Source: an uncultured Bacilli bacterium (GTDB lineage Bacteria; Bacillota_I; Bacilli_A; RF39; UBA660). Taken from it: DNA of 50,513 nt. Below are positions 1-50,513 of the stretch, in pieces (position 1 is the first letter of the stretch; every line of letters begins with the position of its first letter). A model generated the notes under the pieces. It made no database searches and had not been told where the DNA came from. It saw nothing but the letters and a program-made list of their open reading frames with translations. A program made the translations under genes and the position numbers. The DNA is taken from positions 1-50,513 of the forward strand of contig CAJOJR010000014.1 of NCBI GenBank assembly GCA_905235065.1, read 5' to 3'.

Positions 1-2
1 AA

Positions 3-140
3 GTTGCTAAGAAAGAAACTAAAGAAGAAAAAGATTTATCATCTTTAACAGTTGCTGAATTAAAATCTTTAGCTAAAGAAAAAGGTATCAAAGGATACAG
101 TACTATGAAAAAAGATGAATTATTATCATCTTTAAAATAA
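3..140 (+). CDS. rpsB: 3' end of a gene (probably 30S ribosomal protein S2) with a C-terminal Rho_N-like helical domain; partial
   Basis: Frame 3 reads VAKKETKEEKDLSSLTVAELKSLAKEKGIKGYSTMKKDELLSSLK*, a Rho_N-type motif. The rpsB identity is inferred only from its position directly upstream of tsf. Confidence 0.65.
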   Translation, partial: VAKKETKEEKDLSSLTVAELKSLAKEKGIKGYSTMKKDELLSSLK

Positions 141-149
141 GGAGGAATT

Positions 150-1019
150 ATGAATATTACAGCTGAAATGGTTAAAAACCTTAGAGAAATGACTGGTGCT
201 GGTATGATGGATTGTAAAAAGGCATTGGTTGAAACAAATGGAGATATGGATAAGGCTGTTGATTACTTAAGAGAAAAAGGTATATCAAAAGCTGCTAAAA
301 AAGCAGATAGAATTGCTGCTGAAGGTTTATCTAATATCTTTATTGATGGTAATAAAGCCGTAGTATTAGAAGTTAATTCTGAAACTGACTTTGTTGCTAA
401 AAATGCTGAATTCCAAGAATTAGTAGAAAAAATAGGTAAAACTATTTTAAATAGTGATGTTAAATCTGTTGAAGATGCATTAAACTTAACAGTTGATGGA
501 TCTACAAACGATTTAATTGTTGCTGCTACAGCTAAAATTGGAGAAAAACTTTCTTTAAGAAGATTTGAACTTATTACTAAGAAAGATGATGAAGTATTTG
601 GAACTTACTTACATATGGGTGGTAAAATTTCAAGCTTAATAGTATTAAAAGGTGGAAACGAATCAGTTGCAAAAGATATTGCTATGCAAAGTGCAGCTAT
701 GAAACCATCATATGTGTCAAGAGATGAAGTTCCATCTAGTGAAGTTGAACATGAAAGAAGCGTACTTACTTCTCAAGCAATTGAAGAAGGAAAGAAACCT
801 GAATTCGTAGATAAAATCATTGAAGGAAGATTAAGTAAGTATTTTGAAGAAGTATGTTTAGTAGATCAAGCATTCGTAAAAGATTCTGGTTTAACTGTAA
901 AAGCATATTTGTCTCAAAATAATGCGGAAGTTATTTTAATGATTAGATATGAAGTGGGCGAAGGCATGGAAAAGAGAAATGATAACTTTGCTGAAGAAGT
1001 AATGAGTCAAATAAAATAA
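150..1019 (+). CDS. tsf: Elongation factor Ts
   Basis: LREMTGAGMMDCKKAL, EVNSETDFVAKN, RYEVGEG motifs; GGAGG RBS. Confidence 0.99.
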   Translation: MNITAEMVKNLREMTGAGMMDCKKALVETNGDMDKAVDYLREKGISKAAKKADRIAAEGLSNIFIDGNKAVVLEVNSETDFVAKNAEFQELVEKIGKTILNSDVKSVEDALNLTVDGSTNDLIVAATAKIGEKLSLRRFELITKKDDEVFGTYLHMGGKISSLIVLKGGNESVAKDIAMQSAAMKPSYVSRDEVPSSEVEHERSVLTSQAIEEGKKPEFVDKIIEGRLSKYFEEVCLVDQAFVKDSGLTVKAYLSQNNAEVILMIRYEVGEGMEKRNDNFAEEVMSQIK

Positions 1020-1026
1020 GACTTGA

Positions 1027-1052
1027 AGAGTGAAAGTTTTCACTCTTTTTTT
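1027..1052 (+). terminator. Intrinsic terminator after tsf
   Basis: aagagtgaaa-gt-tttcactctt followed by a T-run. Confidence 0.85.
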
Positions 1053-1136
1053 ATTGGTTTAAAAAAATATTTTTTTCTTCTAAAAAAAAGTGTTTTGAAA
1101 AAAAAGTGGCGATAATATAAATAGAGGGAGGTGAAT

Positions 1137-3175
1137 ATGAACAAATTAAGTGTCAAACAAAATGGCTTTAGAGATTGTGCTGCTGCATGCTTACTTTCGA
1201 TAATAAGATACTATGGTGGAAATGCTTCAAAAGAAGAATTGAACTATATAATAAAAACAGATAAATATGGAACAAATGCTTATAATCTTATTGAAGGTGC
1301 TAAAACTATTGGATTTGATGGATATGGTTTAAAAAAGACATATGAAGATTTACTTTGTTATGACAATTTACCGGTGATTGCGCATACTAAAGTAAATAAT
1401 ATGTATCATTATGTTGTTATATATGAGATAAATAAAAAATATATAAAGTTAATGGATCCTGAATATGGCTTAAAAAAAGTAACTTATAATTATTTTAATA
1501 AAATATATTTAGGAACTATATTAATTTTATATCCTATAAAAGAAATACCAAAATTGAAAAGTAGAGATAAACTATTTAATTTCATCATTAATAACTTCCT
1601 ATTATATAAAAATAAAATTATCAAATTGACGCTTTTATCTCTTATAATAACAATACTTAGTATAATTATTAATACATATTTAAAAGTCTATATTGATTAG
1701 TTAATTATTCAACAAGACTTTTAATTGCCATATCTATTTGTTTCATAATGGTTATATTTCTAAAAAACATATTTGAAAATGTCAGGTCAAAGCTTCTGAT
1801 CAATATAAAACTTGTAATAAGTAAGAGTGTTACAAATATGTTTTTTAACCATATAATGAATCTTCCTTACCATCACATAAAAAGTAAACCTACTGGTGAG
1901 ATTAGTAGTAGACTTTATAACTTAGAAAACTTTAAAGATCTTGTTTCGACTATAATGTTGAATATATTTGTGAATATTTTTTTAGTAGTAGTAAGTATGA
2001 TAATATTAATTGTTTTAAATAAATCATTATTTTTAATAAGTATTATCGTAATAGTTTTATACTCGATTATTGTTTTCTTTTATTCAATGATATTTAAAAA
2101 TGAAATAAATGAACTTCAAATAAGCGAAGGAGTTTATTCTTCAAAATTAGTAGAATCTTTAAATGGATATGAGACTATAAAAAATTTAAATTTAATTTCT
2201 GAAACAGTTGACAATGTTAATAGCAGTTATAGTAAATACTTAAATAAATATAAATTGTTTGAATACTCCTATTCAAATGAAAGAATGATGAAAGAAATAA
2301 TAAACGATTTAGGTATGCTTTTTGTTTCAATAATAGGTTTAATTTTTGTAAGAAAGAATTTAATGACAATCGGAGATGTAATAATGTTTACTTCATTAGT
2401 ATTATTTTTTACAGAACCAATTAAAGAATTATTAAATTTAGTTCCTAGCATAAAATATGCATCAATCTCATATGAAAGGATTAATGATTTGCTAATGATT
2501 GAAAAAGAAAATATCAATAGAGAGAATAAAAAAATGATAGATGGGGATATATCTATTTCAAACTTATCATATTCATACAACAACACAACTAACATTCTAA
2601 AAGGAATCAATTTAAAAATAAAGAAAGGAGAAAAAATTTTAATACATGGTAAGAGTGGGATAGGAAAAAGTACGTTTGCTAAAATACTATTAAAATATAT
2701 TGAAAGTTATAAAGGGAGTATTAAAATAAATGATATCAATTTGAAGGACATAAACAATGATATTATTAGAAATACATTTACTTATATTTCTCAAAATGAA
2801 ATATTATTATCCGATACGATTAAAAATAATATTATTTTAAATAGAGATATTAGTGATAATCAATATAATGAAATAATAAAAATATGTAATGTTGACAAAA
2901 TAATTGATAATAAACCTTTGAGAAATAACTTTCTAATTGAAGAAGACGGTTTTAATTTAAGTGGTGGTGAAAGGCAAAAAATAATACTTGCAAGAGGACT
3001 TCTAAAAAAATTCAATATTCTAATTCTTGATGAAGCATTAAGTGAAGTAGGATATGAAGAGGAAATCAAAATTATAAAAGAAATATTTGAAAAATATAAA
3101 AACAATACAATTATTTATATTTCACATAAAAAGGAAATAATAGACTTTTTTGAAAATAAGTATTTGATTGATTAG
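1137..3175 (+). CDS. Peptidase-containing ABC transporter (C39 peptidase + TMD + ATPase), split by a 1-nt frameshift at ~1697
   Basis: C39 motifs QNGFRDCAAAC, HYVVI, MDP; ABC motifs GKSGIGKST, LSGGERQ, ILILDEA, ISH. One extra T at 1697 joins VYID-LVNYSTRLLIAISICFIMVIFLK into one ~680-aa ORF. ATG 1137 follows GGAGG. Confidence 0.9.
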
Positions 3176-3185
3176 AAAGGAGGAA

Positions 3186-3326
3186 ATGATGCTTACTAAT
3201 GAAGATTTATTCAATATTAAAGCAGGTGCTATTAAAGCTAGTATACTTGCTTTAATAGCAGCAGGAGTAACTTTCATAATAGGTGTTGTAGATGGTTATT
3301 TAAGACCATTAAAATGTAATAGATGA
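3186..3326 (+). CDS. Double-glycine-type leader precursor peptide 1 (46 aa), class IIb bacteriocin-like; not in ORF track
   Basis: AGGAGG RBS; MMLTNEDLFNIKAG-AIKASILALIAAGVTFIIGVVDGYLRPLKCNR*; GxxxG (GVVDG). Confidence 0.85.
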   Translation: MMLTNEDLFNIKAGAIKASILALIAAGVTFIIGVVDGYLRPLKCNR

Positions 3327-3475
3327 GAAGGGAGGAACTAGTATTAATCGTAGGAGGTTCTTCAATAAGTGGTACCGTTTTAAACGCCGTTATAAGAGCA
3401 GTTAATGCTGCTTTAGAAGTTGGAAGAAGTTTAGGGACTGCCATTAGAACTAAACAAGCATGTCCAATAAAATAA
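3323..3475 (+). CDS. Double-glycine leader precursor peptide 2 (50 aa), class IIb bacteriocin-like; not in ORF track
   Basis: ATGA overlap with peptide 1; MRREELVLIVGG-SSISGTVLNAVIRAVNAALEVGRSLGTAIRTKQACPIK*; GxxxG (GRSLG). Confidence 0.85.
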   Translation: MRREELVLIVGGSSISGTVLNAVIRAVNAALEVGRSLGTAIRTKQACPIK

Positions 3476-3497
3476 GGGTATTTACCCTTATTTTTTA
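3469..3497 (+). terminator. Intrinsic terminator closing the exporter-peptide operon
   Basis: aaaataagggta-tt-tacccttatttt plus a T-run. Confidence 0.85.
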
Positions 3498-3568
3498 TTA
3501 GTAAATTAATTGTAAAGTTGTTTCTTTTAAAATTCAAATGTATACTAGATTATAGTGAGGTAGTAAAG

Positions 3569-6500
3569 ATGGACGATAGAGTTAAAAGGTTTTTTGATGT
3601 AATAAAATTGAATGAAACTGAATATTCCTTTTTTAATGGTTCATCTGTTAAAAAAGTAGATGTTGATAAAGAAAATAAAGAGTGGATTGTTTATTTAAAT
3701 TTAGAAAATATAATCCCTGTCAAAACATTTGAAAACATGTATGAACTAAGTCAAAAAATAAAAGACGTTAAAAAAGTTCACTTTGTTTTTGATGTCAAAA
3801 ATTTAGATTATTCTTTATTAGAAGACTATTTTAAATATTATTTTAATATATTAATTGAAAACTGTCCAATGTTAGAAAGTATGAAGGGAAACATTATAAC
3901 TTTCGATAAACAAAACATTGTATTTGATGTTGTTAATAGTGCTGAAGAGAAGAAAATTAATAGTTTGAAATCTAAAATAATTAAATTTTTGGAAAACATG
4001 GGGTTTAAAGATATAAATTTTACATCTAGAATAAATGAAGAAGCTAGAAACAATGTTAAGAAAATGTTAGAAAATACTACTACATTTGAAATAAAAAAGG
4101 AAGATTCAAAACTATTATTCGGTTCTTCAATAAAAGGCGAATCTACTAAAATGTCTAATATATTTAGTGAAGAGAACAATATAGTAATAGATGCATATGT
4201 TTTTGGAAAAGAAGTAAGAAACATTCAAAATAAATTCACACTAGTTACATTTAAATTAAGTGATAAGACTGATAGTATGTATGCTAAAATGTTTTTAAAA
4301 AATGAAGCTGATGTTAAAAATATTGATAAAAACATTAAAATGAATAGCTGGTATAAGTTTGGTGGATATATCAGTAATGATTCTTATACTAATGAACTTG
4401 TATTAAACATAAGAAGTATTGAATCTCTTAATGTAAAAGAGCTTGAAAGAAATGACAATTATAGTGAAAAAAGAGTGGAACTTCATGCGCACACATTTAT
4501 GAGTCAAATGGATGGCTGTGTTGATGCAAGTGTTTTAGTTAAACAAGCTCATAAATGGGGACATAGAGGTATAGCTATTACGGATCATAATGGTTGCCAA
4601 GCATTTCCTGATGTTTATCATACTGTAAATGATATAAACTCAAATTTAAAAGAAGGTGAGGAACCATTTAAAGCATTATATGGTACTGAACTCACTTTAA
4701 TAGATGATGCTGTTAATATTGTAATAAGGCCTTCAAAAGAAAACTTGCTGGAAAGCACATATGTCGTTTTTGACTTTGAAACAACTGGACTTAATGCAGG
4801 TGGAGAAGACTCTATTATCGAAATTGGTGCAGTAAAAATTTGTAATGGCGAAATTGTTGATAGATTTGATGAACTTATAAATCCCGGACATAAGTTAAAT
4901 TCTAAAATATCTGAGCTTACTAATATTACTGATGAAATGTTAAAAGATAAAGATAATGAAGAAAATGCAATAAAGAGATTTATTTCTTGGTATGGTGATT
5001 TACCAATGGTTGCTCATAATGCTAAATTTGATGTCAGTTTTTTGGAAAAATGTTATCAAAAATACAATTTAGGCGAATATAAAAATACTGTGCTTGATAC
5101 TTTAGAATTATCAAGGGCACTTGATTCATCATTCGGAAAACATAGTTTATCTGCATTAGTTAAAAGATATGATGTTCCTTGGGATGAAGATGCTCATCAT
5201 AGAGCTGATTATGATGCTGAAGGTACTGCTTTGGTGCTTAATAAAATGTTACACAAATTAAAGAACCAAGGATATAAAACAATAGATGAATTGAATAGTT
5301 TGGTTTCTAAAGATGAAATATATAAATATGGAAGAAGTTATCATGTTAATTTAATAGCTAAAAACAAAGTTGGATTGAAAAACTTATTTAAAATTATTTC
5401 TCTTGCAAATACTAAATATTTGTATAAAACACCAAGAATTTTGAGAAGTGAAATTTCAAGACTTAGAGAGGGATTGTTAGTTGGAAGTGGTTGTTATGAA
5501 AGTGAAGTATTTATCGAAGCAAGAAGTAAAGGTGATGAAGAACTTTCTAATATAATTAATTTTTATGATTATGTAGAAATACAACCAATTCCATGCTACA
5601 CTCAATTAACAAAAACTGATGAATTTGCAAATGAAGCTGAATTAATAGATCATTTAAAAAAGATAATAAAGTCTACAAAAGAATCAGGAAAGATTATAGT
5701 TGCAACTGGCGATGTCCATCACTTAAACAATGAAGATAAGATAACAAGAGAAATAATTGTTAATCAAAAAGTTCCGGGTGGTGGAAGACATCCGTTGGCT
5801 AAATATGGACTTGATAATATACCATCATTATATTTTAGAACAACTGAAGAAATGATGAATGAATTTTCATTCTTAACGGAGGACGAAAAATACGAATTAG
5901 TTATTAAAAACACTAATAGAATATTTGATATGTGTGAAATTATTGAAGTTATAATTGAAACTGGGGGTGTTCCTTTTTCACCAAAAATTGATAATTCTAT
6001 TAATGAAGTTACAAATATGGTATATGAAAAAGCATCTTCTTTATATGGAGAAAAACTTCCAGATAATATTGAAGAAAGAATTGCAAAAGAATTATATGGA
6101 GATTCAATAACAAAATATTTCAATGATTTAAATGAAATGCATAATGTAATATTAGGTGGTTTGGATTCTATAAAAGAAGTTGTAAAGAATAAATTAAGAG
6201 AAGATAACAAAGAATTAAATGAAGAAGAATTAGATAAATTAACTAAAAAAAGTATTGGTGGAATAATAGGTGGAGGATTTGATGTTATATATTTAATTGC
6301 TCAAAAATTAGTAAAACATTCAAACGATTCTGGTTATTTAGTTGGTTCAAGAGGATCGGTTGGTTCAAGTTTTGTAGCAACTTTAATGGGTATAACTGAG
6401 GTTAATCCTCTTCCTGCCCATTATAGATGTTTAAATTGCAAATACAGTATATTTACTGATGATAATGGGGTATCTTTAGGTAAAACTTATTCATCTGGTT

Positions 6501-8044
6501 ATGATTTACCTAATAAAAAGTGTCCGTTATGTGGTACTGATCTTTATAAAGATGGGCAAGATATGCCTTTTGCTACTTTCTTAGGCTTTAACGCAGATAA
6601 AGTTCCAGATATTGATCTTAACTTTTCAGATTTAAACCAAGCAGATGCTCATGAATATACAAAAGTATTATTTGGTGAAGATAATGTTTATAGAGCAGGA
6701 ACAATTGGTACTGTTGCTGAAAAAACTGCTTTTGGTTTTGTTAAAGGATACTTAGAAGAAAAAGGAATATTTAAAAGAAAAGCTGAAATTGAAAGACTTG
6801 CTGTTGGATGCACTGGTATAAAAAGAACAACAGGACAACATCCGGGAGGAATAGTGGTAATTCCAAAATATATGGATGTATTTGATTTTACACCTTTCCA
6901 ATACCCAGCAGATGATCCTGAGTCTGCATGGAGAACAACACACTTTGATTATCATGCAATTGATCAGGATGTATTAAAGCTTGATATATTAGGCCATTCC
7001 GATCCAACACAATTAAGATATTTACAAGATTTATCTGGTATGGATGTTACAAAAGTTCCACTTGATGATAAGAAGACGATGTCAATTTTCTTATCACCTG
7101 AAGCATTAGGTGTTACAAAAGAGCAAATTATGTGTGAAACAGGTACTTTAGGTGTTCCAGAATTTGGAACTAACTTTACTATTGGAATGCTTGTTGATAC
7201 TAAACCAAAGACATTCTCAGAATTAATTAAAATATCTGGTTTGTCACATGGAACCGATGTATGGCTTGGTAATGCACAAGAATTGATAAGAAACAATGTT
7301 ATTCCATTTAAAGACGTAATTGGTTGTCGTGATGATATAATGGTATATCTTATGTATCATGGTGTTGAACCAATTAAGGCGTTTAAAATAATGGAATTTG
7401 TTCGTAAAGGAAAAGCATCAAAAGATCCAGAAACTTGGGCTTCTCATATTGAAACAATGAAGAATGCAGGTATAGAAGATTGGTTTATAAATTCTTGTGG
7501 AAAAATAAAATACATGTTCCCAAAAGCTCATGCTGCTGCTTATGTAATTAGTGCATTTAGAATAGCGTGGTTTAAGGTTCATATGCCAGCATTATATTAT
7601 GCCACTTATTTTACTTCTAGAATAACAGACTATGATATTGATTCTATGATAGGTGGTTATGATAAGATAAAAGAAAAAATAAATGAAATAAACAATAAGG
7701 GATATGATGCTTCTAATAAGGAAACATCTGTACTTGAAACCTTAAAAATAGCTTTAGAAGCAACTGCGCGTAATATAAATTTTCTACCTATTGACTTAAA
7801 TAAAAGTGGTAGTACTAATTTTATTGTAAAAGATGACAATAATTTATATCCACCTTTTTCAACAATTGATGGTCTTGGTGATACGGTTGCTAATCAAATA
7901 GTTAAAGAAAGAGAGAAATCACCTTTTATAAGTATTGAAGATTTACAAAATAGAGGAAAGGTGTCTTCAACATTAATAGAAAAAATGAAATCAATGGGAA
8001 TACTAGATGGTCTTCCTGAAAGTTCTCAATTATCTTTATTTTAA
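3569..8044 (+). CDS. polC: DNA polymerase III PolC
   Basis: PHP (ELHAHTFMSQMDG, ITDH), exonuclease (VVFDFETTG, HRADYD), GSRGSVGSS, VPDIDLNFS, YMFPKAHAAAY. ATG 3569 after GAGG is preferred over TTG 3518. Confidence 0.98.
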   Translation: MDDRVKRFFDVIKLNETEYSFFNGSSVKKVDVDKENKEWIVYLNLENIIPVKTFENMYELSQKIKDVKKVHFVFDVKNLDYSLLEDYFKYYFNILIENCPMLESMKGNIITFDKQNIVFDVVNSAEEKKINSLKSKIIKFLENMGFKDINFTSRINEEARNNVKKMLENTTTFEIKKEDSKLLFGSSIKGESTKMSNIFSEENNIVIDAYVFGKEVRNIQNKFTLVTFKLSDKTDSMYAKMFLKNEADVKNIDKNIKMNSWYKFGGYISNDSYTNELVLNIRSIESLNVKELERNDNYSEKRVELHAHTFMSQMDGCVDASVLVKQAHKWGHRGIAITDHNGCQAFPDVYHTVNDINSNLKEGEEPFKALYGTELTLIDDAVNIVIRPSKENLLESTYVVFDFETTGLNAGGEDSIIEIGAVKICNGEIVDRFDELINPGHKLNSKISELTNITDEMLKDKDNEENAIKRFISWYGDLPMVAHNAKFDVSFLEKCYQKYNLGEYKNTVLDTLELSRALDSSFGKHSLSALVKRYDVPWDEDAHHRADYDAEGTALVLNKMLHKLKNQGYKTIDELNSLVSKDEIYKYGRSYHVNLIAKNKVGLKNLFKIISLANTKYLYKTPRILRSEISRLREGLLVGSGCYESEVFIEARSKGDEELSNIINFYDYVEIQPIPCYTQLTKTDEFANEAELIDHLKKIIKSTKESGKIIVATGDVHHLNNEDKITREIIVNQKVPGGGRHPLAKYGLDNIPSLYFRTTEEMMNEFSFLTEDEKYELVIKNTNRIFDMCEIIEVIIETGGVPFSPKIDNSINEVTNMVYEKASSLYGEKLPDNIEERIAKELYGDSITKYFNDLNEMHNVILGGLDSIKEVVKNKLREDNKELNEEELDKLTKKSIGGIIGGGFDVIYLIAQKLVKHSNDSGYLVGSRGSVGSSFVATLMGITEVNPLPAHYRCLNCKYSIFTDDNGVSLGKTYSSGYDLPNKKCPLCGTDLYKDGQDMPFATFLGFNADKVPDIDLNFSDLNQADAHEYTKVLFGEDNVYRAGTIGTVAEKTAFGFVKGYLEEKGIFKRKAEIERLAVGCTGIKRTTGQHPGGIVVIPKYMDVFDFTPFQYPADDPESAWRTTHFDYHAIDQDVLKLDILGHSDPTQLRYLQDLSGMDVTKVPLDDKKTMSIFLSPEALGVTKEQIMCETGTLGVPEFGTNFTIGMLVDTKPKTFSELIKISGLSHGTDVWLGNAQELIRNNVIPFKDVIGCRDDIMVYLMYHGVEPIKAFKIMEFVRKGKASKDPETWASHIETMKNAGIEDWFINSCGKIKYMFPKAHAAAYVISAFRIAWFKVHMPALYYATYFTSRITDYDIDSMIGGYDKIKEKINEINNKGYDASNKETSVLETLKIALEATARNINFLPIDLNKSGSTNFIVKDDNNLYPPFSTIDGLGDTVANQIVKEREKSPFISIEDLQNRGKVSSTLIEKMKSMGILDGLPESSQLSLF

Positions 8045-8117
8045 AAAAACAAAATAACACAAAAAAATGTTTGTGCTATTTTGATATATGTTATATAATT
8101 AGATTGGAGGATAGGTT

Positions 8118-8666
8118 ATGTTTGATTATTTATATGGTAAAGTTGTGGGGGTTTATTCATCATATGTTGTAATAGATGTTAATAATATTGGTTTTAAAGT
8201 ATTCACTCCAAATCCTTATGTATTTGAAGAAGGGCATGAAGAAAAAATATATTTATATAATCATATTAGAGAAGATGAAAATACGTTATATGGTTTTAAA
8301 AAAGAAGAGGAAAGAGAATTATTCTTAAAACTAATAAATGTTAAAGGATTAGGTCCAAAACTTGCTCTTCCAATTTTAGCAACAGGTTCAGTCGATGGAA
8401 TAAAAGATGCAATCAATAGGGAGAATATTTTATATTTGAAAAAGTTCCCAAAAATAGGTGAAAAGGTTGCTAAGCAAATAATATTAGATTTAAAAGGAAA
8501 AGTAGAATCTAAAGGAGAATTTGTTAATACCGAAGATGAATTATATCAAGTTCTTTTAAGTTTAGGTTATAAAGCAAATGATATAAATAATGTAATTAAA
8601 CAAGTTAATAAAGATAATCCTATTGAACTACAGGTTAAAGAAGCATTAAAATTATTATTGAGGTAA
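8118..8666 (+). CDS. ruvA: Holliday junction branch migration protein RuvA
   Basis: HIREDENTLYGF, LINVKGLGPKLA, PKIGEKVAKQIILDLKGK. Confidence 0.96.
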   Translation: MFDYLYGKVVGVYSSYVVIDVNNIGFKVFTPNPYVFEEGHEEKIYLYNHIREDENTLYGFKKEEERELFLKLINVKGLGPKLALPILATGSVDGIKDAINRENILYLKKFPKIGEKVAKQIILDLKGKVESKGEFVNTEDELYQVLLSLGYKANDINNVIKQVNKDNPIELQVKEALKLLLR

Positions 8667-8668
8667 GT

Positions 8669-9295
8669 ATGGGAAAATTAGTATTATATTATGCTACAAT
8701 GAATTCTGGTAAAAGTTTTGATCTTATTAGGACAGAATATAATTATAGAGAAAATGGTTTTAAAACGCTTGTAATAAAACCTTCAAAAGATACAAAGGCA
8801 GAAGACTTTATTTTAGCAAGAGCTGGTCTTAAGAGAAAGGTTGACTATTTATTGGGTGAAGAAGAAAGTGTTATTGAAAAACTATATGGTAAACTAGATG
8901 GAATAACTTGTATTTTTATAGATGAAGCACAATTTCTAAATAAAAGCCAAGTAAAAGAATTAAGACTTATCACAGCGGCAACTGATATTTCAATTATTTG
9001 TTATGCATTAAGACTTAATTTCAAAGGAGAATTATTTGAAGGAAGTGAAGCATTATTTACTGACGCTGATAAATTAATCGAACTTAAAACTTTATGTCCA
9101 TTATGTGAAGAAGAAAGAGTGGCAAGATATGTTGGAAGAAAAGTAAATGGTGAGTTTGTTTCTAAAGGCAAAGAAGTAGTAATTGATGGCAGTAAAGATA
9201 ATGTGGAATATGTTCCACTTTGTGAAAGACATTTTTTAGAAGAAGTTAAAAAAGAAGATTTAAAATTAATAAGGAGGCGAGTATATGGAAGATGA
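8669..9295 (+). CDS. tdk: Thymidine kinase
   Basis: [28 protein letters not shown]...YVPLCERH. Confidence 0.93.
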
Positions 9296-10292
9296 AAGAA
9301 TAATAACATCTAAAGAGTTATCAACTGATAGTTACGAAAAGACAATCAGACCTATAACGTTTGATGAATATATTGGTCAAGAAGAAGTTAAAAATAATAT
9401 GATGGTTTTTGTTAAAGCGGCTAAAATGAGAGAACAAGTATTAGACCATGTACTTTTGTATGGACCTCCAGGATTGGGTAAAACCACTCTTGCTCATATA
9501 ATTGCAAATGAGTTAGGGACAAGCATTAAAACGGCAAGTGGACCAACAATTGAAAAAAGTGGAGATTTAGCAGCAATATTATCTACGCTTGAACCTAATG
9601 ATGTTTTATTTATAGATGAAATACATAGAATACCAAAATATATTGAAGAGATACTTTATAGTGCAATGGAAGATTTTAAATTAGATATTATTGTTGGAAG
9701 TGATGGGGGAACAAGAAATATTAATATAGATCTTCCACCATTCACTTTAGTTGGAGCGACAACAAGAGCAGGTGATTTATCTTCACCATTAAGGGATAGA
9801 TTTGGTATTGTTTGTAAACTTAATTATTATACTGAAGAAGAACTTACTAAAATAGTACAAAGAACAGCCAAAGTTTTAAATTTGGAAATTGAAAAAGATG
9901 CTGCATTAGAAATAGCAAGAAGAAGTAGAAAAACTCCTAGAGTAGCCAATAGATTGTTGAAAAGAATAGCTGACTTTGCATTAGTTGAAGGTGAAGGAAT
10001 AATAACAAAGGAAATAGCTAAAAGGTCTCTTGATAAACTATCAGTAGATTCGTTAGGGCTTGACCAAACAGATATTGAATATTTAAAATCGATAATAGAA
10101 AAATTTAATGGAGGCCCAGTTGGAATCGAAAGTATAGCATCGACTATAGGCGAAGAGGTAACAACAATTGAAGATGTTATTGAACCGTTTTTACTTCAAG
10201 AAGGATATATTAAAAGAACTTCTCGTGGTAGACAAGTGACTGAAAAAACTTACAAATATTTTAAAATAGAAAAGAATTTGGAACTATTTTAA
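9285..10292 (+). CDS. ruvB: Holliday junction helicase RuvB
   Basis: [37 protein letters not shown]. Confidence 0.98.
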
Positions 10293-10320
10293 AAAGGAAC
10301 TATTTGAATAGTTCCTTTTT
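10291..10320. terminator. Bidirectional terminator between convergent ruvB and the lipoprotein gene
   Basis: aaaaaggaactatt-tg-aatagttccttttt. Confidence 0.8.
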
Positions 10321-11163
10321 AAATTCATCAATTATATTATTCATCAAGCTTATATAAGTTGATCCGTTAGTTCTTTGCTCAGATGTTATCGTTGTGAATG
10401 GGTCTATTTCGATTTTATTTAGTTTATTATCATTTATAAAATTATTTGTTGAATCAGTTAATGTTTCCCCTTTAAGAGAGTAAATATATTTTATTTCCCC
10501 CTTCGAAATAAGTCTTCTTGCTTCAGATAATCCTTTATCTAAAGATTCATTACTTGGATCAATCGATATAACATTAATTCCATATTTTGATAAATAGTTG
10601 AATGCATCAGTAGTAACAAGTAAAGTTTTGTAATTTCCGTTTTTACTTAAGTTATAAATATCAACATCAATTATTGAAATGCTTTCTTTTAATTTTTGAT
10701 AATTTTTCTCAATGCTTGATTTTACAGTTGTGCTATCTTCATAATCTATTAGAGTACTCTTAATATTTCTACATACCATTAAATAATTTGATGGATCTAG
10801 CCATAATTCTTCAATACTTTTTGTATAACTCATTCCTCTCATGGCATCCACTATTTCAATCTTATTATTTTTATTTAATAGATCTCTAGCTATTAATCCT
10901 TCTTGACTAAGTCCATTATAAACAAATTTGGTACTTCTAGAATAATTGTTTAATAGTTTATCTGTCAATTTAAAATTTTTATAGTTGGAACCATCTGGAT
11001 AAATGCTAGTAACTTTAATGTTTTCTCCATAAATTAATTCGGTTGCATATTCTATTGGATAAATAGTTGCATATATATGTTCATCGTTGAAATTATCAGT
11101 ATTTAAACAAGCACTCAGAATAAAGCAACAACATATTAACAATATTAATTTAATTTTTTTCAT
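10300..11163 (-). CDS. ZnuA/AdcA-like (cluster A-I) substrate-binding lipoprotein, apparently lacking the metal-binding His residues
   Basis: Lipobox ILSAC; [34 protein letters not shown] motifs. Confidence 0.8.
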
Positions 11164-11381
11164 TTTTCCTCCTTTAATGGAACTGGATCATATCCATACC
11201 CTCCGAAAGGGTTACATCTAATTATACGCTTAATACCTAGCCATAATCCTTTTATAATTCCAAATCTATTAATAGATATTTCCATATATTCCGAACATGT
11301 TGGGGTATATCTACATTTAATATGTGAAGATAACGGGATTTTTCTATAAAAATGTATTAAACTAATAATAAACTTTTTCAT
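11160..11381 (-). CDS. yidD: Membrane protein insertion efficiency factor YidD
   Basis: [27 protein letters not shown]. Confidence 0.95.
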
Positions 11382-11509
11382 CAATATAATTATACAATAA
11401 AAATATTAAATGTTGTAGTATAATTAAATACATTTATGTAAATATAGCACTAGAATGATATAAATATTTTTGTTATAATAATTATATGCAAGTCTAAAAG
11501 AGGTGACTT

Positions 11510-12154
11510 ATGAATTTATTAAAAGAATATGGTATTGAATTTGAAGGAGAGAGTTTAATTAACAAAGCTTTAACGCATACTTCGTACGCCAATGAAAATG
11601 ATGTTGAATCATATGAACGATTGGAGTTTTTGGGTGATGCAGTACTTGAACTTGTATCAAGCGATTACTTTTATAGAAAGACTCATTTACCAGAAGGAGA
11701 AATGAGTAGGTTAAGAAGTTTATATGTGTGTGAAAATGCTTTATTTGAATATGCTAGTAAGATTAATTTAAGTAGTTATATAAAATTGGGTAATGGAATA
11801 AAAGAACCTAATAAAACTGTTATAGCTGATGTTTTTGAAGCTGTAATTGGTGTTATTTTTTTAGAACACGGCTTAAACAAAGTTAGAGAGTTGTTTAATA
11901 AATTAATAGTCCCATATATAGAAAATGAAGCAGACTTCTTAAAGGATTATAAATCTATGCTGCAAGAGCAAGTTCAAACAGAAAAAAAATCATTAAAATA
12001 TAAAGTTGTAGATGAAAGTGGCCCTGCACATGCTAAAGTATTTAAAGTGGCTGTTTCAATAGGCGGAATAGTTTATGGAATTGGTGTGGGTAATAGTAAA
12101 AAAGAGGCAGAGCAAAATGCTGCTAAAGATGCTTTTTCTAAACAAGCAAAGTAG
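11510..12154 (+). CDS. rnc: Ribonuclease III
   Basis: ERLEFLGDAVL, ADVFEA, dsRBD GPAH...SKKEAEQNAA. Confidence 0.98.
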   Translation: MNLLKEYGIEFEGESLINKALTHTSYANENDVESYERLEFLGDAVLELVSSDYFYRKTHLPEGEMSRLRSLYVCENALFEYASKINLSSYIKLGNGIKEPNKTVIADVFEAVIGVIFLEHGLNKVRELFNKLIVPYIENEADFLKDYKSMLQEQVQTEKKSLKYKVVDESGPAHAKVFKVAVSIGGIVYGIGVGNSKKEAEQNAAKDAFSKQAK

Positions 12155-12162
12155 GTATTATT

Positions 12163-15098
12163 ATGTATATAAAAGAAATAAAAATTAATTCATTTAAGTC
12201 ATTTGCAGATAAAATTAATATTAATCTTGATAGTAATTTTACTGGAATAGTGGGTCCAAATGGATCTGGTAAAAGTAATATTGTTGATGCTATAAAATGG
12301 GTATTGGGTGAACAATCTGTAAAAACTTTAAGAGCATCTTCAGGTATGAGCGATGTTATTTTCAGTGGATCTAAAAGCAGAAACCCATCAAATACTGCTT
12401 CTGTTTCAATAACATTCGATAATAGTGATAATAGTTTACCAAGTAACTATAATGAAGTTACTATTAGAAGAGTGGTATCAAGAAGTGGTGAAAATGAGTA
12501 TTATTTGAATAATGAAAAATGCAGATTAAAAGATATAAATGATTTACTTGTAGATTCTTTTTCTTCAAGAGAATCATTTAACATAATTCCTCAAAATAAA
12601 ATAGAAGAGATTCTATCAGATAAGCCCGAAGAAAGAAGAGTAATATTCGAAGAAGCAGCAGGAGTATTAAAGTACAAAAGAAGAAAAGAAGAAGCATTAA
12701 AAAAACTTTCAAGAACTCATGAAAATGTTGACAGAATTAATATGATTATAGATGAATTAAGCACTCAAATTGAACCATTAGAGTCTGCTAGTAAAAAAGC
12801 TATTATTTATAAAGAAAATAAAGAAAAACTTGAAAGCGTTGATATTGCTTTAATGGTTAAAGATATAACTAATTTTAATGAAACATTAAAAATTAAAGAG
12901 GCAGATAAGGAAAAGTATACATTAGAATTGGCTGAGTCATCCAAATTATCAATTAAGAAGGATGCAGAAATTGAAAAATTAAAACTAGAAGGTATAAAGT
13001 TTGAGGAATTGATTTCAAGTTTAAGAGATGAGCATTAAAGTCTAAAGAAACTTTATCAGAATTATTATCTAAAAAGGAACTTGCTATTGAGAGAAGTAAA
13101 TATGATAAAGATAGTAATGAAGTAAAGAATAGACGTATATCTCTTAAAGAAGAAGAATTAAAAATTTCAAATGAAATAGATTTCTTAAAAGGTGAAATTG
13201 AAACTAATAAAGAACTAGGAAAAGAAAAATTTGAAGAATTAAATAAATATAATAATTTTTTAGAAAGTGAAAATAAAAAATTAACTTTAAAAAACTTTGA
13301 ATTTAATAATTTTAAAAGAAAAGAATTAGAAATATCTTCTAAAATAGAATTACTAAATTCAAATATAGAGAATATGTCAAAACTTCCATATGCAGTAAAA
13401 TCAGTTTTAGATAATCCAGCATTAAATGGTATATGTGATGTAATAGGTAATGTAGTTAACTCCAAAGAAGAATATTCAATCATGCTTGATACAGCATTAG
13501 GAACATCATCAAACTTTGTAGTTGTTGAAGATGAAAATTCAGCAAAAAAAGCAATAGAATACTTAAAAATAAATAATAAAGGAAGAGCAACTTTTTTTCC
13601 ACTTAATATAATTAAACCTAAAAGCGTTGAACCCGATATTTTATCTGTTGCTTCTTCATCGGATGGATACTTAGGTATAGCAAGTGATTTAATAGATTAT
13701 GATAAAAAATATTATAATATTATAAAAAATCAACTTGGAAATATATTAGTGGTTGATAATATTGATAATGCGTTGAAGTTAAGCAAAAAAATAAATCATA
13801 GATATAGAATAGTCACTTTATCTGGTGATTTACTACATGTAGGAGGTTCTTTAACCGGAGGAAGTTCTAAATATAATAATTCATATATAAATGATAAAAA
13901 TGAATTGGAAAAATTAAAAATATCTTTAAATAATATTTCCATTAAAATTAATGATATTCAAAAAGAAATAAATGAAATAGAAAATAACAAAAAAATATTG
14001 GAAGAAAAAATTCTAAATATTAATATTGATTTTGTTAAGTATAAAGAATTAATAACATCAAAAGAAGAATCATTAGAAAATTTAAAAGAAGAATTATCAA
14101 AAAAGAAAAATGAATTATCAGATTTAAATGATAAGTTAGATGAAGATAAAACCATAGAAAATATAATGGAAAAATATTATAAGGAAGAGAAAAAATGTAA
14201 TGATTTAGAACAAAGAATAGAATTAGAAACTTCAAAAAAACGTGATACAAATGATAGACTAAATGAAATTGAAAGTGAACTAAAAAAGCATAATACTTTA
14301 TATTCTTCTTCGCAAAATAAGATCAATGAATTAGATATAGAAATTGTTAAACTTAATATGTCACTTGATAACTTATTAAATCATTTAAGTGAAGAATATT
14401 CTTTAACATATGAAGGAGCTAAAAGTAAATATTCATTAGATATGGACGAGAGTGAGGCTAGAAAACTAGTTCATGATTTAAAAAAGATAATTAAGTCGAT
14501 AGGAAATGTAAATCTTGATAGTATTGAAGAATATGAGAGAGTTAATAAAAGATACACTTTCTTAAACGCACAAAAAGAAGACTTATTAAATAGTGAAAAA
14601 GATTTATTAAATATAATAAATGATATGGATAATGTGATGAAAGACAAATTTGCAGCATCTTTTAATAAAATAAACATTGAATTTTCTAAAGTATTTAAAA
14701 ACCTATTTGGAGGTGGAGAGGCTAGTCTTAAACTAACCGATCCAGATAATTTACTCGAAACTGGTATAGATATAATTGCAATTCCTCCAGGTAAAAATTT
14801 AAAGCCATTATCATTGCTTTCTGGTGGAGAAAAAACACTAACAGCGATTAGTTTATTATTTTCAATAATGAACTTAAAGAAAGTTCCATTTGTAATCTTA
14901 GATGAAGTAGAGTCTGCATTGGATGAAGTAAATGCTGAAAAATTTGGAGAGTATTTATCTAATTATAGAGGTAAGACTCAATTATTAATAATTACTCATA
15001 AGAAAAAAACAATGGAATATTTGGATTTATTATATGGTATAACAATGCAAGAGTCTGGGGTAAGTAAGTTAGTAAGTGTTAAATTAGAAAATATATAA
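12163..15098 (+). CDS. smc: Chromosome segregation protein SMC (short, ~980 aa), split by a 1-nt frameshift at ~13031-13036
   Basis: GPNGSGKSN, hinge GRATFFPL/GGSLTGG, LSGGEK, LDEVESALD. The second frame is open from 13032 (ALKSKETLSE...), so one added base joins the halves. Confidence 0.93.
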
Positions 15099-15115
15099 TA
15101 TTTTCTAATTTTTTT
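15081..15115. terminator. Hairpin terminator at the smc 3' end
   Basis: aaattagaaaata-tataa-tattttctaattt plus Ts. Confidence 0.7.
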
Positions 15116-15140
15116 GCATAAAAAAAGAGCGGAGCTCCTA

Positions 15141-15308
15141 TTATTCTATAATTTCTGGATATTCATCATTATAAATAATTTCTGGAGTAGGTTCGTCACT
15201 CTGTGTTCTATTTATTTTTTTATTAACAATACCAATAATTCCAAATATAAAGCAGCATATAAAAAGTAATCCCCATATTGTTAATCTAATAATATCTTTT
15301 GTTTTCAT
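15141..15308 (-). CDS. Small single-pass membrane protein (55 aa); not in ORF track
   Basis: MKTKDIIRLTIWGLLFICCFIFGIIGIVNKKINRTQSDEPTPEIIYNDEYPEIIE*; AGGGTG RBS; upstream TTGAAT-N17-TATAAT. Confidence 0.75.
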   Translation of the reverse strand: MKTKDIIRLTIWGLLFICCFIFGIIGIVNKKINRTQSDEPTPEIIYNDEYPEIIE

Positions 15309-15365
15309 TCTTTTCACCCTAATACAATTATAATAAATAAAAAGTTAAAATTCAATAAAAAAGAG

Positions 15366-15902
15366 CTAAATTGCTCTCATATTATCTTTGTTTGTGTTAT
15401 CAATTTTATCAACAAATAATATTCCATTTAAATGATCTATTTCATGCTGAAAAGCAACTGCCATTTCTTCTCTTACTCTAATTGAAGTTCTATTACCGTT
15501 TAAATCATCATATTCGACTGTAACTCTTGCATATCTAGGTACTATTCCCTCGACAGCTCTATTAACTGATAAGCATCCTTCTCCTTCTTCAACATATATT
15601 TTTTCTTCTGAATTAGATATGATATCAGGGTTTATTACAGTATGTTCCTCAAACGTTCCATCATCGTTTTTATATGAAATTACAAATATTCTTTTTAATA
15701 TTCCAAGTTGAGGAAACGCAAGTCCCATTCCAGCTCTTATGTTATTTTTTTCGGCATATTCTTCATCTTGACTAAGTCTTAAGTATTCAATCATATCGTT
15801 AATTAAATCTTTGGTTTCTTTGTCTAACGGAAAGGAAACTTTATTGCTTATTTTTCTTAATATTTTATTTTTTTCATCAAGGATTTGTGATTCCTTTAAC
15901 AT
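15366..15902 (-). CDS. def: Peptide deformylase
   Basis: GMGLAFPQ, EGCLSV, QHEIDHLNG; ATG 15902 after AGGGG. Confidence 0.97.
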   Translation of the reverse strand: MLKESQILDEKNKILRKISNKVSFPLDKETKDLINDMIEYLRLSQDEEYAEKNNIRAGMGLAFPQLGILKRIFVISYKNDDGTFEEHTVINPDIISNSEEKIYVEEGEGCLSVNRAVEGIVPRYARVTVEYDDLNGNRTSIRVREEMAVAFQHEIDHLNGILFVDKIDNTNKDNMRAI

Positions 15903-15967
15903 AATACCCCTTCTTTCGGCAAATATTTTATCAAAAAAGGAATATTTTTTCAAGTATTATGTATAAC

Positions 15968-15999
15968 AAAAAAAGAAAGAAGTTTTTCTTTCTTTTTTT
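15968..15999 (-). terminator. Terminator after the YjcZ-family gene
   Basis: aaaaaaagaaagaa/ttctttcttttttt inverted repeat. Confidence 0.7.
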
Positions 16000-16192
16000 A
16001 TCTTTCATTACCATTTAAAAATCCTGCTCCAAAAACTACAACAAGAAGTATAAATAGTACTAATATGATAGCAGCTCCATATCCAAAGCCATAACCGCCA
16101 CCACCATAATATGGCATAGCGTTATAGCATCCACCATAAGAGTAAGCATATGGATTTACACCATATCCGCTTGTGTATCCATAATAATTCAT
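15998..16192 (-). CDS. YjcZ/SscA-family small sporulation protein
   Basis: Gly/Tyr-rich N-terminus, then GAAIILVLFILLVVV; AGGAGG RBS. Confidence 0.8.
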   Translation of the reverse strand: MNYYGYTSGYGVNPYAYSYGGCYNAMPYYGGGGYGFGYGAAIILVLFILLVVVFGAGFLNGNER

Positions 16193-16312
16193 AAGTTACC
16201 TCCTTTTACTACCTATAATTTTATATGACAAATGAAGTAAATTTGACATACTTTTTACCTAAATATATTAAATATTTTATATAATTATGATAAAATATTA
16301 AAAGAGGTAAAT

Positions 16313-17482
16313 ATGAAAAAACAAAAGCTAATAAAATATATGGATAAACCACTTTTACTTATGATGATTTTGTTTAGTTCTATTGGAATACTTTTGGTGC
16401 TGTCTGCTTCTTCAGTTGCAGCAGTAGTGAGATATAATGTAGGACCGTATTATTTTTTCTTGAGGCAATTACTTTTTGTTGTAGTATCATTTTTACTTGG
16501 ATTTTTTGTTATCATAAAGATAGATATAAATAAATATAAAGGTATAGTTAAAATATTATTAGTTGCTTTATTAATTGTCCTTGCTAGTCTTTTGTTTTAT
16601 GGGACAATTGTTAATAGTGCAAAAAGTTGGTTTAAAATTGGTGCTTTTTCACTTCAACCAAGTGAATTTGCTAAATTAATATTAGTTTTATATATGGGAA
16701 TATTTTTTGCAGATTATGTAAAAGAAGGAACAAATCAAAATAAAATATGGTTGTTTTTAACTATATGCGGAGTTATTTTTCTATTAGTAGCAGCTCAACC
16801 AGATCTTGGAACTGCGATAATAATAGCTGGGATAGTCTTTTTAACTTTTATTTCTATTCCAATGAAAAAAAATAATTTAATATCAATTTTAAAACTAGTT
16901 GCAGGAGCTGGAATAGTTATTATAGCTTTATTCTTGACTTTTTCTTCATCTATTTTAACAGAAAGACAAAGAAGTAGATTTGAATTTAGAGCGCCTTGTA
17001 GTAGATACACAAAGGATACAGGATATCAAGTTTGTAATGGTTTCATTGCAATACATAATGGTGGATTATTTGGTATGGGAATAGGGAAGTCAACTCAAAA
17101 ATATTTATATTTACCAGAAGCACATACAGACTTCGTTTTTACCATCTTAGTCGAGGAATTAGGTGTTATAGCTGGTTTATTAATCCTTGTTGGCTATGCA
17201 TATATAATATTTAGAATAATTAAAATATCAAAGCAGTGCTACAATCTTAGAAACTCGATTATTTGTTATGGAATCGCAATGATTTTCTTAATGCATATAT
17301 TAATAAATTTTATGGGAGTGCTTGCATTAATGCCTTTAACTGGTGTTCCGTTACCACTACTTAGTTATGGAGGATCATTTACTTTAACAAGTATCATAAG
17401 TTTATTTATAGTACAAAGAATTGCTATTGAGAATAATATGACTAAAAAAAGATTAGAAATAACAAAAATAGTTGGAAAATAA
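16313..17482 (+). CDS. ftsW: SEDS family peptidoglycan polymerase (FtsW/RodA/SpoVE)
   Basis: QPSEFAK, QPDLGT, YLPEAHTDF, PLTGVPLPLLSYGGS. Confidence 0.9.
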   Translation: MKKQKLIKYMDKPLLLMMILFSSIGILLVLSASSVAAVVRYNVGPYYFFLRQLLFVVVSFLLGFFVIIKIDINKYKGIVKILLVALLIVLASLLFYGTIVNSAKSWFKIGAFSLQPSEFAKLILVLYMGIFFADYVKEGTNQNKIWLFLTICGVIFLLVAAQPDLGTAIIIAGIVFLTFISIPMKKNNLISILKLVAGAGIVIIALFLTFSSSILTERQRSRFEFRAPCSRYTKDTGYQVCNGFIAIHNGGLFGMGIGKSTQKYLYLPEAHTDFVFTILVEELGVIAGLLILVGYAYIIFRIIKISKQCYNLRNSIICYGIAMIFLMHILINFMGVLALMPLTGVPLPLLSYGGSFTLTSIISLFIVQRIAIENNMTKKRLEITKIVGK

Positions 17483-17532
17483 TAATAAAATAGTATATAA
17501 TATGGTTTATGGAAAAGAAGGAGAGATAATAT

Positions 17533-18792
17533 ATGAAAAAAAACTATACTGTTAAACTAGACGGAAAAGAATGGGAAAGTATTTTAGACCATGCATTTAA
17601 ACATGTTTCTAAAGAAGTAAACGTTGATGGTTTTAGAAAGGGACAAGTTCCAAGAGATATTTATATTAAAAAATTTGGAGTAGCACATTTATATGATCAT
17701 GCAATTGATGATGCACTACCTTTGATGCTTGATAAATTACTTGAAGATCCTGAAACATTAAGACCTGCTTGTACTCCACAAGTGAATTTAAAATCAATTG
17801 ATGACAAATCAATTGAAGTGGAATTTACTATTATAAGTATGCCTGAAGTTAAACTTGGTAAGTACAAAAATAGTGATTTAAACATTAAGAAAAAGGAAGT
17901 AAAAGTTACCAAAGAAGAAACTAATCATGAAATAGAACATTTAAAAGAACAATTTGCTGAACTTAAATCAACCGACCAAAAAATTAAAGAAGGAAACATC
18001 GCAGTAATTGATTTTGAAGGATTTAAAGATGGAGTTGCTTTTGATGGTGGGAAAGGTGAGAATCATTCACTAACTATAGGTAGCCATACTTTTATTCCTG
18101 GCTTTGAAGAGGGATTAGTTGGTCTTAAAAAAGGCGATGAAAAAGATCTAGAACTTACATTTCCGGAGAATTATCATGTAGATGATTTAAAAGGTCAAAA
18201 AGTAGTGTTTAAAGTAAAAGTAAATGATGTAAAGGAAAGAATAGTTCCAGAACTTAATGATGACTTCTTTAAAGATCTTGGAATGGAAGGCATCAATACA
18301 AAAGAGTCTTTAGAAGAAGAAATAAAGAAAAATCTTGAAGTAAATAAGGAAAGACAAATAGAAGAAGAATATATTTTAGAATGCTTAGATAAAGTAATGG
18401 AAAATGCTAAATATGAAATTGATGAAGAAATAATCAACGATGAAGCCGAAAGAATTTATCATGAATTTTCTGAAAGATTATCAATGCAAGGCATGGATAT
18501 TAATCAATATTTAAAAATAACTAACTCAACGAAAGAAGCGTTAGTTGAGCAAATGAAACCAGAAGCTAAGAAAAGAGTTAGCTATAGATTAGTTGTTGAT
18601 GCAGTTGCTGAAAAAGAAGGCATTAAAGTAACAAAAGAAGAATTAGAAAAAGAAATAACAAATATGATTGAAAGATATGGAATTACTAAAGAAGAATTAA
18701 TTAAAAATGTTGGTAGTGAAGAAGCTATTGAATATGATATGAGAATGAAAAGTCTAGAAGTAATAACTGGAATAAAAAAAGAAGAAAAATAA
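17533..18792 (+). CDS. tig: Trigger factor
   Basis: DGFRKGQVP, FKBP domain IDFEGF...FIPGFEEGLVG...FPENYH. Confidence 0.97.
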   Translation: MKKNYTVKLDGKEWESILDHAFKHVSKEVNVDGFRKGQVPRDIYIKKFGVAHLYDHAIDDALPLMLDKLLEDPETLRPACTPQVNLKSIDDKSIEVEFTIISMPEVKLGKYKNSDLNIKKKEVKVTKEETNHEIEHLKEQFAELKSTDQKIKEGNIAVIDFEGFKDGVAFDGGKGENHSLTIGSHTFIPGFEEGLVGLKKGDEKDLELTFPENYHVDDLKGQKVVFKVKVNDVKERIVPELNDDFFKDLGMEGINTKESLEEEIKKNLEVNKERQIEEEYILECLDKVMENAKYEIDEEIINDEAERIYHEFSERLSMQGMDINQYLKITNSTKEALVEQMKPEAKKRVSYRLVVDAVAEKEGIKVTKEELEKEITNMIERYGITKEELIKNVGSEEAIEYDMRMKSLEVITGIKKEEK

Positions 18793-18810
18793 TGTTTTTT
18801 AAGAGGGTTT

Positions 18811-19227
18811 ATGGAGGAAAATAAAGAAATATATTTAGCAAGTGCATGTAAGTTATTTGATGGTTTAATTGCTAAAAAATTAGAAATGTATGATGAAAAA
18901 ATCATTGTTAGAAAAGAATCTTCAAAGGTTTATAAGGAAATAATAACTGGAATAGAATTTAGAATATATCCTAAATCAATTTTTAATGTAAATGATAAAG
19001 AAGTTTATATTATCCCTAACAAAAGAATAGATGAAACTAAAGAAGGATATGATTTAATAAGAAGATATTATGAAGAAAAAAATGAATGTAATATATTTCA
19101 TATGCTTAATTGGTTTAATATGAGTGAAGTTGATAGATATAAGGATTATATTAAAAGATTTGAAGCAAATAATTTTGATTATGAAACTATAAATAATGAA
19201 TTAGTTAGAAGAAAAATGAAGAAATAA
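18811..19227 (+). CDS. Hypothetical protein
   Basis: 138-aa ORF with GAGGG RBS; followed by a terminator. Confidence 0.75.
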   Translation: MEENKEIYLASACKLFDGLIAKKLEMYDEKIIVRKESSKVYKEIITGIEFRIYPKSIFNVNDKEVYIIPNKRIDETKEGYDLIRRYYEEKNECNIFHMLNWFNMSEVDRYKDYIKRFEANNFDYETINNELVRRKMKK

Positions 19228-19256
19228 AAAAGGAATTATAATTAATTCCTTTTTTT
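19226..19256. terminator. Bidirectional terminator
   Basis: aaaaaggaatta-taat-taattccttttt between convergent genes. Confidence 0.8.
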
Positions 19257-20547
19257 ATCCGAGAAATTCAATTGGTGGAATGTCGTTGTTCTCATTTTCA
19301 TTTTTTATCATACTGGCATCCATATTTGTTTTTAAGTTAAAATCTTTATAACTTGTTAAATCATTTTCAAGATCAATAATTTTTAATATTTCTTCAAATG
19401 AAGTGACACCTTCGATTACTTTTCCAAGACCATCTTGAAGAAGAGTAATAACATCGCCATTATAAACAAGTTTTCTAAGTTCAGTTTTAGGAAGTGAATT
19501 TACGATTGCATCTTTTATTGCTTCAGATATTCTTAATACTTCTAGTATAGCAACACGCCCTCTATAGCCATGTGAGCATTCTGGACAGCCATCTGGGTTA
19601 GGGTGTAGCATTTCATTAACCTCAACACCTAATACTTGTTTAAATACATTTTTTTCATAATCAGTAGTTGGCTTTTTTATTGCGCATTTTGGACATATTT
19701 TTCTAGCAAGTCTTTGAGAAATGATACCAGTTAAAGCACTACCAAGTAAATATCTTTCAATTTCCATATCAGTAAGTCTTTCGATAGTGTTTAAGGAGTT
19801 ATTTGTATGTATTGTAGACAAAACTAAATGACCTGTAATAGAAGCTCTAACAGCCATTCTTGCAGTTTCAGAGTCTCTTATTTCACCAATCATTATTATG
19901 TTTGGATCTTGTCTTAAAATACTTCTTAAAACGTTATCAAAAGTAAGACCTATTTCAGACATAACTTGTACTTGGTTGATACCTTTAATGTCCATTTCAA
20001 TTGGATCCTCAACTGTTATTATATTAACATTTTCAGTATTTAGTTTTTGCAAGATAGAGTAAACGGTAGTAGATTTACCGGTACCAGTAGCACCAGTAAC
20101 AAGGATAATTCCGTTTGGAACATTAATCATTTTATATATTTTATCTAAACTTCTTTGGCTAAAACCTAAAGTTTCAAGTCCTTTTAAACTTTGAGAGTAA
20201 TCAAGTATACGAACAACAACTTTTTCACCATTGTTTGTAGGAAGGGAAGACACACGAAGATCTAGTGCTTTTTCACCAATTTTATTTTTAATAGCACCAT
20301 CTTGAGGAAGACGTGTTTCCATGATGTTCATACCAGCAATCATTTTAATACGACTTATGATATTTTTTTGATACTTTTTATCAATAACGCCATAATCACT
20401 AAGTTCGCCATCTATTCTAATTCTTAAGCGTAAATTCTCTTTAGTAGGGTCAAAATGAATATCCGAAGCATTTCTGTTAACTGCATCCATAATGATTTCA
20501 TTAACAATTTCAACAATAGGCATACTTTCAAAATCAAATTGTTTCAT
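19255..20547 (-). CDS. GspE/PilB-family pilus assembly ATPase (no N-terminal N1D domain)
   Basis: ASDIHFDP, RLPQDG, GATGTGKST, EDPIE, LRQDPNIIMIGEIRD, TGHLVLSTIHTN, CPKC...CPEC; ATG 20547 after GGGAG. Confidence 0.93.
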   Translation of the reverse strand: MKQFDFESMPIVEIVNEIIMDAVNRNASDIHFDPTKENLRLRIRIDGELSDYGVIDKKYQKNIISRIKMIAGMNIMETRLPQDGAIKNKIGEKALDLRVSSLPTNNGEKVVVRILDYSQSLKGLETLGFSQRSLDKIYKMINVPNGIILVTGATGTGKSTTVYSILQKLNTENVNIITVEDPIEMDIKGINQVQVMSEIGLTFDNVLRSILRQDPNIIMIGEIRDSETARMAVRASITGHLVLSTIHTNNSLNTIERLTDMEIERYLLGSALTGIISQRLARKICPKCAIKKPTTDYEKNVFKQVLGVEVNEMLHPNPDGCPECSHGYRGRVAILEVLRISEAIKDAIVNSLPKTELRKLVYNGDVITLLQDGLGKVIEGVTSFEEILKIIDLENDLTSYKDFNLKTNMDASMIKNENENNDIPPIEFLG

Positions 20548-20657
20548 ATTCATTCTCCCTTTTATTCTAAAATTAATTATACAATATATTATTTTTATTT
20601 TCAATCACTTTTGTTTTTATATTTTATTTGATATAATTTAGTAGAAAGAAGGATGTT

Positions 20658-21116
20658 ATGAAAAAAGGATTTAGTTTAATAGAATTAATTGCAGTAATTG
20701 CTTTATTAGGAGTTTTAATAACATTAACTAGTATTTCTGTTACAAGTTTAAAAAGAAAGTCTGAAGAAAAATTATTAAATGAAAAAATAAAATATATTGA
20801 AACTGGTGCTTTAAAATGGGGAGAAGACAATTTGAATTTATTAAGTTCAAATTCTTGTTATAAGAATGATTCTAGTGAAATGCTAACTGTTCAAGTGTTA
20901 ATAGCTGGTGGATATATAACAGGAGATGATAATGACAACACTAAATTGAAAATCCCAGGAACTAACGAATATTTTAATGATAAATGTGTATGTGTTAAAT
21001 ATGAAAATATTTATTCTAATAAAAATTTAGATGATTATGCAAGTAGTTATAATTATGAAAGCAATAAATCAAATTATCAAGTAACTGCATCATACGGAGA
21101 AGGGAAGTGTGAATAA
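20658..21116 (+). CDS. Type IV pilin / pseudopilin
   Basis: Class III signal KKG|FSLIELIAVIALLGVL; 4 Cys in the head domain. Confidence 0.9.
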   Translation: MKKGFSLIELIAVIALLGVLITLTSISVTSLKRKSEEKLLNEKIKYIETGALKWGEDNLNLLSSNSCYKNDSSEMLTVQVLIAGGYITGDDNDNTKLKIPGTNEYFNDKCVCVKYENIYSNKNLDDYASSYNYESNKSNYQVTASYGEGKCE

Positions 21117-22810
21117 TGAAACTTAAAAATAGTTATTTTTATACAATAAAAGAAAATATTAAAGATGAAGATTCTATAAGTGGAAACCTACTAGTAAGAA
21201 GTGGAATGATTAAAAGAACTTCTTCTGGTGTTTATATGTTTTTGCCACTTGGATATAAAGTTTTAGATAATATTAAAAAAATAATAAGAGAAGAAATGAA
21301 TAAAAAAGGTGCTCAAGAACTTTTAATGCCTTCATTAATTCAAGAAGAAGTTTATAAAACTACCGGAAGAAGAACTAAATTTGGAAATGACATGTTTTCA
21401 TTTAAAGATAGATTTGGAAAAGATTATTGCTTAGGGCCAACACATGAAGAATTATTTACAATGGCTGCAACTTACCATGTAAAAAGTTATAAGGATTTGC
21501 ATTTTAACTTATATCAAATCGCAGATAAATTTAGAGATGAGCCAAGACCTAGATATGGTTTACTTAGAGTGAGAGAATTCTTAATGAAAGATGCATATTC
21601 TTTTGATACTGATGAACTGGGTTTAGATTTAAGTTATAAAGATATGTATGATGCTTATAAAAATATTTTCAATCGAATGAAAATAAATTATTTAGTAGTA
21701 GAATCTGATTCTGGAGCAATGGGAGGTCTTTTATCAGAAGAATTTCAAGCAATAAATCCTGCTGGTGAAGATAAACTTGTTTTTTGTACTAAATGTTCTT
21801 ATACATCAAATATAGATATTGCTTATTCAAAGGAAGATTATAAAATATCTACCGAAAAAGAAAAAAGTATTGAAAAAGTTTATACTCCTAATATGAAGAC
21901 AATTGAAGAAATATCAAATTATATGAGTGAAGACAAAAATAAATTTATTAAAAGTTTAATATATAAAGCAGATGATAAATTTTATATGGTTTTAACACTT
22001 GGAAATGATGAAGTAAATGAAACTAAATTAAAAAGAGTGTTAAAGTGTTCCTCTCTAGAATTAGCTACTGATGATGACATTGAATCTTTGGGATATGTAA
22101 AAGGATTTATTGGACCAATTGATTCTAGGATTAAGGTAATTGCGGACAAGAAAATAAAATATATTAAAAATGGAATAACTGGTGCTAATAAGAAAGATTA
22201 CCATATTAAAAATGTAAATCTTAAAGATTACAATGTAGATAGATTTGAAGATATTACATTTGTTAGCATTGGTGATAAATGTCCAATATGTGGAGAAAAG
22301 CTTTTGTTTGAAAATGGTATAGAAATAGGTAATTTATTTAAACTTGGAACTAAATATAGTGAATCATTAAATCTTAATTATTCTGATGAACACAATAAAT
22401 TAAATCCAGTATATATGGGATGTTATGGAATTGGCCTTGGAAGATGTATGGCTGCTATTGTTGAAGAGCATCATGATGATAAAGGTATTATATGGCCTAT
22501 GGAAATTGCTCCATATAAAGTCGGAATAGTTTTAATTAATTCTAAGGACGAAGAAATGCTAAAGAATGCTAATGATTTATATAATAAACTTAAATCTTTG
22601 GGTATTGATACTTTATTAGATGATAGAGATGAAAGGCCTGGTGTTAAGTTTAATGATATGGATTTAATTGGAATACCTATTAGAATAGTTATAGGTAATA
22701 AAGTAAAAGAAGGTATAGTTGAATATAAAAATAGGGATAGTAATGAAGTATTAGAATTATCTATAAAAGATGCAATTGAAAAAATAAAAGAAAATGTTTT
22801 AAGAGGTTAA
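21116..22810 (+). CDS. proS: Proline--tRNA ligase (bacterial type with INS editing domain)
   Basis: GPTHEE, FRDEPRPRYGLLRVREFLMKDAYSF, GIEIGNIF-like GIEIGNLFKLG, MGCYGIG. Confidence 0.98.
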   Translation: MKLKNSYFYTIKENIKDEDSISGNLLVRSGMIKRTSSGVYMFLPLGYKVLDNIKKIIREEMNKKGAQELLMPSLIQEEVYKTTGRRTKFGNDMFSFKDRFGKDYCLGPTHEELFTMAATYHVKSYKDLHFNLYQIADKFRDEPRPRYGLLRVREFLMKDAYSFDTDELGLDLSYKDMYDAYKNIFNRMKINYLVVESDSGAMGGLLSEEFQAINPAGEDKLVFCTKCSYTSNIDIAYSKEDYKISTEKEKSIEKVYTPNMKTIEEISNYMSEDKNKFIKSLIYKADDKFYMVLTLGNDEVNETKLKRVLKCSSLELATDDDIESLGYVKGFIGPIDSRIKVIADKKIKYIKNGITGANKKDYHIKNVNLKDYNVDRFEDITFVSIGDKCPICGEKLLFENGIEIGNLFKLGTKYSESLNLNYSDEHNKLNPVYMGCYGIGLGRCMAAIVEEHHDDKGIIWPMEIAPYKVGIVLINSKDEEMLKNANDLYNKLKSLGIDTLLDDRDERPGVKFNDMDLIGIPIRIVIGNKVKEGIVEYKNRDSNEVLELSIKDAIEKIKENVLRG

Positions 22811-22811
22811 T

Positions 22812-23096
22812 ATGAATAACGGTTTTAAAACAATAGAGGATTTATATAAAAGATTAAAACCAGCATTATATTCTAAAGTAGTTGAACTTAAAAGAAATGG
22901 TTTAGATTATATAAAAGAAGAAGATATATTTAATTATTTATTAGAATCTTCATGGTCTAAAAAAGATAATTTATCAATTGCTGAACTAACAAATGAGATA
23001 CTTTATTTAGACAATAATTTAATAACTAATTATGTGATGAATATTTTAAAAAATACAGAAAGAAATATAAATGAGGAGGATAATAATTTATTATGA
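22812..23096 (+). CDS. comN: ComN/YrzD-like post-transcriptional regulator
   Basis: LKPALYSKVVEL...I-EEDIFNYL..W...L...NEIL; directly upstream of secDF as in Bacillus. Confidence 0.7.
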   Translation: MNNGFKTIEDLYKRLKPALYSKVVELKRNGLDYIKEEDIFNYLLESSWSKKDNLSIAELTNEILYLDNNLITNYVMNILKNTERNINEEDNNLL

Positions 23097-25291
23097 AAAA
23101 ATTAACCAAATTAATAGTTTTATATGTAGTTTTATTTGGTTTAACTATTGTACTTTTTATACCAACATTAAGAAACATTAATTTTGGTTTAGATTTACAA
23201 GGGGGATTTGAAATTCTTTATAAAGTTAAACCTTTATCTGGAAAAGGAGAAGTAACTGATGAAGATCTAAACAACACATATAAAGCAATAGTAAATAGAA
23301 TTGATACATTAGGAGTTAGTGAACCAGTTATAACATTTGAGGGAGAAAATACTCTTAGAATACAACTTCCAGGTGTTCAAGATGAGAAAGAAGCTAAAGA
23401 GATAATAAGTACAATCGGATTATTATCATTTAGAGATACTTCTGATAATTTACTTATGTCATCTGATATATTAGGTTCGGGTGGTGCAACTGTAGATACA
23501 AATAGTAAGACACTAAGACCAGTAGTTAAACTTGATATAAAAGATACTGCAACTTTTTATAATGTAACTGATAGTTTATCTAAAAGTAGTGATAATCGTA
23601 TGGTTATATGGCTAGATTTTGATGAAGAAAAAGATAGCTTTAAAAACTCAGAGTCTACTTGTGGTACAGAAGAAGATAAAAAGTGTTTATCAGCTGCTTA
23701 TGTTAATGAAGGTTTAAATAGTTCTAATGTAATAATTGAAGGAAATTTTACAAAAGAAAAAGTTACAAGACTAGCAGAACTCATAAATTCTGGTAGTCTT
23801 CCTACGAAACTAGTAGAAGATTCAACTCCGCATTCAGTTTCTGCTTCTTTTGGAGCTAAAACAATAGAGAAGTGTGGTATAGCTGGTTTAATAACGTTTA
23901 GTTTAATATTTGCATTATTAATTTTTAAATATAGAGTAAGTGGTATTATAACTTCTATTTCACTTACAATATATTCACTTCTAACGTTTGCAATATTTAA
24001 TTTATTGGGAGGGGTATTAACTCTCCCTGGAATTGCTGCTTTGATACTTGGTATAGGTATGTCTGTAGACTCATCAATAATTCTCATTGAAAGAGTAAAA
24101 GATCAATATAAAAGTAATTTAAAAGAAGCTTTTGAAAAAGGGTCTAAAAGTAGCTTATCAGCTATAATAGATGCTAATGTTACAACATTAATAATAGCAG
24201 TCATTCTTTATATATTTGGTCAAAGTTCAATTAAAGGGTTTGCGACTATGTTAATTATATCTATAGTAGTAACTATTATATCTATGGTTATAATTAATAA
24301 ATTATTAATTAAGCATTTAGTTAATACTGGATATTATGATGAAAAATTCATCGCTTTATTTGGTAAAAAGAATAAGGAAACTAAAATTGATTTTGTAAAA
24401 TCTTCAAAATATTTGTTAATTACATTTATATTAATATTATTAACAGGTGTTATTTTCTATTTTGTAAAAGGAATAAACTTAGGTGTGGATTTTTCAGGTG
24501 GAACAAATATAACTCTAGTAAGTGAAAATAACTTTAATTTGCAAGAATTAACTGAATATGTTAAAGATTATGATATAGATGAATATAATTATTATGTAGG
24601 AACATCTAAAGAAGGATATATTAGATTAAATCAAATTATTCCAGAAGAAGAAAAAAATGTAATAATTGATAAATATACAGATTTAGGTATAGATGTTTCG
24701 ATAAATGAAATAAGCACAATGGTAGTAGAAAATTTAACTAAAAATGCGTTGTATAGTTTATTGATTGCTTTTGTTGCAATTATAATCTATATTGCAATTA
24801 GATTTAGTTTTACATTTGGTTTATCTGGACTTAGTGCTTTAATACATGATGTAATACTAATAATAGTTGGGTTTATAATATTGAGATTACAGTTTAATTT
24901 TATAGTTATTGCATCTCTTTTAACAATAATTGGTTATTCAATAAATGATACTATTGTTATTTTTGATAGAATAAGAGAGAATAATAAATCTATTAAAACA
25001 AAAGAGGAATTATCTAATATAGTAAATAAGAGTTTAAATGGAATATTAGTTAGAAATATAATGACATCTATAACTACAATTATTGCAGTATTAGCACTAC
25101 TAGTATTAGGTGTTAATGAAATATTTACATTTAATGTAGCTATTTTAATAGGTCTTATAGGTGGAACAGTATCATCATTGATATTTGCTCCTAATTTATG
25201 GAGAATTCTTGAAATAAGAAATTTAAAAAAACCTAAAAAAGCACCTAAGAAAGAATTAAATGAGATGTCTATAAAAGGAATTAATTCCTAA
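23093..25291 (+). CDS. secDF: Fused protein translocase subunit SecDF
   Basis: GLDLQGG, RIDTLGVSEP, LINSGSLP, IDANVTT, GVDFSGG, GYSINDTIVIFDRIRE. Confidence 0.96.
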   Translation: MKKLTKLIVLYVVLFGLTIVLFIPTLRNINFGLDLQGGFEILYKVKPLSGKGEVTDEDLNNTYKAIVNRIDTLGVSEPVITFEGENTLRIQLPGVQDEKEAKEIISTIGLLSFRDTSDNLLMSSDILGSGGATVDTNSKTLRPVVKLDIKDTATFYNVTDSLSKSSDNRMVIWLDFDEEKDSFKNSESTCGTEEDKKCLSAAYVNEGLNSSNVIIEGNFTKEKVTRLAELINSGSLPTKLVEDSTPHSVSASFGAKTIEKCGIAGLITFSLIFALLIFKYRVSGIITSISLTIYSLLTFAIFNLLGGVLTLPGIAALILGIGMSVDSSIILIERVKDQYKSNLKEAFEKGSKSSLSAIIDANVTTLIIAVILYIFGQSSIKGFATMLIISIVVTIISMVIINKLLIKHLVNTGYYDEKFIALFGKKNKETKIDFVKSSKYLLITFILILLTGVIFYFVKGINLGVDFSGGTNITLVSENNFNLQELTEYVKDYDIDEYNYYVGTSKEGYIRLNQIIPEEEKNVIIDKYTDLGIDVSINEISTMVVENLTKNALYSLLIAFVAIIIYIAIRFSFTFGLSGLSALIHDVILIIVGFIILRLQFNFIVIASLLTIIGYSINDTIVIFDRIRENNKSIKTKEELSNIVNKSLNGILVRNIMTSITTIIAVLALLVLGVNEIFTFNVAILIGLIGGTVSSLIFAPNLWRILEIRNLKKPKKAPKKELNEMSIKGINS

Positions 25292-25299
25292 GGAGTATT

Positions 25300-27429
25300 A
25301 TGAATAATACATTAGAAATTATTACATATGAAGATTTAATTAAAAAATTAAAGACTTATATGAATAATGAAGATTTAAAATTAATTGATAAGTATTACGG
25401 AGAATCAAAAAAAGTATTTAAAGATATGAAGAGAGAAACGGGTGAAGATTATATTTTTCACCCTATTGCTGTTGCATATACACTCGCAGATCTAAAGATG
25501 GATCCAGTTACTATCGGTTCAGCATTAATTCATGAAGCTATTACATTAGGAATTAGAACATTTGAAGAAATAAAAGAAGAATTTGGAGAAGAAACGGCAA
25601 TTATTTTAGATTGTATATCAAAGATAAGTCATTTAAAAAGAACTTTTAAAAAAGAAAATAATGTTGAAAGATATAGGAGAATCACAGTAGGACTTGCAGA
25701 AAATCCAAAAGCATTATTTATTAAATTTGCAGATCGTCTTCATAATATGAAAACTATATATATTAAACCAAGTGATCACCAAAAAGAAATAATAGATGAA
25801 ACAATGAATATTTTAATACCTATTGCTCATAGATTGGGTGTTAAAAAGATAATGTCAGAATTAGAAGATTTATGTTTGAAGTTTTCTTACCCTGATGAAT
25901 ATAATGACATACTAAATAAAATAAATGCCAGTAGAGAAGAACTAGAAACAGATTTGAATTCTATGAAAGAAGAATTAATAAAATTATTAGAATCACATAA
26001 TATTAAATTCGAAATATTTAGTAGAGTTAAATCAGTAAGAGGTATATATAATAAACTTCATAATGGAAGAAAATGGGACGATATATATGATCTTTTAGGA
26101 CTTAGAGTTCTTGTAAATAAAATAGAAGAATGTTATTTAGTAATTGGACTTATTCATTCCAAATTCAAACCAATACCTAAAAGATTTAAAGATTATATAG
26201 CTAATCCAAAAAGTAATATGTATCAAAGCTTACATACCACAGTTTTTGGAATAAACAATAGAAAATATGAAGTACAAGTAAGAACATATGAAATGCATGA
26301 AATAGCAGAATCTGGTGTTGCCTCTCATTGGTCTTATAAGGAAAAAACAAATGGAAAAGTAAAAACAACTCTTGAAGAAAGGCTTGAAACATTTAGAACA
26401 TTAATTGAGTCTAAAGATATGGATAACAACATGGATTTCTTTAAGAATATAAATAGTGAACTTAAAAGTAAGGAAATATATGCGTTTACTCCAAAGGGTG
26501 ATGTTATTGAACTTCCATATGGTGCAACTCCAATAGATTTTGCATATAAAATTCATTCTGAAGTTGGTAATACAACAATTGGAGCGCTAGCTAATAACAA
26601 GATGGTAAAACTCGACTATGTAATTGAATATGGAGATATAATAGAACTTAATACTAGAAAAGGTGCCTCTCCAAATAAGAATTGGCTAAAGTTTGTTAAA
26701 ACAGATCAAGCCAAGAGTAGAATAAGATCATATTTTTATAAAAAAGAAAGAGATAAAAATATTTTACTTGGTAAAGAAATGATAGAAGAAGAAGTCTTAA
26801 AAAGAAATTTAGATTTCAATGAATTATTTACTGAAGAAAATATTTCTAAATTATTAGATGATTTAAAGATTGATAATATTGATGAATTATATTTTAACAT
26901 TGCGATTCTTAAATATTTACCTAGTACAATAATTAATAAACTGTTACCTAAAAAAGAAATTAAATTAAAACCATACACGAATGAAAAACATTCGAATAAT
27001 GATATTTTGGTTGAGGGGTATCCTGATATTTTGACTTCATTTGCATCCTGCTGTAATCCGGTATATGGTGAAGAAATTGTAGGATATGTTACTAAAGGTA
27101 ATGGAATAAAAATACATTCAAAAGATTGTCCTAATATTTTAAATATTACTGATAGAATAGTTGATGTTAAATGGAGTGACAAACAAATTAATAAATATAA
27201 AGTATTATTAAATGTTTATCTAATTTCTAATGAAGAAAATTTATCGGATCTAATAAATTTTGCTAGTAAAGATGGAGTGTTTATTGAATCATTTAATTTA
27301 AATAGTAAGTCTGATTCATATTATTATGAAATGTGTATAAGAGTAAACAACATAAATGATTTATACAAGTTTATAAATGATTTAAAAACTATAAATTATG
27401 TTTTAAAAATAGAAAGAGTGTTTAATTAA
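25300..27429 (+). CDS. relA: Long RelA/SpoT homolog ((p)ppGpp synthetase) with a degenerate HD motif
   Basis: ADRLHNM, RFKDYIANPK, YQSLHT, EVQVRT, TGS (FTPKG...IDFAY), ZFD (CCNPV...H..DC), ACT. Confidence 0.95.
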   Translation: MNNTLEIITYEDLIKKLKTYMNNEDLKLIDKYYGESKKVFKDMKRETGEDYIFHPIAVAYTLADLKMDPVTIGSALIHEAITLGIRTFEEIKEEFGEETAIILDCISKISHLKRTFKKENNVERYRRITVGLAENPKALFIKFADRLHNMKTIYIKPSDHQKEIIDETMNILIPIAHRLGVKKIMSELEDLCLKFSYPDEYNDILNKINASREELETDLNSMKEELIKLLESHNIKFEIFSRVKSVRGIYNKLHNGRKWDDIYDLLGLRVLVNKIEECYLVIGLIHSKFKPIPKRFKDYIANPKSNMYQSLHTTVFGINNRKYEVQVRTYEMHEIAESGVASHWSYKEKTNGKVKTTLEERLETFRTLIESKDMDNNMDFFKNINSELKSKEIYAFTPKGDVIELPYGATPIDFAYKIHSEVGNTTIGALANNKMVKLDYVIEYGDIIELNTRKGASPNKNWLKFVKTDQAKSRIRSYFYKKERDKNILLGKEMIEEEVLKRNLDFNELFTEENISKLLDDLKIDNIDELYFNIAILKYLPSTIINKLLPKKEIKLKPYTNEKHSNNDILVEGYPDILTSFASCCNPVYGEEIVGYVTKGNGIKIHSKDCPNILNITDRIVDVKWSDKQINKYKVLLNVYLISNEENLSDLINFASKDGVFIESFNLNSKSDSYYYEMCIRVNNINDLYKFINDLKTINYVLKIERVFN

Positions 27430-27875
27430 TGAGAGTATTAGTTCAAAGAAGTAAATATAGTGATGTAACAATTGATAATAAAGTAAATGGAAAAATAGAT
27501 CATGGTTATGTATTATTAGTTGGTTTTACTTATGGTGATAGTATTCAAACAATAGATAAAATGATAAAAAAGATATTAAATCTCAGAATTTTTGAAGATG
27601 AAAACGGTAAAATGAATAAAAGTATACTTGATGTGAAGGGTGAAATATTAAGTATAAGTCAATTTACTTTATATGCTGATTTAAAAGGCGGAAATAGGCC
27701 TTCTTTTACAGATTCACTTGCTTATGATGAAGCATCAAAATTATATGATTATTTTAATAATAAACTGAGAGAAAATAATATAAAAGTGGAAACTGGCATA
27801 TTTGGTAGTGATATGAAAGTATCAATATTAAACGATGGACCAGTTACCATTATGATTGATAGTAATAACATATAA
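27429..27875 (+). CDS. dtd: D-aminoacyl-tRNA deacylase
   Basis: MRVLVQR, SQFTL, GNRPSF, NDGPVT. Confidence 0.97.
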   Translation: MRVLVQRSKYSDVTIDNKVNGKIDHGYVLLVGFTYGDSIQTIDKMIKKILNLRIFEDENGKMNKSILDVKGEILSISQFTLYADLKGGNRPSFTDSLAYDEASKLYDYFNNKLRENNIKVETGIFGSDMKVSILNDGPVTIMIDSNNI

Positions 27876-27901
27876 AAATCAAACATTTTGTTTGATTTTT
27901 T
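27876..27901 (+). terminator. Terminator after dtd
   Basis: aaatcaaac-attt-gtttgattt-type hairpin plus Ts. Confidence 0.75.
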
Positions 27902-27915
27902 GCATTTTATTTAAT

Positions 27916-27945
27916 TGACACTAAGAGATAATATGTGATATATTT
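27916..27945 (+). promoter_or_regulatory. Sigma-A-like promoter of the surface protein gene
   Basis: TTGACA-N18-TATATT with an extended TG. Confidence 0.55.
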
Positions 27946-27974
27946 ATATATAGTTAAGAATAGGTGATAATTAT

Positions 27975-30503
27975 ATGAATAATCTAAAAGTTAAACTAGA
28001 TACAAAAATGAAATTTATGATTTTTAGTTTGATTGCTTTTATATTGACTTTGATTACTGCAGCTTATGCATGGGTAACAAGTGATCTTTTAAGTAACTCA
28101 ACAGCTTTATATGTTGGTTCTGTAAGTCTTTCTGTTTTATATAGAGGGACATCCGATGTAATAATAGCAGATTTAGCGCCAGGTGAAAGTGTTACAAAAG
28201 AATTTCAAGTTGAAAATAATGGTTCAAGTGATCAAATTTATAATTTACATTGGATAAATGTTACAAATAATTTAGTAGATAAAAATTATTTTATGTATAC
28301 AATAAGAAATGTAGATACTGATGAAGTATTGTTTTATCCAAAGTATTTGCCAACAAATTCAACCCATATTAAATATGGAATTTCAATACCAGCGGGTGAA
28401 ACTCATAATTACATAATGACTATTTATTATGTTGATGATCCTAAATATAATCAATTGCAAAATGCTGATTTATATTTTGCGGGAGATCTTTCAATAGAGC
28501 AGGGTAGTAATGAGCAAAAGCTAGAAGATAGGTTAAGCATATTTGTAGATGGACAACATAGTGATTATTTACCAACATTATCAGAATATTCAATTGACAC
28601 AACAAGAACTTTTTGTACTGAAGGATCATCAATTTCAATAGTAAATGGTGATCTTGAAATAAGTAATTTATCTGATGTTACTTCATGTGAATTATATTTA
28701 GTTTCAAGCACAGCTGCTTCTATTACAAACGATCCATATAATTTATTAATAATAGATCCAGATGGTGGAACAATGAGTTCTACACCAGAAATTAAATATA
28801 GATATAGTGGAGATATTGTATCACTTGGTGTTCCAGAAAAGAGTGGATATGCTTTTATGGGCTGGCAAGCATCAGGAAGTGGTACACAAATAGTTGATAA
28901 TATTAAAGTTTTGATGGGAAATACTTATTCTTATGTTAAAGCAATATGGGCAGAAGGTCATTGGAATAGGATTGTTCAAACTTGCGGTGAAAATGGAGTA
29001 TCAACTTATACTAGAACATATAAAACTTGTGATTCTTCTATATCAAATTATACACAGACTGATAAAACTTGTGGTGTATCAAGTTGGACTAAAACAACAT
29101 CAGTTTGTGGAATAGCCACAGTCACTAAAAAAACATTTAATTGTGCAGCTTCTGGGTGGTCATATCCTTCAACTGCAAATACAACTGAAACAGCTCAAAC
29201 AGCTACTAATGGTGTTGTACCATCGAATACAACTCAATCTTGCTCATCTGCAAGTCATGTAGGTAATAAAAAAATAACTAATACCACTACAGAATGGCGT
29301 AAGAAGGGTAAAAGGTGTACAGCATCATCATATACATATGATACCAGCACATCATATACATCTACTAATTGTATGAATAGTATTGTAACAGCACCAAATA
29401 CTTGTAGTTCTTCCAATCTAGGAAGTAGTTATATAACTGATTGTAAGCATCATTGTAGACAACCATCTTCTGGAAATAATGGTACTTGTGTTTGTTATTC
29501 GACAGATATGGCTCCTGGTGCTCTTTATGATGCAGGGTGTGTACAAAATGAGTCTAGATGTATGACTGTATGTAGTGGTTTGGGAGGAAGCTTTAGATCA
29601 TATACTCCAAATGACACTTGTGCTTGTCCAAACGGAGGGACTTTAGAAGGTTCTTATTGTTATAAGAAGAATCAAACCTCTTGTTCAACTGCGAATAACT
29701 GGGCTAATATTTATGCAAAAACCACAAAAACATGTACTGCCACAGTGACAATGAGTGATTTCAATAATTTAACAAATGATAATTGTGAAAATAGTGTAGT
29801 AACAGCACCTTCAAGTTGTACTGTAAACAATGTTGGAGACCACATAACTTCTTGCGAAAAAACTAAATATACTAGAAGAACTTATATTTGTGCTGCATCA
29901 AGTTGGTCATATCCTTCTACCGCAGCTACAACTACAACTGTAGCACCTTCGAATTGTAGTGCGACAACTCCATCATGTAGTGCTGCTGGCAATGTTGGAA
30001 ATATTAAGGTAACTTGTGGAGATCCTAAAACATATAATTGGACTTCTTCAACTACATCAACTTCTGCAACATGTCAAACAAGTGGAAGCTGTTCATCTTC
30101 AACAAATGGAAATAGTTATGTAACTGCATGTACTGCAAAAGCATATAATTTTGGAGATGAAACGCCTTCTACAGTTGCTTCTTGTACTCCAAATACTATA
30201 AGTTGTTCATCTTCAACAAACGGACAAGTAAACAGAACTTGTACACCAAATTATAATTATAGTTTATCTTCTACTACACAAACTGATGAAGTAGAATCTT
30301 GTGCAACTTCTAATTTCACTTGTGATTCAACTACTTTTGGAAGTGAGTATACGACACTTTGCCAACCAAAAACGTATGGTTATGGATACTCTTCATCTAC
30401 TACTACTTCAAGCTATTGCTTTGTTGATGAAACTCATGATGCATGTAATGCAAATACAGATGGATCAACTTATACTTATGCTTGTGAATTTGTAGCAGAT
30501 TAA
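27975..30503 (+). CDS. Exported Cys/Thr/Ser-rich surface protein: SipW-type signal, TasA/camelysin-like domain, one Listeria/Bacteroides (Flg_new-like) repeat, 40-Cys nested repeat region
   Basis: Hydrophobic helix ending AYAW; DLAPGESVTKEFQVENNG...YNQLQ; IDPDGG...PEKSGYAFMGW...VKAIW; 40 Cys counted after 28959. Confidence 0.85.
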   Translation: MNNLKVKLDTKMKFMIFSLIAFILTLITAAYAWVTSDLLSNSTALYVGSVSLSVLYRGTSDVIIADLAPGESVTKEFQVENNGSSDQIYNLHWINVTNNLVDKNYFMYTIRNVDTDEVLFYPKYLPTNSTHIKYGISIPAGETHNYIMTIYYVDDPKYNQLQNADLYFAGDLSIEQGSNEQKLEDRLSIFVDGQHSDYLPTLSEYSIDTTRTFCTEGSSISIVNGDLEISNLSDVTSCELYLVSSTAASITNDPYNLLIIDPDGGTMSSTPEIKYRYSGDIVSLGVPEKSGYAFMGWQASGSGTQIVDNIKVLMGNTYSYVKAIWAEGHWNRIVQTCGENGVSTYTRTYKTCDSSISNYTQTDKTCGVSSWTKTTSVCGIATVTKKTFNCAASGWSYPSTANTTETAQTATNGVVPSNTTQSCSSASHVGNKKITNTTTEWRKKGKRCTASSYTYDTSTSYTSTNCMNSIVTAPNTCSSSNLGSSYITDCKHHCRQPSSGNNGTCVCYSTDMAPGALYDAGCVQNESRCMTVCSGLGGSFRSYTPNDTCACPNGGTLEGSYCYKKNQTSCSTANNWANIYAKTTKTCTATVTMSDFNNLTNDNCENSVVTAPSSCTVNNVGDHITSCEKTKYTRRTYICAASSWSYPSTAATTTTVAPSNCSATTPSCSAAGNVGNIKVTCGDPKTYNWTSSTTSTSATCQTSGSCSSSTNGNSYVTACTAKAYNFGDETPSTVASCTPNTISCSSSTNGQVNRTCTPNYNYSLSSTTQTDEVESCATSNFTCDSTTFGSEYTTLCQPKTYGYGYSSSTTTSSYCFVDETHDACNANTDGSTYTYACEFVAD
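29142..30224 (+). repeat. Internal DNA-level duplications within the surface protein gene
   Basis: tggtcatatccttc (~29157 and ~29904); aatagt...gtaacagcacc (~29376 and ~29790); tgttcatcttcaacaaa (~30090 and ~30204). Confidence 0.8.
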
Positions 30504-30513
30504 AGAAACATTT

Positions 30514-30544
30514 AAATAAAGTTAGTAATAACTTTATTTTTTTT
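30514..30544 (+). terminator. Terminator after the surface protein gene
   Basis: aaataaagtta-gtaa-taactttattt plus Ts. Confidence 0.8.
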
Positions 30545-30590
30545 GAAATTAATTAATATTTATACTATAATTAAATTAAGAGGTAATACT

Positions 30591-33114
30591 ATGAAAAGAA
30601 GTAATGTTGATATTAATAAAGTTAGTCCAATGATGAAAGAATATCTTAAAACAAAAAGTGAATATGAAGATACTTTACTTTTCTATAGATTGGGTGATTT
30701 TTATGAATTATTCTTTGAAGATGCAGAAATTGCATCTCACGAACTAGAACTTACTTTAACTGGTAAAAATGCCGGTCTTGAAGAAAGAGTTCCAATGTGT
30801 GGAGTTCCTCATCATGCGGCTAATATATATATTCAAAAATTAGTCGATAAAGGATACAAGGTTGCTATTTGTGAGCAAGTGGAAGACCCTAAAACAGCTA
30901 AAGGAATAGTTAAAAGAGAAGTTATTGAAGTAGTAAGTAGAGGAACTCTTACTAATACTGAAGCTTTAAATGAACATGATTTTAATTTTATTGCAAGTAT
31001 TACAGATAATTTTATTAATTATATTTTTTCTTATGCGGATTTATTAAGTGGTAAAGTATATGCTTGTTATTTATCTCATGATAAAAATAAACTAATTAGT
31101 TATATTAATAATTTAAATATAAAAGAAGTTGTTGTAAATTCTTCATTTGATAAGGAGATATTATTTGAACTTAAAAATAATTATAATGTCTTCATATCTA
31201 TTAATGATAATACATTAGATGGAATATATAATAATATATTCGAGGGTATAAAAGATAATAAATTAATTGAAAATACTAAAGTGGTTATATCTTATTTAAT
31301 CAATAATCAAAAGAAAGAATTAAAGCATTTCCAAAGTCTAGAAATAGTTGATACTAATTTATTCATGGAATTGGGAATTGAAACAGTTAGAAATCTAGAA
31401 TTAGTTGAAACAATTAGAAGTAAAGATAGAACTAACAGTTTATTAGGATTCTTAGATAAAACAAAAACTGCGATGGGAAGTAGACTTTTAAAGAGTTACA
31501 TAATTTCACCATTGTTAAATAAAGATGAAATAATAAGAAGACAAAATATAGTCGAATTATTAATTAAAGAGTTTTTATATAAAAGTGAATTAAAAACTTA
31601 TTTATATGAAATATATGATTTAGAAAGATTAACAGGTAAAATAGTATGTAATAACGTAAATGCTAGAGATTTATTACAGCTTAAAAAGAGTTTAAGTGTT
31701 CTTCCAGATATTAATCTAATATTAAAAGAATTAAATCTAGAAGAGTTAAATACTTTTCCAGAACTTGTTACATTATTAGAAAAATCTATTAATGAAGATG
31801 CACCTCTCTTATTAAAAGAGGGTAATTTAATTAAAGATGGTTATAATAGTGAAATTGATGAATTAAGAAATATTAGAAAAAATGGCAAAGATTTTATATC
31901 TAAATTTGAAAGAGAAGAAATAGAAAGAACTGGAATATCAACTTTAAGAGTTGGATATAACAAAGTATTTGGATACTATATCGAAATAAGTAAAGGACAA
32001 GTAAAGAATATACCTGAAGATTTTAAATATGAAAGAAAACAAACAACGACAAACTCTGAAAGGTATATAAGCCCTTTATTAAAAGAAAAAGAAGATTTAA
32101 TATTAAATGCTGAAGAAAAATTAAATAATCTAGAATATGACATTTTTAATGAAATAAAAGAAGAGATAAAAAAATACATTCATGAATTGCAAGTGGTATC
32201 TTCTAAAATTGCTTTTTATGATGTTATGCAGTCATATGCGACTGTTGCAGAAGAAAATAATTTTGTAAAACCAATATTAAACGAAGAAGGAATCATTAAT
32301 GTAGTTGATGGAAGACATCCTGTTGTAGAAAATGTTATTAAAGATGAATATACACCTAATGATATTAAAATGGATGAAAAAACAAATATATTATTAATTA
32401 CTGGACCTAATATGAGTGGTAAATCGACTTATATGAGAGAACTTGCGATTATAATAATACTTAATCAAATTGGTTCTTATGTACCAGCAAAAGAAGCTAA
32501 CTTACCTATAATTGATAAAATATTTACTAGAATAGGTGCTTCTGATGATTTGGTTGGTGGAGAGTCTACATTTATGGTAGAAATGAAAGAAAGTGCAATT
32601 GCGTTAAAAAATGCTACTAATATTATTTGATGAATTAGGCCGTGGGACTTCCACATATGACGGAATGAGTTTGGCTGGTTCGATAATTGAATATATTGAG
32701 ACAAATATAAAATGTAAGACATTATTTTCAACCCATTATCATGAACTTACAAAGATGGCTGATACATTTGAAGGAATAAAAAATGTACACGTATCTATAT
32801 ATGAAGAGAATGGTAATATTAAATTCCTGCATAAAGTGAAAAATGGAGCTGTTGATAAAAGTTATGGTATAAACGTTGCTAAACTTGCAGATCTTCCTGA
32901 CAAAGTAATCGAAAGAGCTGATGAACTTTTACATAATTATGAAGGGCATCAAAAACGTAAAAAGATTATTAAACAAGTAGAATTAGAATTAATAGAAGAA
33001 AAAGAAAACCCTTTATATGATTTTATTGATAATATTAACCCTAATGAAATAACGCCTATCGAAGCATTAAATTTAATATATGAAATAAAAGGTAAAAGAG
33101 AAGATTTAAAATAG
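30591..33114 (+). CDS. mutS: DNA mismatch repair protein MutS, frameshifted at ~32615
   Basis: [46 protein letters not shown], then after the shift [13 protein letters not shown] and FSTHYHEL. Confidence 0.93.
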
Positions 33115-33136
33115 AACAGAAATTGTTCTATTTTAA
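33107..33136. terminator. Hairpin terminator at the mutS 3' end
   Basis: taaaatagaaca-gaaat-tgttctatttta. Confidence 0.7.
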
Positions 33137-33226
33137 ATCGACTATTGTTATGGCATATATAATACAAAATTGACTTTATATTTAGTAAGAAATGGAAGTT
33201 ATTCTGATTTATTCAAATAAAAAATC

Positions 33227-34168
33227 CTAACTGTTTAGGATTTTTTGTGTGTTTTTAAAGTTTATTTTTGAAATACTATATAATGTATTTTCACCATATT
33301 TTTTAATTAATTCTTTTCCTTGAATATTTACTAAGTCACCAGCACCTTTAGATAATTCTATATTATATTTTTTAGATAGTTTATCCATTTCCTCTAAGAA
33401 AATATATCTACTTATAACAGAGGCAGCAGCAACACTTAAATGTGCCTGTTCTCCTTTTATTAAGAATGTTATTTTAGTAACTTTATCGTTAATATTCTCT
33501 TGTTTTAGATAACTAAAATAACTTTTTGGTGAAGTAAACTGATCAACTATAATTTTATGATAATTTCCTTCTTCTTTTTTTGATAATTTATATAATACTT
33601 CATTATGGAGAATAGCTTTTACTTTATTCATATTATAATGTTTTTTATTGGTCCACTCATTAAACTCATTATTATAAAGTATTTTTGTTTCATACGAAAT
33701 ATTTTTCATTAATATTGGTGCACATCTTTTTATTTTTTCATCTGTCATTTTCTTAGAGTCATTTATTTTAAGATCTTCAAGTAGTTTTCGAGTTTCTTTA
33801 TTAACTAAAGTGGCAGTAACTACGATAGGCCCAAAAAAATCCCCAGTACCAACTTCATCTGATCCAATTGCATCATAGTAGTAATAACTTTTATCTACCT
33901 TTGCATTTTCTTTATCTTCTTTATCTTTGATTTCTTGGTCAATATTTCTATTATTTAGAAAATTTTCTTGATCTTTCCACATATTAGCGTCAATGTCAGC
34001 GGAAATTCCTTGAAACATTACTTTACCAGACTCATATAGAGTAATAATAGTATCTGCTTCTTGAGCTTGAAATATTGCATATGGAGGTGTTTTTTCTTTT
34101 TTTAAATCTTGATAATATTCAATCATTTTTTCTTTTACATTATCACTTACCTTAAACACAATATTCAT
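33227..34168 (-). CDS. rnhC: Ribonuclease HIII
   Basis: TBP-like N-terminus (LYESGKVMFQG), IGSDEVGTGDFFGP, DSKK, IVDQF, VAAASVISR. Confidence 0.95.
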   Translation of the reverse strand: MNIVFKVSDNVKEKMIEYYQDLKKEKTPPYAIFQAQEADTIITLYESGKVMFQGISADIDANMWKDQENFLNNRNIDQEIKDKEDKENAKVDKSYYYYDAIGSDEVGTGDFFGPIVVTATLVNKETRKLLEDLKINDSKKMTDEKIKRCAPILMKNISYETKILYNNEFNEWTNKKHYNMNKVKAILHNEVLYKLSKKEEGNYHKIIVDQFTSPKSYFSYLKQENINDKVTKITFLIKGEQAHLSVAAASVISRYIFLEEMDKLSKKYNIELSKGAGDLVNIQGKELIKKYGENTLYSISKINFKNTQKILNS

Positions 34169-34249
34169 AATGTCACCTCTAAAATATTTTATCATATATT
34201 TCTTTTAATTTCATTAAAATTAGTATATAATTATTAATAGAGGTTATTT

Positions 34250-34948
34250 ATGAATATAATTGATGCAGTTATTATAGTATTATTTATTATAGGGTTTCTA
34301 ATAGGATATAGAAGGGGAGCAATCAAACAAACAGTTACACTTGTTGGATTTATTTTAGTATTAATTCTTTCTTATTTATTAAAAGGATATGTAGCTGATT
34401 TTTGCTTTAAAGTATTTCCATTTATAGATTTTAAATATTTTGGAGCAGTATCTGTTGTAAATATAATATTTTATGAATTGCTATCTTTTCTAATAACTAT
34501 GTCTGTTTTAATCCTTATACTAAAACTAATAATTGGTATAAGTGGAGTAGTTGAAAAAATATTCAAAGCAACAATAATTTTAGGAGTTGTATCAAAATTA
34601 ATTGGTGGTATACTTGGCATTATTGAAATGTATGTTATAACATTTATATTATTATTTTTCTTCTCGCAACCATTTATGAGAATAACTGGGATTGAAAATT
34701 CAAAATTAGGTGATAAGATGTTAAATAACACACCAGTTTTAACATCTAAAGTTGAAGGTTATATTGTAGTTGTTGAAGATTTATATAATATAAAGGATAA
34801 TTATTTAGATAAGGATTTTGAGTATAAATCAATAGAAAAATTCTTAAAATATAAAGTAGTAGATGTTAAATCATTAAAGATATTAAAAAGTAAAAATAAA
34901 TTAAAATTTGATGGATTAGATGTATTAATAGAAAAGTATGGAGGGTAA
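34250..34948 (+). CDS. cvpA: CvpA family membrane protein
   Basis: MNIIDAVII...GYRRG...KLIGGILG; divergent from rnhC as in Bacilli. Confidence 0.85.
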   Translation: MNIIDAVIIVLFIIGFLIGYRRGAIKQTVTLVGFILVLILSYLLKGYVADFCFKVFPFIDFKYFGAVSVVNIIFYELLSFLITMSVLILILKLIIGISGVVEKIFKATIILGVVSKLIGGILGIIEMYVITFILLFFFSQPFMRITGIENSKLGDKMLNNTPVLTSKVEGYIVVVEDLYNIKDNYLDKDFEYKSIEKFLKYKVVDVKSLKILKSKNKLKFDGLDVLIEKYGG

Positions 34949-34950
34949 AA

Positions 34951-35244
34951 ATGAAAATATTAGAAAAAAGTGATAAATTTGAAGATTTAGTTAAAGAAGG
35001 TATAACACTTGTTGATTTTTATGCTGAATGGTGTGGACCATGTAAGATGATGGGACCAGTTCTTGAGAGTTTAAAAAATATTAATATTATAAAAGTAAAT
35101 GTTGATGAATTTGGAGAATTATCCGAACAATTTAGAATTATGAGTATACCAACATTGGTATTCTTTAAAAATGGAGAAAAAGTAAACGAAGCGGTTGGAT
35201 TTCATTCTAAAGAACAAATTGAAAGTATTATAAAAGAGTTATAA
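34951..35244 (+). CDS. trxA: Thioredoxin
   Basis: VDFYAEWCGPCK, MSIPTL. Confidence 0.97.
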   Translation: MKILEKSDKFEDLVKEGITLVDFYAEWCGPCKMMGPVLESLKNINIIKVNVDEFGELSEQFRIMSIPTLVFFKNGEKVNEAVGFHSKEQIESIIKEL

Positions 35245-35255
35245 GAACTCTTTTT
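35232..35255 (+). terminator. Terminator after trxA
   Basis: aaaagagtt-ataag-aactcttttt. Confidence 0.75.
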
Positions 35256-35383
35256 ATTTTGTTAAAACATGTAAAATATAATTAATTTATAATAATAGTT
35301 TTAAATAAAAATATATAATAAAACTATGGACTTTTGATAAAAATAATGTATAATATAAAAAGCATTTTAAAGAGGGGATAATT

Positions 35384-36418
35384 ATGGAAAAAAACAAGTT
35401 TTCAACTGATTATTATGATTATTATTTACCAGAAGAGTTAATAGCACAAACACCTATTAAAGAAAGAAGTCATTCAAGACTTTTAGTACTTGATAAATTA
35501 AGTGGTAATATAGAACATAAAAGATTTGATGATATAATTAATTATTTAGATTCTAATGATGTATTAGTACTTAATAATACTAAAGTTTTACCTTCTAGAA
35601 TATTTGGTAATAAAAGTGAAACAGGAGCTAAGATAGAAACTCTTTTGTTAAAAGAAATTGATAATGATATTTGGGAATGTTTAACTTCTCCTCAAAAAAG
35701 ATTAAAAAAAGGTACTATAATTAATTATAGTGATGATTTAAGTGGTGAAGTAATTGAAATACTAAAAGATGGTATAACACATATAAGATTTAATTATAGA
35801 GGTGTATTTATAGAGATTCTTGAGCGTATTGGTGCGATGCCACTTCCACCATATATACATGAGTCTTTAAAAGATAATGATAGATATCAAACTGTATATG
35901 CAAAAGTTTTAGGGAGCGCAGCAGCTCCTACTGCTGGTCTTCATTTTACTAATGATTTATTAAATAAGTTAAAGAGTATTGGTGTAGAAATCTTATATGT
36001 AACTTTACATGTTGGTCTTGGAACGTTTAGACCAGTTTCAGAAAGTGATATAAGATGTCATGATATGCATAGTGAATATTATGAAATAGATGAATATACT
36101 GCAAATAATTTAAATGAAGCTAAAAAATTACATAAAAGAATAATAAGTGTGGGTACAACTTCTTTAAGGACTCTTGAAAGTAATTATACTAAGTATAAAA
36201 AATTTAAATCAACTAATGAAGAAACAAGTATATTTATATATCCGGGATATCATTTTAAAGCAATAGATGGATTAATAACTAATTTTCATTTACCTAAAAG
36301 TACTTTAATGATGCTTGTGTGTGCTTTAGCTGGTAGAGAAAACATAACTAATGCATATAAAGAGGCAGTAGAAAATAAATATAGATTCTTCTCATTCGGA
36401 GATGCTATGTTTATTAAT
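35384..36418 (+). CDS. queA: S-adenosylmethionine:tRNA ribosyltransferase-isomerase domain; in this sequence it reads in frame into the next domain up to 36811
   Basis: LPEELIAQTP, MPLPPYI, YQTVYA..GSAAAPTAGLHFT, LHVGLGTF, TNFHLPKST, YRFFSFGDAMFI. Confidence 0.96.
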
Positions 36419-37055
36419 AATGCTAGTTTTAAAAATGAATACAAACGTATTTTAAGAGGCTATAAACATAGCAAAGAAAACTATAAAACATATGATTATT
36501 TTAAAATAGATAAAGGATCAAATAACATAATTTTATCGGCTCCTCATGCATATAAACATTTTAGAAATAATAAAATTAAAGTGAATGAAAACAATACAAG
36601 CAAAATTGTAAAGATATTAGGAATTCTTACAAATTCTCATGTTATTTATACATATAAAGATTCTAATAATGATCCTAATTATGATATGGATTCTGAATAT
36701 AAAAAAGAATTATCAAAGTATATAAAAAATAACAATATTAAATATTTAATTGAAATTCACGGACTTAATAAAGATAGTGATATTTCTTTAGAAATAGGAA
36801 GTAATAGATGAAAAATTTGTTAATTTAATAAAGAATGTGTTTAGTAAGTATTATGATGATGAGATATTAATAGATGAAAAATTTAAATCTCAAAGTAAGA
36901 GAAGGGTAACTAATTATATTAGTGAAAAAAATAATATAAATACTATTCAACTTGAAATAAACAGAAAATACAGAAATTTAAATCGTATGCCTATTAAATT
37001 TAATAAAACAATAAACGCGTTAAAAGAAATAATAAAGAAGTTGGAGGAAAAGTAA
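36402..37055 (+). CDS. N-formylglutamate amidohydrolase-like (Zn peptidase fold) protein or domain, frameshifted at ~36800-36810
   Basis: IILSAPHA, K-NE-NT, DPNYD, LIEIHG, LEIG, then (frame open from 36798) IQLEINRKYR. Confidence 0.7.
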
Positions 37056-37056
37056 A

Positions 37057-37908
37057 ATGGATGAAATTGATTATATATCAAGATATGATGAGTTGTTAGA
37101 AGTAAAACCTTGTTATGGAATTGATAGAGTTAAAAAAAGAGTGAAATATGATCACATTGGGTTAGAAATAGAAATATCTGTTAATTATGAAAGAGAAAGA
37201 TATACATTTATAAGAACACTCTTAAAGAAAATAATTGCTTTAGTTGGAGATAATGGGTATTTTACTCATGACGGAACTATATTGGGTAATTATTCTTTTG
37301 AAATAGTATTAGATCCGTTACCGGTGAATGAAATAAAAAGAATATACACAACATTAATGCAAATATTAAAATTTAGTGATGGTTCACTTTTATTTGATAA
37401 AGAACATAATTGTGGACTTCACATGAATTTTAATCAATATGATATTGATGATCTTAATGAATCGCATAAAAGATTATTATTATTTTTAGATGAAAACTCT
37501 AATTTATTTGATGAAAATGTATATAAGCAATTAATAAATAAATTTGATTTTGGAGAATATCTTGAATTTCAAAAAAATGTTGGTAGTAAGTATGTAGCCG
37601 TCAATTATTTAAACAAAAAAATAGTTGAAGTTAGAAATGTAAAAGTAGGGTTATCTCCTAAACTTGAAAAAGTAATGAATGGTATATTAGAAGCACTATT
37701 TTTTAAAAAAAAGAAGAAAATAAAATTAAATGATAATACTGAAAAAATGCTTGATATAATGAGTGATGTATTTGATGTGAATTCATTTGAAAAAATAAAA
37801 GAGAGTTTGGATAATGATATATTAATTGTTAAGTTTAATAAAAATAAAGCAAAAATTATTGAACCAGATAAAAGAATAATAGATTTTTTATCTAATTATG
37901 GGAGGTAA
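37057..37908 (+). CDS. Putative COOH-NH2 amidoligase (Amidoligase_2 / glutamine synthetase-like fold)
   Basis: Ordered motifs IGLEIEI, HDGTI, FEIVLDPL, CGLHMNF, KYVAVN, VEVRN. Confidence 0.75.
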   Translation: MDEIDYISRYDELLEVKPCYGIDRVKKRVKYDHIGLEIEISVNYERERYTFIRTLLKKIIALVGDNGYFTHDGTILGNYSFEIVLDPLPVNEIKRIYTTLMQILKFSDGSLLFDKEHNCGLHMNFNQYDIDDLNESHKRLLLFLDENSNLFDENVYKQLINKFDFGEYLEFQKNVGSKYVAVNYLNKKIVEVRNVKVGLSPKLEKVMNGILEALFFKKKKKIKLNDNTEKMLDIMSDVFDVNSFEKIKESLDNDILIVKFNKNKAKIIEPDKRIIDFLSNYGR

Positions 37909-37910
37909 TT

Positions 37911-39921
<2,011 letters not shown>

Positions 39922-39975
39922 TTTACAAATAAAATTATAGTATTATAATAAGACATATACTGAAAGGAATTGTTT

Positions 39976-40185
39976 ATGAGTAAAATTGAAAAAAGTTTGT
40001 TAATTGCTTTAATATCTATTGGAATTTTAGGAACTTCATTTATGATTGGTATGGGTATTAAACAGGAAATTGATAAAAATGCAGATAAATCATATAGCGA
40101 TACTTATGATAAAGATACTAAAGTTAAAACATTAGATAGAATTTTCTATCTTTTATTTTTGTTTAATGATAAAATATTGGTATGA
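39976..40185 (+). CDS. Small membrane-anchored orphan protein; the true end is probably near 40139
   Basis: N-terminal TM helix. A hairpin agataga-attt-tctatct + Ts (40134-40160) and the next gene's -10 lie inside the predicted tail. One added A gives ...KVKTLR*. Confidence 0.6.
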   Translation: MSKIEKSLLIALISIGILGTSFMIGMGIKQEIDKNADKSYSDTYDKDTKVKTLDRIFYLLFLFNDKILV

Positions 40186-40195
40186 GGAGGTATGT

Positions 40196-40666
40196 ATGAG
40201 TGATATAGAAGAACATATTAAGAATTTGTTGGATAATTATAGTGATAATAAGAAACTAATAGATGAAAGTAAAAAGAATATCAAAACTAAGTTAACAATA
40301 CTAATTCTTTCATTTATATCTATTGGGTTATTATCTCCACTATTATTTATGTATGAATTACCTATATTTCTTTTTGCTTCTTTGATAACTTTTGTAACAC
40401 CTCAATTAATAACACTTAAAATGCAAGGAAGTTATTTTAAAAATATAAAAAATATTATAAATTATAGAAAAAATATGGATAACCACTTAATTGAATTTAA
40501 AAAAGCAAAGGATATTGAAGTATCAAAAGAAGATAAAGTATCAAAGCAATTAGAAGAACAAAGAGATAAACATAATCTAAGACAAAAAGAGTTAGAAATG
40601 GCTTTTAGTGATGAGAATTATTATCCATATATAGAAAGAATCAAAAGAAGAACTCTAAAAAGATAA
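40196..40666 (+). CDS. Orphan protein with two TM helices and a coiled coil
   Basis: GAGGAGG RBS before ATG 40196; hydrophobic hairpin. Confidence 0.75.
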   Translation: MSDIEEHIKNLLDNYSDNKKLIDESKKNIKTKLTILILSFISIGLLSPLLFMYELPIFLFASLITFVTPQLITLKMQGSYFKNIKNIINYRKNMDNHLIEFKKAKDIEVSKEDKVSKQLEEQRDKHNLRQKELEMAFSDENYYPYIERIKRRTLKR

Positions 40667-40675
40667 ATAACATTT

Positions 40676-40704
40676 TTGACATTTATTTACTCTCATGATA
40701 TAAT
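40676..40704 (+). promoter_or_regulatory. Consensus sigma-A promoter
   Basis: TTGACA-N17-TATAAT with an extended -10 TG. Confidence 0.85.
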
Positions 40705-40731
40705 TAAAAACAGTTTTAAGGGGGATTTAAA

Positions 40732-41121
40732 ATGTTAAATCTAAATAAAATAAGTATTATTAATGAGTATCAGAACTTAAAAGAAAAAAAAGAGAATCTT
40801 GAGATTGAATTATATAAATTTTGTCGTTCTATAACAGGAAAGTCTGCTACATATGATGAATTAGTAAAGGAAGTACAATATAGGAAAGATATATCTACTT
40901 GTGAATACAAAATGAAGTGCTTGGAGACTGAATTTAAAGCTATAACAGCTATAAAAGCAGGTCTACTTATACTTGGACTTTCTGGAGCAATTATATTAGC
41001 TTCAATTTCTATTAAATGTAATAAGGACAATAATAAAATAACACCTTCTAGTGATATATCATCAGTTTCAACTGAAGATGAATTAGAAGATAAAAAAGTA
41101 TTAACAAAAACATTAAATTAA
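40732..41121 (+). CDS. Orphan protein with a coiled coil and one TM helix
   Basis: GGGGG RBS, own promoter and terminator (41126-41155). Confidence 0.75.
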   Translation: MLNLNKISIINEYQNLKEKKENLEIELYKFCRSITGKSATYDELVKEVQYRKDISTCEYKMKCLETEFKAITAIKAGLLILGLSGAIILASISIKCNKDNNKITPSSDISSVSTEDELEDKKVLTKTLN

Positions 41122-41218
41122 TAATAAACGTAATCATATTGACTACGTTTTTATTTTATACAGAAATATTGTTTTTTTAAATATTTATGTTATTATAAAA
41201 TATAGTAGTGGAGGTTTT

Positions 41219-42352
41219 ATGAAAGAGCAATTGGAGCAAGAAAAATTAAGATTGATGGTATTTAAGAGTGCATTAGAATTAGGTAAAAAAGTTGATGAAC
41301 ATTTACTTGAATTATATAACTATGATAAAGAAAAATATACTTTTATAGTACCTATTAAAGAAAATTTTTTTGATGATGGGCATTTAAAAGTTGAAATTAA
41401 TTCAACTGTAAGAGGAAAAGATTTATTTTTACTTACTGATGTTGGTAACTATAGTGTTGAGTATACTATGAGAGGATTTACTAATCACGCTAGTCCTAAT
41501 GATTTAATGATGCAATTAAAGGATGGTATAGGTGCAAGTAATTGTCACGCAGGTAATATTAATGTTGTTATGCCTTTATTATTTGCAGGTCGTCAACACA
41601 GAAGAAACACTAGAGAGAATTTAGCGTGTGGAGCCAATTTAAGAGAATTGGATAATCTTGCTAAGATTAAAAGCTTTATTACCTTTGATGCACACGATCA
41701 AGGGGTTGAACACGCTATACAATATATGGAATTTAATAATTTTTATGCTACCAATACAATACTTGATGATTTCATTGAAAACACTCCAAAAGACCAACTT
41801 AAAAATTTGGTTTTTGTTGCACCTGATACAGGGGCTACAGGTAGAAGAAATGTATATTTAAATTCATTTAATTCTGAATTCATTAATAGAGAAGCGGGAA
41901 GTTTTATTAAACAAAGAGATTATAATCATTTAGTTAATGGAAAATATCCAGTAATAGCACATGACTACTGTGGTAATAATGATTTAAGAGGAAAAACTGC
42001 AATAGTTACAGATGATATGATATCTAGTGGTGGAAGCATGCTTGATGTTATAGATGAATTACATAATAGAGGAATTGAACATATATATGTAATAGTTACA
42101 TTTGCGTTATTTACTCGTGGCATTAATGAATTCAAAAAATTTTATGAAAATAAAATTCTTGATGGGGTATATACGACAAATTTAACTTATATACCAGAAG
42201 ATTATAAAAAAGAAGAATGGTTACATATTTGTGATTGTTCTAGCGAACTTGCTCAAATAATTTATAATATTCATAATGATTTATCAATAAGTGGAATATT
42301 AAAAGATAAATCTAGACCTGTTAAATTACTTGAAAAAAAATTTAGAGGATAA
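41219..42352 (+). CDS. prs: Ribose-phosphate pyrophosphokinase (long variant)
   Basis: STVRGKD, MPLLFAGRQHRR, TFDAHD, VAPDTGA, DDMISSGGS. Confidence 0.9.
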   Translation: MKEQLEQEKLRLMVFKSALELGKKVDEHLLELYNYDKEKYTFIVPIKENFFDDGHLKVEINSTVRGKDLFLLTDVGNYSVEYTMRGFTNHASPNDLMMQLKDGIGASNCHAGNINVVMPLLFAGRQHRRNTRENLACGANLRELDNLAKIKSFITFDAHDQGVEHAIQYMEFNNFYATNTILDDFIENTPKDQLKNLVFVAPDTGATGRRNVYLNSFNSEFINREAGSFIKQRDYNHLVNGKYPVIAHDYCGNNDLRGKTAIVTDDMISSGGSMLDVIDELHNRGIEHIYVIVTFALFTRGINEFKKFYENKILDGVYTTNLTYIPEDYKKEEWLHICDCSSELAQIIYNIHNDLSISGILKDKSRPVKLLEKKFRG

Positions 42353-42383
42353 AAATAAGCATATAAAAGTTGCTTATTTTTTT
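42351..42383 (+). terminator. Terminator after prs
   Basis: aaaaataagca...tgcttattttt. Confidence 0.7.
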
Positions 42384-42428
42384 GTTTTATGGTATAATAT
42401 GTTGCTATAAAAAGAAGGGGGAGTATAT

Positions 42429-43088
42429 ATGAATAACGAATATATTAAAGTTGGAGAAGGAAAATATGTTGTATCAAATGAAAACGGTAAAATTGACTAT
42501 AGATTAGTCAAATCTCCAGAATTATTTAAATACGAAAATGATGTTGAAATAGTAGATAATGAAATAAAAGGATTAAAAACAGAAAGAAAAAATATAATTA
42601 AAAATTTAAAAATTAAAAATTTAAGACGTTTATGCTTATATTTACCGGTCCTTGCATTATGGAGTACTGTTTTTATCAAAGATGCTATTAATGCCTTATT
42701 TATTTCATCTTACGCTAATACTTTTGGTGAAATTTCTTCTATTATAATAAGCGTGATTTTAGTTTCGATAACTGGTGGGGTTATATCGGATACTGTTGCT
42801 TCAAATATTCAAACGCAAAATAGAAAAAAAGAGATAGATGGATCATTGTTAATTGCAAAAGATATAAAAAAAGAAGCAGAAAGACAATTAGACAATTTTA
42901 AAGCAAGAAGTATTGTAAATATAAAAGATAATACTAAAACAAATGAAATAATATCTTTAAAAGAAAGAAATAATTCAAAAAGAACTGAAATATTAAAAAG
43001 AATCACTTATTATAATGATGAATACGAATATGATGAAGAATATGAAGATAATTATGATAAAGGACATACTTTAACTAAAAAAAGATAA
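42429..43088 (+). CDS. Orphan protein with a coiled coil, two TM helices and an acidic Tyr-rich tail
   Basis: GGGGGAG RBS; TG-TATAAT upstream. Confidence 0.75.
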   Translation: MNNEYIKVGEGKYVVSNENGKIDYRLVKSPELFKYENDVEIVDNEIKGLKTERKNIIKNLKIKNLRRLCLYLPVLALWSTVFIKDAINALFISSYANTFGEISSIIISVILVSITGGVISDTVASNIQTQNRKKEIDGSLLIAKDIKKEAERQLDNFKARSIVNIKDNTKTNEIISLKERNNSKRTEILKRITYYNDEYEYDEEYEDNYDKGHTLTKKR

Positions 43089-43108
43089 AAAATGATAATG
43101 GGGTTGTT

Positions 43109-43936
43109 ATGAAAAAGAATTATTATGATGAAAAGGTGTATTTAAAAAAAGATAAAGAAGTTTATGATTTTTTTGAAGAGCGTAAAAAAGAACATAGTTT
43201 TGATTATTTAGAAGAAGCTCGTTTATATAAAGATATTTTTAAAGAATATTATAAATTTGAACAAAAAATTGTTGAACTATTAAAGAGTTTGAACTTATCT
43301 TCAACTCTTGAATATTCTATTGCTTTATCATATTTAATAAGAAAAGGATATTTATCTAAAGATTTAAACTTTGAAAAGAAATCACCTATTCCTGAGATTG
43401 AAACTAATTGTGCCATTAATATTGTAAATGGCAAAGGTGTATGCAGAAATTTTTCAGACATGCATTTTGGTGTTATGTCAAGAATGAATGAATATAGTAA
43501 AAGATTCTATTGTACAAATTCTTTTTCAATGATAAAAGCAAGAAAAAATGAAGCAAATCACGTTTTAAATTTAATAGAGTATGAAAATGTATTATATGGT
43601 ATAGATTTATGTAATAAGGCTAGATTATTTAAATTTAGTAACGAATTTATATTAAAAGAAATTTCATTTGATACTAATAAAAAATATAGATATAAGCCAT
43701 ATTTTGAGATGGTTTCAGAATATAGTGCATTTGAACAAATAGATAAAAATTTAAAGATATTTAAAGAAGATAGTAAAAAACCACATATTTCAGCAGTTCA
43801 ATATTATGAAGATATTTTACCTCAAGTTTTAGGATATTTATACTCTCAAAAAGATACTTTTATGGATTTTCATAATGAAACAAAAGAACTTAAAAATAAC
43901 ATAAGCGAAGAGATGGCAAGAAAATTAACAAAATAA
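43109..43936 (+). CDS. Putative transglutaminase-like / papain-fold Cys-His-Asp protein
   Basis: GKGVCRNFS ... ANHVLNLI ... YGID spacing typical of a transglutaminase-like triad. Confidence 0.6.
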   Translation: MKKNYYDEKVYLKKDKEVYDFFEERKKEHSFDYLEEARLYKDIFKEYYKFEQKIVELLKSLNLSSTLEYSIALSYLIRKGYLSKDLNFEKKSPIPEIETNCAINIVNGKGVCRNFSDMHFGVMSRMNEYSKRFYCTNSFSMIKARKNEANHVLNLIEYENVLYGIDLCNKARLFKFSNEFILKEISFDTNKKYRYKPYFEMVSEYSAFEQIDKNLKIFKEDSKKPHISAVQYYEDILPQVLGYLYSQKDTFMDFHNETKELKNNISEEMARKLTK

Positions 43937-43958
43937 AAGAGTAAGTTTTACTCTTTTA
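43934..43958. terminator. Bidirectional terminator
   Basis: taaaagagtaa-gtt-ttactctttta. Confidence 0.8.
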
Positions 43959-44327
43959 TTTTGCTTCTTTATTTTTATAATTTATTCCAAACATGCCACC
44001 TATAGTTGAAGATAAAAGAAGTATCAAAAAATATATTACAATATTTAATTTAGGATTTGTTCCAAGTATAAAAGCTAAAAATAAGAATAGTATTATATTA
44101 AATCCTCCAACAATAAGACCATTTATATATCCTTTTTTATTGCTTCTTAAAGCGGACATAAAACCCACCATCATAAAAAGCAATATAGTCACTATGAAAC
44201 TAATTAAAGAAACTGTTTTATAATTAACTATATTAAAATAATTAAGTGTTGTTATTATGATTAAATAAGAAAGCAACGTAATATAAAAATAAATAATAGG
44301 TTTAATATATTTCTTTATTTTTTCCAT
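43956..44327 (-). CDS. TIGR04086/YrzE-like four-TM membrane protein
   Basis: GFMS...KKGYINGLIVG...IGGMFGIN; Bacillus yrzE-yrbG-spoVB arrangement. Confidence 0.75.
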   Translation of the reverse strand: MEKIKKYIKPIIYFYITLLSYLIIITTLNYFNIVNYKTVSLISFIVTILLFMMVGFMSALRSNKKGYINGLIVGGFNIILFLFLAFILGTNPKLNIVIYFLILLLSSTIGGMFGINYKNKEAK

Positions 44328-44399
44328 AAAACCTCCATAGTTAAATTTATTCTTGTTTAAAAATTATATGACTTATCCATAATAAAATTAGGTGATATT

Positions 44400-45047
44400 A
44401 TGGATTTTTTAATTGTTATATATAGAACAGTATTCTTTTATATATTTATTATTTTTGTATTTAGATTAATGGGTAAAAGAGAAATAGGCCAGCTTAGTAT
44501 ACAAGATTTAGTTATAAGTATAATTATGTCAGAGTTAGTTGCGATGAGCATTGAAAATAGAAATGATTCTATGCTTTTAACAGTTATACCAGTTGTTATA
44601 TTGGTTATACTAGAAATGTTATTTTCGTATATATCTTTAAAATCAAATAAATTTAGAAATGTATTAGAGGGTAAACCATCATTAATAATTTCACAAGGAA
44701 AGATTAATTTTAATGAAATGGTAAAAGAAAGATATACTTTAGATGATTTGTTACTAGAACTTAGAAGTAAAGGTATAAAGAATATTGAAGATATAGAATA
44801 TGCAGTATTAGAAAGCGATGGAAGATTATCTATATTTAAATACAATTTTTTAAAATTAAAATCATCAAATCCACTTCCTTTAATACTAGATGGCATTATT
44901 CAAAAAGACACTTTAAAATATCTTAAAAAAGACGAAAAATGGGTAAGTGAAATACTAAGTAAAAAAGGAGTGGATCAAAAAAATGTATTCTATGCTTTTT
45001 ATAAGGATAATGATACTTATATAATAAAAAGAACTAATCTAATTTAA
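44400..45047 (+). CDS. DUF421 (YetF/YrbG-like) membrane protein
   Basis: RLMGKREIGQLS, EGKPSLII..G, LRSKGI, AVLESDGRLS. Confidence 0.9.
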   Translation: MDFLIVIYRTVFFYIFIIFVFRLMGKREIGQLSIQDLVISIIMSELVAMSIENRNDSMLLTVIPVVILVILEMLFSYISLKSNKFRNVLEGKPSLIISQGKINFNEMVKERYTLDDLLLELRSKGIKNIEDIEYAVLESDGRLSIFKYNFLKLKSSNPLPLILDGIIQKDTLKYLKKDEKWVSEILSKKGVDQKNVFYAFYKDNDTYIIKRTNLI

Positions 45048-46344
45048 ATAGTTTTTTTGTTTCTTTATAATAAAGTGTAGTGGATGTTATTAGATTTAAA
45101 ATGATTGATATTACTAGAGAATACATTCCAATTTTTAAAAATGAAAATATTACTAAACTGATGGTTCTAACTATTTCACCAAAAACAGTAATCTTCATAA
45201 CAGTTTTAGCTTTTCCTAAGGCTTGTAATGAATTGTTTAGAGGTATCTCTATAAAATATAGTAATATAAAAGGAGCAAGTATTTTTATATAATTTATACC
45301 TTCAGCTGTATGAAATAGAAGATTTAAAAGTTTAGCTGGAAATATGTAAACTATTAGCGTTGATATAATTCCAATGGATAATGAAGTAAATACTATTTGT
45401 TTTATTCTTTTAACACATTTTCTATAATCTTTTAATGAATAATATTTAGATAATTCAGGTATTAAAGAAGTAGACATTGATTGAGTGAAAAAACTCGGAA
45501 GTAATAAAAGTGACATAGCGTATCCATTTATAATACCATATTCATTTATAATAAATGTTTTAGAATATCCTACATATGAAAGTATATTTGTAATAATAAT
45601 TGGTTCAAAGAAATAAAATAAAGAGCCAATTATTTTACTTGATGTTGATGGTATACTAATATTCATAACATCATTAATACTTTCTTTATCTATTTTGATA
45701 TCTTCTTTTTTAATTTTAATGCCCTTAGGTAAAAACAAAAGCATTACGATTATTGAAGATGTTTCACTTATAACATTTACGAGTATAATTATAGATATAG
45801 TTAGAGTTAAACTTATATTTATTAGTTTGGGTACAAATATTACAAGTAGTATTATTCTAACTATTTGTTCAACTATATTTGAAAGTATATATGGTCCCAT
45901 ATTCTGATGTCCCCAATAATATGATTTTATTATTGAAGAAAGTCCAATAAAAGGTAAAGTTAACCCTATACATATTATTGGATAATAAAGACTAGGTTCT
46001 TTTAATAAATATTTAGATAGAATAGGCGCAACTAGTATTATTAAAACTATTAATCCAATATTGATTAAGGTTGCAACGGGTATTATAGAAAACATTATTT
46101 TCCTTGTGCTTCTATTCTTTTTAGCAATTAAAGAACTTATTGCAGTAGGATATGAAAATATTGCTAAAGTATTAAATATTGCCATTGAAGGACCTAATAA
46201 ACTATATATACCTATGCCAGTTGTTCCTATTTGTCTAGTTATTATTATTCTTAGAATAAAACCTAAAAATTTTGATAAAAAACCTCCAAACAATAAAATT
46301 ATGGTAGATTTTAAAAATTTATTATTTGATATTTTATTAATCAT
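45034..46344 (-). CDS. SpoVB-like MOP-family flippase / polysaccharide export protein
   Basis: LSKFLGF..RI..TR.IG..GIG.Y, SNIVEQIVR, LIPELS, LQALGK. Confidence 0.8.
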   Translation of the reverse strand: MINKISNNKFLKSTIILLFGGFLSKFLGFILRIIITRQIGTTGIGIYSLLGPSMAIFNTLAIFSYPTAISSLIAKKNRSTRKIMFSIIPVATLINIGLIVLIILVAPILSKYLLKEPSLYYPIICIGLTLPFIGLSSIIKSYYWGHQNMGPYILSNIVEQIVRIILLVIFVPKLINISLTLTISIIILVNVISETSSIIVMLLFLPKGIKIKKEDIKIDKESINDVMNISIPSTSSKIIGSLFYFFEPIIITNILSYVGYSKTFIINEYGIINGYAMSLLLLPSFFTQSMSTSLIPELSKYYSLKDYRKCVKRIKQIVFTSLSIGIISTLIVYIFPAKLLNLLFHTAEGINYIKILAPFILLYFIEIPLNNSLQALGKAKTVMKITVFGEIVRTISLVIFSFLKIGMYSLVISIILNLITSTTLYYKETKKLFKLD

Positions 46345-46433
46345 ATTTAAATATATGATTATTTTTTAATTTTATAATATTGAATATAATTAATTATTGT
46401 GATATTATAAACGTTAAAAGAAAAGGAGATTTT

Positions 46434-46862
46434 ATGAGAGATTATAGTGTTAAAATACCAAATATAGAGTATGAGGAAGATTTAAATAATTTAAAAAATA
46501 ACTTTTATAAAGTATTTGTAATTGATGAATGCTTTGAAAGATTATTACATAAAACTTCTGATGGGCAACTTCAATATATATTGGATGTTGAAACTTGTTA
46601 TCATACGCCATATCAACACAAAAAAGTTACTAAAAATATCAAACCCGAAGAATTATTTGATGTAATTGAAAAAGAATACCAAAAAGTTTTAAGTCCAACT
46701 AAAATAAAACGTGATTATAAAACATATTTAGCTTTTGAGAAAGACGAATTAAGAAGATTAGAGAGAAATTATTATAAGTATTTTGAAAATCATGAAGAAG
46801 ATGAAGAAGAAGTTGCTGAAGGTTTAGAAAGAGTATATAGTCTAGTAAGAAAAAACAAGTAA
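46434..46862 (+). CDS. Orphan protein with an acidic C-terminus
   Basis: AAGGAG RBS before ATG 46434; terminator 46850-46881. Confidence 0.7.
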   Translation: MRDYSVKIPNIEYEEDLNNLKNNFYKVFVIDECFERLLHKTSDGQLQYILDVETCYHTPYQHKKVTKNIKPEELFDVIEKEYQKVLSPTKIKRDYKTYLAFEKDELRRLERNYYKYFENHEEDEEEVAEGLERVYSLVRKNK

Positions 46863-46879
46863 TAGTTTCACTTGTTTTT

Positions 46880-47531
46880 TTATAACTTTCTTATTAAAGT
46901 TTTTGATCTTTCATATTTTTTTCTTCTAGATTATCATTTTGAAGATTCATGTTATTTGTCTTAACTGTTAGTTCTTTTTCTTGTTTATATAACTCTTCTT
47001 GTAATTTTTTTGTTCATCAATTTTTTGTTTTATCTCATTATAATTTTTACAATCTTTTGTTTCTTTTAAAAGACTAAAGGATCGCCATAATATTTTGTAC
47101 CATCTTCCATTAATTTATTTAAATGTTCTTCAATTAAATTAACTTGTGTAAATTTTGATAAATCTTCTGCAGAACCAGTGGCTTTTAAAATATTATAATC
47201 TTTATTTACTTTTTCGTACCATATCTTTCCGGTACTGTTATATACTTCTAAAGTTGATGTAGTAGGAGCGGTTAATTTCAAATCTCTATCAATATCTATT
47301 CTAATCGCTCTAAATACTGAAGGTTTTTTACTATATTCTTTTTTTTCTTCATCAGTCATTTCTTTCAAAACATCCAGGATACTCAAATCTGTTAAAATAT
47401 GTTCTCTTGAATTATTATATTCAATCATATTTTTAAACGTTTCTAGAACATTTAAAGTTGAGTACCAATAACCAATACTCAAAAGAAGAAATTATAACTA
47501 TAATAAATAAAATGATCAAGAATAATATCAT
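46880..47531 (-). pseudogene. Orphan TM-anchored coiled-coil gene broken by several homopolymer indels (core ORF 47066-47482)
   Basis: MILFLIILFIIVIIS from ATG 47531 is out of frame with SIGYWYST. After GDPLVF, successive shifted frames read LKETKDCKNYNEIKQKIDEQ / LQEELYKQEKEL...NLEEK / YERSKTLIRKL*. Confidence 0.55.
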
Positions 47532-47549
47532 TGTAAAAGAATAGTTTAC

Positions 47550-47578
47550 TTGACACATTCTTTAAAAAGTGATAAAAT
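47550..47578 (+). promoter_or_regulatory. Sigma-A promoter of the asnS leader
   Basis: TTGACA-N17-TAAAAT with an extended TG. Confidence 0.85.
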
Positions 47579-47587
47579 TTTTTCGTA

Positions 47588-47815
47588 AATCGATGAAGAA
47601 GAGAAGTAAGGTTTAATTCTACTTATAGAGAGTCACTGACGATGGAAAAGTGATAGTAAGGTAAACTTGAATAACACTTTTGAGTGCTTTTTTGAAATTA
47701 GTAGGGAAAGCCGTATGGATGCGTTAAATCTTAGAGAGATCTATTTTAGATAAATAGGGTGGTACCACGGAAAATAGCAGTATTTCGTCCCTTTGGGATA
47801 ATGCTGTTTTTATTT
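47588..47815 (+). ncRNA. T-box riboswitch (Asn specifier)
   Basis: AGAGAG and GATGGAA stem I motifs; GAA-t-AAC specifier at 47673-47675; T-box AGGGTGGTACCACGG at ~47756-47770; terminator aaaatagcagt...atgctgttttt. Confidence 0.93.
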
Positions 47816-47834
47816 TATAGAAAAGAGGGATATT

Positions 47835-49217
47835 ATGGATTACATTTATTTAAGTGATTTATTTTCAAATGTTATTGAATTAAAAGGAAAAGATATTAAG
47901 TTAAAGGGATGGATTAAAAATCATAGAAAGCAAAAAGAATTTGGTTTCATTTATTTTTCTGATGGAACCTGCTTCAAACAATTACAGTTGGTTTATGATA
48001 AAGAACTTAAAAACTTTGAAGAAATTCAAAAAATTAAGATAGGGAGTGCTATAGAAGTTATTGGAGAATTGATTGAGTCTCAAGGCGGTGGACAAGAATA
48101 TGAATTAAAAGTTAAAGAACTTAAATTACACGGAGATTGTACAGATGATTATCCAATTCAACCCAAACAACATTCTATGGAATTTTTAAGGGAACAATCT
48201 TATTTAAGGCTCAGAACAAATACATTCCAAGCTGTATTTAGAATACGTAGTGTTGCTTCAATGGCAATACATGAATTTTTTCAATCTAGAGGATTTATTT
48301 ATGCACACACTCCAATATTTACTGCAAGCGACTGTGAAGGTGCCGGTGAAATGTTTAGGGTCACAACCCAAGATTTAAATAAGATTGTTAAAACCGGAAA
48401 GGTTGAAAATGAAAAAGAATACTTTGGAAAACCGGTTGGGTTAACTGTGTCTGGTCAATTTGAAGGTGAAGCTTTTGCTCAAGCATTTAGTAAGATTTAT
48501 ACATTTGGGCCAACCTTTAGAGCAGACCCATCTCATACTCCACTTCATATAGCTGAATTTTGGCAAATTGAACCCGAAGTTGCATTTTGTGATTTAGAAG
48601 GTATCATGGATATATCTGAAGACTTTATGAAGTTTATTATTAAATATACATTAGATAGGTGCCCAGATGAGTTTAAATTCTTAGATAAATTTGTAGAAAA
48701 TGGATTAATTGAAAAATTAATTAAAGTTATCTCTAATAAATTTGTAAGAGCAACGTATAAAGAATGTATTGAGATTCTTCAAAAAGCTGATATCAAATTT
48801 CAATTTAAACCTGAATATGGAGAAGATTTAGCTAAAGAACATGAAAGATATATAACAGATTATTTCAAATGTCCGGTATTTATTACTTATTGGCCACAAA
48901 AGGTTAAAAAATGTTTCTATATGAAACAAATGGATGATGGTACTGTAGCAAATGCTGATCTTGAAATGCCTGGTATTGGTGAAACTTATGGTATGAGTCA
49001 AAGAGAAGATGATTTTGATAAATTAGATAAATACATTACTGAATTAGGAATGGACAAATCAGAATATATATGGTATATGAATTTAAGAAAATATGGTACC
49101 ACTACACATTCTGGATTTGGAATGGGATTTGAAAGATTAATAATGTATATGACAGGTATGACAAATATTAGAGATGTAATTGCTTTTCCTAGAACACCAG
49201 GAAATTGTTTGTATTAG
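47835..49217 (+). CDS. asnS: Asparagine--tRNA ligase
   Basis: DCEGAGEMF, LTVSGQ, YTFGPTFRA, EFWQIEPE, HSGFGMGFER, FPRTP; the T-box AAC specifier agrees. Confidence 0.96.
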   Translation: MDYIYLSDLFSNVIELKGKDIKLKGWIKNHRKQKEFGFIYFSDGTCFKQLQLVYDKELKNFEEIQKIKIGSAIEVIGELIESQGGGQEYELKVKELKLHGDCTDDYPIQPKQHSMEFLREQSYLRLRTNTFQAVFRIRSVASMAIHEFFQSRGFIYAHTPIFTASDCEGAGEMFRVTTQDLNKIVKTGKVENEKEYFGKPVGLTVSGQFEGEAFAQAFSKIYTFGPTFRADPSHTPLHIAEFWQIEPEVAFCDLEGIMDISEDFMKFIIKYTLDRCPDEFKFLDKFVENGLIEKLIKVISNKFVRATYKECIEILQKADIKFQFKPEYGEDLAKEHERYITDYFKCPVFITYWPQKVKKCFYMKQMDDGTVANADLEMPGIGETYGMSQREDDFDKLDKYITELGMDKSEYIWYMNLRKYGTTTHSGFGMGFERLIMYMTGMTNIRDVIAFPRTPGNCLY

Positions 49218-49241
49218 CAAAAGGTAATCCTTTTGCTTTTT
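49216..49241 (+). terminator. Terminator after asnS
   Basis: agcaaaagg-taat-ccttttgct plus Ts. Confidence 0.85.
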
Positions 49242-49253
49242 ATATTATAAAAA

Positions 49254-49282
49254 TTGACTATTTTACATATAAAAGATATAAT
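49254..49282 (+). promoter_or_regulatory. Sigma-A promoter of hisS
   Basis: TTGACT-N17-TATAAT. Confidence 0.8.
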
Positions 49283-49305
49283 ATATGTAGTTTGGAAGTG
49301 ATAAT

Positions 49306-50513
49306 ATGATACAAAAACCAAAAGGTACTTTAGATCTATTTGGATTAGAAGGTAAAACTTACGAATATGTAATAAATTTTATGTCTTCTTTTTTAAATAT
49401 GTATAATTATAATTATGTAAAAATACCTACATTTGAATCAAGTGAATTATATAGAAGAGGAGTAGGGGAATCTAGTGATATTGTAAATAAAGAAATGTAT
49501 GATTTTCTTGACAAAAGTGATAGAAGTATGACTTTAAGACCAGAGTTTACTGCTGGTGTTGTTAGAATGCTTCTTGAAAATAAACTATACGCAAAAGAAA
49601 CTAATAAATTTTATTATTATGGTTCTGCGTTTAGATACGAAAGACCTCAAAGTGGAAGATATAGAGAATTTACTCAATTTGGTGTGGAAGCTTTTGGAAT
49701 TAAAAATCCATACTTTGATGCTGAAGTCATAAGCATAGCATACAAAATGCTTACTGATTTGGGCCTTAAAAATTTAGTAGTACAAATTAATAGTCTAGGT
49801 GATAATTCTTCAAGAGAAGCATATAAAAACGCTTTAAGAGAGTATTTTGAACCTAAACTTGATAATTTATGTGAAGATTGTAAAAATAGATTTAATACTA
49901 ATGTACTTAGAATACTTGATTGTAAAGTAGATAAAGATAACGAAATACTTAAAAATGCTCCTAAAACATTAGATTATTTATCTGATGAGAGTAAAGAATA
50001 TTTCAACACTTTAAAAACTGCTTTAAATGTATTAGAAGTTCCTTATGAAGAAAACACTTCATTAGTTAGAGGACTAGATTATTATACGGATACAGTATTT
50101 GAGATTGTATATAAAGATTCAGAACTTGGTAATGCATCAGTTGTGTGTGGTGGTGGAAGATATGACAATCTAGTTAATGAATTAGGTAACATAGATATAC
50201 CTGCAATTGGTTTTTCAATTGGTGTAGAAAGACTCGTATTATTATTAAATGAAGCTGGTGTAAAACCAGTTGATGAAAAAGTTGACATATATGTAATGAA
50301 TTTGGGACAAGATAAATATGCATACGAAATTGTAGATATGCTTAGAAACAGCGGATTTATTACAGAAACCGATTATCTAGGTAAATCAATGAAAGCTCAA
50401 TTTAAATTAGTTGATGACTTAAATCCAAATTATGTATTAATAATTGGTGAAGATGAAGCTAAAGGAAATTATATAACTGTTAAAGATAATTTAACAAAAG
50501 AAAATAAAAAAGT
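49306..50513 (+). CDS. hisS: Histidine--tRNA ligase (runs off the window; not in ORF track)
   Basis: MIQKPKGT, SDIVNKEMY, TLRPEFTA, FRYERPQSGRYREFTQFG, LVRGLDYY, GGGRYD. Confidence 0.97.
   Translation, partial: MIQKPKGTLDLFGLEGKTYEYVINFMSSFLNMYNYNYVKIPTFESSELYRRGVGESSDIVNKEMYDFLDKSDRSMTLRPEFTAGVVRMLLENKLYAKETNKFYYYGSAFRYERPQSGRYREFTQFGVEAFGIKNPYFDAEVISIAYKMLTDLGLKNLVVQINSLGDNSSREAYKNALREYFEPKLDNLCEDCKNRFNTNVLRILDCKVDKDNEILKNAPKTLDYLSDESKEYFNTLKTALNVLEVPYEENTSLVRGLDYYTDTVFEIVYKDSELGNASVVCGGGRYDNLVNELGNIDIPAIGFSIGVERLVLLLNEAGVKPVDEKVDIYVMNLGQDKYAYEIVDMLRNSGFITETDYLGKSMKAQFKLVDDLNPNYVLIIGEDEAKGNYITVKDNLTKENKK

Follow-up and report, generated by a model that had tools for sequence, protein, structure and literature searches.

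A short basic-Leu-basic tail closes a minority of the lineage-specific proteins in a family of uncultured gut Bacilli, which we infer to be RF39/UBA660. The tail motif is real, yet narrower than the original prediction had it, and it is confined to the C-terminus of non-core proteins without a signal peptide. Because lineage-specific proteins share this tail and type IV secretion system (T4SS) core genes occur in nearly all searched genomes of the family, the tail probably labels for export a set of proteins that would be injected into a host cell. On balance, we regard it as probable that VirD4 reads the tail as an effector signal, which would imply a contact-dependent lifestyle; tail and machine are linked by co-occurrence only, within one clade.

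Statistics of the C-terminal tail

The motif [KR]-x-L-x-[KR] was scored in the last 12 residues of proteins from four genera, and the shuffles were done within tails, so that composition was kept. It closes 66/776 non-core soluble proteins (30 in shuffles) and 26/888 core proteins (23.9 in shuffles). When 18,325 three-residue patterns were enumerated without bias, K.L.K took rank 2 in three training genera (42/533 vs 20.3) and again at rank 2 in the source assembly, G000 (24/243 vs 9.8); among the 25 best training patterns, it alone replicated. Leu is needed at the center, as neither Ile (33 vs 30.7) nor Val (15 vs 14.8) was enriched, and the spacing is specific (K..LK, 28 vs 30.4; KL..K, 33 vs 30.3). 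The EM motif discovery converged on tail composition and was dropped.

The refined motif, [KR]-[S/T/V/I/K]-L-[S/T/V/I/K/R]-[KR], likewise Leu-centered and within the last 12 residues, was found at the protein end in 34/776 cases vs 6.5 expected, and in 2-4 at offsets of at least 12 residues. In the leave-one-genome-out analysis, the non-core counts were 7/243 vs 1.6, 6/153 vs 1.0, 6/230 vs 1.0 and 5/150 vs 0.9, values reached by 0-2 of 1000 shuffles, with 0/248, 3/245, 0/255 and 1/140 in core proteins. The proposed non-random motif on non-core proteins lacking a signal peptide was thus enriched over shuffles and replicated in held-out genomes. Independent loci flanking VirD4 also carried the refined motif (6/328 vs 1.6), and the loose one was weak there (12/328 vs 8.8).

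The original prediction had also proposed a comparison of orphan and core frequencies as its test. The difference emerged after a split by conservation, with 18/281 orphans vs 4/290 core proteins in G000 (p = 0.002) and 31/595 vs 19/766 in three pooled held-out genera (p = 0.009), of which no genus was significant singly. It did not emerge over all G000 ORFs, where the loose motif (35/897) did not exceed the shuffles (mean 26.6, maximum 42). We must also note that roughly half of the loose-motif matches are background. Leu lies at -3 to -5 in 34/66 motif carriers. The motif was present in 16/496 members of the Nsig class vs 11.2, and among non-core proteins of G011, the Pfam-less (9/83) and Pfam-bearing (4/67) ones did not differ significantly (p = 0.39).

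Tails encoded in the window

The window, i.e., the whole stretch of 50,513 nucleotides that was analysed, had been predicted to encode unrelated orphans with an acidic-then-basic tail (K/R/H-x-L-x-K/R). The six intact C-termini quoted for it are all present in the sequence as given, and four match that motif: RRTLKR (ending at 40666), KKVLTK (41121), HTLTK (43088) and RKLTK (43936). The tail ending at 19227 (RRKMKK) fails it, with Met at the center, as does that at 46862 (YSLVRK), where the first basic residue is missing. Neither of the two tails obtained by single-base repair could be retained: the ORF at 39970-40185 natively terminates not at ~40139 but elsewhere, in RIFYLLFLFNDKILV, and the gene at 46880 is broken at several places and spans three native frames. 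The RSKTLIRKL of the latter sits behind stop codons and is thus on no protein as encoded. The read check covered 45900-47800, and 46851-47800 was identical in contigs of run X1, which is possibly the source of this DNA.

Among the window proteins, 4/8 Pfam-less ones of at least 80 aa match the motif vs 4/35 others (p = 0.03, post hoc). The acidic-then-basic layout held within the window (4/8 vs 2/35) but not across genomes, where acidic and basic parts occurred together 36 times vs 33.6 expected; an acid block is present in just 5/66 motif carriers, which speaks against it as a component of the signal. The protein encoded at 42429 had no homologue among 349 candidates, and its Atlas matches were all sub-threshold.

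Table 1. Positions and properties of the window features.
Feature	Position	Strand	Properties
Pfam-less orphan	18811..19227	+	138 aa; ends in basic RRKMKK; lacks the Leu motif and agrees just with the weaker [KR]-x-[FYM]-x-[KR] form
T2SSE-family ATPase (-) and N-methyl pilin (+)	19255..21116	.	Candidate machine of the original prediction
Variable segment	39922..43955	.	Between tgt and the DUF3792 gene; four motif-bearing orphans inside
71-aa ORF	39970..40185	+	N-terminal hydrophobic segment; native end RIFYLLFLFNDKILV without motif; overlaps next ORF
Pfam-less orphan	40166..40666	+	166 aa by longest ORF; two hydrophobic stretches inside; ends in IERIKRRTLKR, which matches the motif
Pfam-less orphan	40732..41121	+	129 aa; a single hydrophobic stretch inside; ends in EDELEDKKVLTKTLN, which has an acid block and matches the motif
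PRPP-synthetase-family gene	41219..42352	+	Inside variable segment; end fits loose pattern, possibly by chance
Pfam-less orphan	42429..43088	+	219 aa; hydrophobic stretch inside; ends in DEEYEDNYDKGHTLTKKR, which matches only if His is allowed
Cys112-His151-Asp166 enzyme, transglutaminase/NAT fold	43109..43936	+	Unnamed family; tail RKLTK
Pfam-less orphan	46380..46862	+	160 aa; acid block, basic end YSLVRKNK; no strict motif match
Gene broken in several frames	46880..47558	-	Motif-like RSKTLIRKL at far end, behind stop codons

Candidate type IV secretion machine

The suggested search for co-occurring secretion ATPases showed VirB4 and VirD4 to be near-universal in the family: VirB4 was found in 30/31 searched genomes, and VirD4 in 115/119 family genomes vs 2/74 genomes of other families. 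Nearby genes encode VirB3/VirB6-like proteins, a pilin, and a CHAP/glucosaminidase or SpoIID wall hydrolase; VirB6, VirB3 and the short pilin, without Pfam hits, were named by position and hydropathy. The type IV secretion analogy has thereby gained a candidate VirB4/VirD4 machine, located outside the window, while export itself is a prediction from sequence. The C-terminus of VirD4 bears an acidic-aromatic motif in 76/80 cases, with the conserved end DDEFFDDFF; G030 has a VirD4 without this end, and G037 one with it. As a point against the favored reading, acidic C-terminal domains are described as common in coupling proteins in the available text of PMC7434980. In G000, a 91.7% complete assembly, VirB4 is present (C22) and VirD4 was not detected; the congener G001 has VirD4. 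The MOBP relaxase PF03432 scored above cut-off in 1/31 genomes. In five genomes, four relaxase families yielded a single hit altogether, with PF03389 and PF02486 at 0/5 each and PF01076 at 1/5; PF13814 also gave 0/5, with its control likewise silent. In G021, G022 and G011, Tad genes adjoin the T4SS genes.

The PilB-type ATPase and pilin of the window, originally put forward as the machine, were rejected, since nothing connects them with the tails and G025 has this ATPase too, while neither VirB4 nor VirD4 was found there. G025 is the sole genome of the sister family, and its sampled 50 kb are too little for tail counts. The outgroup G031 gave no VirD4 hit; at the C-terminus it had the tail in 10/179 proteins (6.3 expected), a frequency not different from that of the family (p = 0.22), and six positions inward in 11 (3.9 expected), with 2 vs 0.8 for the refined motif.

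Possible roles of the tail

It is unlikely that the tail forms a small basic, amphipathic helix that binds anionic membrane or nucleic acid in the producer cell, or just ends a structural helix, with no transporter involved. Such a helix would agree with the model of the 43109 protein, in which RKLTK ends a long C-terminal helix (residues 259-274, high confidence) and is no loose peptide, with the sigma-70, glycosyltransferase and AMP-binding proteins among the motif matches, with the mild enrichment of K..L..K spacing in internal windows of core proteins (observed/expected up to ~1.6), and with the outgroup, also somewhat enriched near the terminus. However, there is no excess at core C-termini (26 vs 24), the refined motif is gone 12 residues inward, and neither other helical spacings nor Ile or Val were enriched. 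An origin in composition or DNA, through AT-rich codons, overlap with signals of the next gene or multiple testing, is largely refuted and highly improbable. Although the loose motif lies inside the shuffle range over all G000 ORFs, Lys is the final residue of 30% of all proteins and background accounts for some half of the loose matches, the composition-preserving within-tail shuffles were still exceeded, and the result replicated in held-out genomes. A promoter -35 box or gene overlap as the origin of the tail was ruled out by TTGAC in 0/66 tails, with ordinary Leu codon use, and by carriers overlapping the next gene no oftener than others (10/60 vs 129/628).

Basic C-terminal ClpX degrons are known, and G011 encodes an S41 tail protease, so the tail could be a degradation tag for ClpXP, Lon or a tail-specific protease, keeping recently acquired, potentially harmful proteins short-lived. 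We consider this improbable, as a good many carriers contain membrane segments or resemble cargo enzymes, and a tmRNA (SsrA)-like degron was rejected: the G000 tag is GKNNNFAPAFA and those of relatives end in AFA, with no resemblance to the tail. There is also little chance that the tail addresses another machine, i.e., type VII secretion (EssC, WXG100), the Tad pilus or the PilB-type ATPase of the window. EssC is present in G021, G022 and G011, the same genomes in which the Tad genes adjoin the T4SS, and WXG100 genes were confirmed in G011; however, those WXG100 proteins lack the tail, and the Tad ATPase is missing in both genomes of the G000 genus. Type VII secretion is known to use a YxxxD/E signal, and the tail proteins were not assigned to this substrate class, as EssC was not detected in G000, the genome with the clearest tail signal, and tail carriers gave no WXG100 Pfam hit.

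In the favored reading, the chromosomal T4SS of the family would recognize the tail as an export signal. The basic end would be caught by VirD4, either through the all-alpha domain or the acidic tail of that protein, or through an adaptor bound to the acidic tail; after pilus contact, the ATPases would unfold the cargo and drive it through the channel. Membrane-inserting hairpin proteins and enzymes, e.g., the Cys-His-Asp protein, may act in the target cell, which would more likely be another bacterium than an animal cell, and the injected proteins might supply what a genome of <1.5 Mb cannot make. More tentatively, and with less than even probability, this abundant family as a whole may consist of contact-dependent parasites of other cells whose relaxase-free core T4SS, joined to Tad in several genera, injects fast-turnover KxLxK effectors, the DDEFFDDFF end of VirD4 catching the tails.

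Comparison with known systems and significance

Legionella Dot/Icm signals consist of an E-block and a terminal hydrophobic residue, with FxxxLxxxK bound by LvgA. The proteins described here resemble them in the hydrophobic residue near the end, the long C-terminal extension of the coupling protein and, in some window tails, the upstream acid block. In contrast, a Glu/Asp block ahead of the last residues is not general here (5/66 carriers), and the machine belongs to the conjugation type of Gram-positives. As stated in the available text of PMC12981334, the known signal in T4ASS is a positively charged C-terminus that VirD4 reads, and the VirB/VirD4 effectors of Agrobacterium, Bartonella and Helicobacter share with our candidates the short degenerate basic C-terminal signal, the unrelated cargo without signal peptides and a lineage that has a VirD4 coupling protein. 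T4SS effectors are recognized by a C-terminal signal that is non-random and of net positive charge, on cargo that lacks an N-terminal signal peptide, and such a signal was also found here. The tails differ in being Lys-rich and Leu-centered and in belonging to a monoderm; BID or XVIPCD-like domains were not seen, and export is predicted.

The chromosomal core locus with VirB4, VirD4, VirB6/VirB3-like, wall-hydrolase and pilin genes resembles that of Patescibacteria (Saccharibacteria). According to the accessible parts of PMC12102498 and PMC12857230, which name no substrate signal, that system is also chromosomal and near-universal in small-genome monoderms, and shares VirB1/3/4/6/D4-like genes and VirB2-like pilins; a relaxase is mostly absent from it, and few were detected here. 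The family differs in its phylum and in the Tad pilus locus joined in several genera. Dedicated protein-translocating T4SSs are almost unknown in Gram-positives, with the Streptococcus suis case and Patescibacteria named in the available text of PMC12857230. There, the T4SS of the S. suis 89K island is reported to export the protein SspA-1; that system is part of a pathogenicity island and has a single named substrate, whereas here a family-wide core would serve a dispersed candidate repertoire.

Literature searches on the lineage gave no paper describing such a tail/T4SS system; supplementary annotation tables could list RF39 secretion genes. RF39 bacteria occur widely in the guts of animals and humans and are auxotrophic as well as uncultured; whether the animal or other bacteria are what they depend on is given as open in the consulted part of PMC13155120. 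Contact-dependent parasitism, if true, would account for the family's resistance to pure culture, offering a practical lead (to seek the host cell), and would mean that a Patescibacteria-like lifestyle evolved within Bacilli. A family-wide machine with a short tag would also allow candidate effectors to be listed and put to direct binding or reporter tests.

The Cys-His-Asp family

The Cys-His-Asp triad proposed for the 43109 enzyme was confirmed, with C112, H151 and D166 near-invariant in a family that alone comprises 1,606 clusters at 50% identity, none of them named. The conserved triad on a papain-like core places the protein in the transglutaminase-like superfamily, which includes the arylamine N-acetyltransferases; the best fold matches were NAT3 (4dmo) and TglA (9crn), and Atlas neighbours carry PF01841, but the Pfam search of the protein itself gave no match and the fold scores were low (best Foldseek E 3e-3, TM 0.34). 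Among 144 full-length members, 22 carry the motif vs 10.0 expected, and the last 8 residues have a net charge of +2.0 on average. The strict motif is present in only 15% of the family, and close homologues have variable ends. Neighbours of these genes in metagenome loci were not enriched in the motif (1/27). The family was found in 7/24 genomes of the bacterial family and in 0/16 others. At locus L278, the slot between tgt and the DUF3792 gene is filled by the Cys-His-Asp gene alone.

The C-terminal motif in the window and across genomes

The original prediction was that otherwise dissimilar orphans of the window share a C-terminal tag, K/R/H-x-L-x-K/R, preceded by acidic residues. The six intact C-termini quoted in its support were present in the sequence as given; four matched the pattern, and those of the genes starting at 18811 and 46380 did not. 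Neither tail obtained by single-base repair was borne out (see table). In line with the claim that most of the orphans lack N-terminal signal peptides, none of the six had a hydrophobic segment starting in the first 25 residues (0/6); none had a Pfam match (0/6). The acid block before the basic tail was a feature of the window, but it was not general across genomes. Motif matches in the window were found in 4/8 Pfam-less proteins vs 4/35 others.

Coordinates of features in the window and in related genomes
Feature	Position	Observation
Peptidase-C39 ABC transporter	window, 1131-3175	looks split into two ORFs
SMC-like gene	window, 12163-15098	looks split into two ORFs; named by eye
mutS-like gene	window, 30543-33114	looks split into two ORFs; named by eye
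queA with C-terminal extension	window, 35384-37055	split in two ORFs
ORF at 39970	window, repaired tail at ~40139	ends natively without the motif
Minus-strand gene	window, 47558-46880	proposed single-base repair at 46880; broken in several places
Segment matched in run X1	window, 46851-47800	identical in run X1 contigs, which may be where the window DNA comes from
Fic protein	G003, L004:475-1287	ends NVKKLTK; adjoins a 43109-family gene
43109-family genes	G005 (L005 and L257 listed beside the Fic case)	three in tandem
mTERF-repeat proteins	G021, C2:122-126 kb; G022, C3; G007, C53	three genes in tandem in G021; one of the proteins ends KTLKR
Divergent sigma-70 proteins, ClpX-like AAA protein, DUF4116/RNA-polymerase-alpha-CTD protein	L091:8286-9830, L089:18918-19994, L243, L238	basic tails

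ORFs were called anew for all of G000, the genome of the window, for 820/834 kb and 917/992 kb of G021 and G022 (two other genera of the family), and partially for a third genus, G011 (520 kb of ~1.3 Mb), the outgroup G031 (460 kb of ~1.0 Mb) and the sister-family genome G025 (50 kb); ORFs spanning 20-kb borders were lost from the set. Core proteins had at least 40% identity over at least 60% of their length in two other genomes, orphans had no match, and the non-core class comprised orphans and proteins with only weak matches. Proteins shorter than 80 aa were excluded from the classes, as were those that had a single strong match. Proteins bearing a hydrophobic segment at either terminus, or more than three in all, were omitted from the soluble sets.

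The proposed orphan-versus-core test gave no excess of the loose motif, [KR]-x-L-x-[KR] in the last 12 residues, over all 897 ORFs of G000 (35 vs a shuffle mean of 26.6, maximum 42), but an excess appeared once the proteins were split by class. The motif was found in 18/281 orphans vs 4/290 core proteins of G000, and in 31/595 vs 19/766 core proteins of the three other genera (p = 0.009). Pooled, 66/776 non-core soluble proteins carried it vs 30.2 in within-tail shuffles, and 26/888 core proteins vs 24.0. When 18,325 patterns were enumerated without prior choice, in G000 and in the training genera, K.L.K ranked second in both and was the sole replicating pattern among the top 25 from training. 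Variants with Ile or Val in place of the central Leu, or with any of four other spacings, showed no clear enrichment; those with a central Phe, Tyr or Met did, but more weakly (49 vs 28.2).

The flanking letters of a refined motif, [KR]-[S/T/V/I/K]-L-[S/T/V/I/K/R]-[KR], were picked on three genomes and tested on the fourth, in turn. It was predictive in each held-out genome (7/243 vs 1.6, 6/153 vs 1.0, 6/230 vs 1.0 and 5/150 vs 0.9 in shuffles), was restricted to the C-terminal 12 residues (34 vs 6.5 there; 2-4 deeper in), and recurred in 81 VirD4-flank loci (6/328 vs 1.6). The degenerate C-terminal motif is real. The excess in G000 amounts to ~14 proteins, roughly 5% of the non-core soluble set, and about half of all loose matches are background.

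Secretion genes of the family

G000 (878 kb, 26% GC, 91.7% complete), of which the window is contig C14, and its relatives (0.6-1.6 Mb) form a single large family, which comprises 119/120 sampled genomes of the order. One small genome, G011, retains the sporulation genes CotJB, YqfD and CotZ (L134, L129, L136). The suggested search for co-occurring secretion ATPases was productive: the family has a chromosomal locus in which VirB4-like and VirD4-like genes are accompanied by genes for a pilin-like protein, membrane proteins resembling VirB6 and VirB3, and a wall hydrolase. VirB4 was found in 30/31 genomes, and VirD4 in 115/119 family genomes (one match weak and probably non-orthologous) vs 2/74 of other families. 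The VirD4 loci of relatives are mostly labelled as uncultured Bacilli, Tenericutes or Mollicutes of animal and human gut collections. Relaxases were rare (five families searched).

In G000, VirB4, the VirB3-like gene and part of the VirB6-like gene lie on the 8-kb contig C22, and the T4SS part is split over two contig ends (C22 and C19). VirD4 was absent from this 91.7% complete assembly, likely through an assembly gap, because the congener G001 has a VirD4 with 49% identity to the G021 protein. A conserved acidic-aromatic motif ended 76/80 VirD4 proteins. This (I/V)TDDEFFDDFF-type end follows a long linker of variable sequence in L147-L227 and L264; it occurs in G037, a genome of another family, and is absent in G030.

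In G021 (L033), G022 (L078-L079) and G011 (L145) the T4SS genes share their locus with genes of a Tad pilus, although in G011 virD4 lies ~40 kb from the rest of the locus. The Tad genes encode CpaB, a CpaF-type ATPase, TadB/C-like and Flp-like proteins; the Tad ATPase was absent from both genomes of the window's genus. EssC of type VII secretion was present in three genomes (L134-L135 in G011, C3 in G021, C6 in G022), with WXG100 genes confirmed in G011, and was not found in G000.

The 43109 family and other candidate cargo

The predicted Cys-His-Asp enzyme (43109..43936, plus strand) is a member of an unnamed family (1,606 clusters) in which C112, H151 and D166 are near-invariant, in agreement with the assignment. 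Its confidently modelled structure (pLDDT 97.7) weakly resembled the folds of NAT and transglutaminase-like enzymes, the best match having an E of 3e-3. The family was present in 7/24 family genomes vs 0/16 others, as singletons at varying sites. Among its best 150 members, less six with a shortened C-terminus (n = 144), C-termini were basic on average and 22 carried the strict motif vs 10.0 in shuffles. In locus L278 a member is the sole occupant of the tgt-DUF3792 slot, which in the window holds four motif-bearing orphans.

About half of 69 hand-picked basic-tailed non-core proteins had no Pfam match; among the remainder were proteins with sigma-70, mTERF, Fic, phosphoesterase, HAD, acyltransferase and AAA domains, likely mixed with background. 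mTERF-repeat proteins were found in 3/41 family genomes vs 0/14 controls.

Interpretation of the tail

VirD4-read basic C-terminal signals, E-blocks and an FxxxLxxxK motif are described in PMC12981334, and recruitment of partners by acidic tails of coupling proteins in PMC7434980. Relaxase-poor chromosomal T4SSs of Patescibacteria appear in PMC12102498 and PMC12857230; according to the latter, T4SSs of Gram-positive bacteria are scarcely known to export effectors. The motif would most likely work like a T4ASS effector signal. On balance, we favour the tail as an export signal: VirD4 would recognise it, and transfer into a target cell would follow. The motif, the machine genes and the scarcity of detected relaxases are the observed parts of this reading. 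More tentatively, the target may be a bacterium, given the presence of a wall hydrolase, pili and sigma-like candidates; the sigma-70, ClpX-like and alpha-CTD proteins, if cargo, would indicate the same.

Several results speak against this reading. The outgroup G031 is not a clean motif-free control (10/179 vs 6.3, p = 0.22 vs the family; 11 vs 3.9 at offset 6). Internal windows of core proteins had an up to ~1.6-fold excess of K.L.K, and the refined motif had a single outlier there, at offset 36 (8 vs 2.6). Across all 150 non-core soluble proteins of G011, Pfam-less (9/83, shuffles 3.9) and Pfam-bearing ones (4/67, shuffles 2.5) did not differ significantly, and 1/27 neighbours of 43109-family genes had the motif. 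A local amphipathic helix is an unlikely but foremost alternative to an export signal; the structure model of 43109 places the tail at the end of a long helix. We give still less credence to a degron, whose tmRNA-like form was unsupported by the tests run, and an equally small chance to a signal for another exporter. An artefact is the least probable explanation; the tests run gave no support to DNA-level causes.

For RF39/UBA660, to which the family probably belongs, we found no description, supplements aside, of this system. In the parts available, PMC7301438 uses "secretion" once, about wall precursors, and PMC13155120 does not mention it; PMC12306168 also concerns RF39. At the queA site, L278 has a single 564-aa ORF, followed by amidoligase-like, RimK and tgt genes as in the window.

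Follow-up and report, generated by a model that had tools for sequence, protein, structure and literature searches.

Which structure would be built from 40 cysteines crowded into the last 514 residues of a single protein? This question is raised by the 842-residue product (P0001) of a translated open reading frame (ORF) on the forward strand, at positions 27,975-30,503 (stop codon counted) of the 50,513-nucleotide stretch of DNA that was analyzed (the window), which comes from the 0.88-Mb genome of an uncultured gut bacterium of the Bacilli. Among the 837 ORFs of this genome with 100 or more codons, P0001 has the highest cysteine count, 42 in all, with 40 located within residues 329-842 (nucleotides 28,959-30,500). 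We propose, with a probability of roughly two in three, that this is a secreted protein in which the last 518 residues form one long two-armed β hairpin, a 'zipper stalk'.

Genomic context and the N-terminal half

The ATG at position 27,975 is directly preceded by an AGGTGA ribosome-binding site. Upstream, on the same strand, there is a promoter-like site at 27,915-27,944 (TTGACA, an 18-nucleotide spacer and TATATT with TG), which is a match to the consensus only, given that the region contains 21 such sites compared to 22.1 expected from shuffled sequences. The gene order relA-dtd-gene-mutS is retained in three other genomes, across which the flanking genes are 55-85% identical, whereas the stalk protein is only 37-46% identical; such rapid divergence inside a conserved neighborhood fits a surface protein under selection. 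The stalk is present in 5 of the 301 genomes of the order, and the relatives that were found all come from gut or faecal metagenome assemblies, that is, from a low-oxygen habitat. Among sequencing runs, no RNA data set is listed as containing the sequence, the single run listed being probably that of the source sample.

From the N-terminus, the protein would consist of a SipW-type signal, a TasA/camelysin-like domain, a Listeria-Bacteroides repeat and the hairpin stalk. The TasA/camelysin-like part (residues 24-86; 28,044-28,232, forward strand) was delineated from the AlphaFold2 (AF2) model and from a match to Pfam PF12389 (Peptidase_M73) that scores 23.2 bits against a cut-off of 22.5 and is partial (profile positions 17-77 of 196). 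It is preceded by the hydrophobic SipW-type signal, with a helix at residues 10-37 in the AF2 model; two SipW-type (archaeal-type) signal peptidases (TIGR02228) are encoded in the genome above the cut-off (101.3 and 87.1 bits), along with small TasA-like paralogs. The NCBIfam TasA equivalog NF046066 scored 14.8 bits against a cut-off of 450, so that P0001 does not qualify as a TasA ortholog. When the AF2 model of residues 1-328 was searched with Foldseek, weak matches to donor-strand fibre subunits, including archaeal bundling pili, were obtained at E-values from 2e-3 to 1.3e-2; the weak matches include FimA (E 2e-3), 7ueg_A (E 6.4e-3) and the TasA fibre 8aur_A (E 1.3e-2, TM 0.26/0.35). A Listeria-Bacteroides repeat (Flg_new)-like domain (PF09479; residues 261-317; 28,755-28,925, forward strand) adjoins the start of the stalk; it scores 26.5 bits in the window protein against a cut-off of 27, which is exceeded in the homologs P0035, P0018 and P0036. 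The sequence of the protein contains no cell-wall anchor, and the C-terminus ends without one.

Cysteine layout of the proposed stalk

Cysteine accounts for 7.8% of the stalk region, compared to a mean of 1.0% in the ORFs of the genome; the 514 residues also include 36 Ala and 16 Pro. The layout of residues 329-842 is exactly as described in the original prediction: 40 cysteines, four orphan strands at the start, four modules at the end and a 10-Cys tip. Both arms would be built from one backbone strand unit that occurs in two forms, a plain strand (s) of about 12-15 amino acids with one terminal Cys, and a module (m), in which the strand carries a loop excursion of about 25 amino acids with two additional Cys.

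On the forward strand, the up arm opens with strands s1-s5, with one Cys each (C337, C352, C366, C378 and C390; 28,959-29,144), as delineated from the Cys layout and the secondary structure (DSSP) of the AF2 model; s1-s4 cover nucleotides 28,959-29,108. These are followed by module E (residues 391-436; 29,145-29,282), a degenerate unit that kept only its middle Cys, C423, and is recognized by comparison with P0002, the counterpart in which all three Cys are retained; by strand s6, ending at C448 (29,283-29,318); and by module F (C466, C477, C490; 29,319-29,444). The tip (residues 491-570; 29,445-29,684), assigned from the Cys layout and the AF2 model, carries its 10 Cys at positions 494, 505, 507, 522, 529, 533, 549, 551, 562 and 570, and consists of a mini-domain with a CxC strand and a CxxxC helix (residues 526-535 in the model), followed by a Cys-bounded hairpin motif. 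Another Cys-rich ORF of the genome has two copies of a tip-like CxC...CxxxC...GG motif, and several other Cys-rich exported proteins are encoded there as well.

The down arm starts with strand s7, ending at C587 (29,685-29,735), module F' (C604, C615, C627; 29,736-29,855) and strand s8, ending at C639 (29,856-29,891), for all of which the Cys layout was complemented by the structural alignment ranges described below. Next comes module E', or m1 (C661, C668, C681; 29,892-30,017), defined by its Cys layout and proposed to be the partner of s5 from the token grammar. The arm closes with modules m2-m5 (residues 682-837; 30,018-30,485), with three Cys each at Cys-to-Cys spacings of about 19, 7 and 13, the putative partners of s4, s3, s2 and s1. 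The arms of the window protein would thus read s s s s s m s m, tip, s m s m m m m m, or eight levels, each with s from one arm and m from the opposite arm.

This layout exceeds chance: when the residues of the region were shuffled 20,000 times, five tandem triplets of Cys gaps never arose (maximum, 3). Taken alone, the N-terminal run of four gaps of 11-16 residues is less exceptional (544 of 20,000 shuffles), which is compatible with a linear tandem array of small Cys-rich repeats. In such an array, the N-terminal strands would form a small β sheet of their own, the third Cys of the modules would be bonded to a neighboring module or free, and the chain would never run out and back.

The mirror symmetry that had been proposed for this region holds in the order of the units (E, F, tip, F', E') and fails at the level of DNA, where [s5+E] and [s8+E'] are direct repeats (87 nucleotides, 71% identical) rather than a palindrome. 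That a strand together with the following module is the unit of DNA duplication speaks for an alternative in which s5+E, s6+F, s7+F' and s8+E' are self-contained four-Cys domains placed side by side around the tip, with bonds C390-C423, C448-C477, C587-C615 and C639-C668, and only the four outer strands and modules are split; this parse likewise yields an even number of Cys.

Strands and modules in related proteins

We compiled a family set of 45 proteins, the window protein and 44 others in which the pattern is conserved, without dropping any, and annotated the tokens of all 45 by eye on Cys-split listings. In 44 of the 45, one-Cys strands and three-Cys modules occur in equal numbers, ranging from 2/2 to 13/13 (2/2, n = 2; 3/3, n = 2; 4/4, n = 9; 5/5, n = 13; 6/6, n = 10; 7/7, n = 4; 8/8, n = 2, namely, the window protein and P0002; 9/9, n = 1; 13/13, n = 1); because many of these proteins are close relatives, they do not represent 45 independent events. 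The counts differ even among proteins that share most of their sequence, such as P0026 (6/6), P0028 (7/7) and P0029 (5/5). The matched gain and loss of strands and modules that had been predicted for homologs is thus borne out.

The order of the tokens follows a rule as well. With run lengths given as numbers, P0035 reads s m12 s12 m, P0042 reads s m5 s5 m and P0043 reads s m3 s3 m, that is, in reversed order; P0014 reads m s m | tip | s m s; and P0009, P0010 and P0012 read s5 C m | s C m5. In all of them, the down arm read backwards gives the complement of the up arm. A linear array leaves unexplained both the equal counts and the s m^n s^n m orders, although it can accommodate the single exception, P0030, with four strands and six modules. 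Compared to P0026, P0030 has a clean 28-amino-acid deletion, equal to two strands, that falls inside near-identical strand repeats and could be either a genuine exception or the product of a collapsed assembly.

About 8 of the 45 token strings required judgement (P0009, P0010, P0012, P0015, P0022, P0024, P0045 and the inner units); P0024 has 39 Cys, with the third Cys but not the first present in one module. A strict automatic rule based on gaps and motifs gave equal counts in 17 of 41 proteins and was mostly off by one, and hidden Markov models (HMMs) trained on 151 modules and 123 strands found the canonical tokens, with the divergent s5, E, F' and s8 scoring near or below zero; therefore, the counts rest on annotation by eye. 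An earlier version of the automatic rule misread runs of strands as modules.

Variable inserts in the family always lie at the hairpin turn, in agreement with the variable tip originally predicted; a linear array does not account for insertions at this junction alone. In the minimal forms, s5 joins m1 directly, without a linker. The genome itself encodes a 155-amino-acid pilin-like ORF that aligns end to end with P0020 (312 amino acids), the sole difference being a clean insertion of about 160 amino acids in one pilin loop of P0020, a cassette of the form [C] s m tip s m [C]; given that the insertion is clean, the ends of the cassette must meet.

Predicted structure and pairing of the arms

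The AF2 model of residues 325-842, computed from a shallow alignment of 16 rows, has a mean pLDDT of 81.7; three of the five AF2 models score 65-72. According to DSSP, residues 345-389 (strands 2-5) form one unbroken β strand without a meander. This continuous strand argues against a linear array. Uninterrupted strands of 25-31 residues run across the strand-module junctions of the model, including a 31-residue strand over 432-462 and, with a one-residue break, strands over 621-645. Given that such a strand runs through both s and the start of the following module, s does not fold back on its own module in the model.

The pairing of the arms was deduced indirectly, from where the alignments of weak VIA-align hits (Z 2.7-3.2) to small and compact structures begin and end. 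In the numbering of the stalk model, the range 1..518 corresponds to s1+m5; 15..476 and 19..475 to s2+m4; 31..436 (also 31..435) to s3+m3; and 43..400 to s4+m2. For the inner units, 70..316, 72..316 and 70..317 correspond to E+s8; 112..307 and 114..312 to s6+F'; and 130..264 (in many rows; also 129..264) to F+s7. No row joins s5 with E', which leaves room for contiguous s+m domains, yet none spans s5+E, s6+F or s7+F' either. The junction strands of the AF2 model are also at odds with contiguous domains, as is P0014, which opens with a module that no strand precedes and closes with a strand that no module follows. We consider this alternative unlikely: the inner units appear to pair across the arms in the model (E+s8, s6+F', F+s7), and a contiguous strand plus module is probably not the folding unit. 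If so, every layer would be split across the two arms, and the bond from the strand to the middle Cys of the module (C3 of the four-Cys layer) would link them instead of lying inside one unit.

When residues 325-378 and 682-842 were folded as separate chains with ESMFold2, the score was 0.58 (the median of 0.58, 0.70 and 0.02, the last being a failed run), with 0.00 for the best of three controls, which is graded as weak support: 58 of 80 solved complexes attain the mark, as do 2 of 110 mismatched pairs, and scores up to 0.60 include 7 of the 80 solved complexes as well as both mismatched pairs that passed. At least 26% of the contacts are shared between the runs, and the partner pLDDT is at least 45. 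With the strands as partner, the modules reach a pLDDT of 84-86 (47 in the failed run), versus 40-42 with an unrelated partner, a loss of confidence that a linear array would not explain. The model of this protein in the ESM Atlas, produced with ESMFold, has a pLDDT of 0.45 and is left unfolded, as a linear array would allow; taking the model and the family together, we regard such an array as very improbable. The predicted course of the chain out and back is supported in silico; the nested pairing of orphan strands 1-4 with m5, m4, m3 and m2 is likewise recovered in the alignment ranges and the split-chain fold.

That the arms fold together as separate chains is also compatible with pairing between molecules, whereby the strand arm of each molecule is matched with the module arm of a second one; the products would be dimers or polymers, head-to-tail or antiparallel, in a covalent counterpart of donor-strand exchange. 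Matched counts would be required here, too, and the N-terminal domain belongs to a superfamily that polymerizes by strand donation. Nevertheless, AF2 closes the hairpin within a single chain, the direct joining of s5 to m1 in the minimal forms leaves no linker, and the cassette in the pilin loop needs both of its ends to meet within one chain; pairing between molecules therefore appears quite improbable, and we retain the intramolecular hairpin.

Predicted disulfides and the folding machinery

In the hairpin, the first and third Cys of each module would be bonded together and the middle Cys would bond across the arms with that of the partner strand, yielding 8 cross-arm, 7 intra-module and 5 tip disulfides, that is, 20 for the 40 Cys. 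The predicted cross-arm bonds are C337-C824, C352-C783, C366-C744 and C378-C706 in the outer part and C423-C639, C448-C615 and C477-C587 in the inner part. Unit E of the window protein and module 4 of P0024 have each lost the first and third Cys jointly; the latter still reaches 25 bits with the module HMM. This pattern is consistent with the bond between these two Cys (C2-C4) that had been deduced from unit E, where P0002 keeps both.

Alternatively, the cysteines could bind a metal (Zn or Fe-S), given four Cys per layer, the failure to find a Dsb system and the low-oxygen habitats of the relatives. However, the strands and modules lack CxxC knuckles, the protein carries an export signal, and the joint loss of two of the four Cys in unit E, with the other two staying, fits two independent pairs rather than one four-ligand site. 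We therefore consider metal binding extremely unlikely and disulfides the preferred reading.

The expectation that the bacterium has a substantial oxidative folding capacity was not borne out by the genome search: DsbA (PF01323), Thioredoxin_4 (PF13462), DsbB (PF02600) and VKOR (PF07884) had no matches in the genome, which is 91.7% complete, so that the absence of these families is not proven. Thioredoxin-like candidates are present below the family cut-offs, and one of them is membrane-anchored; this protein is found in 198 of the 301 genomes of the order versus 5 for the stalk and thus is lineage-general rather than stalk-specific.

Proposed architecture and function

P0001 is most likely a surface or fibre protein whose variable Cys-knot tip, carried on the hairpin turn, is presented by a rigid stalk of adjustable length. 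The length of the stalk would change by gain or loss of one token per arm, and the turn, or a loop of some other protein, could take up balanced cassettes. The stalk would most likely serve as a rigid spacer that holds a putative binding tip off the cell or a TasA-like fibre; both the location on the cell and the binding role are inferred.

More broadly, the odds seem about even that the family represents a new architecture class, a self-complementing β 'zipper' rod made of two tokens under a strict rule of one of each per level, with split domains nested more deeply than in any known structure (eight levels in the window protein, thirteen in one homolog), and that reduced-genome gut bacteria lacking a canonical Dsb system make it as a portable, tunable cassette grafted onto TasA-like fibre and type IV pilin-like proteins for presentation of variable Cys-knot tips. 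If true, this would be a new structural answer to the problem of holding a binding tip off the cell surface: a rod two to three strands wide, with one cross-arm disulfide per level and a length that varies in matched steps. The rule can be checked in the sequence of any homolog (strands equal modules and the arms are complementary) and might guide the design of rigid spacers of set length. It would also raise the question of how a 0.88-Mb gut bacterium without detected DsbA, DsbB or VKOR forms some 20 disulfides in one exported protein.

Comparison with known systems

The arrangement of the stalk matches no described family, as originally suggested, and no solved fold. Residues 325-842 have no match in Pfam-A or NCBIfam at E-values up to 1, and neither do 7 homologs; the best PDB sequence match has an E-value of 0.063, and Foldseek against the PDB yielded no match at E <= 1e-3. 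VIA-align of the stalk model against 48,161 chains gave none at Z >= 5 (best, 4.0) and a best Z of 2.7 for Foldseek's own matches. The ESM Atlas returned no usable feature match, with all structure rows at TM <0.3, and a full-text literature search in a limited collection found no paper describing this architecture.

The N-terminal part resembles the TasA/camelysin superfamily in its partial PF12389 match, in the SipW-type peptidases and TasA-like paralogs of the genome and in the weak fold match to 8aur_A; TasA itself has no stalk, whereas here the stalk follows the TasA-like part. A single layer (strand plus module) aligns weakly with small disulfide-rich β folds of the three-finger toxin, Ly6 and activin-receptor ectodomain type, with VIA-align scores in the noise range: bucandin 1ijc (Z 2.9, rmsd 3.5, 41 residues aligned), irditoxin 2h7z (Z 2.7, rmsd 4.2, 45 aligned) and ALK1 4fao_C (Z 2.9, rmsd 3.2, 48 aligned). 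Those folds are contiguous chains, whereas the stalk layers would be split over two arms.

In streptococcal antigen I/II (P1), a head is projected from the cell by a stalk of intertwined N-side and C-side repeat regions (PMC12701859), much as is proposed for the stalk here. Unlike the window protein, antigen I/II has one arm that is an α helix and another that is a polyproline helix, both without Cys, and it has a wall anchor. The repeat numbers of its N-side and C-side regions presumably match. In the stalk proposed here, both arms would be β strands stapled by Cys, and the hallmarks of antigen I/II (alanine-rich and proline-rich repeats, a wall anchor, the Pfam match) were not found in the window protein.

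A parallel in principle is Si3 of the cyanobacterial RNA polymerase β' subunit, which consists of nested sandwich-barrel hybrid motifs (SBHM) and is described as a product of recursive insertion (PMC10895346, PMC13114784); its six-level nesting is called the example of complex organization among 2.7 million classified domains (PMC13114784). Si3 resembles the proposed stalk in being elongated and in forming several small β domains from distant parts of a chain that runs out and back. Unlike the stalk, it is cytoplasmic, has no disulfides, adopts a different fold and does not follow a two-token complementarity rule. Direct comparison with SBHM produced weak rows only, namely, 2auj (Foldseek E 0.58) and residues 217-340 of T. 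thermophilus β' (VIA-align Z 2.4-2.7 over 38-42 residues). Si3 is an analogue in principle, and nothing in these rows points to kinship with the stalk. The nesting that is six levels deep in Si3 would reach eight levels in the window protein and thirteen in P0035, and, if true, this would extend nested discontinuous domains beyond that published RNA polymerase example (PMC13114784).

Cysteine layout and genomic setting of the stalk

The stalk makes up the C-terminal 61% of the 842-residue window protein, P0001 (ORF 27975-30503, +), and its residues 329-842 hold 40 cysteines, P0001 being the richest in cysteine among all ORFs of at least 100 codons in the genome. Four strands with one cysteine each (s1-s4, ending at C337, C352, C366 and C378) are followed by a fifth (s5, ending at C390), by unit E with a single cysteine, C423, and then by s6, F, a tip with 10 cysteines (insert at residues 491-570), s7, F', s8, E' and four further modules of three cysteines each. 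Every element of this layout for which the original prediction gave coordinates was found in its place. The mirror symmetry that it described holds for the order of the units but not for the DNA, given that the similarity between E and E' is a direct, not an inverted, repeat of strand plus module start (87 nt, 71% identical). Five tandem triplets of cysteine gaps were reached in none of 20,000 shuffles (shuffle maximum, 3); the N-terminal cysteine spacing alone was less exceptional (544 of 20,000 shuffles). The observed layout is real and conserved.

The gene is preceded by a promoter-like site and a ribosome-binding site of its own and lies, after relA/spoT and dtd and ahead of mutS, in an assembly of 878,490 bases (40 contigs, 91.7% complete, approximately 26% G + C). 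The order relA-dtd-gene-mutS recurs in three other genomes, where the flanking genes are 55-85% identical whereas the stalk protein is 37-46% identical. The mutS gene of the window (30543-33114) is divided between ORFs 30543..32630 and 32611..33114, which overlap and are read in different frames, whereas in the relatives L015 and L016 both parts are in a single frame; the split reflects either a frameshift in the organism or an assembly error.

Matched strands and modules across the family

Word-based searches and an exhaustive HMMER search together yielded 44 further family proteins (P0002-P0045), in which the stalk follows one of three kinds of N-terminal context, namely, TasA-like, large Flg_new-rich and type IV pilin-like proteins. 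All 45 sequences were split at every cysteine, and two token types were assigned by eye, automatic rules being too poor to stand in for the manual count: the strand token s (approximately 12-15 residues, with an aromatic residue seven positions ahead of the single cysteine) and the module token m (approximately 40 residues, with cysteine spacings of about 19, 7 and 13).

By this count, in which about eight token strings required judgement and many of the proteins are closely related to one another, the numbers of strands and modules are equal in 44 of the 45 proteins: 2/2 in two, 3/3 in two, 4/4 in nine, 5/5 in 13, 6/6 in 10, 7/7 in four, 8/8 in two, and 9/9 and 13/13 in one each. The expectation that homologs gain and lose strands and modules in matched numbers was thus borne out. 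In the exception, P0030 (4/6), exactly two strands (28 residues) within near-identical strand repeats are cleanly deleted relative to P0026; this could be an assembly collapse, short-read collapse of repeats being possible, or a real slippage variant.

A stricter rule applies to order: read backwards, either arm gives the complement of the other, token by token. The window protein and P0002 read s s s s s m s m / tip / s m s m m m m m; P0014 reads m s m / tip / s m s; P0009, P0010 and P0012 read s5 C m / s C m5; and P0035, P0042 and P0043 read s m12 s12 m, s m5 s5 m and s m3 s3 m, respectively. In P0004-P0007 and P0011, a bare 5/5 stalk without a tip is followed by an extra C-terminal domain of approximately 260 residues (weak DUF6273 match, 17.7 bits, below the cut-off), which, if the stalk is a hairpin, would lie at its base beside the N-terminal domains.

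Predicted structure and pairing of the arms

AlphaFold2 models of residues 325-842, built from a 16-row alignment, reached a mean pLDDT of 81.7 with a pTM of 0.35 (81.7, 80.8, 72.0, 70.5 and 65.3 for the five models). Pairing was read indirectly, from the DSSP assignment and from the ranges of structure alignments. Residues 345-389, which comprise strands 2-5, are modelled as a single unbroken strand, and a local meander is thereby excluded. One strand covers residues 432-462 and a near-continuous one residues 621-645, both running through strand-module junctions, which argues against compact contiguous strand-plus-module domains.

For the stalk model, VIA-align detected no fold at Z ≥ 5 among 48,161 chains (best, 4.0). 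Small compact matches of 41-56 aligned residues span distant ranges of the model: 1..518 joins s1 with m5, 15..476 and 19..475 join s2 with m4, 31..436 joins s3 with m3, 43..400 joins s4 with m2, 70..316 joins E with s8, 112..307 joins s6 with F', and 130..264, in many rows, joins F with s7; the range 175..231 covers the tip by itself. A second-look structure search again returned 31..435 and 129..264. The pair of s5 and E' appears in no VIA-align row and is assigned from the token grammar alone. In the original prediction, the four outer strands pair with the last four modules, and the inner strand-plus-module units are contiguous; the alignment ranges agree with the former, but the inner units also appear to be joined across the arms.

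The four strands (residues 325-378) and the four last modules (682-842) were also folded as separate chains with ESMFold2. The score of 0.58 (median of 0.58, 0.70 and 0.02; best of three controls, 0.00) was graded 'weak support' by the tool, whose mark is reached by 58 of 80 solved complexes and two of 110 mismatched pairs, scores of 0.60 or less comprising only seven of those 80 complexes and both passing mismatches. The runs share at least 26% of contacts, with a partner pLDDT of at least 45, and the pLDDT of the modules is 84-86 with the strands vs. 40-42 with an unrelated partner. Taken with the comparative sequence evidence, the two predictors make a nested chain that would run out and back a well supported reading, with the refinement, suggested by the models, that every layer, not only four, may be split across the arms.

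Inserts between the arms and the tip

All variable inserts of the family proteins lie exactly between the two arms and range from none through 4, 6, 8, 10 or 12 extra cysteines to additional balanced layers. A 155-residue pilin-like ORF of the genome (C25:28464-28931, -) can be aligned over its full length with P0020 (312 residues), the sole difference being the clean insertion into one loop of P0020 of a cassette of approximately 160 residues, [C] s m tip s m [C]. A segment of this length fits a single loop only if its ends meet, as an out-and-back hairpin predicts, and the proposed growth of the stalk by insertion of balanced cassettes gains support from this case. The pilin-like proteins of 312-314 residues to which this ORF corresponds (P0020, locus L007) carry such a 160-residue Cys-rich stalk-and-tip cassette, and one of them is from a genome of the same genus.

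The tip of P0001 contains a CxC strand and a CxxxC helix (helix 526-535, AlphaFold2 DSSP), which we take to resemble a permuted cysteine-stabilised alpha-beta motif, followed by a hairpin motif bounded by cysteines. A second Cys-rich exported ORF of the genome (893 residues, 32 Cys) has two copies of a similar CxC...CxxxC...GG unit and also bears CxxC-type repeats. Further Cys-rich exported ORFs have 548 residues with 27 Cys, 814 residues with 22 Cys (pilin-like) and 229 residues with 16 Cys; those other than P0001 lie outside the window, on contigs C32, C9, C10 and C40.

Proposed disulfides and oxidative folding

The strand token resembles a module token without its loop excursion, and the last element of either is a strand whose terminal cysteine comes after an aromatic residue. 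The terminal cysteine of a module would be bonded to the first cysteine of its own excursion because the two are lost together in unit E of the window protein (they are kept in P0002) and in module 4 of P0024, whose score against the module HMM is nonetheless 25 bits. Given that the middle module cysteines equal the strand cysteines in number and oppose them level by level, one cross-arm disulfide per level is suggested. The window protein would then contain eight cross-arm disulfides (C337-C824, C352-C783, C366-C744, C378-C706, C390-C668, C423-C639, C448-C615 and C477-C587), seven within-module disulfides (C466-C490, C604-C627, C661-C681, C700-C719, C737-C756, C776-C796 and C815-C837) and five tip disulfides. 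Under the original prediction, the inner bonds would instead be C390-C423, C448-C477, C587-C615 and C639-C668. We infer this disulfide chemistry, as well as the cell location and binding function of the stalk protein.

Bacillota tend to avoid cysteine in exported proteins. The original prediction expected substantial oxidative folding capacity; this was not borne out by a search for Dsb-type proteins, in which DsbA, Thioredoxin_4, DsbB and VKOR profiles had no match in the genome (91.7% complete) while control genomes matched. The window encodes a cytoplasmic thioredoxin (34966-35238). One candidate for an oxidase or isomerase outside the cytoplasm is a membrane-anchored thioredoxin-like protein of 144 residues with a CDHC motif (C9:4719-5150; L003:1480-1917, -). 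It has matches, both below threshold, to the bacteriocin-maturation disulfide isomerase PedC/BrcD (E = 2.6e-9, 37 bits, cut-off 120) and to TrbB (E = 8.7e-7). Its relatives occur in 198 of 301 genomes of the order, and the stalk in five of the 301. The second candidate is a thioredoxin-like lipoprotein of 151 residues with a C-x5-C motif in place of CxxC; directly ahead of it is a 229-residue exported protein without a family match, the two together lying at L004:662-1806 on C18. Several further exported proteins encoded in the genome are rich in cysteine, so the organism probably needs some route to disulfides in general.

N-terminal part and export

We regard P0001 as belonging to the TasA superfamily and as exported by the SipW route, but not as an ortholog of TasA. 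The Peptidase_M73 (TasA/camelysin) profile matches residues 24-86 barely above the cut-off, the Listeria-Bacteroides repeat profile matches residues 261-317 barely below it, and the NCBIfam TasA equivalog score is far under its cut-off. The genome encodes a prepilin peptidase and two SipW-type signal peptidases above the cut-off; SipW-type matches lie on contigs C16 and C9, one match on C16 being in an open frame read through a TAA. At least six small ORFs (188-233 residues; contigs C2, C9, C16 and C25) have TasA-like signals and are mostly free of cysteine (0-2 Cys). An AlphaFold2 model of residues 1-328 (pLDDT 77.7, pTM 0.73) gave weak fold matches only, among them the donor-strand fibre subunits FimA, the TasA fibre 8aur_A, archaeal bundling pili and a Sulfolobus filament. 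On inspection of the sequence, P0001 has no C-terminal anchor.

Comparison with known systems

The original prediction recognised no described family. The stalk of P0001 is not covered by any Pfam or NCBIfam model, nor are the stalks of seven homologs, and a PDB sequence search returned no match to it. No description of the architecture was found in a full-text search over a limited literature collection. In principle, the nearest parallel is the Si3 insertion of cyanobacterial RNA polymerase, in which several small beta domains are formed from distant chain segments (PMC10895346); a survey of 2.7 million domains cites Si3 as being nested to six levels (PMC13114784). In function, the nearest parallel is the antigen I/II stalk, described as intertwined N-side and C-side repeat regions that carry a head outward from the cell (PMC12701859). 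Neither appears to be related to the present stalk, which differs from both in its predicted fold, in its putative disulfide staples, in the complementarity of two tokens and in the depth of nesting, 8 levels in P0001 and 13 in P0035.
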